Shown here one piece after another: positions 1-64,000 of a stretch of DNA of 64,000 nucleotides. Position numbers and translations under genes: made by a program. The first letter of the stretch is position 1, and every line of letters begins with the position of its first letter. Origin of the DNA: an uncultured Clostridia bacterium (GTDB taxonomy: Bacteria > Bacillota > Clostridia > TANB77 > CAG-508); assembly GCA_948678575.1 (NCBI GenBank), contig CAPPGO010000001.1, positions 195,951 through 259,950 of the forward strand, read 5' to 3'. Under the pieces are notes generated by a model. The model searched no databases. It saw only the letters and a program-made list of their open reading frames with translations, and was not told where the DNA came from.

Positions 1-22070: not shown

Positions 22071-23597
22071 TTATTTTGTATATATATTAATGTTAGTATT
22101 TTCATCTATGTGCCATTGTTCGATAAAATCGATGTATAAATTATTATCTAAATTTACACTAGGTTTTAAACATATTGAACCGTCTGATTTTAAACTTCCC
22201 CATACTCCGCCTTGTTTTACAGCAGAATATCCATAATCATTTTGTTCTGTTGCATCATCATATATACAATCTACTATTCTTTCACCATTTTTATTTTCAT
22301 AACCATATTTTCCATTTTCTTTTATAAGGAATAATGTGTGTGATGGCATTACTTCTTGCGCTTTCTTCTCTTCAAATTGGAAATTATAATATTTGTAATC
22401 ATCATTTACTCTAATTCTAATATAACCTTTTTCTGTATTTATTTCTGAAATAATAACCTCAGAAAGTACAATTTTTAAATCTTTATCTATTATATCTGTT
22501 TTAAAGTTTTCTCCATCTGCTTCTATAAAATTAGCTACTTTTCTATATGCCATATCTGAATATTTAAAATCAAGTACAGTTTCATTTCCAATTTTTACTA
22601 AACCAAATTTATCGCCTTTTTTTGCAATATAAGTTTTATCAAATGAGACAGATAAATAATCATATTCACAAGGTATTTGAGAATTTCCAGAAGTATCTAT
22701 AACTCCATATTTATCATTATTTTTAATAACTATATATTCTCCATCAATTGATACAACTTCTGAAAATCCACTAGTTAATACATCTTCACCTGATTTATTT
22801 ATTATTTTATCTTTTCCACCCTCAGTTACAACATACATTTCGTTACTTGCAACATTATATATTTTGTCATATTTGCATTCCAAAATTTGTTTTTTGTCTG
22901 TTGTTATAACTCCAAAAAATGAATTATCTTTATTTTTAACAATATATCCATTTTCGTATGTATTTCCTAGACTTGAAATTTCAGCATATCCAGCTTCTAT
23001 TATTACTTCACCTAAACTATTATTAACTAATCCAAGAAGTCCATCTTTCTCTACAATAATACTTTTTTCTATTCCAGGCATTGCATAGATTTTATCATAT
23101 TCTGCTGGTACTATTTCTTTTCCTGCAAAATTGATTAATCCCCATTTTCCATCTTTTTTATATTTTAATATTTCTTTTTCATACCAAATATTGTTATTAT
23201 CATAATTTTCAATAGCTTCAACTAATTCATAATTAGTTAAGATTTCTTTTCCTTTTTCGTTTAAAATTCTAGTTTTATGTTCTCCTGTTTCATAATTTAC
23301 ATCATAAGTACATATAAATAAATCTTTATTTTTATCTGGAATAACTATCATTTCATCTTGATTTGTTTCTAATATTGTGCTTCCATTATTGTCCACAACA
23401 CCCCATTTATTATTTTCAAAAACAGTAAAATAAGTAGTAGGAGATGCAACCTCTCCTTTAATTTCTGTTGTTGTTAATAAATTTTTAAGTGAAATTATAA
23501 ACATTACAAATACTGCTATTGCAATCAATGTAGCAAGTACCTTTTTTATATTTAACTTAGGCTTTTCATCGTATCTTTTTCCTCTGGCTTTGCTCAT
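22071..23597 (-). CDS. WG-repeat (KWG-like) domain protein with an N-terminal TM segment
   Basis: It has at least five repeats of the type KWGLINFAGKEIVPAEYDKI, KYGVIDTSGNSQIPCEYDYL, KFGLVKIGNETVLDFKYSDM, KYGYENKNGERIVDCIYDDA and VWGSLKSDGSICL. Confidence 0.6.
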   Translation of the reverse strand: MSKARGKRYDEKPKLNIKKVLATLIAIAVFVMFIISLKNLLTTTEIKGEVASPTTYFTVFENNKWGVVDNNGSTILETNQDEMIVIPDKNKDLFICTYDVNYETGEHKTRILNEKGKEILTNYELVEAIENYDNNNIWYEKEILKYKKDGKWGLINFAGKEIVPAEYDKIYAMPGIEKSIIVEKDGLLGLVNNSLGEVIIEAGYAEISSLGNTYENGYIVKNKDNSFFGVITTDKKQILECKYDKIYNVASNEMYVVTEGGKDKIINKSGEDVLTSGFSEVVSIDGEYIVIKNNDKYGVIDTSGNSQIPCEYDYLSVSFDKTYIAKKGDKFGLVKIGNETVLDFKYSDMAYRKVANFIEADGENFKTDIIDKDLKIVLSEVIISEINTEKGYIRIRVNDDYKYYNFQFEEKKAQEVMPSHTLFLIKENGKYGYENKNGERIVDCIYDDATEQNDYGYSAVKQGGVWGSLKSDGSICLKPSVNLDNNLYIDFIEQWHIDENTNINIYTK

Positions 23598-23682
23598 TTA
23601 AAAACCTCCAAATTTTCTATTTAAAATATTATTATACATTTCTACTATATCATATTTCCGTAGTAAAATACAATACCATAAA

Positions 23683-23711
23683 AAGAAAAATAGACGAAAA
23701 TTCGCCTATTT
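23683..23711 (-). terminator. Putative rho-independent terminator overlapping the spoIIE stop codon
   Basis: It is an imperfect inverted repeat AAATAGaCGAA / TTCGcCTATTT, followed on the minus strand by TTCTTTTTAT. Confidence 0.45.
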
Positions 23712-25988
23712 TTTCTTTATTATTTTTGCAACTATAACAGTTATATCATCACCTGCAACTCCATAATTATTGTCTATTGCTTCTGCTAAAAGCATATCTG
23801 ATATTTTCTGTACATTGTTTGTATTTATTTTTCTCAAAAAGTCTTCAATCCAATCTTTTTGGAATTCTTCCTTAGAATCTAACAAACCATCACTACAAAT
23901 AAGAACTATATCTCCATCTGAAACTGGTACTATTTTTTCTTTCAAATTTACATCTAAGCCTACGCCTATTGGCATTTCTTCTGATTTTATTATCGAAATG
24001 TTCTTTTTATTTTTAATATATGTATTGCAAGCACCATTTTTAATTAAACTTAAATTTCCTTCATATAAATCTAATACACACATATCTAGTGTAGCAAATT
24101 CATCTTCTGCTGTTTTTAAACTTAAAGTGCTATTTATAAGTTTAACAGATTGCTCTTTTTCAAAACCTGTTTGTAAAAGTTTTTTTAGTTTTGTAATTAC
24201 TAATTTACTATTTTCTCTTGCCTTAGCACCTGTTCCCATTCCATCACTAATAGCTAAAATATATTTTCCATCATCTAATCTCATTTGCAAGTTACAATCA
24301 CCAGAAGCTTCGCTATCATCTTTTGATATTTTAGAACTTCCTACTTGCATTATAAATTTATCTTCTGTTGAATATGTTTGTACATATTCCCCTGTTTCCA
24401 CATTTCTTCTATCTTTTTGAAAAGACATTTTGCTTCCAATTGTTTTAGAAATTAAATCAGATATATTTGCAATTTTACTTTTTTCTCTTAAAGTTGTATC
24501 TTTTATATCTAATTTGATTTCCACAATGTATTTTCCATTTTTTACCTGTCTTATATTAGCTTTTTCTATTGGAATATTTTTTCCAGATAATATTTTTTCC
24601 AGCTCTTTTTCCTTTTTGACAATTTTTTCATCCTTTTTTTGAGAAACTTTTTCTATGCATACATCTACCGCTTTTGCTACTTCCTTAGCAACTTCAACCA
24701 TTTTTTTATTTGCTTTTTTATTTTCATTTATTTTAATATTTTCAATTTGTATAATTTTATATGCTCTGTTTGATACTTTAATTACTTCTCTTAAATCATC
24801 TTTTATTTTTTGATCTTGCACTAAAATATAATTATTATTTCTTTTAAAGATATCCACAAGATCATCTTCTAATATAATATCATTATGCTCTAATACATCA
24901 AATATATTTCTTATAATGTCACTTTCCGCAAGGATTAGCTCATCATAAAAAATATTTTCTTGTATTTCTTCTAAATTTTCAAAAAATGCTTCTTCATATT
25001 TTTCATATTTTTGACTTTCTTGTTTGTCCACATCTATTTCTGTAAAGTTTTCTTCAATTGTTTCTTTAAGTCCTTCTAATTCTGTAACAATATCTTTATT
25101 TTCTGTAAGTCTTGTTTCACCCTTATTATCTAACATCTTAGTTCTGCTAAATATTTTATATAAATCCATTTTCTTAAAATTACTTAGTACTCCTACTAAA
25201 AATGCTGGTGCTACAAATACTATAATATTACTTAAATCAAAAGCTTGTACAAAACATAACATTATTCCTGCAAGCAAAGCTGTTGCTATTCCTGCAAGCA
25301 TTCCTTTTTGCCAACCTAATATTATTATTAAGAACATACCTACAATACTTGATATTGTTAATTTATCTATAATATTGTTATTAAAAAATGACAATGCAAG
25401 AACTATTATTGCTATACCAGATGCTGTTTCTTCAATAGTAAATACTTTTTTAATATTAAAATCTTTTATTATAATAATTCCATTTACAAAAATTTTATAA
25501 AAAACATACAAAATTCCACCTGTAACACCTGCTGAAAATAAATCTGATACCCAGATATCACTTCCCCAATTTTTAATGATTTTACATATAATATAAGCCC
25601 AAAATAATCTACTTCCTGTTTTATATATTTCGTTTCTTTCTTCTACACAAACCTTAGGTTTAAATAGCATTATTAATACGAAATATACAATTGAAAGCCA
25701 AAATACATTTGCAAACTCTCCACTGCCTAATGATATAGCTGTGCCTAATAAGCTTGATATATACACCAAAAAAATTGGAACTGTACTTCCTAAGCAAGCT
25801 GCTACCATTGCAATCCCTAGCGGAATATATACATCTTTAACAGTAATCATTGATACTAAAAATGTTAAAACATATATTACAATATTTTGAATTTTGAATA
25901 ATTCTTTGTAAATTTTAATAAATTTTGAATTATTTTTAACATTTTCATTTACATTTTGCATTGTTTCTTCTGCAATATTTTGAAACAT
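23706..25988 (-). CDS. spoIIE: Stage II sporulation protein E (PP2C-type phosphatase with polytopic N-terminal membrane domain)
   Basis: The 760-aa ORF has about 10 N-terminal TM helices, a central region, and a C-terminal PP2C domain (ISDGMGTGAKARENS...LDMCVLDLYEGNLSLIKNGACNTYI...LICSDGLLDSKEE). Confidence 0.9.
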   Translation of the reverse strand: MFQNIAEETMQNVNENVKNNSKFIKIYKELFKIQNIVIYVLTFLVSMITVKDVYIPLGIAMVAACLGSTVPIFLVYISSLLGTAISLGSGEFANVFWLSIVYFVLIMLFKPKVCVEERNEIYKTGSRLFWAYIICKIIKNWGSDIWVSDLFSAGVTGGILYVFYKIFVNGIIIIKDFNIKKVFTIEETASGIAIIVLALSFFNNNIIDKLTISSIVGMFLIIILGWQKGMLAGIATALLAGIMLCFVQAFDLSNIIVFVAPAFLVGVLSNFKKMDLYKIFSRTKMLDNKGETRLTENKDIVTELEGLKETIEENFTEIDVDKQESQKYEKYEEAFFENLEEIQENIFYDELILAESDIIRNIFDVLEHNDIILEDDLVDIFKRNNNYILVQDQKIKDDLREVIKVSNRAYKIIQIENIKINENKKANKKMVEVAKEVAKAVDVCIEKVSQKKDEKIVKKEKELEKILSGKNIPIEKANIRQVKNGKYIVEIKLDIKDTTLREKSKIANISDLISKTIGSKMSFQKDRRNVETGEYVQTYSTEDKFIMQVGSSKISKDDSEASGDCNLQMRLDDGKYILAISDGMGTGAKARENSKLVITKLKKLLQTGFEKEQSVKLINSTLSLKTAEDEFATLDMCVLDLYEGNLSLIKNGACNTYIKNKKNISIIKSEEMPIGVGLDVNLKEKIVPVSDGDIVLICSDGLLDSKEEFQKDWIEDFLRKINTNNVQKISDMLLAEAIDNNYGVAGDDITVIVAKIIKKK

Positions 25989-26139
25989 CCTTAACCACCT
26001 CTTACTTTCTTAAAATAATATACCTTTTAATAAATAGATTTTTTTGTCAATTTAAGCACACTATTTTAAAAAGTTTTCTACAATTTGTGATAATTTATAA
26101 CATTGACATTTTATTACACTTTTTGGCAAAAAACAATAG

Positions 26140-26177
26140 CAAAAAAGAAACTTCTAGATTTTTTCTAGAAGTTTCTT
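26140..26177 (-). terminator. Rho-independent terminator after the B2 giant gene (14-bp stem AAGAAACTTCTAGA / TCTAGAAGTTTCTT, T5 loop, U-tract)
   Basis: The perfect inverted repeat sits immediately 3' of the stop at 26187 and is followed on the minus strand by TTTTTGCTATTGTTTTTT. Confidence 0.75.
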
Positions 26178-26186
26178 CCATTTAGT

Positions 26187-29100
26187 TTATTTTTTCAAAA
26201 CTGTTTTTTTGATTATTACTATACCTACTGCTAATATTACTAATGCAACTACTGATACAATTAACATTTGAATTGTAAGAGCTGTCTTTGTATTTAAACC
26301 TGTTGGAGGTGTAAATGTGATAAGCTCTGTTGCACTCGCATCTCTTTCATCAAGTGATACTGTGAATTCTCCAAGTTTTGGATCAGCATTACCTGCAATA
26401 GTTTCGATATCTCTCTTACCAACTGTATTTTCAAATTTAACTATTTCAGCGATATTATCATAAGTTAAATCGTCTTCATCAATTTCACTATCAATAGATC
26501 TTGTCATAGTTAAATTCATTAATGTTTCGCAAGATGTATCTAACTCACTATTTTGGTTAGATGCACTAAATGGAACTAATTTAATTATAAAGTCTGGGTT
26601 TGCAAGTTTATCTCCATTTACTCCATCAACACTTAATATCAAGTTACTTCTTTCATTTGTTGAGTATGCAATTCCTCTATCATCTACAATGTTGTTTATT
26701 CCATCATACTCTCCAATGATATTGCTATCTATTGCTTTTGCTTCTAGTAATTCATCAGGTGTTGTAGATTTCCAACTTGTATTTAATTCATTATTTTGGT
26801 CTGCTTTAAATACTGCATCATTATCTACATAATCAATTAATTGTCTTATTGTTGTTGTTACAACTATGTCAGATTGTGTATAAGCTTCATTTTTACCAAT
26901 GTAGTAAATACTTCCTATAAATTCTCCGACTTTTGGATGTTTTACGCTAGTTAATTTTCCATCAACTTTAACGTAAGTTTGATCTTTAATTTCTTCTGCC
27001 TTAGCAAGAAGTTCCTCAGGAGTAGAGTTTTCCACAAATGGATTTGCTCTATCTACTTCACCAATATTCAATACTGTAAATCTGTACTTAACTTCTAGAT
27101 TTAAAGATTGAGCAATTGTATCATCATAATAAATGTATCTGAAATTTTGTAATCCTTCTTCTTCATTTTTATTTTGAGCAAGTAAGTGTTCTGTTCCGAA
27201 AGATTTTTCTTTATTTAATTCTACATTTGCTTTATAGCTTGCTTTTCCTGTATCTTCATCCAATGTATAGTCATAACTAATATCATATACTGCTTTTAGT
27301 ATAGGATCAGTTCCTGTATTTGGTGTAAGTGTTATAGATTCAATTTCTTTATCAAGTACAATTTCTGTATTTGATCTTTCTTCGATACCTATATCTACTG
27401 CTTCAATTACATAATTGTAATTGATATATGTTACAGTACCTTTTGCACCGTTTATATCTGATTTACCATAAACATAGTTTGATGTTATTCCGTTTTGAGT
27501 TTCTTCTCCACCTGCTATAACCTCAGTTTGTTCACCAGTAATTCTATCAGTTATAATTACTTTTTGACCAGCTAAGCTGTTCATATTTTCAATATTCAAA
27601 TTGATTTTTGCTGTATCTGCAAACATACTTGTATTTTTATATAATTCTGTATGATCTGCTGTATAATTATTTGCTGTTGCTAATACTGATGTTATTGTAT
27701 GATCTAACACTCTTGAATATGCCATAACTTCAAGTCTTCTTGATTCGTTATCTATTGCATCTGAGTTATGTGTAATAACTTCACCATTTTCATCATATTT
27801 ACATGTTGTGAAATCATACCATTCGTTATCTATATAACCATCATTATTAGATACATTTGCTGTTTTTCCATCTTCACCTACAATGTCTGCTTGATATGTT
27901 GTTGTTTTGAAGTCTTGACCATTGTAAACTGCTGGATGTCTTGAATTATCATCAGAAGTTTGAGGTTCTGCCACTCCATCTAGTTTTACTAGATTTCCTT
28001 CATCATCTAAACTATCTGATGGAAAATCACCATAAGTAAATCTTACTACATAATTTCCGGCTGGTATATTTGCAAATTTATACATACCAGTATCTTCTGG
28101 TCTATTACTTGTTAATGTAATACTGTCAAATCCTGTAATTTCTTCTAATGTTTTACCATTTAAGAAGTCGAAACTTTGAGCTGTTGGCCATACGAAATCA
28201 TATTCTTTATATGTTTCTGTACCTTCTGGTTGTTTTACTCTAACTTTTTCTACCATTTGAGTAGTTAAGTTTCCAATTAATCTTTCATCATCGTCATAGA
28301 TACCATTACCTACTACTTGATTATAATCAATTTTTTCAGTCTCTTTATCTTCCCAAGCCATACCAGTTACATCTCTTGTCTCTTTATATAAGTCTAATGT
28401 TATGATTGGTGCTGAATCGCAATCATCTTCATACCATTCTTTTGTATTTTTATTTTCGATATCAACATTATTTGCTGCTGAATCTTTATCAATTTTACCA
28501 GCTATTTTTTGAGTATCTGCATAATATGTTGAATATGCTCCAATTTCTGCAACATTAGATTTTGTACCTAATCTTACATAAGATCTTACTGCATCTGATA
28601 ATCCAGATTGATCTCCGAAAACTGCTGGTGCTTCGTCAGTTCTAACTTTAAATGTTAAGTACACTTCAAGTTTTTCACCTACTGCTAATCTGAAATCTTG
28701 ATCACTTAAATCAATTTCAGCTTTATAATATTTTTTACCTTCTTCACTTCTAACTTTTTCAGAAATTTCCATTCCTTCATTGCCAGATGCTTCGGCTACT
28801 GTATCGATTGAACTGTTAACTAAATCTCCTGTTACATTAATTTTTCCTTCAATAGATTTTGTTAATTGTTCTGCCCACATACTATCGCCAGAAGGACCTT
28901 TTTTAATTACATAAGCAGGTGTAGCAACTGTTGTTTCTCTATCAACACTTATGCCATTTGCTTCTTGAATGTATCTTGAAACTGTTGTATCAACTAATTC
29001 TAAGTCTTCATCAAAGTAATCTGTTAATTTCTTAACATCTGCTAGATAAGAATCTGAATTGTTATATACGCCAATCTTATATGTTAAGAATACATCTAAG

Positions 29101-32100
29101 TCTAATTCTTCTGATAAATTATCTTTACCAATTGATCTATAAAATTCTTCAAGAGCTCCTCTTACTTCGTTTCCTTCATAAACTTTTGCTCTATAATAGT
29201 AATCACTTTCATATAAGTCTAATTTATATGAAATATTTGCATCTGCAACTTTTAATTGTAGATTTAAGTAATCTTTATATTCTTCGTTTTCAAAATCTAT
29301 ATATTCATTATATTTGTAATTCATCAATTTTTGATTTACTACTACATTTGCTGAATATACATCTTTTGTAACTGCAAGTTCTGCTTCATCTCTTCTTACT
29401 AAACCTAAATTGATATTTAATAAGTAAGGATATGTTGCTGAGTAGTGGTATTTAATTATAATTCCACTTTCAATTTTATTTAAGTATTTTTCAATATACT
29501 CTAAATGATATTTATTGTCGAATGGCCATGTTAAACCTCCTGTTGAAGTTCTTGCTGGCATTCTAAATTGTTCTCTGATATATCCATCATTTAATGTTTG
29601 AAGATCAGATATTTTTCTAGTATTTCCATCTAATGATGGGATTGAATCAGTAGAATAATATAATAAATCTGTTCTTCCACCGTCTGTTCCTATTGCATAT
29701 CCATCTGTTGAGCCATCATCATAAATTGGTGTATCACCAGTGATTGTTGCGAATTTATTATCAAAAGCTTCTCTTTCTGCTGGATCTTCTATTGCCATAG
29801 AATCTCTATTATATTCATTTCTTCTAGCGTTATTTCCTCTTCTAAAATCAGAAGCTGAACCACTTACTAAAAAGTCTGTTGGTTTATATGTTTGACCATC
29901 ATAGTAGAATTCTACATCATAATTAGCTCTTGTAATACCAGATGCTTTTTCTTCATCTGTTAAACCTGGAACTGACATTCTTGGTGCTTCCCATATACCA
30001 TCTGCTGATGTATATATAGGATAGCTAATTTCTGTATCAGAACCTGCTTCATATCCTTTTGCTAAAACTCTGCTTACTTCTGTTTGTCCTTGATATAGGA
30101 CTTTCCAAATAAATACTTCTACATTTGGAATTCCCAATTCTCCATTATCATATTTGCCATTTGCAACTGAATCCTCAGTATTTTTATCTTCTTCATTTAA
30201 TGGAGCATCTTCCCAAACAACACCTGACATTGCCATTGTTAAATCGTATTCAGTAATGATTTTGTATTCATTTGTACAAATAACTTCGATAGTTTTATCA
30301 TCTAAAATTGTTCCATTTGAACTTGATATACTTAATTGCTTCCAACCTTCTGGCATAGCTGTTTCACTTACAGAATATGTTGGAGCATCGCCTAACCAAG
30401 TAATTTCTGGTGATGTCCATGTTTCATTTGGTTTTAATGTTGTGTTTATAATTTTTGTTCCATTTACAATACTTTCTCCATCACATTCAAATGTTCCAGA
30501 AATTCTTGCTGCAAATGAGAACTCTACATTATTATCTACACCAATCTTGTCATCTGTTTCTATTTTCTTAGTAATAGAAATACGACCTGATTTTGGATTT
30601 GTTGCTTTATTTGTTACTTTAACACTTATTTTTTTATCTTTTTCAAGAGTACCAGAACCATTCTCAATACCTAGTAATTCCCAACCATCTGGTAAATTAA
30701 TTTCTTTTACTTCATATTTTGGAGGTGTTGTTCCTTTTTTCCAAACATATTTATCTGACCATGTTTGACCAGCTTTTAATGTTTTAGTGTATGTTGTTCC
30801 TCCAACTTCTAATACAACTGTAAAACTTTCTGTTGAAGTAACATTTCCATCTAATACTTTTTGTATAGATATTTCTGCACTATCCCAATCATTTCCATCA
30901 TCAGTATTATATGCGTTTATTTCAACATCTTCTCCTAGTTTGCCTTCTTTATTGGTAATTTTATAAAGTTTTGCACCTTCTGGAATATTAACCTCTTCTA
31001 CTTTATATCTCGGAGCATCTCCTGTATATTCAATGTCTCCTGAATCCCAAGTTTCTCCTGGGTGAATTGTTATAATTCCATCTGATGTTGTTTTATCATT
31101 TACAAATAATTTATTGTCAATGTATAACTTGAATTGGAATTCCCAATCTTTATGTTTTTCATCAAAGTGTTTTGTAATGTGAACTCTACCATAATGTGGT
31201 TGCTCTGTATTTGTAACATTAAATACGAAAGTATTTTCTCCCTCAATTGTTTTTTGAATATCTTTTAATTTATAATTGTCAGCTATATCACCTTCAAAAG
31301 CTTCTTTAACTTCGATTGTTGGTGTATCTTCACCAATTGCTAATTTATATGTTCCACTAACGAATGTTCTATTTGCTGGAACTTTTACTCTATCAAATAA
31401 TTCTCCATTTTTATAAACTTCAAAAACGAATTTATCTGATGTTGTTACTGGATTACCATTTTTATCAACAACTTTCTTGTTGATTTTATAACTCCATTCT
31501 CCTGGTTTATCTAAATCTGGTCCATCATTTAAGTCTAAGTCTGTATATAAATACCATCTAGCACCAATTACACCATAACCTAGCATTTGAGCTGTTTGTT
31601 CTTTCATGCCAGTTAAATCTAACCAATAATTCCATTTAATAGCATGTTTAGAAGAATATCCATGTGAACATTTTCCATCACAAGTGCTATCTTCTCCATG
31701 TGAAGAGTGTCCACATGAACCTGAACAATATTGTGAAACTTCTGAATTTGGTGTCCATGTTTGTTCAAAGTATGTACCTTCTAGTCTTTCATATCTACCA
31801 CCAGCATTCATATATTTGAAGTCAAAGTGTAAGTTTGTTAATTCTGTTACACCTTCCATATAATCTAATTCTATATAAAATACTTCGTTTGCATGTGGAA
31901 ATCTATAATTATCTGTTGTTTCCCTTTGATCTTTTAAGAAATTAAATTTCCATTTTGCCCCTTCAATTTCTTGAATTGGATTTTCAATTCCTTCTTCATC
32001 TTCTTTTATTGCAAATGGAACTTCAATTTCTGCTCCATTTTGTTTAACAAATAATTGTGCATTTGTTATACCTGCAAATTGAACTGGATCCCTTTGATCC

Positions 32101-33056
32101 TGAGTTGTTGATGGATTTTCTTTTATGAAACTTTCTTCAACATAATCAATTGAGAAAGGTCCTATTGTATATGTGTTTGTATCAGTATCGAATGTAACTG
32201 TTACTTTATCTTTTCCTGTTGCTTTTCCATTTTCATCTTTTTCTACTGTACCATCTTGGTTAGCATCTTCATTATATACTGGGTTATATTCAAGTTCTGG
32301 TGCAGGAACTGTTCCTGTATGAACTTCTCCATCTAATTCGAATTCATAATCTGTATTAACAAAGTCATCTTCATTAATGCTTTTTGCTATTTGTTTAATA
32401 TATCCATAAAAAGCTTCTGCTTCTTCATATAATGCATTTATGGTACTATGGTTTGTACCTTTATTATCATCAGTAACCCACCATGCATACTGTATTGTTG
32501 AGTAGTTGTCTGGATAGAATACTTTTAATCTATCTTCTGGTTCAACTTCTGCAATCATTTCAGCTAATATGTATGAGTTATCAGGACTTGTTACAACTAT
32601 TTCAGTTGCTTCAAACCATGCCCAGCTTTCTGAATTATATTCAGAATCTGTATATGGTGTTTGAGGATTGCTTGAATCTTTTATTGTTAAAGCTGTTTGA
32701 TTTCCTTCATCTGCTTTTGTTAATTCTCCAATTAATTTTCCACTATCTGTTGTTGTAGTAGAACTACCACCAGCAGTTAATGTAGCAGCTGCAACACCTC
32801 TTAAATGTGAATCATTACCACCATGATAACAACAAAGGATGTCATATCTATCAAGTAAATCTTCTAATGTCATATATTGACCTTCGAAGTTTATTGTTTC
32901 AGATGTACCATAAGTTCCTTTTGAATCCATTTCTGTTGAAACTTTTGTTGCATAAGCTGCAACAACGGCAACAGTGCTTAATAATGTAATTATTATTATT
33001 AATGAAACTATTAATCTTTTGTCTAAATCTTTAAATAATTTCTTCATATTAAACAC
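26187..33056 (-). CDS. Giant cell-surface adhesin, B-type (2289 aa): putative N-terminal thioester-like domain, Cys/His-rich insert, multiple Cna-B/SpaA-like domains, SdrD-B-like domains, C-terminal TPPTGLN sorting-signal-like motif plus TM and basic tail
   Basis: The N-terminal signal/TM is followed by conserved ILCCYHGG...STIQYAWW motifs. Repeated modules end in YKVEEVNIPEGAKL, YEVKEINLPDGWEL and YSVSETAMPEGWKQ, which fit the YxVxExxxPxGW pattern. SdrD-B-like domains are present (GVVWEDAPLNEED..., GMAWEDKETEKIDYN...GNYVVRFTYGD). The C-terminus is FTPPTGLNTKT + LIVSVVALVILAVGIVII + KKTVLKK. The start may instead be the ATG at 33047. Confidence 0.7.
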   Translation of the reverse strand: MFNMKKLFKDLDKRLIVSLIIIITLLSTVAVVAAYATKVSTEMDSKGTYGTSETINFEGQYMTLEDLLDRYDILCCYHGGNDSHLRGVAAATLTAGGSSTTTTDSGKLIGELTKADEGNQTALTIKDSSNPQTPYTDSEYNSESWAWFEATEIVVTSPDNSYILAEMIAEVEPEDRLKVFYPDNYSTIQYAWWVTDDNKGTNHSTINALYEEAEAFYGYIKQIAKSINEDDFVNTDYEFELDGEVHTGTVPAPELEYNPVYNEDANQDGTVEKDENGKATGKDKVTVTFDTDTNTYTIGPFSIDYVEESFIKENPSTTQDQRDPVQFAGITNAQLFVKQNGAEIEVPFAIKEDEEGIENPIQEIEGAKWKFNFLKDQRETTDNYRFPHANEVFYIELDYMEGVTELTNLHFDFKYMNAGGRYERLEGTYFEQTWTPNSEVSQYCSGSCGHSSHGEDSTCDGKCSHGYSSKHAIKWNYWLDLTGMKEQTAQMLGYGVIGARWYLYTDLDLNDGPDLDKPGEWSYKINKKVVDKNGNPVTTSDKFVFEVYKNGELFDRVKVPANRTFVSGTYKLAIGEDTPTIEVKEAFEGDIADNYKLKDIQKTIEGENTFVFNVTNTEQPHYGRVHITKHFDEKHKDWEFQFKLYIDNKLFVNDKTTSDGIITIHPGETWDSGDIEYTGDAPRYKVEEVNIPEGAKLYKITNKEGKLGEDVEINAYNTDDGNDWDSAEISIQKVLDGNVTSTESFTVVLEVGGTTYTKTLKAGQTWSDKYVWKKGTTPPKYEVKEINLPDGWELLGIENGSGTLEKDKKISVKVTNKATNPKSGRISITKKIETDDKIGVDNNVEFSFAARISGTFECDGESIVNGTKIINTTLKPNETWTSPEITWLGDAPTYSVSETAMPEGWKQLSISSSNGTILDDKTIEVICTNEYKIITEYDLTMAMSGVVWEDAPLNEEDKNTEDSVANGKYDNGELGIPNVEVFIWKVLYQGQTEVSRVLAKGYEAGSDTEISYPIYTSADGIWEAPRMSVPGLTDEEKASGITRANYDVEFYYDGQTYKPTDFLVSGSASDFRRGNNARRNEYNRDSMAIEDPAEREAFDNKFATITGDTPIYDDGSTDGYAIGTDGGRTDLLYYSTDSIPSLDGNTRKISDLQTLNDGYIREQFRMPARTSTGGLTWPFDNKYHLEYIEKYLNKIESGIIIKYHYSATYPYLLNINLGLVRRDEAELAVTKDVYSANVVVNQKLMNYKYNEYIDFENEEYKDYLNLQLKVADANISYKLDLYESDYYYRAKVYEGNEVRGALEEFYRSIGKDNLSEELDLDVFLTYKIGVYNNSDSYLADVKKLTDYFDEDLELVDTTVSRYIQEANGISVDRETTVATPAYVIKKGPSGDSMWAEQLTKSIEGKINVTGDLVNSSIDTVAEASGNEGMEISEKVRSEEGKKYYKAEIDLSDQDFRLAVGEKLEVYLTFKVRTDEAPAVFGDQSGLSDAVRSYVRLGTKSNVAEIGAYSTYYADTQKIAGKIDKDSAANNVDIENKNTKEWYEDDCDSAPIITLDLYKETRDVTGMAWEDKETEKIDYNQVVGNGIYDDDERLIGNLTTQMVEKVRVKQPEGTETYKEYDFVWPTAQSFDFLNGKTLEEITGFDSITLTSNRPEDTGMYKFANIPAGNYVVRFTYGDFPSDSLDDEGNLVKLDGVAEPQTSDDNSRHPAVYNGQDFKTTTYQADIVGEDGKTANVSNNDGYIDNEWYDFTTCKYDENGEVITHNSDAIDNESRRLEVMAYSRVLDHTITSVLATANNYTADHTELYKNTSMFADTAKINLNIENMNSLAGQKVIITDRITGEQTEVIAGGEETQNGITSNYVYGKSDINGAKGTVTYINYNYVIEAVDIGIEERSNTEIVLDKEIESITLTPNTGTDPILKAVYDISYDYTLDEDTGKASYKANVELNKEKSFGTEHLLAQNKNEEEGLQNFRYIYYDDTIAQSLNLEVKYRFTVLNIGEVDRANPFVENSTPEELLAKAEEIKDQTYVKVDGKLTSVKHPKVGEFIGSIYYIGKNEAYTQSDIVVTTTIRQLIDYVDNDAVFKADQNNELNTSWKSTTPDELLEAKAIDSNIIGEYDGINNIVDDRGIAYSTNERSNLILSVDGVNGDKLANPDFIIKLVPFSASNQNSELDTSCETLMNLTMTRSIDSEIDEDDLTYDNIAEIVKFENTVGKRDIETIAGNADPKLGEFTVSLDERDASATELITFTPPTGLNTKTALTIQMLIVSVVALVILAVGIVIIKKTVLKK

Positions 33057-36000
33057 CTGCCTTTCTTTTTTTCAATATTATTTGCGTGTAAGCTATAAAT
33101 ATAACTATTGATCCTAAGATTACACTTGTTATAATTACTGAGATATAAATGAATACTTCACCAGTTTTTACTGTGATAATAGCATCTGCTGATCCCATAT
33201 CATTTTCACCTTGTGCTTTATTCATTGGTGTAGAGTTTATATCTGATACACCATAAATGTTATAATCTTCTGCAATCTCTGCAATGTTGTTTACGATACC
33301 AGATGTATTTTCTTCTGTCATTTGTTTAGTTAAAACTAATTTTATTTCTCTTGTTTCACCTGGTTTTAATTCTACATCTGCTAATGCTGATGTATATAAA
33401 TTTCCATCTGTACCTGTGTACCAATCTGGATTTAATGTTGAGTTAAATGTCATTCCTGCTGGAATGTAATCAATTATTCTCTTAATATTTCCTGCGATTT
33501 CCCCAACATTTGATACTTTAATACTATATTCAATATATGTTGTTGAACTTGATAAATATTTAGCTGCGATTGGCATTTGTGCTAATGTAACATTATCAAA
33601 TTGTACACTATCTGTGCCTGCTTTATTTTGAACTGTCATTTTTGTAATAGAAGTTTCTAAACTTAAATCAAATGTATCTGCATATACAAAACCTATATCC
33701 ATGTTTGATACACTTGAATCTGCAATTGTAATTCTATCTGTAACAGCTGCATTTCTTTGTCTACCATCTTGTTCAATCTTTGTTGTAATAGCATCAGAGT
33801 TTACATTTGCTTCAACTCCTGCTTTTTGATATGTTGTAACTGTATATTTTACAGTATCATAATCAAATATTACTAAGTAGTTTCCATTTGCAACACCAGC
33901 AAAAGTATAAGCTCCTTTACTATCTGTTGTAATAGATTTTACCACTGTTCCTGTATCAGCATTTACAAGTCTTGCTGTAATTCCTGACATTTTTTGTTCG
34001 TTTTCTGCTCTCATACCATCTTTGTCTTCATCTAACCAAGCATTACCTGTAATTTTATAAGTTTTTACAATGTTTGAATTTGATGCTGAACTACTATTGC
34101 TTGTTGCTCCTGTATTTTGAACAGCTTCTTCAACTACTTGATTTGAATAGTTTGGGTCTGCTTCTATAATATGTGTTATTTCATTTGAAAGCATTGGGCT
34201 TTCCATTGTTTTTGTTTGTATGCTACCTTTATTTGTAACTGTTGCTTCGGCAGCTCCGTCAAGGTTTTTAGCTATTGCTTTAACTGTTGCTTTAAGTTCT
34301 GTATCAACTGGTATACTCACTGTAATTGTTGGTTCTGTTGAACCAGAAACTCTCTTTGTAGATTCTCTTCCATTTATTCCATATGTAATTGATTTTGCAA
34401 GTAAACCTTCTGGTACATAATCTATTAAGCTAACATCTTGTGCTTCAAAAGAACCTTCATTTTTTATTGTAAATACATATTCAATTGTTTCACCCTCAGT
34501 TACATAAGTATCTGTTGTATTTGTTGTTTGTGTAAATACTAAACTTGGTCTACCAATTCCTAAACTAATTTCATTTGATGTAACTGCATCTACACCATCA
34601 GCTTTGGCATTTGCTGTTACTGTTACAACTTTATATGTTGAACCATTATCTAGTTCTTTTGTTATTACAAATATTTGAGCTTGTGCTGTTGTTTTTGATT
34701 TTAATGTTCCTACATTTACTGTAACTGTTCTTGTACTATCATCATAATTAACTACTGCTCCATTTTTACCTGTTGTTGGTGTTGATGATGCTTCAAGTAA
34801 AAATCCTTCTTTGTATGAAACTTCATCTGGAAGTTTAAATTCTATTACAGCATTTTGTAAATCTTCATTTGAAAGATTTGTTGCTGTTATATCATATTTA
34901 ACTTCACGATTTTCAGCAATTGTTGTATTTTCTTCTGTAAAGTTATGTCCTATTTCTACTTTAAGAACTGTTTTTTCTATTGCAATATTAACTGGTTCTG
35001 AAACAACTGGCTCTTCTAAATCATCAGCTGTTGCTGTTGCTGTTATGCTAACATCTTTTTCTTCCCCTGCTCTTGCTGAAAGAACAAATCTTAATTCTTT
35101 TACTTCATCAACTCCTAGTGTAGGAATTGTGAATTCTATTATTCCATTTTCACTACTTGATGTAATTCCTTCTTCAACTGGAATATCTTCTATAACAAAT
35201 CCATTATCTACTGGAATTGTTATTTTTACATTTTGTGCAGAAGTTTTTCCTGTATTTTTTACTTCTACTTTATATGTCATTTCTTCATATTCTTTAATAG
35301 ATGTTTCTACATCAGAAGAAAGTTTGATTGAAAGTTCTGGACCTTCACCTGTACTTAAACCGATTTTATCAGCTTTACTTTCTTCATCAACTGTTGCTAC
35401 ATCTGTATGATTTTTGTAGTATGCTAAAAATGTACCATAAATACTTTCATTTAATTTCAAGTCTGCTGGAATTTTATATTCATAAGTAAATCTTAAAACT
35501 TCAGCAACTAACATTTGATAATTACTATCAGTTGGAACTATTAAATAAGATTTAATATTGTCAAAGTTTTCTACTTCTGTTGTCCAACCATTTGAACTAT
35601 CATTTAGGTCTTTTGTTGCTTCTCCGTTTTCAGAATAATAAATTGTAAAGTTTGTATTATTCTTTTCATCTGCAACTATTCTTGATACTAATGTTGTATC
35701 TATTGTTGTTCCTAAATCTTCACCTGTTTTTATATCTTTAACACCTTTAAAAGGTATTCTTCCTAATATACTTAAATCAGAAACTATATTGTTATTATTG
35801 TTCATAACTATAATTTCCATTGTTGCAACCTTTTCAACATCATTCTTGGCTATTTCAGCTTCCTTTTCACCTTGTTTAATAGATGTTAAAACTGTTCCTG
35901 CAAAATCGAAGTTGCTTGTACTATTTACTGTTACTAATCCTGTTGGTGCAGAATAGTAAATTGGTAATTGTGTTAATCCACCATCTACATAACTTGTATA

Positions 36001-38154
36001 TTCAGCGTTTGTATATTTTAATACAAATTGACTTTCAGTTGCTGGTGCATATAAGTCTACTTTTATATTAGTATTTAATACTATGTTAGTACCATTGTTA
36101 AGTACACCTGTACTTATTGAATTTTGTGTTCCATCAACTGTAACTTTAATATATTTTGCACCCTCAATATCATATACTTCAATATTAGAAATCTCTAATC
36201 CTTCACCATACATGATACTGCTATCTGTAACTTCTACATCTGTTACATAATCTGGCATTCTAATTTCAAATTCTGAATGTCCATAAACATCTGATTCATC
36301 AGTGTTGTTGTTTAATTCTAATCTTAATTCTACATCTTCATTTGGTGTAAGTGTTGATAAGTTATCTCTATCCATTACTAATGTAGCTTTTGTTGTTACA
36401 TCATTTAATATAACTTTATTTTCTGTTTCTCCAATAATTGCTAAATCATCTACATAAGTATATTTAGCTTTTCCTACTGTTTTTGAAACTAATTCTTTAA
36501 ATATTTTGTATTCTTCTTTTGAATACATACTATTTGAACTTTCTTTTATATTAGAAATGATTAAGTTTCCTTGTGCAATTGCTTTGCTTGTTTCAATTAC
36601 AACTCTTGAATTTTTTGAAATAAAATCAAATACGAAATCTCCATCATCATTTACTTCATAATTATTATCAAATTTTACTAATTCATTTCCATCTATATCT
36701 TTAATTGTAACACTTCCATCTTCTCCTAAAAGATTTATCATGTTATCTTTATTTATTTTAATTTGTTTGTAATAAACATCGTCAGCAGAAAATACATTTC
36801 CATTTTCTGATACATAATAATTTTCTAAATCTTCTACAACAATTCCTTCTACTATTTCTGAGTATGAAATATTTATTGTTGTTTTAGAATTATATTCAAC
36901 TTGATATCTATCACTTGAATTATAATTTACATAAGTATAAGCTTTGCTTACGTTTTCTGTTTCATTATTTATATTATAAGATACTATGTCACCAGTCTCT
37001 TCATTTAATTCAAAATTGAATTCTTCTTCGTTTGTTACTTTATTAATATAATCAGCATCTGATACACCACTAAATGTTGTAACTTCACTGTTTATTTTTG
37101 TATTTACATTAACTTCTTCTACTGTATCTAAATCTTCATAGGTATATGTAATTACATAAGTGTCCATTCCAGATTTTGAATAAAATCTTTCTTCTTCACT
37201 AACTTCTGCTTCACCATCTATAAGGTTATCATTTTCACCTGCATTTGAAACTTCTACTAATTCTTTTTCATTTGCTACTGAAATTGTTAACATATTTGTT
37301 TCTGCATCATATCCCCAGTTTCCAGTTCCGAACTCAACTTTCTCATCTGATTTGCCATTTGTTCCAGCAGTTGAAGTTGCTAATACTTGCATACTTGTTG
37401 CTTGAACTCCATTTATTTTTGGAGCTTCAATCTTTACAATTGAATTTCTAACTGGTAGAGAATTTCCTTCAACAGTATTATCTACATTAACAACAGTTTG
37501 AAGAATAACACCTGTTTTATCTCCATCACCGTATTTTATATATTTTGTTACTTCACTAGAAGTTTTTACTTCTCTATCATCTTTCCAAAAAACATTTATA
37601 TCAACTTCTTTTAAAAGTTCAGTTTCTTCACCTTCATCATCTACATAGATTCCTGTGAAAACAACTTGACTATCTCTATAAAGTTTTTCGTCATTTACAT
37701 ATTCCTCATTTTGATATTCAATTGGAATATTTAATACAACTTCTGAGTTATAATCAACTTGCTTTAAAGAAATAACGTCATCTTCAACATTTTGTATTGT
37801 TTCTGTTTCTTCAAACTCTCCTTTTAACTTGAAGTTTAACTTTTCGTCTTCTTCTTTTGGTTTGATAGCTATTTTTGCATCTTTCAAATATCCACTATCT
37901 TTTACATTCAAATCCAAAGTAATAGCTAATTCTTCTGCATTTACATCACTAATAACCGAATAAGATTTGTCTTCTTCGGTTCCAAAATAAGCATCAAATT
38001 CAACTTGTTTATGGCCTGTTGATGATTCTTCACCAAACCATGTTTCAAATATTGATGTTGCTAATGCCTCAGTAGTGAAAGCAAAATTAGCAAAAGTCAA
38101 TGTGAATACAAGAATTCCTGCTAAAACTTTTTGTGACATTTTGTTTTTTAGCAT
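33049..38154 (-). CDS. Giant cell-surface protein, A-type (1701 aa): signal peptide, DUF11 (conserved repeat domain) repeats, SdrD-B-like domain, C-terminal ITVKTG motif plus TM and KKRKAGV tail
   Basis: DUF11-like repeats include YKVEVKNTGKTSAQNVKITIPVDNGF, KYDITATNLSNEDLQNAVIEFKLPDEV and IEYVFTIKNEGSFEAQDVSLIDYVPEGL. The SdrD-B-like region is GNAWLDEDKDGMRAENE...TDSKGAYTFAGVANGNYLVIFDYD. Its stop overlaps the B2 start, which implies translational coupling. Confidence 0.7.
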   Translation of the reverse strand: MLKNKMSQKVLAGILVFTLTFANFAFTTEALATSIFETWFGEESSTGHKQVEFDAYFGTEEDKSYSVISDVNAEELAITLDLNVKDSGYLKDAKIAIKPKEEDEKLNFKLKGEFEETETIQNVEDDVISLKQVDYNSEVVLNIPIEYQNEEYVNDEKLYRDSQVVFTGIYVDDEGEETELLKEVDINVFWKDDREVKTSSEVTKYIKYGDGDKTGVILQTVVNVDNTVEGNSLPVRNSIVKIEAPKINGVQATSMQVLATSTAGTNGKSDEKVEFGTGNWGYDAETNMLTISVANEKELVEVSNAGENDNLIDGEAEVSEEERFYSKSGMDTYVITYTYEDLDTVEEVNVNTKINSEVTTFSGVSDADYINKVTNEEEFNFELNEETGDIVSYNINNETENVSKAYTYVNYNSSDRYQVEYNSKTTINISYSEIVEGIVVEDLENYYVSENGNVFSADDVYYKQIKINKDNMINLLGEDGSVTIKDIDGNELVKFDNNYEVNDDGDFVFDFISKNSRVVIETSKAIAQGNLIISNIKESSNSMYSKEEYKIFKELVSKTVGKAKYTYVDDLAIIGETENKVILNDVTTKATLVMDRDNLSTLTPNEDVELRLELNNNTDESDVYGHSEFEIRMPDYVTDVEVTDSSIMYGEGLEISNIEVYDIEGAKYIKVTVDGTQNSISTGVLNNGTNIVLNTNIKVDLYAPATESQFVLKYTNAEYTSYVDGGLTQLPIYYSAPTGLVTVNSTSNFDFAGTVLTSIKQGEKEAEIAKNDVEKVATMEIIVMNNNNNIVSDLSILGRIPFKGVKDIKTGEDLGTTIDTTLVSRIVADEKNNTNFTIYYSENGEATKDLNDSSNGWTTEVENFDNIKSYLIVPTDSNYQMLVAEVLRFTYEYKIPADLKLNESIYGTFLAYYKNHTDVATVDEESKADKIGLSTGEGPELSIKLSSDVETSIKEYEEMTYKVEVKNTGKTSAQNVKITIPVDNGFVIEDIPVEEGITSSSENGIIEFTIPTLGVDEVKELRFVLSARAGEEKDVSITATATADDLEEPVVSEPVNIAIEKTVLKVEIGHNFTEENTTIAENREVKYDITATNLSNEDLQNAVIEFKLPDEVSYKEGFLLEASSTPTTGKNGAVVNYDDSTRTVTVNVGTLKSKTTAQAQIFVITKELDNGSTYKVVTVTANAKADGVDAVTSNEISLGIGRPSLVFTQTTNTTDTYVTEGETIEYVFTIKNEGSFEAQDVSLIDYVPEGLLAKSITYGINGRESTKRVSGSTEPTITVSIPVDTELKATVKAIAKNLDGAAEATVTNKGSIQTKTMESPMLSNEITHIIEADPNYSNQVVEEAVQNTGATSNSSSASNSNIVKTYKITGNAWLDEDKDGMRAENEQKMSGITARLVNADTGTVVKSITTDSKGAYTFAGVANGNYLVIFDYDTVKYTVTTYQKAGVEANVNSDAITTKIEQDGRQRNAAVTDRITIADSSVSNMDIGFVYADTFDLSLETSITKMTVQNKAGTDSVQFDNVTLAQMPIAAKYLSSSTTYIEYSIKVSNVGEIAGNIKRIIDYIPAGMTFNSTLNPDWYTGTDGNLYTSALADVELKPGETREIKLVLTKQMTEENTSGIVNNIAEIAEDYNIYGVSDINSTPMNKAQGENDMGSADAIITVKTGEVFIYISVIITSVILGSIVIFIAYTQIILKKRKAGV

Positions 38155-38395
38155 AAATTCATCCTCCTAACAAACTTTTTGACATAGTATGACTCTATTA
38201 TCATATATACTATATTTTACTACACTTAAAGTTCAAGTCAATAGCTTAAACCTTTGTGTTTCATAACTTTTACAAACATTCCCTTAAAGTATTTACGGAA
38301 ACTAACTTCATAAAAATTATATGTTAAAATATAAAATTTTTATTACATTTAATTTCGTTAAAAATGGCTTATTTGTAAAAGCCTACTCAATATTT

Positions 38396-38424
38396 ATTAT
38401 ACCAATTTATGTAAAGTTTTTCAA
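38396..38424 (-). promoter_or_regulatory. Strong putative sigma-A promoter for the A2-B2 module (-35 TTGAAA, 17-nt spacer, -10 TATAAT)
   Basis: The minus strand reads ggTTGAAAaactttacataaattggTATAATaaatattgag. This implies a 5' leader of about 235 nt before the A2 ATG at 38154, whose RBS is AGGAGGA. Confidence 0.55.
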
Positions 38425-38526
38425 CCTTTTTTGTGGTTTTTTAATATTTTTTTGATTTTTTTTGGCTATTTTAGGGAACTTAGCAACTTTTTTTGTCTGA
38501 TTGAACATTTTTTGTGTTTTTTAGAC

Positions 38527-38560
38527 AAAAAACGACCCACAAATTTTTTACAATTTGTGG
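38527..38560 (-). terminator. Rho-independent terminator after the B1 giant gene (stem CCACAAATT / AATTTGTGG, followed on the minus strand by GTCGTTTTTTGTC)
   Basis: A 9-bp perfect stem with a 6-nt loop sits 20 nt 3' of the B1 stop and is followed by a U6 tract. Confidence 0.7.
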
Positions 38561-38577
38561 ATCATTTTTATAAGAAT

Positions 38578-41500
38578 TTATTTAATTCTTCTCTTATGAT
38601 AAAGTGTTATTCCGACTGTAACTGCTACGCATGCAAGCGCTACAACAATTATTACAACTACTGTATAACTTGCTCCCTTAACTACATCTCTTACTACTCT
38701 ATTAATTCTGTTTAAACCTGTTGGTGGAGTTAATGTTACTTTTTCAACGGAAGCCGTATCACTTTCTGTTCTACCTTCGTGGAATTCTGGACTTTCATTT
38801 GATATTTCTTCTATTTTTGCATTACCTATTGTTGTTGCTAAGTTTGTAACCCTACCAGTTACTGATGAGTATTGTATAATTTCAGCTATGTTTTCATAAG
38901 TCATATCATCTGTCTTATCTTCTGGTGAAAGTACTTTTGATGTTGCTAATGATATAATACCTATACTTTCATTACTGTCTGCATATCTTGGGAATAAGAA
39001 TCTACTAAATTTCTTATTAACTGTTGTGTCTTGATCTGCTGGTAAGTCATCTCTTACCCTATCATCTAATGACAATGCCAAGTTGCTTCTTTCTGCTGTA
39101 TCATATGCTCTTCCATCTGCATCTACTAATTTATAATCTTCTGTTGTTGTATTATCTGTTACTGGTTTTCCATTTGAATCATAATATGTATATGTAAATT
39201 TATTAAGCATATTTGCATCATATAATTCTTTTGTTGTTGTTGTCTTCCATAAGTTGTTTTCGCCTCTATTTTCATCATTGTTAAATACTAAATCATTATC
39301 TACATAATCTAATATTTTATCTATTTTTAATTCTGCAATTACTTCCATAGCATCATTTATTTTACCTGTATAATATGTTGATCCTAAATATCTTCCATAG
39401 TATCCCGTTGTACCACTATGTGGATTTCCTGCATTTGGTGCCTTTTGAATGTCTGCTATTTCAACTACTTTATCATTATTAGCTAATAAGTCTTTAACTT
39501 TAACTCTGTAAAGTATATCTTTATTAGTTAAATCTTTCTTAATATTGCCACCTTCTAATTCATAACGATAATATTCACTAAACATTGCATTTCTTGCTGT
39601 TAAAGCTGGTGAATAATTATGATTTATGAATGTTGGTTTATTATTAATATCGCTTACTTGGTAAGTAACTTCATCATATACTTGATTTTGTGTTCCGCCA
39701 AGTTTTGCATATTTTTCAGTTTCTGTATTTTCTTTAAATCTTAAATCTGAAAGATTTGAAGAAACCCTATCAACTTCACTTATGTTTGTTCCAGTGAATA
39801 GATATTTAACTTTAATTGTTGCACCTTGCAATATATTGTCATCAAGAACAATATATGCAAAACCTTGTGTAGCTTTTACTAAATATTTTCCACTACCTCT
39901 TGGATATTCTTCTAATGCTTGCATTCCATTGCTATCTTTTTCATATTCATTTGGTAAGTATTGAACATTTTGTAATCCTACTGATTTATTTACATTTAAT
40001 TCTGTTCCTGCAACAGCTATTACATAAGTTCCATCATTATTCTTTTGTGCTTCTCCTATATTTCCTCCGCCAGTTGCTACTGCATTTTCAATATCACTAT
40101 TGCTTCCATTAGGATCTACTTTTATAGTATTTCCCTCAGCATCAGTTATGAATGTTGTTGCACCTGTTACAAAATCTGTATTTCTTACTACACCATAGTA
40201 TTCATCAAAAATTGCGTCTACTAATGGTTCAGAAGAATTTGCATTATTTGTATCAGAAGTTAATATAGTAATATTTGAAATATATTTATTCAATGCCAAT
40301 TGTTGTTCTGGTCTATATTGTAAACCAAAATCTATATTAGCAATATTGAATCTTGCTTCTGTAATTGTTTCAGTAACTTTCTTATTATATTCTTTATATG
40401 TTAATATTGTTACTTTTCTTATTTCTTTTTCAGTTCTTACTAAGAAGTCAGTAGTTTCAGAATTCATATATGTTTGTCCTAATAATGCTATTTTATCTGA
40501 TGAATATTTACCTTTTAGTATTTCATTCTTTTGGTTTGTTACTGTCTCTGAGTATCCAATTACTTCAAGTCTTCTAATTTCATCATCTTTTGCATCTGAT
40601 TGTCCTGCTTTTTCAAGAATTTCTAATTTAACATCTCCTGGTGTCTTATCTCCATTTGCTTGTGCATTTTCTGCATAAACACTTTCGTTTGGTTGATATG
40701 TTGTAGATTTATAATCTTGACCATTAAATATGAATCTTTCTTCTGATAAAGCATTAATATCTTCATCAGCTTCTTTATCTCCATAAGTAAATCTTACTAT
40801 ATATTCACCTGGAATATATCCATTAAACATATATGTACCATCTGCTGCTGTTCTTGTCTTCATTACAGAAGCATCTTCACCAGTTTCACCGTTTACATAG
40901 ATTGTATCTTCGTAAACTCTTTCTACTCCTGCGTTTTCTGGATCTGGCATTTTAATAACTTCTATTAATTGTGCTTTTACATCTTTTGCTGAGAAGTCAT
41001 TTTCCTCTTTGTTACTTCCATCTGATTGTTCAAACGCTTTATTCTTTCTAGCATCTTCTAATGCTGATACTCCATCACCATATTTACCATTACCAATATA
41101 TTGTGTACCATCTTCATCTGTTGCTGTTTCACTTCTTGCATCATCCCATACATAACCTTTTAATGTTCTTTGAACATTATATTTGTATTTGTATTCTGGA
41201 TCCTCACCTTGTGGTGGTGGTGTGTCTGGTGGTGGTGGTGAAGGAACTTTTAATAAAATTCCTGTTTTAAATGTATCATCTTCAAAGAATTTTAAATACT
41301 CTGAACTATCAACATTTGATACTGATTCATAAGTTTCTCCAAAGTTATTTGGATTAGAATCTTTATCTATTAAACTTGCTGATTTATAATTTTCTCCATC
41401 TTTATAGTATGTAGAATAACTACTAATTTCAGCAACATTTTCCTTTATACCTAAGATTGTTTCAATTTCTTTAATGTCAGGATTTTCAAGCTCTTTTTCA

Positions 41501-44500
41501 ACAACAAATGTTATTAAAATATCCATGCTTTCGCCTTCTGCTAACATAAATTCACTAGCTTTAATTCCTTGACCTGTAAGAACATTAGTACTTGTATTTT
41601 CTACTGCTGGTCTTATGTATAAAGTATCATACAATTTCATCCCACCATCTTGTAATGTTCTTTCAGCATTATATGCTGATTCTTTTGTTAATGTAACTGG
41701 TTTTTCTTGACCATTACCCATTACAGCTTTTGCAGATAACACTTTAATTTCTTTATTTACTAAATAATCATGTGCATCTTTTTCTTTAACATTAAATCCT
41801 CTGATGCTTCCATCATTGTTAAATGTTAAATCTACAAAGTCTGTGTCATAATATTCAACGATTTCATTAATGCCTGTATAAACTTTTATGTCTTTTCCTT
41901 CTGATTTATGTGGTTCGTCATCTGTAATACTGTTATTTGTAACTTTAATTCTGAAAGTTATTTCAGTATTAAGTTCACTTTCTCTACCAACAGAGTTATC
42001 TAACAATATACTTGCTCCACCATCTACTGCATTAGCATTAAAGTCTCTATCTGGTGATCCTTTATATGCTCTTACAGTGTCTATATGGTATTGAGAAATT
42101 CTATAATTATAATCTTCTAAATAATATTCAAAAGAATATAATTTTCTGTTGCTTTCAATTCCAGATGTATCATCTTTGTAGCCTGTCATATAGAATTCAC
42201 TATTATACTCATCTGTTGAATGTTCCTTATCAATTGCTTTTGCTGCATTTCTGCTTTCATCAGCAAATACTTCACCTACTTTTGATGTAAATTTATTTTG
42301 GTTATATTCATAAGTCATTTCTTCACCGTTTATTGTTGTTTTCAACTCATAAACGTCTTGTGTAATGTCTAAATCTACATCTTCTCTTTCCTCTAAACCT
42401 AAGTTAATGTATTTTAAGTATTCTGTTTCTGGTTTATAATCAGAGCTTGTTTGTTTTAATAACCATAATAATTTTGTATTTGCAATACTTGAATTTGAAG
42501 GTACATTTATAAAGCTTCGTGCTGTAATTTTTCTATCTTTGTTTACTCTAATGTATGATTCATGATTTGATTTTTCATATTCTAATGCATTTTCCTCTGT
42601 TAAATCACCATTATACGCTTTATTAAATGCTACAATTTCATAATGTTTGTTGAATTCTTCTCTTACGTCTGTAAATTCGTAAGCATTTGAATCACGTTTA
42701 TATTTGTCATCAATTTCACCTTCAACACCTATGTTTTTATTATCTGAATAGATTTCAGTAGATTTATATACTAATCCATCATATTCATATTCAACATAGT
42801 AATTGATTAATTCACTTAATTCTGTATAATTTTTATTTGGATCTTTATTTGTTGCCTTATCAACTCTTTGTTCACTTTCTGTTACTCCGCTTCCATCAGC
42901 TTTGTATGCTCCTGCATAATATGTAGAGCCATCTTCTAATCTACTGAATGTAAATAATCCATTGCCATCTGTTTTTGTTGTTCTTACTAGTGTGCCATCA
43001 TCTTTGTATAATTTTACAACTATACCTTTCATAGCAAATTCTTTACCTGTTGTATCGTCTATATGTGTACTTGGATTTGTTTCAACATCGATAGCATTTC
43101 CATTAACTTCAAGATTTCCGTTTCCGTTTTGTCCCATATATCCGTCTTTATCTCTATCTAGCCATACTTTACCAGCAATTACTAAATCTTTAAGTTTTAC
43201 ATATTCTTTTGATACTTGTTGATCTGCTATATTTTCGTTATATTCATCATTTTTAACTTCTCTTGTAAATTCATCATGGTTAATATCAGTTAAAGTTCTT
43301 ATTGTTCCTGTATTTTCTAAGCTATATAAGTACATATTTGTTTTTGTAACTTTTACTGTTATTTCATAAATGATGTAATCTGTTGGGTCTAATATTAAGC
43401 ATTCGCTTCCATATTTATTACCCATTTCAAATGTATGTGTATTATTTCCAATGTCCTCATGTGTTACAGGTACATTTGCAAATTTAACACTACCATCTGC
43501 TTTATATACATTAACTGCAACGCCTTGATATTCTAATCCTGCGTCCATAGCATCTTGTATTTTTGTAGGTCTTACCTGTGTTGCTCTCTTAATAGCTGAT
43601 GTCATTGAACCACCAACTGTTTTTGCATCATTTGTTAATCTTATAGAATAGATTATTGTCTCATTTTTCTCTGCTTGTAATGGTGCATTTTTCTTTTGTT
43701 CTTCTGTCATTTCATATCTGTCTGAAAGTGTATTTGTTTCATTTGTAAAGTCATTACTGTTATTGAAGTCTGTCATTTCGTGTTTATAATCACTAATGTA
43801 TTTATCAAGTGTTAATTCATAATCATTGATTATATAGAAATCGCTTGTTATTAAATTATCACCTGGTGCATTATTTTTAATTACACAATACTTGTCATTT
43901 ACATTACTTGATTTTCCTGGACCTCTATTTATGTTTTTAATCTTTTTATCAAGTTTTGCATTGTTTTCTTCTATTACACCTTTTTGATGTTCTTCAACAA
44001 CTAATGTTATTGTTATTGTTCTTGTGCCTCCTGCTGGAATCATTAAATTATCTATTTTAATTTTTCCACCACTCATACTTGCCTCGGGAGCACTAATAGT
44101 ATGAGAATCATTACCAGTTATACCAGTATTTTCTACTTCTATTTTCAATCTTGAAAATTTATTTGGTAATTTATCTTCTATATTTACATAAACTTTATCT
44201 GGTTCCCAATATGGTTTTCCATCTCTTGTTGAACCTTGAATATCGAATCTACTTCCCGTAGAATCCATTGTATTATATGCAATAATCTTGTACGTAACTA
44301 CATCTCCATATTCTGCATAAACTGGATTTGCTTTTTTCTGAGCTTCTGTTGTTCCATTTTTTGCAGATCTTTCATCTGATGCTGGCATTGTTGTGTCTAA
44401 ACTTGTTGGAACAATATGTTCTTTATCATGCTCAACATCATAAATGTATTTTTCAAAACCTACATTAAATTCTTTTATTTCATAAGTGTCTGAATCCCAA

Positions 44501-46746
44501 TCTCTCAATTCTTTTGGATTAGTTGAATCATTTTTATCGCCTCTTACATTTACCATATTACCCATTGAATGAGCTCCATGTGTAGCTTCATGATCCCAAA
44601 CACTATATTTCATATGTTCTGTTGTATCATTTCTAGTTAAAAATGCAATTATATTTGTATATATACCTTGATCTTTAACTGGTCTTACTTTGATTTCATA
44701 TTTTATCTCACTATGTGCATTTACTGTTATAGCTGAGCTATTTCTTATAGATGCATCAATTTGAGTAACTGTACAAGTATTTTTATCTATTACAGTTCTA
44801 GTAACTTGTGTTATTCCAGCACCTATGTCTCCTGGTAACACGTCTCCAACTTTTACAACTGTTGGAAATCTAGAATCATTTTTCAATTCTATTGTAAAAG
44901 TAACTTCGTCTCCTCTTTCAACTTTAACTGAATTGTTATATTTATCTCGCATTGCATCTTCACGCAATTTATCGCCTTCCATATCACGTCTTTCAGTTCC
45001 ACCATTATATAAGTTTATTGCTTCTCCTACATGGTCTACATTTGAAATATACTTATAAATTGACATTTGTGTTTTCATTGGTACTGAAACTCTAATTTTA
45101 TAAGTTCTAAGTTCGTTACTTAATATACCTCCACCAGCGAAACCATCTTGTGCAGCATCTGCACCACTTGTTGGATTTTCCCAAGTGAATTTCCAACAAT
45201 CTTTATGTCCATGTCTACATAGATAATCAACAGTATGTGTAGTACTATGAAATGTACCATGATGGTGTACAGTATATGTATATGTGTATGTACTTCCATC
45301 TGCATTAGTTCCTGTTCCTGTTTCTGTTGTATCCCAACATCCAGAATACCAAGTATGTGTACAAGTTCCATGATATGGTGCACTTGTAGTACCTGGTGAT
45401 GTATTTGCTGAACATCCTGATGCTGGACTTGGACAAGAATAAGATGTACATCCTCTTTGATTACTTTTTTCTTTCCAACTTAATCTATATTGATATCCTC
45501 TATATACAGTACCATTAGCTGATACGTGAATTCTTTGATATGTAAATATAATATCTAATAATTCATCATAACCTTTTACTTCACCTTCACTAAATTGAAT
45601 GTTAAAGTTCAAGTCTGGTTCTATATCTTTTTGTCCTCCACCATTTGCACCAACAAGTTTTTTTGTAATATCAATTGTTTTTTCTGCACCAGATTCATTT
45701 GTAAGTACAGCTTCTACTTTGATAATATCTCCTTTTAAATCATCTGCTGTTCCAAATATATCTTGTAAAGTTGCAGTATCATAAGATGCTGATGAACCAT
45801 CATCTCCTGCGACCTCATGATCATCATCTCCACCTGGTTCTCCAATTGATGAACCATCTACATTAACTCTTGGACAATCATAATCTTTTGCTCTAACATA
45901 ATGACTCATTTGAAATGGTCCTACAATTAAATTACCTCCTGATAATGTTGTACCAACATTATCAGCTGGAATAACGTCTATTTTTGGATCTTCTGATTCT
46001 TGGTGATATTTATAATATTGCTCACCTTGATATTTTAATTTATTAGTTGCTGAACCTCCTAAGTTAATCCAACTATCCCATACTGCTGATTGTAAAGGAT
46101 CTGATGAATAAGAACCTCTTGTATATAAGTTATTTGGTCCACCTGATTTATAGCATGCAAGCAAAAATGCAAGTGATGCCCTTTCTTCTCCTTCTTCACA
46201 ATTAAATGCAATATCTTGTGATGTATAATACCAGTTTGTATATACTGTATCTGTTGGATTCTCCGTTTTTTCTCTATGACCTTGATAAACTTTTGATGAA
46301 GTTTTTAAAGCTGGATTTGCATAATAGTCTGCACTTGTATCTAAATCTGCTGTCATACTTGTTGCATAAGTACTTAAATTTCCTTTTGAGTAATTCCATT
46401 TATTTTTAGTAACTGTATATGTACCAGGATCATGATATCCATTACCTAATACATTATTCTTTTTTCCACCATATTCTACACCATGTTGCGCACAGAAATA
46501 ATCTTTATTAGAATTAAATACATATTTATCAATAGGAAATCTTCCTATTCTTGTATATGGTGCTGTCTGTGGTGTAAATGCCTTTTTAACTTGCATTTCA
46601 ATTGATTTTCCACCTACTAATGTAGTTTCTGGTTCTTGTTTTTTATCAAAAAGGGCATATGATTCATTAGATAATAATATAATTCCATATAAGGAAGTAG
46701 AAATTATGATACTAGCTAACAAAATACTTATTATAAATTTTTTCAT
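38578..46746 (-). CDS. Giant cell-surface adhesin, B-type (2722 aa), paralog of 26187..33056: putative thioester-like N-terminal domain, large Cys/His-rich insert, Cna-B-like and SdrD-B-like domains, TPPTGLN motif plus TM and KRRIK tail
   Basis: It has a signal peptide and the conserved YFCAQHGVEYGG...DPLQSAVWDSW motifs. The Cys/His-rich block is RGCTSYSCPSPASGCS...HGTCTHTWYSGCW...VHHHGTFHSTTHTVDYLCRHGHKDCW. SdrD-B-like domains are present (GKVWLDRDKDGYMGQNGNG..., GYVWDDARSETATDEDG...GEYIVRFTYGD). The C-terminus is LTPPTGLNRINR...VVVIIVVALACVAVTVGITLY + HKRRIK. A strong RBS AAGGAGGAG precedes the ATG. Confidence 0.7.
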   Translation of the reverse strand: MKKFIISILLASIIISTSLYGIILLSNESYALFDKKQEPETTLVGGKSIEMQVKKAFTPQTAPYTRIGRFPIDKYVFNSNKDYFCAQHGVEYGGKKNNVLGNGYHDPGTYTVTKNKWNYSKGNLSTYATSMTADLDTSADYYANPALKTSSKVYQGHREKTENPTDTVYTNWYYTSQDIAFNCEEGEERASLAFLLACYKSGGPNNLYTRGSYSSDPLQSAVWDSWINLGGSATNKLKYQGEQYYKYHQESEDPKIDVIPADNVGTTLSGGNLIVGPFQMSHYVRAKDYDCPRVNVDGSSIGEPGGDDDHEVAGDDGSSASYDTATLQDIFGTADDLKGDIIKVEAVLTNESGAEKTIDITKKLVGANGGGQKDIEPDLNFNIQFSEGEVKGYDELLDIIFTYQRIHVSANGTVYRGYQYRLSWKEKSNQRGCTSYSCPSPASGCSANTSPGTTSAPYHGTCTHTWYSGCWDTTETGTGTNADGSTYTYTYTVHHHGTFHSTTHTVDYLCRHGHKDCWKFTWENPTSGADAAQDGFAGGGILSNELRTYKIRVSVPMKTQMSIYKYISNVDHVGEAINLYNGGTERRDMEGDKLREDAMRDKYNNSVKVERGDEVTFTIELKNDSRFPTVVKVGDVLPGDIGAGITQVTRTVIDKNTCTVTQIDASIRNSSAITVNAHSEIKYEIKVRPVKDQGIYTNIIAFLTRNDTTEHMKYSVWDHEATHGAHSMGNMVNVRGDKNDSTNPKELRDWDSDTYEIKEFNVGFEKYIYDVEHDKEHIVPTSLDTTMPASDERSAKNGTTEAQKKANPVYAEYGDVVTYKIIAYNTMDSTGSRFDIQGSTRDGKPYWEPDKVYVNIEDKLPNKFSRLKIEVENTGITGNDSHTISAPEASMSGGKIKIDNLMIPAGGTRTITITLVVEEHQKGVIEENNAKLDKKIKNINRGPGKSSNVNDKYCVIKNNAPGDNLITSDFYIINDYELTLDKYISDYKHEMTDFNNSNDFTNETNTLSDRYEMTEEQKKNAPLQAEKNETIIYSIRLTNDAKTVGGSMTSAIKRATQVRPTKIQDAMDAGLEYQGVAVNVYKADGSVKFANVPVTHEDIGNNTHTFEMGNKYGSECLILDPTDYIIYEITVKVTKTNMYLYSLENTGTIRTLTDINHDEFTREVKNDEYNENIADQQVSKEYVKLKDLVIAGKVWLDRDKDGYMGQNGNGNLEVNGNAIDVETNPSTHIDDTTGKEFAMKGIVVKLYKDDGTLVRTTKTDGNGLFTFSRLEDGSTYYAGAYKADGSGVTESEQRVDKATNKDPNKNYTELSELINYYVEYEYDGLVYKSTEIYSDNKNIGVEGEIDDKYKRDSNAYEFTDVREEFNKHYEIVAFNKAYNGDLTEENALEYEKSNHESYIRVNKDRKITARSFINVPSNSSIANTKLLWLLKQTSSDYKPETEYLKYINLGLEEREDVDLDITQDVYELKTTINGEEMTYEYNQNKFTSKVGEVFADESRNAAKAIDKEHSTDEYNSEFYMTGYKDDTSGIESNRKLYSFEYYLEDYNYRISQYHIDTVRAYKGSPDRDFNANAVDGGASILLDNSVGRESELNTEITFRIKVTNNSITDDEPHKSEGKDIKVYTGINEIVEYYDTDFVDLTFNNDGSIRGFNVKEKDAHDYLVNKEIKVLSAKAVMGNGQEKPVTLTKESAYNAERTLQDGGMKLYDTLYIRPAVENTSTNVLTGQGIKASEFMLAEGESMDILITFVVEKELENPDIKEIETILGIKENVAEISSYSTYYKDGENYKSASLIDKDSNPNNFGETYESVSNVDSSEYLKFFEDDTFKTGILLKVPSPPPPDTPPPQGEDPEYKYKYNVQRTLKGYVWDDARSETATDEDGTQYIGNGKYGDGVSALEDARKNKAFEQSDGSNKEENDFSAKDVKAQLIEVIKMPDPENAGVERVYEDTIYVNGETGEDASVMKTRTAADGTYMFNGYIPGEYIVRFTYGDKEADEDINALSEERFIFNGQDYKSTTYQPNESVYAENAQANGDKTPGDVKLEILEKAGQSDAKDDEIRRLEVIGYSETVTNQKNEILKGKYSSDKIALLGQTYMNSETTDFLVRTEKEIRKVTILTYKEYNKKVTETITEARFNIANIDFGLQYRPEQQLALNKYISNITILTSDTNNANSSEPLVDAIFDEYYGVVRNTDFVTGATTFITDAEGNTIKVDPNGSNSDIENAVATGGGNIGEAQKNNDGTYVIAVAGTELNVNKSVGLQNVQYLPNEYEKDSNGMQALEEYPRGSGKYLVKATQGFAYIVLDDNILQGATIKVKYLFTGTNISEVDRVSSNLSDLRFKENTETEKYAKLGGTQNQVYDEVTYQVSDINNKPTFINHNYSPALTARNAMFSEYYRYELEGGNIKKDLTNKDILYRVKVKDLLANNDKVVEIADIQKAPNAGNPHSGTTGYYGRYLGSTYYTGKINDAMEVIAELKIDKILDYVDNDLVFNNDENRGENNLWKTTTTKELYDANMLNKFTYTYYDSNGKPVTDNTTTEDYKLVDADGRAYDTAERSNLALSLDDRVRDDLPADQDTTVNKKFSRFLFPRYADSNESIGIISLATSKVLSPEDKTDDMTYENIAEIIQYSSVTGRVTNLATTIGNAKIEEISNESPEFHEGRTESDTASVEKVTLTPPTGLNRINRVVRDVVKGASYTVVVIIVVALACVAVTVGITLYHKRRIK

Positions 46747-46759
46747 AAACTTCTCCTCC

Positions 46760-49700
46760 TTACTTATAGAATTTTTTTAAACTAATTTTTTTATTTTTTG
46801 CTTTATACACTTTATCAAAATGTATATCTATTGGTAATTTTTGATTATATCCAAGTCCTGCAAGAACTCCTATTATGAATATAATAATTATTACATTTCT
46901 TAATGTTCTACCTGTTGACACTGTGATGATTGTATTTTGAACACTAATATTATTATCTGCTTTTTCTGATTCCGCTGAATTAGATAAAGCTTTTAGTATT
47001 TCTACTTTATTAGAAATTGTACCCGTATTTTCATTTGTCATTGTCTTTGTTAAGTTTATCTTGTACTCTTTCTTTTGTCCTGGATTTAAAGTTGTTTGAT
47101 TTATATTTTTCATATAAATATATCCATCATTTCCTTTATACCAGTCTTTATTTTGATTTTCATCAAATTCGATATCTGTACCAATGTAATCCACTACTTG
47201 CTCAGCATATCCTTCTAAACTACCTTTATTTTCTAATGTAATTGTATATTCTAATTCTACCTTAGCACCTTTTAATTGCTTTGAATGAATGTCTATTTTT
47301 GCTAAATCTACATTATTGTAATTATATTCTTTTGTACCTTTTTTAGTTGTTACTTTTGCTTTACTTAAATATTTAGTAATTTGTAAATCAAAAGTATCTC
47401 TACTTTGTAAACCAATATCAATATTTTCAATATTAGCATTTTCTACTGTTATTGTATTTGAAATTGCATTCATATCATCTGCATTACTTTCAATAACATC
47501 AGAATTTCTATCTTCTCCAACATCTGCTTTCTTATAAATTGTAGTTGTGTATAATTTATTATCATAAACAAATGCTACAATGTATTTTCCATTTTCTACA
47601 TCGTTAAAAATATATCCACCATTGCTATCTGTTGTTGTAGATTTAAGCATAGAGTGTCCAACCGTTAATAAATATACTTTTATTGAAGCTAAAGCTTTTT
47701 CATCATCTTCTCTTGCTCCATTCTTATTTGTATCTAACCATGCTCTACCTTTTATACTATATTTTTGAACTTCTACTGGCTCACTTGGATTATTATTTTC
47801 TTCTGGTTGTGTAGGCGTATTTGGTTCATTTGGTGTTAAATTGTTATTATTATTGCTATTATTGTTATTATTGTTACTATTATCTGGGTTTTGATTTACA
47901 TTGTCATTATCATTATTTGTATTATTATCATTATTGGCATTATCTTCTTGCTCTTGTCGTTTTTGTTCTTCTTCATATTCTTTATTTAAGTTATCAATTC
48001 TATCTTGCTCTTTTTCTTCTTCTGTTTTCTCTGTATTCAATACTGTAAATTCAAAAGGATCTATATTTATATCTTCTTGATTATCTGCTGTTATTTTTCT
48101 GTTTAATATAACTTTAATAGTATCGATTCCAGACATGTTTTTAGCTTTTAATGTCATATCAACAGTCATGCTTTCATTTGCTTTTATAATTGGTAACTTG
48201 GCATCTATTTTTCCTGTTCCATCTCCTGTTGATAAAGTACTTCCATTAGAACATTTTATTTCTCTAACATCCATGTTATTTGGAACATCACATTGGAATT
48301 TACCACTAGTTACATTAGTTAATCCCATATTTGTTATTGTTGTTGAAATAACAATAGTTTCATTTTCTTTAATTTGTGACAATTTATTTACTGTGCTGTC
48401 TTTTGCATCAATCATTCCTCTAATTACACTTTGATTTACAGGTGTACTATACTCATAATTTGCCATATCCTCTGATTTTATTTGGAATTGACAATTATAT
48501 TCTTCTTTTGATTTACTAATTTTTTTTGCAATTACTTCTGTTGTTATAACAGTTGTTTCACCCTTTTTCATTTCTGGTATTTTAAAATATATTTTTCCAT
48601 CATTTGGACTAAATGTAATATCTCCATCTGCTCCATTAATTTTTCCTGATGAAAATTCATAAACTTTTCCTACATTGAAAATTGCTTCAACATTTTTTAA
48701 ATCTCTATTAGAAATATTTTGTACATTTAATGTAAAGTTTGTTGGTGTACCTGGTTCTAAAACTCTATCATAATCCAAAGTTATATTTGTATCAAAATTT
48801 GCATATTGCAACTTATTTTTTATTTCATTTGTTTCTATACTATTTGCTAACGTATCACTAGTAACAGTTGCTTTATTTGTTATGTATATATCAGGAACTT
48901 CTGTTATATATTTTTTCTCAAATATTGGTTCTTGAATTATTACTTTTTCTTCGTTTTCATATTTTGTATTCTCATCACCAGATTGTGGTGGTACTTCTAC
49001 ATCTTTATATCCAACAACTTCTTCTATATAATATCCATTTTCGTCTTTTCCTGTTGCATAAGATTCAAGAGTAGGTTTTCTATTTGTTCTTACATAATAA
49101 TCAAATGTTTTTGTTTCTCCTGCTTTTAATACAGGAATATTAAATTCCATTTCTTTTTTAGTAGAATCCAATACAAAACTATAATCACCAACATAACATC
49201 TACCATCTTTTACTGTATATGTTGTGTATTCTGGAATTGGTGCTTTTACATTAATATTTTGTATATCAATACTTCCACTATTTACAACTGTTACTGTATA
49301 TTTCATTCTTTTTTCAGATAAAATATCAGCTCCATCTCCAATGTCTACACTTAGATTTGCTTCGATTTTTGGTCCAGCTTCTGTTACTAAACCTACTAAA
49401 TCTGCTTTTGTACTTTCATATACAACTGCTAAATCTGTATGATTATTATAATATGCTCCAAATGAACCATACATTTCTACTTCATAAGGTAAGTTAGCTG
49501 GTATTTGGAAATTATAACTAAACTTAAATAATGTTCCAGCTTTAACTGTACTAGTTGGTACAATTAAATAAGATTTTACTTGACTCATATCTTCTGGTGT
49601 TTTTGTCCAACCATTTGCGCCATTACTTAAAGATATATCAGCTTTTGGATTATATGAATAATATATATCGCATCCAATTGGATTAATATCTGATTGAAGA

Positions 49701-52552
49701 ATTCCACTAACCATAAATGTATTTCTATTAGTTCCAATTGTTTTACCTGTTATAACATCTGTTGCTTCTGTATTTGGTACTCTACCTAACATTGCAACAT
49801 CTGTACAATCATTTCCTGTATTATTTAATGCTGCAAGTGTCATTGTAACATCTCTTGTAAGTGTTCCCATTTCAGCTTTGGCTGTTACTTCACCTTGTTT
49901 TATTGTTTCAATTGTACTTCCCATTCCATCATAATTTTCAATACCATTTGCTGTAATAAAACCTGATGGTGCTTGGAATGAAAATACTTCAATATCAAAA
50001 CCATTTGTTGTTTTAATTATTCCATCTGGAATACCACTTGAAATTTTCCAATCTGTTTGTGATTGATAATTTGTTACACCTTGATTGAAATAATACATTT
50101 TTAATTGATCATCTTTCTTTGGTGTATAATCATCAACTACTATTTTTGTATTTACTATAATATTTGTACCATTTGTAATTTCACTTGTACTAAATTCTCT
50201 TTGAACACCCTCTAATTGAATTTTCATTCTTTGAACGTTATTTGCATCTTTGAAAAGTGAAATGTTTTTAACTGTTAATCCTTCTTCATATAAAAGATTT
50301 ACTGATTTTACTTCAACATCTCTTATATAAGATGGAAATACAATTTCGAATTCTGGATTTATATATAAATCACTTTTATCAGTATTATTATTAAGTTCAA
50401 TTTTTAATTCAACATTTTCGTTATCTGCTATTGTAGATAATTGTGTTGTATTCATTGAAATTTCAGCTTTTGTATAGCTTTTTTCAAAATATTTTTCTGC
50501 TTTTAATGGTGTAAGTTCAATAACTTCATCAGAAGTTCCATATTTTACTTGTGCTTTTACTCTACTTTCTATTTTTTCAAAATTATTAAATGTAGCTTTT
50601 TCATAAGCACATTTTCCAATTGATTTAACAAAATCAACTGTTATTGTTCCATTAACTTTAATATCTTTTACAGATATTTCTACACCATGTATATCTCCAT
50701 TTAGTACTAATTCACAATCTTCTTGTGAACTAACTATGCTAGCATTTAATGTATGTAAAACTTCTCCTGTACTTGATTTAATTTCTATTGTTCCGCCTTG
50801 ATTTAATATTTCTGCTATCTCAGCATATTTGAATTTTACTTCTTTATATAATACATCTTGCGCTTCAAATTCTAAGTTTGTCTTATCTATATAATATTCT
50901 TTTGTATCTTTTAATGTAAATTCTTTTAAAATATCATTTGTAAGAATATTTATACTAACTGTTGAAGTAAATTCTGTATCATATACAGCTTCAACTGAAT
51001 TATAGTTAGCATTAATTTTTCCTTTGCTTATTAAATCTTCTGTTGTTCCTATTGAATATGTAATAAGTTCTCCAATATTTACAATTGTTTTCTTTTCTCC
51101 TGAGAAATCTTTTGTTATTATATTATTTTCTTTTCCGCTAAATTCTTCAACTGTTACTTTTCCTTTTAAGTCAACTGAAATTTCTTGACTTTCTACATAT
51201 TCATCGTATCTATATACAATTACATATATATCTTCGCCACTTGTTAAAACAGCATTATTGTTTTCAACTTTTATAGTTATGGTATTTTTATCTGCATTAT
51301 ATTCCCAATTATCACTAGAAAAAGTAATTTCATTAATTTCTTCACCTGATGTTGCTTTTAATTTTGTTGCGCGCACATCTAAAGTTATAGGTGATTTTCC
51401 ATTAATTAATGGAGCTTCAAACTCTATAACTGTTTCTTTTAATGGTAAATAATTTTCCTCTGTACAATCTCTATTTACAACTATTTTGCTTTCAACCAAA
51501 GTTCCTTTTGTTCCTTCAACTTCAAAAGGTGAAACTTTTGTAATTTCAGTTGAAACATTTATGTCTTTTGAATAAGTCCATTCAGTTGTTATTTTATCTG
51601 TACTAGAAACTTCTACTTCTTCTAGATCTTCATTTATATAAGTACCAAACAAGTCCAAATTTGTTTGTTTATATAAGTCTGATACATTTAATGTTTCACC
51701 AGCTTTATAAGCTAATTTAACATAAATCTTTGTATTTTCTGCTACATTTTCTACCAATATTTCATTATCACTATTAATCTTTGCACTTATTGCTGAAACG
51801 GGTATAACGTCATTATTTTCTTTTTGTTTAGCTTCGTCTTCATATACTTTATCTTCATCAACTAATACATCTTCTTGTTCTTGATTATCCACTGTTTTTC
51901 CGTCAGTTGGAATAATGTTTTCAGCCGCTTGTCCGTCGGCAGGTTCCATATCTTGAACATTTGTATTATCTGATGTTACAGTATTAGCATTATCAACAAC
52001 TGCTGTATTTTCTTCATTTTCTACTACATTATTTGTAACGTCATTTGCTATTTCATTTGCAATAGTGTTTTCTGATGATGTTGTATTTTCATTTGTTGGT
52101 AAAGTCAATTCTACTTCTGGTAAATCAGCATTTACAACTTGTCCTGTTTGCAAAAGAGTTTCTTCAAGTTGAACAGCTTGTTCTAATGTATCCTCCTTCT
52201 TTTCGTTATTTGATGATAAATTCAAAATTTCTTCGAATTTAAAATTGGGCTCTCCTTCATCAGTAACAGCTTTTATTGTTCCAGTTTTCAAATAACCAAT
52301 TTCTTTTGGTTCTAACTCTAAAATCAATGTCATTTTGCCATTAACATCTGCTTGCATTTCATTTTTTTCTTTTCCATTTTCATCTAAGAAATAAGCCTTG
52401 TATGAAAGATTATTCTTACCAAAAAGTGAAAAACCAAAAAGCGATATGCCATCACTTGTTGCCAATGCTTGCAAAGTTAAACCACAATTTGAAAATGTGA
52501 TAACAAATACTATTGCCATTACTAAGATTTTCCTAAGTACTTTGTTTTCCAT
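46760..52552 (-). CDS. Giant cell-surface protein, A-type (1930 aa), paralog of 33049..38154: DUF11-like repeats, Asn/Asp-rich low-complexity tracts, SdrD-B-like domain, ITVSTG motif plus TM and long basic tail
   Basis: It shares blocks with A2 (ELNNNTD.SD.Y...EFEI..P.Y..DVEV, NGTNI..NT.I.VD.Y.P, KSYLIVPT). The SdrD-B-like region is GRAWLDTNKNGAREDDE...TDSNGGYIFNDVENGKYIVAFVYD. The C-terminus is ITVSTGRTLRNVIIIIFIIGVLAGLGY plus a KKISLKKFYK-type basic tail. Confidence 0.7.
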   Translation of the reverse strand: MENKVLRKILVMAIVFVITFSNCGLTLQALATSDGISLFGFSLFGKNNLSYKAYFLDENGKEKNEMQADVNGKMTLILELEPKEIGYLKTGTIKAVTDEGEPNFKFEEILNLSSNNEKKEDTLEQAVQLEETLLQTGQVVNADLPEVELTLPTNENTTSSENTIANEIANDVTNNVVENEENTAVVDNANTVTSDNTNVQDMEPADGQAAENIIPTDGKTVDNQEQEDVLVDEDKVYEDEAKQKENNDVIPVSAISAKINSDNEILVENVAENTKIYVKLAYKAGETLNVSDLYKQTNLDLFGTYINEDLEEVEVSSTDKITTEWTYSKDINVSTEITKVSPFEVEGTKGTLVESKIVVNRDCTEENYLPLKETVIEFEAPLINGKSPITLDVRATKLKATSGEEINEITFSSDNWEYNADKNTITIKVENNNAVLTSGEDIYVIVYRYDEYVESQEISVDLKGKVTVEEFSGKENNIITKDFSGEKKTIVNIGELITYSIGTTEDLISKGKINANYNSVEAVYDTEFTSTVSINILTNDILKEFTLKDTKEYYIDKTNLEFEAQDVLYKEVKFKYAEIAEILNQGGTIEIKSSTGEVLHTLNASIVSSQEDCELVLNGDIHGVEISVKDIKVNGTITVDFVKSIGKCAYEKATFNNFEKIESRVKAQVKYGTSDEVIELTPLKAEKYFEKSYTKAEISMNTTQLSTIADNENVELKIELNNNTDKSDLYINPEFEIVFPSYIRDVEVKSVNLLYEEGLTVKNISLFKDANNVQRMKIQLEGVQREFSTSEITNGTNIIVNTKIVVDDYTPKKDDQLKMYYFNQGVTNYQSQTDWKISSGIPDGIIKTTNGFDIEVFSFQAPSGFITANGIENYDGMGSTIETIKQGEVTAKAEMGTLTRDVTMTLAALNNTGNDCTDVAMLGRVPNTEATDVITGKTIGTNRNTFMVSGILQSDINPIGCDIYYSYNPKADISLSNGANGWTKTPEDMSQVKSYLIVPTSTVKAGTLFKFSYNFQIPANLPYEVEMYGSFGAYYNNHTDLAVVYESTKADLVGLVTEAGPKIEANLSVDIGDGADILSEKRMKYTVTVVNSGSIDIQNINVKAPIPEYTTYTVKDGRCYVGDYSFVLDSTKKEMEFNIPVLKAGETKTFDYYVRTNRKPTLESYATGKDENGYYIEEVVGYKDVEVPPQSGDENTKYENEEKVIIQEPIFEKKYITEVPDIYITNKATVTSDTLANSIETNEIKNKLQYANFDTNITLDYDRVLEPGTPTNFTLNVQNISNRDLKNVEAIFNVGKVYEFSSGKINGADGDITFSPNDGKIYFKIPEMKKGETTVITTEVIAKKISKSKEEYNCQFQIKSEDMANYEYSTPVNQSVIRGMIDAKDSTVNKLSQIKENETIVISTTITNMGLTNVTSGKFQCDVPNNMDVREIKCSNGSTLSTGDGTGKIDAKLPIIKANESMTVDMTLKAKNMSGIDTIKVILNRKITADNQEDINIDPFEFTVLNTEKTEEEKEQDRIDNLNKEYEEEQKRQEQEDNANNDNNTNNDNDNVNQNPDNSNNNNNNSNNNNNLTPNEPNTPTQPEENNNPSEPVEVQKYSIKGRAWLDTNKNGAREDDEKALASIKVYLLTVGHSMLKSTTTDSNGGYIFNDVENGKYIVAFVYDNKLYTTTIYKKADVGEDRNSDVIESNADDMNAISNTITVENANIENIDIGLQSRDTFDLQITKYLSKAKVTTKKGTKEYNYNNVDLAKIDIHSKQLKGAKVELEYTITLENKGSLEGYAEQVVDYIGTDIEFDENQNKDWYKGNDGYIYMKNINQTTLNPGQKKEYKINLTKTMTNENTGTISNKVEILKALSNSAESEKADNNISVQNTIITVSTGRTLRNVIIIIFIIGVLAGLGYNQKLPIDIHFDKVYKAKNKKISLKKFYK

Positions 52553-52928
52553 AACTTTTTCCCTTTCTGCCGTTTTGGCGCAATACTGCTTAAATTATTA
52601 TATATATTATATTACGCTTTAATTTTTTTTTTGTACATAGGGAAAAATTCCCAATTTTCAATTGTTACAGAGATTTTGACACAAAAAAATTACGGAAATA
52701 AAGGCTTCAAAATCAATTTTTCACTATATTAAATTTTCATTACTTTTTTGAAAAGTATCTGACATAAAACCATAAATTACTATTTTTTTATGAAAAAGTG
52801 ATAAAAATTTCTTAAAACAAGCAACCGTGCTAAAATAAAAAGAAGAACATAGTCAACATTCTTCTCATTAAAAAGTATAAATATTAAACATAAAATTATT
52901 ACGGCATCAAGCTTTTCTTCCAAATAAG

Positions 52929-53243
52929 TCACCTCCGATTTTCACCTAAAATTTCTAGAACTGTAATTATATTTGCAATTTTCATATATTCTTCTAATTT
53001 TTCTTGTTTTTCTTTATGTAGAAAAGGTTTCAACGCATTCAATAGTTGTACTCTTGGAGAATTCTTCTCTTGTGCAGTTCCTATCATATTTTTTATTTTA
53101 AGAATAGTTGCAATATCTATATCAAAACCAGTAGACTTTTCAGAAGAATTATTTGTATTGCTTTGCATACTAGGCATTTCAATATTTTTTTCTTCTAATA
53201 TGGTTTTAAATTTTGAAATTACTTCTGAAAAATCTTCGTTCAT
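52929..53243 (-). CDS. Hypothetical small protein (104 aa)
   Basis: It is a hydrophilic ORF with no recognisable motif. It occupies the position where minD/minE would be expected downstream of minC. Confidence 0.4.
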   Translation of the reverse strand: MNEDFSEVISKFKTILEEKNIEMPSMQSNTNNSSEKSTGFDIDIATILKIKNMIGTAQEKNSPRVQLLNALKPFLHKEKQEKLEEYMKIANIITVLEILGENRR

Positions 53244-53252
53244 AAAACCTCC

Positions 53253-53378
53253 TTAAAATTTTTCTTTAAAATCTGTACTTTTAAGTATTTCTTGTGCTTT
53301 ATTTAGATTTTTTTCAAGTTCCTCTTTATCCATTTTTGCTATCATGTCAAGCAATTTATTTATATCCATATTTTGCAT
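53253..53378 (-). CDS. Unannotated small ORF (41 aa, MQNMDINKLLDMIAKMDKEELEKNLNKAQEILKSTDFKEKF) with a strong RBS
   Basis: It is absent from the supplied ORF track because it is shorter than 60 aa. An AAGGAGGT motif lies 7 nt upstream of the ATG at 53376-53378, and the TAA stop is at 53253-53255, 9 nt before the next gene. Confidence 0.35.
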   Translation of the reverse strand: MQNMDINKLLDMIAKMDKEELEKNLNKAQEILKSTDFKEKF

Positions 53379-53605
53379 AGGTTACCTCCTTTTTTATATA
53401 ATTATATGCACAACATACTTAATTGTTTACTAAATAAAAAATAATCATAGGCTAATTTTTAACTCATATGCTTTAAATATAAGTTTGCAATCGCACGAAT
53501 ATATATAACTTAACCTTGTTATTCCGAAAAATTTTAACTAACTTTCATACATAATAAAAAAGAAGCATTTGTATATACATTAATGCTTCTTTTTTTATTT
53601 AATTT

Positions 53606-54211
53606 TTATTCTATAATAATTTTGTTTCCAGATACTGTTGCTACTGGGTTTTTATCAACTTTTTCTTCTAATTCTTTTACTAGATTTCCAATTCTTATTT
53701 GTGTAACATCTATTGAATTAGCACATATCATTGCCAACATATTTCCATTTGCACCAGCATGCGCTACACCTCTTAAAACTCCTACAATAACAACATTTCC
53801 ACCTGCTACTATTTCTCCACCTGCATTAACATCACCACAAACTACTATACTACCTGGATATTCTTCCTTTTGACCTGAACGAATTGAACCTATAATATAT
53901 TTAGTCTCTGATATTTCAGTATTTGATTCAAAAGTTTTTTTAATAGCGTGCAATCCTAGTAAATCTGATACATCATCAAATTTTACCACAACTTGAATTT
54001 CTTGATGTATTAAATCTCTTAAAGCTTCTATCTCTGTTTCTGAAAATAACTTACCCGTAATCCTCATAGGAAGTTTTGAATTTTTATAAAACTCTTTTAA
54101 TTTAGGAAGCTTTACTTGTAATTCCTCTATAATCTCGTTCATTTCTGCTATAATATTAATATTTAAAACTATTTCATCTGGTTTTTGACTAATTTTAATA
54201 TTGTTCAACAT
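53606..54211 (-). CDS. minC: Septum site-determining protein MinC
   Basis: The 201-aa ORF has a C-terminal beta-helix domain with the MinC pattern (GSIVVCGDVNAGGEIVAGGNVVIVGVLRGVAHAGANGN). It lies directly downstream of the mreBCD-PBP genes. Confidence 0.8.
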   Translation of the reverse strand: MLNNIKISQKPDEIVLNINIIAEMNEIIEELQVKLPKLKEFYKNSKLPMRITGKLFSETEIEALRDLIHQEIQVVVKFDDVSDLLGLHAIKKTFESNTEISETKYIIGSIRSGQKEEYPGSIVVCGDVNAGGEIVAGGNVVIVGVLRGVAHAGANGNMLAMICANSIDVTQIRIGNLVKELEEKVDKNPVATVSGNKIIIE

Positions 54212-54226
54212 CTTTTTCCATCCTTT

Positions 54227-56356
54227 TTATCTAAAACTTTCTACCTCAGAACTAACATTCATTGCTTCTTTTACCTCTTTTACATTCATTCCAAAGTATT
54301 CAGCTACTATTTCTTTTACTACTTCCGCAGTATAATATCCATGACCTCCATTTTCAACCATAACTACAACTGCAATTTCTGGTTTTGTAAATGGCGCAAA
54401 TCCTACGAACCAAGCATTTACAATTTGAGTTCCAACTTCGGCAGAACCTGTTTTACCACCTACCTGAATATTGAAATCTTGGAATGTTTGATATGCTGTA
54501 CCACCTCTATCATCTGTAACAGAAAGCATACCTTGTAAAACTGCTCTTGTAGTTTCTTCACTTATTTCAAAATTCTCACTAGTATCTTCTTCTAAATTTA
54601 ATTTATCTTTAACAAATTCATCTATTTCAGAATGCGCTACATAAGTACCATTTGATAAGATTACATCTTTAATAACTGTTGGTTTTATTTTTTTACCACC
54701 ATTTGCTATCATTGAAATATATTTCGCCATTTGAATTGGCGTAACATTGTTTCTACCTTGACCAATTGCTGCATTTAATGTATGACCTTTTGTCCAACCA
54801 TCTCCTGTTGCATTTTTTAATCCTTCTTTACTTGCAACTTCGCCTGCTTTTTCACTTGAAAGTTCAACACCTGTTTTACTGCCTATTCCATAAAATCTCG
54901 CATATTTTTCCAAAGTATCTATTCCCATTCTTGTTGCTACTTCATAGAAAAAGTAATTACAAGATTTTTCTAGTGCTTCTGCTATATTTAAACGCCTATG
55001 TCCATATCCATAACTATTATAATACCAACATGCTGGTTGTTTTTTAGCACCTTCTAATGGATATGGTCCATTATCATCAATTTTTTCTGTTGTTGTTGTA
55101 ACACCTGATTCTAATGCTGCTACTGCTGTTATCATTTTAAAAGTTGAACCTGGTGCATATGCACTTGAAATTGCTCTAAATTGTAAATTTTTTCCTGGTT
55201 TATAAGACTCTAATTGTGCTGATGAAATACCATTATAAAAATCTTCTGGTGTATAATCTGGATAACTTGCCATTGCAAGTATTTCACCAGTATTAACATT
55301 CATAACAACAGCACTACCACCTTCTGTTTCATATACATGTCCAAATCCACCATTTCTTATCTTATCAATATTTGCTGCCAAAGCTCTTTCTGTAATGCCT
55401 TGTAAATTAGCATCTATTGTAAGAACTATATTAGCTCCGCCTATTGCTTCTTCTGCTGTATATTCTCCTGTAATTGTACCATCAACAGACATGTCTATTT
55501 GCTTTTCGCCATCTTTTCCTCTTAAATATTCTTCAAACACATACTCTATTCCAGTTTGACCAACTTTATCATCTACGTCATACTCATGAGTATCGCCTCT
55601 TCTTTCAAATTCTTCAACATTCTCTTTTCTCATTCTTTGCACATAGCCAATAATATGTGAAGCTAAATTGCCTGTATGATACTTTCTAATTGGTTCCTGT
55701 ATAACACTTACGCCTGTTAAGCTTTGTCCCATTTCCTGTAACTGAACTGCACTTTCAGGAGTAATTGAAGCAGAAATTTCCAAAGTTCTCGTATTAGAAT
55801 ATCCCACAGTTTCAATTGCATATCTTATTGCTAATATTTGTAAAATTTCCTCTGGATTATCATTTTTAATTTTATATTTATCTCTGAATATATAGAAAGC
55901 TTCTTCTGCTGATGCTGCTTCTGGAATTTTATATTTTGTTCTCCATTCAGCAAGTTTTTCTTCTGAATCAAACATAAATTCAAATGGTTCTATTGAAATA
56001 GGAAATGGATTTATGTAAGAATCTCCATTTTGTTTTAGAATATTTGTCATAAGTAATATTGAATTATTTAAAGTTTCATCATCAACATTAGTCTTGTACA
56101 TTGCAACCGATGAACCTAAATCAGTAGAAACTAAGGTTGTCCCCGTTCTATCTGAAATAGAACCTCTCGCAGCTTCTATTTTTCCTGATCTGGTTAGTCT
56201 TGTATTTGACATTTCCCTATATTCAGCTCCATTTACGATTTGTATATTAAAAAGCTGAACAAGAATTACAATACCCACAAAATATGCACAAGTTGTTAAT
56301 ATGTTATATCTAAAATTGGATTTTTCTAAATCACTTTTTTGCCTCAGTTTCTTCAC
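54227..56356 (-). CDS. Penicillin-binding protein 2 / peptidoglycan D,D-transpeptidase (class B PBP)
   Basis: It has an N-terminal TM segment and a dimerisation domain. The transpeptidase motifs are STFK (GSTFKMITAVAAL), SCN (KSCNYF) and KTG (GGKTGSAEV). It sits in the mreBCD-minC locus. Confidence 0.9.
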   Translation of the reverse strand: MKKLRQKSDLEKSNFRYNILTTCAYFVGIVILVQLFNIQIVNGAEYREMSNTRLTRSGKIEAARGSISDRTGTTLVSTDLGSSVAMYKTNVDDETLNNSILLMTNILKQNGDSYINPFPISIEPFEFMFDSEEKLAEWRTKYKIPEAASAEEAFYIFRDKYKIKNDNPEEILQILAIRYAIETVGYSNTRTLEISASITPESAVQLQEMGQSLTGVSVIQEPIRKYHTGNLASHIIGYVQRMRKENVEEFERRGDTHEYDVDDKVGQTGIEYVFEEYLRGKDGEKQIDMSVDGTITGEYTAEEAIGGANIVLTIDANLQGITERALAANIDKIRNGGFGHVYETEGGSAVVMNVNTGEILAMASYPDYTPEDFYNGISSAQLESYKPGKNLQFRAISSAYAPGSTFKMITAVAALESGVTTTTEKIDDNGPYPLEGAKKQPACWYYNSYGYGHRRLNIAEALEKSCNYFFYEVATRMGIDTLEKYARFYGIGSKTGVELSSEKAGEVASKEGLKNATGDGWTKGHTLNAAIGQGRNNVTPIQMAKYISMIANGGKKIKPTVIKDVILSNGTYVAHSEIDEFVKDKLNLEEDTSENFEISEETTRAVLQGMLSVTDDRGGTAYQTFQDFNIQVGGKTGSAEVGTQIVNAWFVGFAPFTKPEIAVVVMVENGGHGYYTAEVVKEIVAEYFGMNVKEVKEAMNVSSEVESFR

Positions 56357-56365
56357 CTTCTTCTT

Positions 56366-56911
56366 TTAAAAATATCTTGTAAGTATATTATTTCTTTTAA
56401 ATGCTCTATCAACTTTATATCCTAAATTTTGAATCATTGGATATAAAATAATTGTAATTAAAACATTATATATTATTTCAAAAATAACTATTTTCATCAA
56501 TTTAAGCCATTCAAAATCATAACCTATGATTAGCCCACCCAAAGCATAATAACCTATTTCATAAATTAGTGTAGCTCCTATTACCATAAGTACTATTTTA
56601 AATTTACTTTCCTTTGAAAAATTCTTATCAAAATAAGCTCCCAAATATCCTATAACACAAAGCATTACTGCTGTAATACCAATTACTTTGCCATATATTA
56701 AATCTATTAATACCCCCATTATAAGTCCAAATCCAACTGCTTCAATTGTATTTGCAAAAAGACCTATCCATAAAATAAAAATAACAAATAAATTTGGCAT
56801 TACTCCTGCTATTTTTAAGCTTGGAAATATATTAGCTTGTAATAAATATATAATTATAAATGTTATAAAAAACAAAATCGATATTCCAAATTTTTTCATA
56901 TTTAATCTCAT
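56366..56911 (-). CDS. mreD: Rod shape-determining protein MreD
   Basis: It is a 181-aa polytopic membrane protein immediately downstream of mreC. Confidence 0.75.
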   Translation of the reverse strand: MRLNMKKFGISILFFITFIIIYLLQANIFPSLKIAGVMPNLFVIFILWIGLFANTIEAVGFGLIMGVLIDLIYGKVIGITAVMLCVIGYLGAYFDKNFSKESKFKIVLMVIGATLIYEIGYYALGGLIIGYDFEWLKLMKIVIFEIIYNVLITIILYPMIQNLGYKVDRAFKRNNILTRYF

Positions 56912-56953
56912 TCCTTAGGCACAAATCTCAGTTAAAAATTAATTTTTCAACTC

Positions 56954-57769
56954 TTATTCCGCAATAATTAAAACATTATCAACTGTTCTGAAATCAACAG
57001 CTGGTTCAACAATTGCATATCTATCAATAACATTGCTTGTTGTTACTATTTCTTTTATTGTACCTATTCTAATACCTTTTCTATAAATTCCTCCAATACC
57101 AGAAGTAGATACTGTGTCTCCTTGAATTAACTCTGCCCCAGTTGGTATAAAACTTGCTCTTAATGTTTGATCATTATCAAGTGTTCCTTTACAAATAATA
57201 CTTTGCTCTGTTGTACTTATTGAGCAACTTACTGTACTTGCAGGATCAATTATAACTTGTACTTTTGATGTATGTTTTGATACAGAAATAATATGTCCTA
57301 CTAAACCTTGATCTGCAATTACTGTCATTTGTTCTGCAACACCATCTTCTGAACCAACATTTAATATAAGAGTGCTACTTAAATTACTAACATCTTTATT
57401 TATTACATACGCTGGAATAGTTTGATATTCTGCATATTTTTGAGTTAAGTTCATATATTCTTGCATTGTTTCATTATCTGCTTTTATTATTTCTAATTCT
57501 CTAACCTGTTCTTCTAATTTACTATTTTTTTCTTTTAATTCTGCATTTTCACTTATTAATAATTCCATATCTGAAAAATATTTACTATTACCAGAGGCTT
57601 TATTTTTCAAACTAATAAATAAGTTTTGAACAGGAGAAAAGACTGAACTTGCAATACCTTCAAAAAATGAAATTTTGCTTGTTTGTACATTGGATAAAAA
57701 TATAAGTAATACTAAAATTATTAAAGTTATAACTCCACCAAGTGTCTCAGTTTGCTTATTTCTATTCAT
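56954..57769 (-). CDS. mreC: Rod shape-determining protein MreC
   Basis: The 271-aa ORF has an N-terminal TM segment, a coiled-coil (ENAELKEKNSKLEEQVRELE) and a C-terminal beta-domain. It lies downstream of mreB. Confidence 0.85.
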   Translation of the reverse strand: MNRNKQTETLGGVITLIILVLLIFLSNVQTSKISFFEGIASSVFSPVQNLFISLKNKASGNSKYFSDMELLISENAELKEKNSKLEEQVRELEIIKADNETMQEYMNLTQKYAEYQTIPAYVINKDVSNLSSTLILNVGSEDGVAEQMTVIADQGLVGHIISVSKHTSKVQVIIDPASTVSCSISTTEQSIICKGTLDNDQTLRASFIPTGAELIQGDTVSTSGIGGIYRKGIRIGTIKEIVTTSNVIDRYAIVEPAVDFRTVDNVLIIAE

Positions 57770-57785
57770 TTACATTTCCCTTCTT

Positions 57786-58805
57786 CTAAAAATGTTTAGC
57801 CACTTTTTTCAAAGTATCTATATCTTCTAGCATCTTTCTTGTACCATTTGCAACACAGTCTAATGGTTCTATCGCAATAGATACTGGTATCTCTAATCTT
57901 TCTTTAAGTACGCTATCTATATTTTTTATTAAAGCTCCCCCACCAGCAACTACCAAGCCATTAATAGCTATGTCAGAAATTAATTCTGGCGGAGTTTGCT
58001 CTAATGCTACTTTTACTGATTCAACAATTTTATTTATAGATTTTTTTAATGCATATTCAACTTCAACAGATGATATATCTTTCACAACTGGTAAACCTGT
58101 ATATACATCTCTTCCTCTAATTTCTCTATATTCTTCTGTAAGAAGTGGTGCTGCACAGCCTATCTCTTTTTTTATTCTTTCTGCTGTGTTTTCACCAATT
58201 ATTACATCTAATCTTTTTTTTGCATAATTTATAATATCTTCTGTTAATTCATCACCAGCTATTTTTATAGAATTACTAATTACAATTCCACCAAGAGAAA
58301 TAACAGCTACTTCCGTTGTTCCTCCACCAATGTCTACTACCATACTTCCTGATGGTTCACCCACATTTATTCCAGCTCCAATTGCTGCCGCCATTGGCTC
58401 ATCTATTAAATATACTTCTCTTGCACCACTGGATATAATTGCTTCTTCAACAGCTCTTTCAGCTACTTCTGTAATACCAGATGGCACTCCAACTACTACT
58501 TGTGGTTTATAAAGATGATATCTTTTAGAAACTTTTTCAACTACTGCTTGAAGTAACAATTTTGTAGCTGTAAAATCTGCAATAACTCCATCTTTTAATG
58601 GTCTAATTGCAATAATCCTTTCTGGTGTTTTTCCAAGCATTGCTTTTGCTTCTTCACCAACTGCTATTATCTCTTTTGTTTCTTTATCATAAGCTACTAC
58701 TGATGATTCTCGATATATGATTCCTCTATCTTTAAGTGCAATCAGTATATTAGCTGTTCCTAAATCTATGCCTAAATCTCTGTTTGCAAAATTAAATATG
58801 TTCAT
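57786..58805 (-). CDS. mreB: Rod shape-determining protein MreB (actin homolog)
   Basis: It begins MNIFNFANRDLGIDLGTANILIA... and contains ...VVDIGGGTTEVAVISLGGIV, the actin-fold phosphate-1/2 motifs. The ORF is 339 aa. Confidence 0.93.
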   Translation of the reverse strand: MNIFNFANRDLGIDLGTANILIALKDRGIIYRESSVVAYDKETKEIIAVGEEAKAMLGKTPERIIAIRPLKDGVIADFTATKLLLQAVVEKVSKRYHLYKPQVVVGVPSGITEVAERAVEEAIISSGAREVYLIDEPMAAAIGAGINVGEPSGSMVVDIGGGTTEVAVISLGGIVISNSIKIAGDELTEDIINYAKKRLDVIIGENTAERIKKEIGCAAPLLTEEYREIRGRDVYTGLPVVKDISSVEVEYALKKSINKIVESVKVALEQTPPELISDIAINGLVVAGGGALIKNIDSVLKERLEIPVSIAIEPLDCVANGTRKMLEDIDTLKKVAKHF

Positions 58806-58829
58806 TAAGCTCTCCTAAGTATTTTCTTT

Positions 58830-59087
58830 TTATGCTTTTCTGTATAACCAAAGTGATATTCCAATTCCTATAATACTTGCTATATTTATTTTAAAGACTA
58901 CACTAAATGTTATTTTTATAACATGTAAATCCAATGAAAAAGGGGTAGTTATTCCAAATTCCTGGCCATAAGATAACCACCAAAGCCAATCCACATTTGA
59001 AGCAAATTCTCCAAGTAAACCTCCTATAACAATTCCTGATAAAATAAATATCATTAATAGCCATACATTTTTATCTTTTGTAGCCAT
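58830..59087 (-). CDS. Small membrane protein (two TM helices; DUF4321-like)
   Basis: The 85-aa hydrophobic ORF lies directly upstream of mreB. Confidence 0.4.
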   Translation of the reverse strand: MATKDKNVWLLMIFILSGIVIGGLLGEFASNVDWLWWLSYGQEFGITTPFSLDLHVIKITFSVVFKINIASIIGIGISLWLYRKA

Positions 59088-59299
59088 ATATTACCTCCAT
59101 TTTTTCTTACGGTTTTTTCGTTTTGTGCATTTTTTATCTTTGTATATTATATATTGATATATGAGTTTTTTCAAGTTTTTTAAGCAAACTTTTTCTATTA
59201 ATTCAATATACTATTAAGGTACTTTCCAAAAACTTACATTTACTTGAAGTTTTTATAGTATTATAATTTATTTATATTCATAAATAGGGGGCAATTTAC

Positions 59300-59653
59300 A
59301 TGAAATCTGAAAAAATTAATAATGACAAAAAAGTAATATCTAGAAGAAAACTAGATATGTTATTTAATAACAGTTCAATTTATTATTTTAATAATTTAGA
59401 AAATTATTATGAATTTGAGGAATTTATCAAATTACATAAAACACCTTTACTTACGAAACTAAGAAAAGCAAGCAATTTATATTTTCTTTCTGACACTTAT
59501 TTTTTGATTATTCAAAATTTTGAATTAGAAGATGATGAACATGCATTTTTTTGTTCCTGCATAACTGAATTTGCAAAATTTATCAACAATTCAAAACCGC
59601 TAATATCTAAAATTCGAGAAAACGCAACACTTATAGAAAAAAACTTGTCATAA
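59300..59653 (+). CDS. Hypothetical protein (117 aa). This is the only plus-strand gene in the window
   Basis: The ORF is preceded by GGGGGCAAtttacATG. I recognise no motif. Confidence 0.4.
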   Translation: MKSEKINNDKKVISRRKLDMLFNNSSIYYFNNLENYYEFEEFIKLHKTPLLTKLRKASNLYFLSDTYFLIIQNFELEDDEHAFFCSCITEFAKFINNSKPLISKIRENATLIEKNLS

Positions 59654-59669
59654 TGTATGACAAGTTTTT

Positions 59670-60674
59670 CTAATTGTATAAATAATTTTGTGGATTCTTT
59701 GCATATCCACCCACTCTAATTTCTAAATGTAAATGTGGTCCTGTTGAATTTCCCGTACTTCCAACTGCTGCAATTACAGTTCCTTGTGATACTGTATCTC
59801 CTGGACTTGCGTATATTCTACTGCAATGCGCATAATATGTTTCAACTCCGTTACCATGTGAAATTACTACTAAATTTCCATAAGAACCTTTATATCCTGC
59901 ATATGTAACTACACCATCAGCAGTTGCTTTTATAGGTGTCCCCGTAGAAGTAGCTATGTCTAATCCTGTATGTAAGCCTCTACTTCTTGTTCCAAATCTT
60001 GAAGTAATTATTCCTTCAACTGGTTTTACAAGTGCTAGTCCTAATGGTGTATTTGCATAATCAACTGTTTTCTTTGTATTAACTGGAGCATTTTTTCTTA
60101 CCTTAGGTGTTTCCACATATAGGCTAGCTACTGCTTCATCTGTACCTGTAAATGTTTTTAATTCTGTTTCATATTTTAATAAATATGAAATTTTATCTTT
60201 ATTCATACTATTTTTTTCTTTAAGTTGTGTTAAAATATTTTCTGCTTCTTCATAAGATTGTACATAATATTTTTCTTCTGTACCATTTAAAATAGCATAA
60301 TATTTATAATAAGGAACACCAGTATCTATAACTGTTTTGAAGATATTTTCATCATCACTTTTTATTCCCTTTTTTAATAAACATAATTTATATTCTGGTA
60401 AAGTTTCGATATCAACAAAAGCTATTGTTTTATTATCTCCACTTTTTTGGTATTCATCAATTTTATCTTGCATATCCTTTTTGTCTTCTGTATATCCAAT
60501 AAATTCACCATTTAATGTAACACTATACATTGGATTATATACAAAGAATATCAAAAAACATATTATTGCAATTGCAATTACTAGTAAGGTTATAAGTTTT
60601 GTCCAAGTTCTTAAAAATATTACTAATTTTTTAAACATTTTCTTATACTTACACCTCCCTACTATCATACTCAT
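59670..60674 (-). CDS. M23 family (LytM-type) metallopeptidase with an N-terminal TM segment
   Basis: The C-terminal domain reads GLHTGLDIA...GTPIKATADGVV...GNLVVISHGNGVETYYAHCS...GSTGNSTGPHLHLEIR, which carries the HxxxD and HxH zinc ligands. Confidence 0.85.
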   Translation of the reverse strand: MSMIVGRCKYKKMFKKLVIFLRTWTKLITLLVIAIAIICFLIFFVYNPMYSVTLNGEFIGYTEDKKDMQDKIDEYQKSGDNKTIAFVDIETLPEYKLCLLKKGIKSDDENIFKTVIDTGVPYYKYYAILNGTEEKYYVQSYEEAENILTQLKEKNSMNKDKISYLLKYETELKTFTGTDEAVASLYVETPKVRKNAPVNTKKTVDYANTPLGLALVKPVEGIITSRFGTRSRGLHTGLDIATSTGTPIKATADGVVTYAGYKGSYGNLVVISHGNGVETYYAHCSRIYASPGDTVSQGTVIAAVGSTGNSTGPHLHLEIRVGGYAKNPQNYLYN

Positions 60675-60869
60675 TCTATTTTATATATTTTGTTTTTTTT
60701 TGGCAATTTCTAATTTTGGTATTTTTTAGTCCGTATAGTCGGTTTTTCTTTTATTTTCTCTTCCTATTTTTCATATTCTCATTTTTAATTTTTTTATATT
60801 TCCGTAAGTATATCAGTTAAACAATAAAAAACAAGAAGCCAAAACTTCATTGTTTTAAGCTTCTTGTTT

Positions 60870-61112
60870 CTACTTACATTCATTATGAATCTTAGCAATT
60901 TCTTCTGGTTTTGCTGGTTCTGCCGGAGAATTATATCCTTTACATTCTGCCAGTTTAAATAATTCATATTGAAAATTTTCTGATGTGTTTCTAACATTCT
61001 GTACAGTTTGTCTAAGTTCCATATTGGTACATTCTAATATAGCTCCTTCAAAATCCTTAATTCCAGATTTAACATTTTCTAATACATCATTTACCATATA
61101 CTTTTCTTCCAT
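60870..61112 (-). CDS. Spore coat protein F-like (Coat_F domain; YraF-like)
   Basis: The 80-aa ORF has ...ECTNMELRQTVQNVRNTSENFQYELFKLAECKGY, which matches the YraF/CotF-family pattern xELRQ...RN...E..QYE.F......G.Y. Confidence 0.55.
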   Translation of the reverse strand: MEEKYMVNDVLENVKSGIKDFEGAILECTNMELRQTVQNVRNTSENFQYELFKLAECKGYNSPAEPAKPEEIAKIHNECK

Positions 61113-61127
61113 TATTCATTCCTCCTT

Positions 61128-61316
61128 TTAATTTTCTAAAAATGTCATTAATTTTTGTTTAGTATTTAAGCAATCTTGCGCAGCTTTGTTAAATACTTGT
61201 TTAATTTGAGGATCCACAGCATATTCTGCATAGTTTTGTAGTTTTTGGTATGAAGTATCTTGTGTTAAAATTAAATGCTTTAAATGGTGTAATTCTGCTT
61301 GATTTAAATTTGACAT
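61128..61316 (-). CDS. Small spore-coat-associated protein (YraD/YraE-like partner of the Coat_F gene)
   Basis: It is a 62-aa helical protein adjacent to and co-oriented with the Coat_F-like gene. The assignment is by weak similarity and context only. Confidence 0.35.
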   Translation of the reverse strand: MSNLNQAELHHLKHLILTQDTSYQKLQNYAEYAVDPQIKQVFNKAAQDCLNTKQKLMTFLEN

Positions 61317-61421
61317 GTTTTTTATCTCTCCTTTTTAATAATGTTAATATTACTGTTTCCAAATTTCATTTTTTTATACAAAAAAGCATTTCATATATAT
61401 ATGAAATGCTTTAATTTATAA

Positions 61422-63410
61422 TTATTCATCACCTTTTGTACTTTTTCTTTTTGCTGTTATACCTGTTTGTTTATAATAATTATCAATAAATTTCTTTACT
61501 TTCTCATTATTATCTTTTTGTGCATCAACTAAATCTTCTGTAAATTCTTTAATTGCTGCTATTTCTGCTTTTAATCGTTTTATATCACTGTTATCTCTAA
61601 GATCATCTATATTTTCTTTTAAATTTCTAATATCATATCTTATAAGCTCTATATCTTTTGAATTAATTTGATTTGTATTTATAGCAACTTGCATAATCAT
61701 ATTTTTCATTGTTGCAATTTCGCTATCTATTTTTTCTATCTTATATTCTAATCTTGCAGAATTTCCTGAACCACTAGCAATATCTAAATCTCTACTAGCA
61801 GTTGGTCTTTTTAATGATAAATCAAAATTTTTAAATGATGGATTTATCATATTTTTTGTAGGTACATCATTTTTTAAATCAATGTATCTAAATGAATTTA
61901 TATTAATATTGGCATCTTTTAAGAAATTTTCTACTGTTCTTATTTCTGTTCTTTCTACAAAATCTTTTAAGTTAGTATCTGGACTTGAATCTGCATAATA
62001 ATATGATGACGCATAAACTTCTTTTGTAAGTCTATATTTATTAAGTACTACACCATTAATTTGTACACCAACTTGTTCAAAACTCTTTTTAAGTCTTTTT
62101 ATATCTTCAACTTTTGTTGATTTATGTGCAGTAACTAACATTGTATAATCTACAAATTTAGAAACCGCAACACTATCTGCTATAATACTTGATGGTGTAC
62201 CATCTATGATAACAATATCATAAATTTCGCTTAAAACTGATAATAAACCTCTAACTTTTGGTGGACTTAATAATTCAGCTGGATTAGATGGTCTGTTTCC
62301 AGAAGTCATCAAATGTACATTTGGAACTTTTGTAGTTTTTATATATGAACATAGTTCACTAATATCTACTTTGGCTTCTTCACAATTTGCTAAATAGTTT
62401 GATAAACCTCTTTTATTCTGTAATCCAAAGATTTTATTTTGTCTACCTTTACGCATGTCCGCATCTACAATTATAACTTTTTTATCTGTTTTAGCTATTG
62501 TAACAGCTAAATTTGCTGCAACAAAGGATTTACCTTCTGACATTCTTGAAGATGTAACAAGTATTGTTTTTGTATTTTGAGCAAAAGTAACATTTGTACG
62601 AAGTGATCTAAATGCCTCTGCTATTGGTGATTTTGCGTTTTCTAAAATTACCAATTCTGAATCTTTAACTGCTCGTTTTCCATTTCTTCTCTCTTCTTTG
62701 TTTTCTTCTGTTTTAATACTTTTTTCAAGTTTTCTTTCAAAAACTGGTATAGAACCTAAAACTGGCAATCCAATTTCTGTTTCAATATCTTCTTCTTCTT
62801 TAATTGTTGTATCTAACATATAAAGAATAACTACTAAGACACCAGATAAGAACACTCCCAACATTCCAAAAATTACAAAATCTTTAATATGATTTACATT
62901 GTATGGAATTGTTTCAACTTCTGCTTCATCTATAATATTAACATTTGCAATATTAAAAATTTCCTTGGCTTGTTCAACAAAAACATTAGCAATTTCATTT
63001 GCTATTCTTTCTGCCATCCATGCGCTTTCATTTGAAACAATTATAGCAAGCATCGCCGCATTTTCTTCTTTAACAGTTAACATTTCACCTAATTCATCTT
63101 CTGTAATTTTCAAATCCAGATTTGCAATTACTTGTTTTAGAACCGTTTTACTTTCAATAAGAGATATATATGGTTCTAGCAAAATGCTTGTCATTGAAAA
63201 GTCAGCAACATCTGATTGCTTAACCGTATTTTCATTAAGCTCCTCATTAATTTTTGCAAGTAATAATGTAGTTCTTGATTGATACTTTGGAACTACATAC
63301 ATATAAGAGTAAAAATACCCTACGCCTATTGCTATAATTAGTATTAAAGCAATATAAAATTTCTTTGCCCATGCTAATTTGGCAAATCTTTTTAAATCAA
63401 TTTCTTCCAT
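61422..63410 (-). CDS. Fused polysaccharide co-polymerase (Wzz/chain-length determinant) and BY-type tyrosine kinase (CpsC-CpsD/EpsA-EpsB fusion) with an extra C-terminal coiled-coil extension
   Basis: It has N-terminal TM and Wzz motifs (PKYQSRTTLLL), a second TM, Walker A (SSRMSEGKSFVAANLAVTIA), Walker A' (VIIVDADMRKG) and a tyrosine cluster (SSYYYADSS). About 180 further residues of heptad-rich sequence follow. Confidence 0.75.
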   Translation of the reverse strand: MEEIDLKRFAKLAWAKKFYIALILIIAIGVGYFYSYMYVVPKYQSRTTLLLAKINEELNENTVKQSDVADFSMTSILLEPYISLIESKTVLKQVIANLDLKITEDELGEMLTVKEENAAMLAIIVSNESAWMAERIANEIANVFVEQAKEIFNIANVNIIDEAEVETIPYNVNHIKDFVIFGMLGVFLSGVLVVILYMLDTTIKEEEDIETEIGLPVLGSIPVFERKLEKSIKTEENKEERRNGKRAVKDSELVILENAKSPIAEAFRSLRTNVTFAQNTKTILVTSSRMSEGKSFVAANLAVTIAKTDKKVIIVDADMRKGRQNKIFGLQNKRGLSNYLANCEEAKVDISELCSYIKTTKVPNVHLMTSGNRPSNPAELLSPPKVRGLLSVLSEIYDIVIIDGTPSSIIADSVAVSKFVDYTMLVTAHKSTKVEDIKRLKKSFEQVGVQINGVVLNKYRLTKEVYASSYYYADSSPDTNLKDFVERTEIRTVENFLKDANININSFRYIDLKNDVPTKNMINPSFKNFDLSLKRPTASRDLDIASGSGNSARLEYKIEKIDSEIATMKNMIMQVAINTNQINSKDIELIRYDIRNLKENIDDLRDNSDIKRLKAEIAAIKEFTEDLVDAQKDNNEKVKKFIDNYYKQTGITAKRKSTKGDE

Positions 63411-63463
63411 TAACTTTCACCCATATTATTATATTTATAATAAAAAGTTTTTTCAACACCTAT

Positions 63464-64000
63464 TTACATATTTTTTAATATATTTTCTTGGCAATTAATT
63501 GTAATATTTTCATAATATTCTTTCTTTGCATAATGTTTCAATATTTTCAAGATTTTATTCATTTTTGTATATGTAGTTTTTTCCTTATGAGTATCTGTTC
63601 CCATTAAATTTATTTTTTTATCTTTTAATAATTTTTTTAAAGTTTTTTCTGCTCCTTTTCCATATTTTCCTATTAAAGATTCGTAATTACCTTGCAAATA
63701 AACTCCCATTTCAATAAATTTATCTAAATATTTTAAATCTTTTTGAACATATATATATCTTTCTGGGTGAGCTAAAATAACTGTATATCCTTCAAAAGTT
63801 AAATTTTCAATCATATCTTCTGCATCTATTATTTTTTGAGTTAATGGTAATTCAACTAAAACATATTTTGTATCTGATAAAGTTGAAACTCTTCCTTCTT
63901 CTATTAATTCTTTCATATTATTTGTAACATAAATTTCATTTCCTAAATAAAGTTCTATATCTATGTTTTCTTCTTTTAACTTTTCTTTTATAATATTTAA
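63464..64000 (-). CDS. Mn-dependent protein-tyrosine phosphatase CpsB/YwqE (PHP family), with its 5' part beyond the window end
   Basis: VILAHPERYIYV...GVYLQGNYESL matches the C-terminal half of PHP-type phosphatases. The reading frame stays open to position 64000, so the N-terminus lies outside the window. Confidence 0.7.
   Translation of the reverse strand, partial: LNIIKEKLKEENIDIELYLGNEIYVTNNMKELIEEGRVSTLSDTKYVLVELPLTQKIIDAEDMIENLTFEGYTVILAHPERYIYVQKDLKYLDKFIEMGVYLQGNYESLIGKYGKGAEKTLKKLLKDKKINLMGTDTHKEKTTYTKMNKILKILKHYAKKEYYENITINCQENILKNM

Follow-up and report, generated by a model that had tools for sequence, protein, structure and literature searches.

Two anciently duplicated, probable two-gene operons encoding giant, probably adhesive surface proteins in an uncultured gut Clostridia bacterium

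What purpose is served by four giant, consecutive genes in an uncultured gut Clostridia bacterium, and whether they form one surface system, is the question raised by this locus. Giant surface proteins probably provide the main means of attachment for uncultured gut Firmicutes, be it to mucus, to food particles, to host cells or to one another, and almost none has been characterized from Clostridia known only as metagenome-assembled genomes. The proteins studied here are annotated at NCBI as 'hypothetical protein'. The original prediction, made from the 64-kb window (the whole stretch of DNA analyzed, 64,000 nucleotides), described an island of two diverged copies of a two-gene A-B module, possibly encoding a tip adhesin plus a shaft or fibril. 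From the present analysis, the locus probably consists of two anciently duplicated two-gene operons, each encoding two giant fibrillar surface proteins, both Sec-exported, C-terminally anchored and most likely adhesins. The proteins are a lineage-specific version of a familiar protein type and not a new kind of system.

The four ORFs were found intact and co-oriented on the minus strand, to which all features given below belong. The first pair is formed by A1 (46760..52552; 1930 aa, 216 kDa, pI 4.6) and B1 (38578..46746; 2722 aa, 305 kDa), the second by A2 (33049..38154; 1701 aa, without Cys) and B2 (26187..33056; 2289 aa from the GTG at 33056 or 2286 aa from the ATG at 33047), with proteins ranging in size from 187 to 305 kDa. 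For B2, the ATG start is more likely, since it was picked by gene callers on other assemblies. The grouping of the consecutive ORFs into two A-B pairs was borne out by their coordinates and by the homology of A1 to A2 and of B1 to B2. Interruption of the ORFs through a repeat-driven assembly artefact, a concern voiced in the original prediction, was ruled out, because dozens of independent assemblies contain the same genes in intact form and no large DNA tandem repeats occur in the locus. Stop-codon reassignment was ruled out as the cause of a split comM gene, the giant ORFs being uninterrupted and the local comM sequence looking frame-shifted. Pfam returned no match for the small ORFs that lie between minC and A1.

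Within each pair, the genes are closely joined. At the A1-B1 junction (46747..46762), the TAA stop codon overlaps an AGGAGG Shine-Dalgarno sequence and is separated from the B1 ATG by 13 nt, a gap of 13-15 nt in orthologous loci. At the A2-B2 junction (33045..33056), the B2 ATG lies 1 nt past the A2 TAA, as is kept in orthologous loci; with the GTG start, the genes overlap by 8 nt. These junctions read as earlier described, that is, as a 13-nt gap with a ribosome-binding site and an 8-nt overlap if GTG is used. Across genera, the spacing is preserved and B starts 1-15 nt downstream of the A stop. The data support the A-B pair as a coherent unit of two genes that is conserved in evolution and tightly coupled from stop to start. 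Such translational coupling would yield A and B in roughly equimolar amounts; its strictness is unusual among fibrillar adhesins.

The B1/A2 spacer (38155..38577) carries a hairpin (38537-38560) followed by a T-run, and the promoter-like sequences TTGAAA-17-TATAAT and TTGACT-16-TAAAAT (38424..38396 and 38241..38214). The terminator and sigma-A-type promoter predicted between the pairs were recovered in this form, the promoter-like sites being consensus matches only. The same spacer contains two conserved motifs, AATGTAATAAAAA (38337-38349) and TTTCCGTAA (38293-38301). A second copy of TTTCCGTAA is located at 52690-52698, about position -147, in the A1 upstream region (52553..52830), where scanning gave no convincing sigma-70 consensus. 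Directly 3' of B2, a strong intrinsic-terminator-like hairpin (26143..26179) with a 16-bp stem precedes a T-run. Upstream of both pairs, no riboswitch, leader or c-di-GMP element was detected using Rfam, and RNAalifold analysis of eight A-upstream regions yielded no conserved structure.

A1 and A2 are 31% identical over ~910 aa and 37% identical over the C-terminal ~330 aa (E 2e-112). B1 and B2 are 24% identical across ~1000 aa, rising to 32% in the final ~280 aa (E 2e-31); this similarity (24-32%) covers the C-terminal ~1300 aa. Their N-terminal halves have motifs in common, but no similarity was detected by BLAST. Between A and B, only SdrD-B-like stretches are common. In related Clostridia genomes, A and B orthologs are more alike than the paralogs, and the duplication of the pair is therefore old, one of the two possibilities named in the original prediction.

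Seven or more genomes of related uncultured gut Clostridia have the gene order PBP2-minC-A1-B1-A2-B2-spoIIE, and the tandem arrangement is kept in related loci L004, L006/L007, L008 and L009-L016. In all relatives with the full locus, its chromosomal position between mreBCD-PBP2-minC and spoIIE is fixed. A single A-B pair is present in L005, away from the mre/min genes and among MucBP adhesin genes. The proposed search for A-B pairing in related Clostridia thus returned both a pair of pairs and a lone pair. The label 'island', by comparison, is misleading. GC content (0.27-0.33) equals that of the flanks, the locus is syntenic across species, this chromosomal site is occupied in all relatives, and neither an integrase nor a transposase occurs among the window ORFs. 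Given this composition and synteny, horizontal acquisition as a mobile island was rejected; the locus is an ancestral part of the chromosome, with conserved gene order. About 26 kb is spent on four such proteins, in an arrangement retained across species. Among 1.8 billion representative proteins, the B head is found in ~31 clusters, and 27 homologs were obtained for the A N-terminal region, all unannotated; a word-indexed search with the B-head alignment yielded 2 proteins only.

All four proteins begin with a signal-peptide-like sequence, called by inspection only, consisting of a basic n-region, a ~20-aa hydrophobic stretch and an AxA-like site (ALA-TS, SYA-L, ALA-TS and AYA-T; homologs likewise). 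Downstream, the proposed HMM searches identified adhesin-type stalk folds, namely acidic Ig-like domains of the CLIPPER/DUF11, SdrD-B and CnaB types, which are known from Gram-positive adhesins. In A1, the signal peptide is followed by a ~1050-aa family-specific region, a weak DUF11/CLIPPER region (TIGR01451, E 0.003), an Asn-rich linker, an SdrD_B domain (aa 1602-1714; E 2e-15), a terminal Ig-like domain, ITVSTG, a transmembrane (TM) helix and a conserved basic tail. In A2, a ~940-aa A-family region precedes three DUF11/CLIPPER stretches (E 7e-15), an SdrD_B domain (aa 1371-1460; E 3.5e-14), a terminal domain, ITVKTG, the TM helix and a basic tail. In the PDB, A1 (E 2e-14) and A2 (E 1e-9) matched structures of SdrD B domains. 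The blocks said to be shared by the A proteins were accordingly confirmed for SdrD_B and the anchor, the DUF11 repeats being strong in A2 and weak in A1.

B1 comprises a signal peptide, a head with Cys and Gln motifs, DUF7927/DUF11-like domains and two SdrD_B-like domains (E 4.9e-9) that sit inside a ~1300-aa core common to B2, followed by TPPTG, a TM helix and a basic tail. In B2, the head is followed by three or four CnaB-type domains (DUF7601/DUF5979/SpaA), the B core with a weak SdrD_B match, TPPTG, a TM helix and a basic tail. From the architecture ascribed to both B proteins, the head motifs, SdrD_B-like domains and TPPTG anchor stood, but the YxVxExxxPxGW CnaB-like repeats were found in B2 only (3 copies; DUF7601 E 4.4e-8, also DUF5979 and SpaA). 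In fibrillar adhesins, CLIPPER acts as an isopeptide-type stalk domain (PMC12617251). Isopeptide bonds and Ca2+ probably stiffen the stalks, which would hold the N-terminal regions tens of nanometers off the wall. The N-terminal ~1000 aa of A had no match in Pfam, NCBIfam or PDB, including profile searches of PDB and Pfam, and the ~1300-aa B core matched nothing in Pfam or PDB. A recognizable adhesive (ligand-binding) domain was found in Pfam, NCBIfam or PDB for neither the A N-terminus nor the B head.

At the C-terminus, a hydrophobic helix with a Lys/Arg tail is present in the four proteins and all homologs, preceded family-wide by LTPPTG in B and [IL]T[VI][SK]TG in A. The TPPTG of B1 (38716..38730; aa 2673-2677) is followed by ~17 polar residues, the TM helix and HKRRIK, and has its B2 counterpart at 26298-26312. 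The ITVSTG of A1 (46910..46927; aa 1876-1881) stands immediately before the TM helix, with ITVKTG of A2 (33160-33177) as counterpart. Curated NCBIfam sorting-signal models did not match these C-termini. Across the family, 10-17 polar residues separate the B motif from the TM helix, an unusual spacing for a sortase signal. In A, the motif adjoins the helix but contains no Pro; this and the conservation of the A1 cytoplasmic tail favor permanent membrane anchoring. In L005, TPATG, followed by a TM helix and KKRKIKK, also forms the C-terminus of an unrelated giant MucBP protein, suggesting a lineage-specific TPxTG sorting signal. Literature on TPPTG/TPxTG sorting motifs was searched and nothing relevant was found. 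The proteins may remain in the membrane, or a housekeeping sortase encoded elsewhere and reading TPxTG may move them to the peptidoglycan.

The predicted lack of a sortase was verified by an ORF family search: none occurs among ORFs of at least 150 aa in the 64-kb window, nor among the called genes of related loci. Likewise, no pilus-assembly gene was found in the window or any related locus. These results weigh on the possibility of a sortase-assembled heteromeric fiber, in which B would be the tip adhesin, its TPPTG threonine joined covalently to an A lysine, and A the shaft or base, itself wall-anchored. Such a fiber is very improbable, even though A-B pairing and coupling are strictly conserved, both A and B carry an x-T-G motif before the TM helix and basic tail, and the B head has thioester-like motifs, as in the pilus tip adhesin Cpa (PMC6194298). 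No class C or other sortase is encoded in the window or related loci, the regular expression [WYF]PK[NHDG] (a crude test for a YPKN-type motif) had no match in all four proteins, and masses of 187-305 kDa are several-fold above pilin size. Moreover, each protein has its own signal peptide and C-terminal transmembrane anchor, and the cytoplasmic tail of A1 shows the conservation expected if it is retained. Since neither a sortase in the window or related loci nor a pilin motif was found, and the proteins are oversized and separately anchored, the original tip-plus-shaft reading is unsupported. Pairs of Sec-exported, C-terminally anchored fibrillar proteins are preferred.

Comparison of conspecific strains suggested which parts of these proteins are exposed. 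Only B1 aa 1-750 and A1 aa 1050-1650 are replaced by other alleles, the strain flanks being 98-99% identical. In the first hypervariable segment (44497..46746; B1 aa 1-750), identity to the allele of conspecific strains is 16-64%, and the remaining ~1970 aa of B1 are ~100% identical. In the second (47603..49405; A1 aa ~1050-1650, the CLIPPER-like region plus linker), it is 16-62%, with the N-terminal 1050 aa of A1 ~100% identical. Replacement of the B1 head and A1 CLIPPER region fits exposed parts under selection. Being sharp and occurring between near-identical strains, it constitutes a natural experiment that points to the parts meeting ligands, antibodies or phages.

The proteins might instead be permanently membrane-anchored envelope or cell-cell structural fibers, forming a surface coat or acting in chaining or aggregation and not as host or substrate adhesins; their role would then be a core lineage trait tied to the neighboring morphogenesis genes. 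The fixed site between mreBCD-PBP2-minC and spoIIE in all relatives agrees with this explanation, although gene neighborhood alone is weak evidence and the L005 pair lies among MucBP adhesin genes, away from mre/min. The invariance of the ~1050-aa A1 N-terminus between strains, the conserved A1 cytoplasmic tail and the failure of sortase signal models to match are further points in its favor; however, CLIPPER, SdrD-B and CnaB stalk domains are typical of adhesins, and B1-head allele replacement fits ligand or immune selection better. On balance, a structural role is considered unlikely, and adhesion is retained as the preferred function.

For an adhesin, the B head would be the binding end. 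The B1 head (44992..46746; aa 1-585) contains the invariant Cys85 (FFCAQHG, 46492-46494), Gln219 and Trp223 (PLQSAVW), VGPF, Gln404 (FTYQRIH) and Gln533 (AAQDGF), FTYQRIH and AQDG being invariant in the B1 type. In the B2 head, the motifs are ILCCYHG and IQYAWW, and the Cys/His insert is short. Among 18 head sequences (17-53% identity), only Cys, Gln and Gly-Pro columns are invariant and Trp is nearly so. Thioester domains (TEDs) are defined by a [YFL]C-hydrophobic-hydrophilic motif, whose Cys is universally conserved, and a TQxxΦW motif on a helix past this Cys, and a class II topology has been described (PMC6194298). Their bond-forming Gln belongs to a conserved ΦQζΦΦ motif on a late beta-strand, and the fold combines a beta-barrel with a three-helix bundle, to which class II adds an inserted beta-sandwich. 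The first motif is present as FFCAQ in B1 and ILCCY in B2, and the second as LQSAVW and IQYAWW, Thr not being conserved; QxAΦW is located in the second of three predicted helices. Past a predicted inserted beta-sandwich, B1-type heads also carry the YQRIH Gln (Gln404), which resembles the YQRL-type motif containing the bond-forming Gln of class II references. B2-type heads have no Gln at this position.

Because the motif order of the B head is that of class II TEDs, covalent ligand capture by a thioester is the favored mechanism, tentatively and at slightly less than an even chance. The N-terminal Cys and QxAxW of the original description are putatively linked to a thioester by motifs only, all profile tests having been negative. 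Pfam TED PF08341 and NCBIfam TQXA had no match up to E 10 in both window heads and 18 family members, and a PDB profile search with the B head was empty. Using hhalign, a 7-sequence class II TED profile (pLS20 TIE and six relatives, from plasmids) gave a probability <1%, with only the FC motif aligned to the TED Cys; sequence-level membership of the thioester domains was therefore rejected. An AF2 model of the B head (pLDDT 68, pTM 0.62) placed 6fwv at rank 4-5 in Foldseek, at an insignificant E of 0.04; an isolated 250-aa head segment was modeled at pLDDT 50.

The Cys/His-rich insert of B1 (45187..45450; aa 433-520) contains 7 Cys (433, 438, 445, 462, 470, 510 and 517), aa 456-535 (80 aa) hold 4 Cys and 9 His, and 11 of the 15 Cys in B1 are located in the head. 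As originally noted, both B proteins possess such an insert, but it is a loop of variable length within a predicted beta-hairpin and is missing from some orthologs. It may form a metal-binding knob.

That the B head is not a TED, the Cys and Gln/Trp belonging to a different, undescribed head domain with non-covalent binding (such as a module with metal-binding or enzymatic function centered on the Cys/His-rich insert), is given nearly even weight. All HMM and profile-profile tests against thioester domains were negative, the structural matches are insignificant and the YQR Gln is missing in B2-type heads. In addition, the spacing from Cys to QxAΦW is 96-275 residues in B heads and shorter in solved TEDs, about 55 in EfmTIE86 (PMC6194298). 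Conservation of the Cys/His clusters in B1-type heads would also agree with a module of this kind, but the insert is missing in several family members and cannot be the core function. Furthermore, in a family diverging to 17% identity, no polar residues other than Cys and Gln are invariant, and these two occur in both thioester-defining motifs, in the correct order and with three predicted helices between. A Cys protease or transglutaminase head was ruled out, as no His or Asp is invariant beside the Cys. If the B head is a thioester domain after all, covalent adhesion would extend to a very divergent class missed by current models, and the head would be a candidate for engineered covalent protein 'glues'.

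A more far-reaching interpretation, an undescribed two-component fiber system of a single uncultured gut Clostridia lineage, is rather improbable as a whole. It would require B to represent a third structural TED class, with a ~550-aa head into which a beta-sandwich is inserted and whose Cys/His knob is hypervariable and possibly binds Zn, and A to be its obligate stoichiometric partner, e.g., a co-fiber, base or covalent target of the B thioester. Both proteins would carry new sorting signals, TPxTG and [IV][SK]TG, and strains would vary the exposed parts by cassette swapping.

Several known systems resemble the pairs described here. Sortase-assembled pili (S. pyogenes Cpa-FctA) likewise combine, in adjacent genes, a thioester-type tip and a second surface protein with Ig-like domains; they differ in having a pilin-specific sortase and a pilin motif, in size and in the complete anchors that A and B each possess. 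The Clostridioides difficile SrtB substrates CD2831, CD3246 and CbpA are clostridial surface proteins that also have non-LPXTG signals. Their (S/P)PXTG resembles the B motif TPPTG, and the proposed CbpA signal NVQTG, which is not cleaved by SrtB in vitro (PMC4155245), resembles T[VI][SK]TG of A. In contrast to these substrates, the B motif is 10-17 polar residues from the TM helix, and no c-di-GMP riboswitch or other Rfam element is located upstream. Staphylococcal Sdr proteins share Ca2+-dependent SdrD_B-type stalk domains near the wall-proximal end. Here, each protein has one or two SdrD_B domains, with large insertions in those of B, and the SD-repeat region, N2-N3 ligand-binding region and LPXTG are absent.

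CLIPPER (DUF11) fibrillar adhesins (PMC12617251) are likewise long surface proteins with a signal peptide and C-terminal anchor, and their mid-protein CLIPPER stalk domains are shared by A2 and, weakly, by A1 and B1. The A proteins differ from them in an N-terminal region of 900-1050 aa that matches no known domain and in the strain-variable CLIPPER region of A1. Finally, TIE proteins with class II TEDs (BaTIE, EfmTIE86, SaTIE and TIEpLS20) provide the best, though weak, fold matches to the B head. They share with B a signal peptide, a head with [YFL]C and QxxΦW, a CnaB/CnaA-type Ig-like stalk and a C-terminal x-T-G, TM helix and basic tail, and, as predicted for the B1 type, a beta-sandwich inserted ahead of the Gln-bearing hairpin. 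Unlike TIE proteins, B showed no resemblance to thioester domains in Pfam, NCBIfam, PDB or hhalign searches, and B2-type heads are without the candidate bond-forming Gln. The B proteins are 3-5 times longer, with a far larger head (~550 aa) containing a variable Cys/His-rich insert, they carry TPPTG instead of LPXTG, and each of their genes is invariably coupled in translation to another giant gene.

The interval 26187-52552 of the window (GC content 22-34%, nearly all genes on the minus strand) was occupied by four consecutive minus-strand ORFs: A1 (46760-52552, 1930 aa), B1 (38578-46746, 2722 aa), A2 (33049-38154, 1701 aa) and B2 (26187-33056, 2289 aa counted from GTG). Since these frames run for 5-8 kb without interruption at ∼29% GC, they are not chance ORFs. 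Long tandem repeats were absent from the window DNA. The A1 stop codon, a TAA overlapping an AGGAGG, is followed after 13 nt by the B1 ATG. For B2, the ATG at 33047 lies one base past the A2 TAA and is the start chosen by gene callers in other assemblies, giving 2286 aa; the alternative GTG overlaps A2 by 8 nt. With either start, the tight stop-start junctions of the original prediction were confirmed. The 423-bp B1/A2 spacer contains two promoter-like sites (11/12 and 10/12 matches) and a hairpin with a 9-bp stem that leads into a T-run, in agreement with the terminator and promoter placed there previously. Downstream of B2, a terminator with a 16-bp stem was found.

All four proteins are acidic (pI 4.3-4.8) with masses of 187-305 kDa. 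The A proteins start with a signal-peptide-like N-terminus, followed by a region of ∼900-1050 aa for which no Pfam or PDB match was obtained, a 13-sequence profile included, and whose homologs numbered only 27. The DUF11 domains that come after it match strongly in A2 but weakly in A1; DUF11 has been renamed CLIPPER, an isopeptide-bonded, CnaA-like stalk domain in fibrillar adhesins (PMC12617251). The C-terminal order is SdrD-B, a terminal DUF11-like domain, [IL]T[VI][SK]TG, a transmembrane (TM) helix and a basic tail. The B proteins consist of a signal peptide, a head of ∼550 aa, paralog-specific stalk domains and a common core of ∼1300 aa, the latter comprising ∼950 aa of unassigned sequence together with two SdrD-B-like domains that carry large inserts; near the C-terminus, LTPPTG is separated by 10-17 polar residues from a TM helix, after which comes a basic tail. 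The YxVxE...PxGW Cna-B-like domains ascribed earlier to both B proteins were recovered in B2, as three or four CnaB-type domains (DUF7601, E 4e-8; DUF5979; SpaA) carrying this signature; the B1 stalk has weak DUF7927/DUF11 instead. A2 contains no Cys, and 11 of the 15 Cys residues of B1 fall within its first 520 residues.

A1 and A2 are collinear (E 2e-112), with 31% identity over ∼910 aa and 37% over the last ∼330 aa. For B1 and B2, homology extends across the C-terminal ∼1300 aa (24-32% identity, E 2e-31), and similarity between A and B is limited to SdrD-B-like stretches. In every case among the loci compared, orthologs were closer than paralogs (A1 of the related locus L014, for instance, is 40% identical to A1 vs 29% to A2). 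The duplication is therefore older than these species, in line with one of the two origins considered earlier.

Upstream, the four genes are preceded by mreB, mreC, mreD, a PBP2-type transpeptidase gene and minC; downstream lie spoIIE and genes for a WG-repeat protein, holo-ACP synthase, TatD, an LRR-dockerin protein, LemA and others. In related loci, the order minC-A1-B1-A2-B2 was found in L004 and L006/L007 (B1 identity 58% and 36%), L005 has one A-B pair only, among MucBP giant genes, and in L008 spoIIE comes after an A-B pair. A word-indexed search yielded only 17 B1 homologs of 2100-2950 aa, all from 'Clostridia bacterium' MAGs. Among 185,579 species genomes scanned, six carried a B1-type head; all six were uncultured Clostridia (water-deer caecum, Hadza gut, others) with PBP2-A1-B1-A2 synteny. 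An identical A2 protein was located on contigs in 214 blocks of a public assembly collection, in all occurrences flanked by B1- and B2-type genes. Coupling distances were kept across related loci (A1-B1 13-15 nt, A2-B2 1 nt). The A-B pair is thus a real evolutionary unit, and the locus is ancestral and lineage-specific. The term island, if taken to mean an acquired element, was rejected because GC content equals that of the flanks, no integrase or transposase was encoded among window ORFs of at least 150 aa, and synteny is kept in relatives.

Several features of these neighborhoods were recorded separately. In L008 (1-3756), a B1-type gene adjoining an intact A2-B2-type pair is split into ORFs of 1815 and 382 aa, the latter ending in ...ISPPTGLTQ without TM helix or tail, apparently a decaying or truncated copy. 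The single pair of L005 (1-27398) lies in a cluster of surface-protein genes, between two MucBP-repeat giants (∼2800 aa each) and a 1595-aa SpaA-domain protein. In the window (52780-54211, minus strand), minC is followed not by minD/minE but by a terminator, three small ORFs (41, 104 and 50 aa) and A1; these ORFs gave no Pfam match, the 41- and 104-aa ORFs are kept in conspecific strains (L015), and L004 has a 117-aa ORF at the equivalent position. The TatD DNase ORF (19624-20238, within 19624-20390, minus strand) covers only profile positions 59-253, with the N-terminus (ATG at 20387, MEFFDSHAHY...) in a different frame, so the gene is frameshifted in the window; TatD of L008 is intact (255 aa). 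The 1404-aa leucine-rich-repeat protein (15162-19376, minus strand) carries a C-terminal type I dockerin, implying cohesin-dockerin surface display in this organism. A comM/yifB-like Mg-chelatase gene (9658-11271, minus strand) consists of two same-frame ORFs separated by a TAA at 10531-10533. Where the P-loop (GPPGSGKT) is expected, the translation reads AAGRT, the stop and then LSFNSEIRGSGKTM, a pattern suggestive of two nearby compensating frameshifts, due either to indel errors or to the gene being a pseudogene.

In all genomes examined, AAATGTAATAAAAAYTTWATA at about -200 and TTTCCGTAA at about -147 were present upstream of every A gene, whether A1- or A2-type. No conserved RNA structure was detected in an alignment of eight A-upstream regions, and Rfam elements were absent from 25.9-53.7 kb; given the former, both motifs are probably protein-binding sites common to the two operons. 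TTTCCGTAA occurs three times in the window vs 0.15 expected (38293-38301, 52690-52698 and 60799-60807), the third copy being inverted and preceding an M23 peptidase gene by ∼130 nt, and the set may represent a shared transcription-factor site. Two small ORFs lie upstream of an M23 peptidase gene (60870-61320, minus strand), in a neighborhood with many morphogenesis and sporulation genes: an 80-aa spore-coat-protein-F-like ORF (Coat_F, E 1e-15) and a 62-aa ORF (weak Coat_F, E 0.03; best match DUF2383, E 2e-4, below threshold). A TTGACT-16-TAAAAT promoter-like site is kept upstream of A2-type genes; consensus scanning revealed no clear A1 promoter. Within 38366-38424 (minus strand), a distal promoter-like site upstream of A2 (TTGAAA-17-TATAAT) leads almost directly into a short hairpin with a T-run (GGCTTTTACAAATAAGCC ATTTTT), which could be an attenuator or small transcript; a comparable hairpin in L006 differs in its stem bases.

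Searching 1.84 billion representative proteins with a profile of the B head gave just 31 clusters, consisting entirely of giant proteins or pieces of such proteins. Across 18 members (17-53% identity), the sole invariant columns were one Cys (B1 Cys85, FFCAQHG), one Gln (B1 Gln219, PLQSAVW) and Gly-Pro; a Tyr, the Trp of PLQSAVW and the Phe of GPF were nearly invariant. In thioester domains, the bond-forming Cys belongs to a [YFL]CΦζ motif, helix α2 carries TQxxΦW, and the bond-forming Gln sits in a weak ΦQζΦΦ; class II members have a beta-sandwich inserted ahead of the Gln hairpin (PMC6194298). The B heads contain both the Cys and Q/W motifs in the correct order. An AF2 model (pLDDT 68) comprises strands, three helices, a beta-sandwich and a long hairpin, with QxAΦW in the second predicted helix and FTYQRIH, invariant in B1-type heads, on the hairpin; plasmid-derived class II references have their bond-forming Gln in SYQRLM or NYQRLN. 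By motif and predicted topology the head appears thioester-like, and it is tentatively proposed as a putative thioester domain, at slightly under even confidence. The Cys/His insert (C-x-H...C and C-x-H-x-H-xx-C patterns conserved in the B1 type) ranges from 0 to >150 residues and is missing in several members, and is therefore an accessory loop, possibly metal-binding.

In the conspecific strain L015, identity to the window was 98-99% in the flanks, A2 and most of A1 and B1, with 100% for the A2 protein. Only two segments carried highly divergent replacement alleles: A1 aa ∼1050-1650 (47603-49405, CLIPPER/linker; 16-62% identity) and B1 aa 1-750 (44497-46746, head; 16-64%). The window's A1 and B1 alleles were absent from a collection of 15 billion proteins. 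Such sharply bounded replacement would be expected of exposed regions under diversifying selection by ligand, antibody or phage.

Curated sorting-signal models matched none of the four C-termini. The proteins may be anchored either to the wall or in the membrane. Their C-termini may be sortase signals, as the T-G dipeptide is invariant, TPPTG of B resembles the (S/P)PXTG cleaved by Clostridioides difficile SrtB (PMC4155245), and TPATG, followed by a TM helix and KKRKIKK, terminates an unrelated MucBP giant, the first of two in L005. Against this stand the polar spacer between the B motif and TM helix, the lack of Pro in the A motif and its resemblance to NVQTG, which SrtB did not cleave (PMC4155245), the conserved A1 cytoplasmic tail ([IL]DxxFxKVYK...KKFYK) and the absence of a nearby sortase gene. 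As noted originally, neither a sortase nor a pilus-assembly protein was encoded among window ORFs of at least 150 aa. The suggested tip-adhesin-plus-shaft assembly was not borne out: lacking a sortase and a pilin motif, and with a full anchor on each protein, a pilus-like structure is unlikely. Best supported are two old paralogous operons, each expected to yield stoichiometric amounts of a pair of giant fibrillar surface proteins anchored at the C-terminus. B would be a candidate covalent (thioester-type) adhesin and A its partner; alternatively, the fibers may have a structural or cell-cell role. Within the known fibrillar-adhesin and thioester-isopeptide-ester (TIE) theme, the locus stands apart in that its genes are obligately paired, which is unusual, its head is divergent and its two protein families lack annotation.

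Follow-up and report, generated by a model that had tools for sequence, protein, structure and literature searches.

An uncultured gut Clostridia bacterium has two giant surface proteins whose head domain may be a very divergent relative of Gram-positive thioester domains

Thioester domains (TEDs) enable Gram-positive bacteria to attach themselves by covalent bonds to the surfaces of hosts or partners, and they serve in protein engineering as "superglues." Class I representatives include Cpa, SfbI, and FbaB of Streptococcus pyogenes, CpTIE of Clostridium perfringens (5A0G), and PnTIE of Streptococcus pneumoniae, and class II representatives include BaTIE of Bacillus anthracis (6FWV), EfmTIE86 of Enterococcus faecium (6FWY), SaTIE of Staphylococcus aureus, and the TIE protein of pLS20. 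The motifs of these domains follow the order C-T-Q (PMC4450167). In all TEDs that have been solved or mapped by mass spectrometry, the glutamine that bonds to the cysteine resides on a β-strand near the C-terminus of the domain, and in the solved examples this C-terminal strand carries a weak motif of the form hydrophobic-Q-hydrophilic-hydrophobic-hydrophobic (PMC4450167, PMC6194298). The glutamine of the TQxA(I/V)W motif, located on helix α2, hydrogen bonds only to the backbone of the cysteine and is dispensable, such that mutating it does not abolish the thioester bond (PMC4450167, PMC6194298).

We analyzed a 64,000-nucleotide stretch of DNA (hereafter the window) from an uncultured gut Clostridia bacterium that encodes two giant, cell-wall-anchored surface proteins, here called B1 (2722 aa; 38578..46746) and B2 (2289 aa; 26187..33056). 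These and all other features given below lie on the minus strand and are numbered by window position. Both proteins begin with a hydrophobic signal peptide, as TIE proteins do, and continue with a head domain (~530 aa in B1), a long Ig-like stalk, and a TPPTG sorting-type signal. This last motif is followed by a transmembrane segment and a KRR tail in B1 (38716..38730) or a KK tail in B2 (26298..26312), and the form (T/S)PPTG is kept in 10 of 11 full-length homologues. TPPTG is a variant form of the LPXTG motif. Among the window open reading frames scanned, none encodes a sortase. Judged from sequence, the signal peptide, sorting signal, transmembrane segment with basic tail, and CnaB-like stalk matches suggest a TIE-like context.

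The head spans residues 48-575 of B1 (45022..46605), where it forms one folding unit, and residues 52-506 of B2 (31539..32903). An exhaustive HMMER search yielded 24 relatives of the B1 head and a word-indexed search yielded eight of the B2 head. The homologues number about 30 in all and come from different metagenomes. A word-indexed search with the B1 head as query gave no homologue, the same type of search with the merged profile returned three proteins that were all already known, a tblastn search of plasmids with the B1 head gave no match, and a scan of a genome collection with a single-protein query found no relative. BLASTP likewise detects no similarity between the heads of B1 and B2. 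When profiles are compared with hhalign, however, the two are homologous (probability 95%, E = 2.8e-8, 291 columns), with the cysteine and the Q/W motifs aligned.

The earlier note on this DNA had described a cysteine in a C-x-x-HG context in both proteins, and we find it within a few bases of the positions given there. In B1, this candidate thioester cysteine, corresponding to the TED "C" motif, is Cys85 (NKDYFCAQHG; 46492..46494), which is invariant wherever the region is present in the family alignments. In B2, it is Cys75 (DILCCYHG; 32832..32834), which is invariant in the B2 family and is the only conserved member of the CC pair, Cys76 being variable. The downstream Q-x-A-x-W motif that had also been reported is equally real. 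It comprises Gln219-Trp223 of B1 (DPLQSAVW; 46078..46092, with the Gln219 codon at 46090-46092) and Gln189-Trp193 of B2 (TIQYAWW; 32478..32492, with the Gln189 codon at 32490-32492), which align with each other and are the equivalents of the TED "T" motif. Each B protein contains a single instance of the pattern Q.A.W, which is absent from proteins A1 and A2. A spacing of 120-140 residues between cysteine and glutamine had been proposed, and this holds for B1 (134 aa), whereas the B2 value (114 aa) falls slightly below.

Conservation is otherwise sparse. The merged alignment of 24 heads has a mean column identity of 22%, and its only invariant columns are the cysteine, the glutamine, the tryptophan four residues on (Q and W in 24/24), and one tyrosine. 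Within the B2 family, the Q, A, W, and W of IQYAWW are all invariant. The sequences YFCAQ (B1) and ILCCY (B2) conform to the TED cysteine pattern of [YFL]C-hydrophobic-hydrophilic on a β-strand, and LQSAVW and IQYAWW conform to TQxx(hydrophobic)W on a central helix, with the threonine replaced by Leu, Ile, or Val in B heads. His88 of the C-x-x-H sequence is replaced in several family members. An FC-x-QH variant of the cysteine motif is also present in proteins of Bacillus plasmids that RefSeq annotates as thioester-domain proteins, whose FC(F/L)QH and FCVDH variants match the head cysteine motif (Y/F)FC(A/I)QH.

An AlphaFold2 model of B1 residues 48-575 (pLDDT 81.8, pTM 0.75) presents, in order, β-strands including the one bearing the cysteine, a three-helix bundle, a hairpin, a β-sandwich, ribbons rich in Cys and His, and a long terminal hairpin. 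Cys85 is placed on a predicted strand (model residues 36-40, pLDDT about 90), and Gln219 and Trp223 are on the second of the three predicted helices (model residues 170-177, flanked by helices at 140-151 and 191-203). The final hairpin (470-483 and 487-509) reaches a pLDDT of up to 96. The succession of cysteine, Q/W helix, and β-structure in this model suggests the C-T-Q order of TED motifs.

The ribbon module corresponds to an insert at residues 433-520 of B1 (45187..45450) whose length is very variable among homologues, and in which H464, C470, C510, H512, and C517 are conserved. It is probably metal binding. The B2 head has a dockerin-like Ca2+ loop. Both the Cys/His-rich insert and the Ca2+ loop are clearly foreign to known TEDs.

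On structure comparison, the top neighbor of the head is a class II TED, but the similarity is weak. Like the B heads, class II TEDs are N-terminal heads of secreted fibers with a sortase signal, carry their cysteine on a strand in a [YF]C-x-x context, have a three-helix bundle with Q...W on helix 2, and contain an Ig-like sandwich as an insertion ahead of a terminal β-hairpin that bears a conserved glutamine. The B head is about twice as large (~530 aa compared to ~260-280 aa), has ~100 rather than ~30 residues between the cysteine strand and helix 1, and includes the additional Cys/His-rich ribbon module. With class I TEDs the B heads share the three-motif logic of C, TQxA(I/V)W, and Q, and LQSAVW of B1 is an almost literal copy of the second motif. 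However, in class I TEDs the bonding glutamine sits on the hairpin that immediately follows helix 3, and the corresponding hairpin of the B families (GPF-x-M/I) has no conserved glutamine. The strand topologically equivalent to the class I β-Q strand (GPF-x-M) carries a glutamine in B1 itself only.

Sequence models do not recognize the heads as TEDs. Alignment to the TED family profiles, as the earlier note had proposed, gave no match to Pfam TED (PF08341), Pfam TED_2 (PF20610), or NCBIfam TQXA at E values up to 10 for B1, B2, 16 B1-family sequences, or the 24 merged heads, whereas the pLS20 class II TED used as a positive control matches TED_2 at 5e-7 and TED at 3.5e-5. Searches of PDB sequences with phmmer and with profiles found no TED and nothing else relevant. 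Similarity to class II TEDs is likewise undetectable at the profile level: hhalign comparison of the B1 and B2 profiles with an eight-sequence class II alignment built from pLS20-like plasmid genes gave probabilities below 1.5%, with a sole, nonsignificant mini-alignment of five columns that pairs fC-QH with fCid of the TED. No new TED class turned up in a literature search. The earlier TED reading is supported in part, by the shared head, the fit of the cysteine strand and Q/W helix, and the top structural neighbor, but fails on membership by sequence model and on the proposed pairing of cysteine and glutamine.

That pairing assigned the thioester to Cys85-Gln219 in B1 and Cys75-Gln189 in B2, on the premise that a cysteine and a TQxA(I/V)W glutamine some 140 residues on are the bonded pair, which merges two distinct TED motifs (PMC4450167, PMC6194298). 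We consider it improbable that the bond forms in this way. Gln219/Gln189 is indeed the sole glutamine strictly invariant across the 24 merged sequences, no other being perfectly conserved in both families, and in solved TEDs the side chain of the helix glutamine contacts the cysteine backbone and hence is nearby (PMC4450167). However, Gln219 is helical in both AlphaFold2 runs, and the bonding glutamine of known TEDs occupies a C-terminal β-strand, with helix-glutamine mutants keeping the bond (PMC4450167, PMC6194298). The pairing is unsuited to annotation as written, whether or not the head is a TED. The preferred and most likely candidate for the bond-forming residue is Gln533 of B1 (AAQDGF; 45148..45150), at the tip of the final long β-hairpin, with Gln490 of B2 (TAQMLG; 31587..31589) as its counterpart, both being putative equivalents of the TED "Q" motif. 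By analogy, the position of Gln533 on the terminal hairpin, just ahead of the strand connecting to the stalk, would match that of the class II bonding glutamine. Gln533 is kept in 13/15 B1-family sequences, the exceptions being one truncated sequence that lacks the region and homologue P0020, which has an alanine, and the residue equivalent to Gln490 is Gln in all five B2-family sequences that reach the region. The spacing of 448 residues from Cys85 to Gln533 is without precedent among known TEDs (129-204 residues), and the putative spacings of the B heads overall (~415-450) compare with 171-204 in class II. An alternative candidate, Gln328 of B1 (TLQDIF; 45763..45765), is invariant in 15/15 B1-family sequences, but in the B2 family the equivalent position holds glutamine in just two proteins, B2 and a relative 84% identical to it; Gln278, a further candidate, is found in B1 only. 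P0020 lacks both Gln219 and Gln533 while keeping Gln328 and Gln404, and this joint loss, in a single and possibly truncated sequence, suggests that Gln533 is the relevant residue.

A more serious competitor, although one we regard as doubtful, is that the head is a domain for adhesion or ligand binding that forms no thioester and that either derives from TEDs by degeneration or has no relation to them. In that case the cysteine would be present as a free thiol that serves some other purpose, for example as a catalytic nucleophile, in a metal or redox site, or in a disulfide with a partner such as the A protein, and the Q/W helix would be purely structural. The failure of every sequence-model test, the weak structural similarity, the lack of a conserved glutamine on the strand that matches class I β-Q, the Cys/His-rich insert, and the Ca2+ loop of B2 are all consistent with such a domain. 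Several of these roles nevertheless fit poorly. A papain- or transglutaminase-type cysteine enzyme is rejected because the heads have no invariant His or Asp for a catalytic dyad or triad, as the replacement of His88 illustrates. A disulfide involving Cys85 or Cys75 is rejected because the merged alignment of 24 heads contains no second invariant cysteine in the Cys lobe. A c-type haem site is rejected on the basis of the motif, which is C-x-x-H rather than CxxCH. Moreover, the trio of C, Q-x-x-x-W, and distal Q, in TED order and on the right secondary structure elements, would have to be a coincidence. Because the cysteine is invariant, unpaired, and part of a secreted Gram-positive protein, a role in chemistry rather than in structure seems the better explanation. 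It is far less probable still, to the point of being refuted, that the motifs arose by chance in AT-rich coding sequence of low complexity and are without meaning. Although they are short (C..HG and Q.A.W) and the head similarity escapes BLASTP, their invariance across the homologues from different metagenomes and the profile match between B1 and B2 bear out the earlier argument against chance.

On balance, we tentatively favor, with somewhat less than even confidence, the interpretation that the heads of B1 and B2 are very divergent and enlarged relatives of Gram-positive TEDs, with the TED fold, the thioester, its glutamine, and the ligand all being inferred. The first ~530 (B1) or ~460 (B2) mature residues would form one head domain at the tip of a sortase-anchored fiber. 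Cys85 or Cys75, on its β-strand, would be the reactive residue, and the TQxx(hydrophobic)W motif of the central helix would cradle this cysteine rather than supply its bond partner. The partner would come from further downstream, most likely Gln533 or Gln490, when the terminal hairpin folds back onto the Cys lobe past the inserted β-sandwich and Cys/His-rich module. This arrangement would be akin to the slipknot of class II TEDs, with a much larger insert. A nucleophile on the target surface, typically a lysine amine, would then react with the buried Cys-Gln thioester and leave the bacterium covalently fixed.

A possible, if rather unlikely, extension of this interpretation is that B1, B2, and their metagenomic relatives constitute a third structural class of TEDs that is missed by Pfam and NCBIfam. 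Such a class would retain the Cys lobe and TQxxW helix but present its glutamine on a long β-hairpin beyond a β-sandwich and a ribbon module that is probably metal binding, so that covalent adhesion could be linked to metal or redox state. Should the head be a working TED, thioester chemistry would extend to giant adhesins from uncultured gut Clostridia whose current annotation is hypothetical, an entire branch of the family would be escaping the available sequence models, and the TED core would accommodate insertions far larger than those known, a Cys/His-rich module among them. Otherwise, the invariant unpaired cysteine and Q/W helix mark an unknown reactive head domain that merits biochemical study.

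The stalks agree in part with the TIE-type composition proposed in the earlier note. The proteins are secreted, carry a sortase-type signal, and have long Ig-like stalks, but the ester-bond motif HxDxxDxxQ had no match in a regular-expression search. B1 has SdrD_B/CnaB-like matches (SdrD_B at E = 4.9e-9 and a weak SpaA match), and the stalk and C-terminus of B2 resemble those of B1 by BLASTP. After the B2 head, four modules of ~100 aa have a CnaB-like K...E...N pattern by eye and a weak match to DUF5979 (E = 0.005). In these stalks and in their giant, surface-anchored form, the B proteins resemble SdrD/Cna-type MSCRAMMs and fibrillar adhesins with DUF11/CnaB repeats. Unlike the B proteins, these adhesins bind noncovalently through DLL or collagen-hug A-domains and lack a head with an invariant unpaired cysteine. 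DUF11 domains are present in the stalks of the A partner proteins.

The window is chromosomal DNA of low GC content (about 28%) from a spore-forming Firmicute, and its genes include rpoB, spoIIE, mreBCD, a PBP gene, and minC. Its RpoB is closest to those of uncultured gut Clostridia MAGs, with identities of no more than 75-76%. Four giant ORFs form a tandem array on the minus strand: A1 (46760-52552, 1930 aa), B1 (38578-46746, 2722 aa), A2 (33049-38154, 1701 aa), and B2 (26187-33056, 2289 aa), wherein A1 pairs with A2 and B1 with B2 as paralogues. A B gene immediately follows each A gene, the A2 and B2 genes overlapping by 8 bp; this arrangement suggests that A and B proteins are co-expressed components of two-component fibres. 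The order mreC - PBP - minC - A-like (1654 aa) - B-like recurs in a related organism on two metagenomic contigs (L090:5033-19142 and L091, from Logan SRR10090109 and SRR10090030), so the lineage conserves A and B as a paired locus. There, a stop and a frame change divide the B gene into two ORFs, one of 546 aa for the head and one of 2493 aa for the stalk, the latter with a C-terminal SPPTG and a TM segment. Because the split is identical in both samples, the gene may be a pseudogene, may undergo programmed frameshifting, or may encode an adhesin that is genuinely in two parts.

Both B proteins begin with a signal peptide and end with TPPTG, a TM helix, and a basic tail; 10 of 11 full-length homologues keep (T/S)PPTG. 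Their stalks and C-termini are alike by BLASTP. SdrD_B/CnaB-type domains are present in B1, and four ~100-aa CnaB-like modules, with only a weak DUF5979 match, directly follow the B2 head. The ester-bond motif HxDxxDxxQ was not found. A1 and A2 carry DUF11 and SdrD_B domains and, unlike the B proteins with their TPPTG, terminate in TVSTG and TVKTG, each followed by a TM segment and a basic tail. A2 contains no cysteine.

The N-terminal heads (B1 aa 48-575, B2 aa 52-506) had been noted earlier to share a Cys and a Q-x-A-x-W motif, and both are found as described, all on the minus strand: Cys85 (YFCAQHG, 46492-46494) and Gln219 (PLQSAVW, 46090-46092) in B1, and Cys75 (ILCCYHG, 32832-32834) and Gln189 (IQYAWW, 32490-32492) in B2. 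When 1.84 billion representatives were searched exhaustively with HMMER, 24 relatives of the B1 head emerged, with up to 53% identity. The absence of any match to this head in a word-indexed protein search is therefore unreliable for such a low-complexity, fast-evolving family; a word-indexed search recovered eight relatives of the B2 head. Cys85, Gln219, and Trp223 are invariant in the B1-family alignment, as are Cys75, Gln189, Ala191, Trp192, and Trp193 (but not Cys76) in the B2 family. BLASTP detects no similarity between the two heads, and hhalign aligns them over 291 columns (probability 95%, E 2.8e-8) with both motifs in register. In a merged 24-sequence alignment with a mean column identity of 22%, only four columns are invariant: those of the Cys, Gln, and Trp and of a single Tyr. 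The conservation of these motifs in two paralogs is thus not a matter of chance.

Three motifs of thioester domains (TEDs) were set out by Walden et al. 2015 (PMC4450167) and Miller et al. 2018 (PMC6194298). The thioester Cys resides in [YFL]C-hydrophobic-hydrophilic on strand C. The TQxx(hydrophobic)W motif, in its older form TQxA(I/V)W, belongs to the central helix alpha2, where its Gln and Trp side chains hydrogen bond to the Cys backbone, although the thioester forms without them. The bond-forming Gln lies in a weak hydrophobic-Q-hydrophilic-hydrophobic-hydrophobic motif on a C-terminal strand, with known pairs including C138-Q267 (CpTIE), C94-Q247 (PnTIE), C88-Q292 (EfmTIE86), and C296-Q467 (SaTIE) (PMC4450167, PMC6194298). 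The earlier note fused the second and third of these: Q-x-A-x-W is the helix motif, and Gln219/Gln189 is most probably the helper-motif Gln rather than the bonding one. The interpretation given in that note is supported in part.

Sequence models do not place the heads among known TEDs. Pfam TED and TED_2 and NCBIfam TQXA gave no match at E up to 10 for B1, B2, 16 B1-family heads, or the 24 merged heads, a negative outcome for the first check proposed in the earlier note. As a positive control, the class II TED of plasmid pLS20 (L002:6477-8780), which has experimental support (PMC8092201), matches TED_2 (5e-7) and TED (3.5e-5). Even this domain has no phmmer match to any PDB TED, indicating that TEDs are highly divergent. 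An hhalign comparison of the B1 and B2 profiles with eight TED sequences from pLS20-like plasmids gave no signal, and profile searches of PDB sequences with the heads found no TED. In support of a relationship, RefSeq-annotated thioester-domain proteins of Bacillus plasmids carry the Cys in AFCFQH, AFCLQH, or AFCVDH, nearly equal to the B1 YFCAQH.

AlphaFold2 modelling of the N-terminal range proposed earlier (B1 48-296) reached a pLDDT of 45.8, with three helices and a hairpin visible and the Cys-bearing half left without a modelled fold. Residues 48-575, with the B2 family in the alignment, gave pLDDT 81.8 and pTM 0.75; both changes were made together, so the gain is not creditable to the longer construct alone. 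In this model, strand 49-55 and the Cys85 strand (83-87) precede a long loop of lower confidence, three strands (155-182), helices 187-198, 217-224 (with Gln219 and Trp223), and 238-250, and a hairpin (258-280) with an invariant GPF-x-M. An acidic disordered loop, a short helix with Gln328, a beta-sandwich (341-431), and Cys/His-rich beta-ribbons (445-507) follow, and a final long hairpin (517-530/534-556), with Gln533 at its tip, leads into the stalk.

Four Gln positions are candidates for the bond partner of the Cys. Gln219/Gln189 is invariant, but is helical and the counterpart of the non-bonding TQxxW Gln. Gln278 occupies a strand topologically equivalent to the class I beta-Q, yet is a Gln in B1 itself only. 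Gln328 (TLQDIF), although invariant in all 15 B1-family sequences, is matched by a Gln within the B2 family in just B2 and its nearest relative. The remaining position, Gln533 (AAQDGF) of B1 and Gln490 (TAQMLG) of B2, is kept in 13/15 B1-family and 5/5 B2-family sequences and is located at the apex of the terminal hairpin, immediately ahead of the strand that runs out into the stalk. This matches class II TEDs, whose Gln comes from an extended beta-hairpin that lies past the inserted sandwich and folds back into the Cys lobe (PMC6194298). Furthermore, the sole homologue lacking Gln219 (P0020, a single and possibly truncated sequence) has Gln533 replaced as well, while keeping Gln328 and Gln404. 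From these two observations we infer Cys85-Gln533 (Cys75-Gln490 in B2) as the favoured bond pair.

An invariant Cys might instead serve a Cys protease or transglutaminase, which is unlikely because the head family has no invariant His or Asp, or form a disulfide, likewise unlikely because no second Cys is invariant. The likeliest reading, though a tentative one, is that the head is a new, enlarged TED variant, invisible to sequence models and bearing a putative thioester.

The heads also contain a Cys/His-rich insert (window 45187-45450, B1 aa 433-520; 31647-31727, B2 aa 444-470), modelled as beta-ribbons, with H464, C470, C510, H512, and C517 conserved in the B1 family. Its length is hugely variable among homologues, some of which carry long C-x-x-C/H-T-H repeat arrays. 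The insert probably binds metal, which is unusual in a Gram-positive extracellular domain. In the B2 head, NEDANQDGTVEKD (window 32235-32273, B2 aa 262-274) is conserved in the B2 family and weakly matches dockerin-type Ca2+-binding loops of PDB sequences (E 0.24-1.1).

Elsewhere in the window, a ComM/YifB-like Mg-chelatase family gene (9658-11271, minus strand) carries an in-frame TAA (10531-10533) that splits it into two abutting ORFs, a ChlI/Lon_C half and a Mg_chelatase half; the gene is either a pseudogene or affected by a sequencing error. A 1404-aa protein (15162-19376, minus strand) combines leucine-rich repeats with a C-terminal type I dockerin, a hint that this organism may display surface proteins through a cellulosome-like or cohesin-dockerin system.
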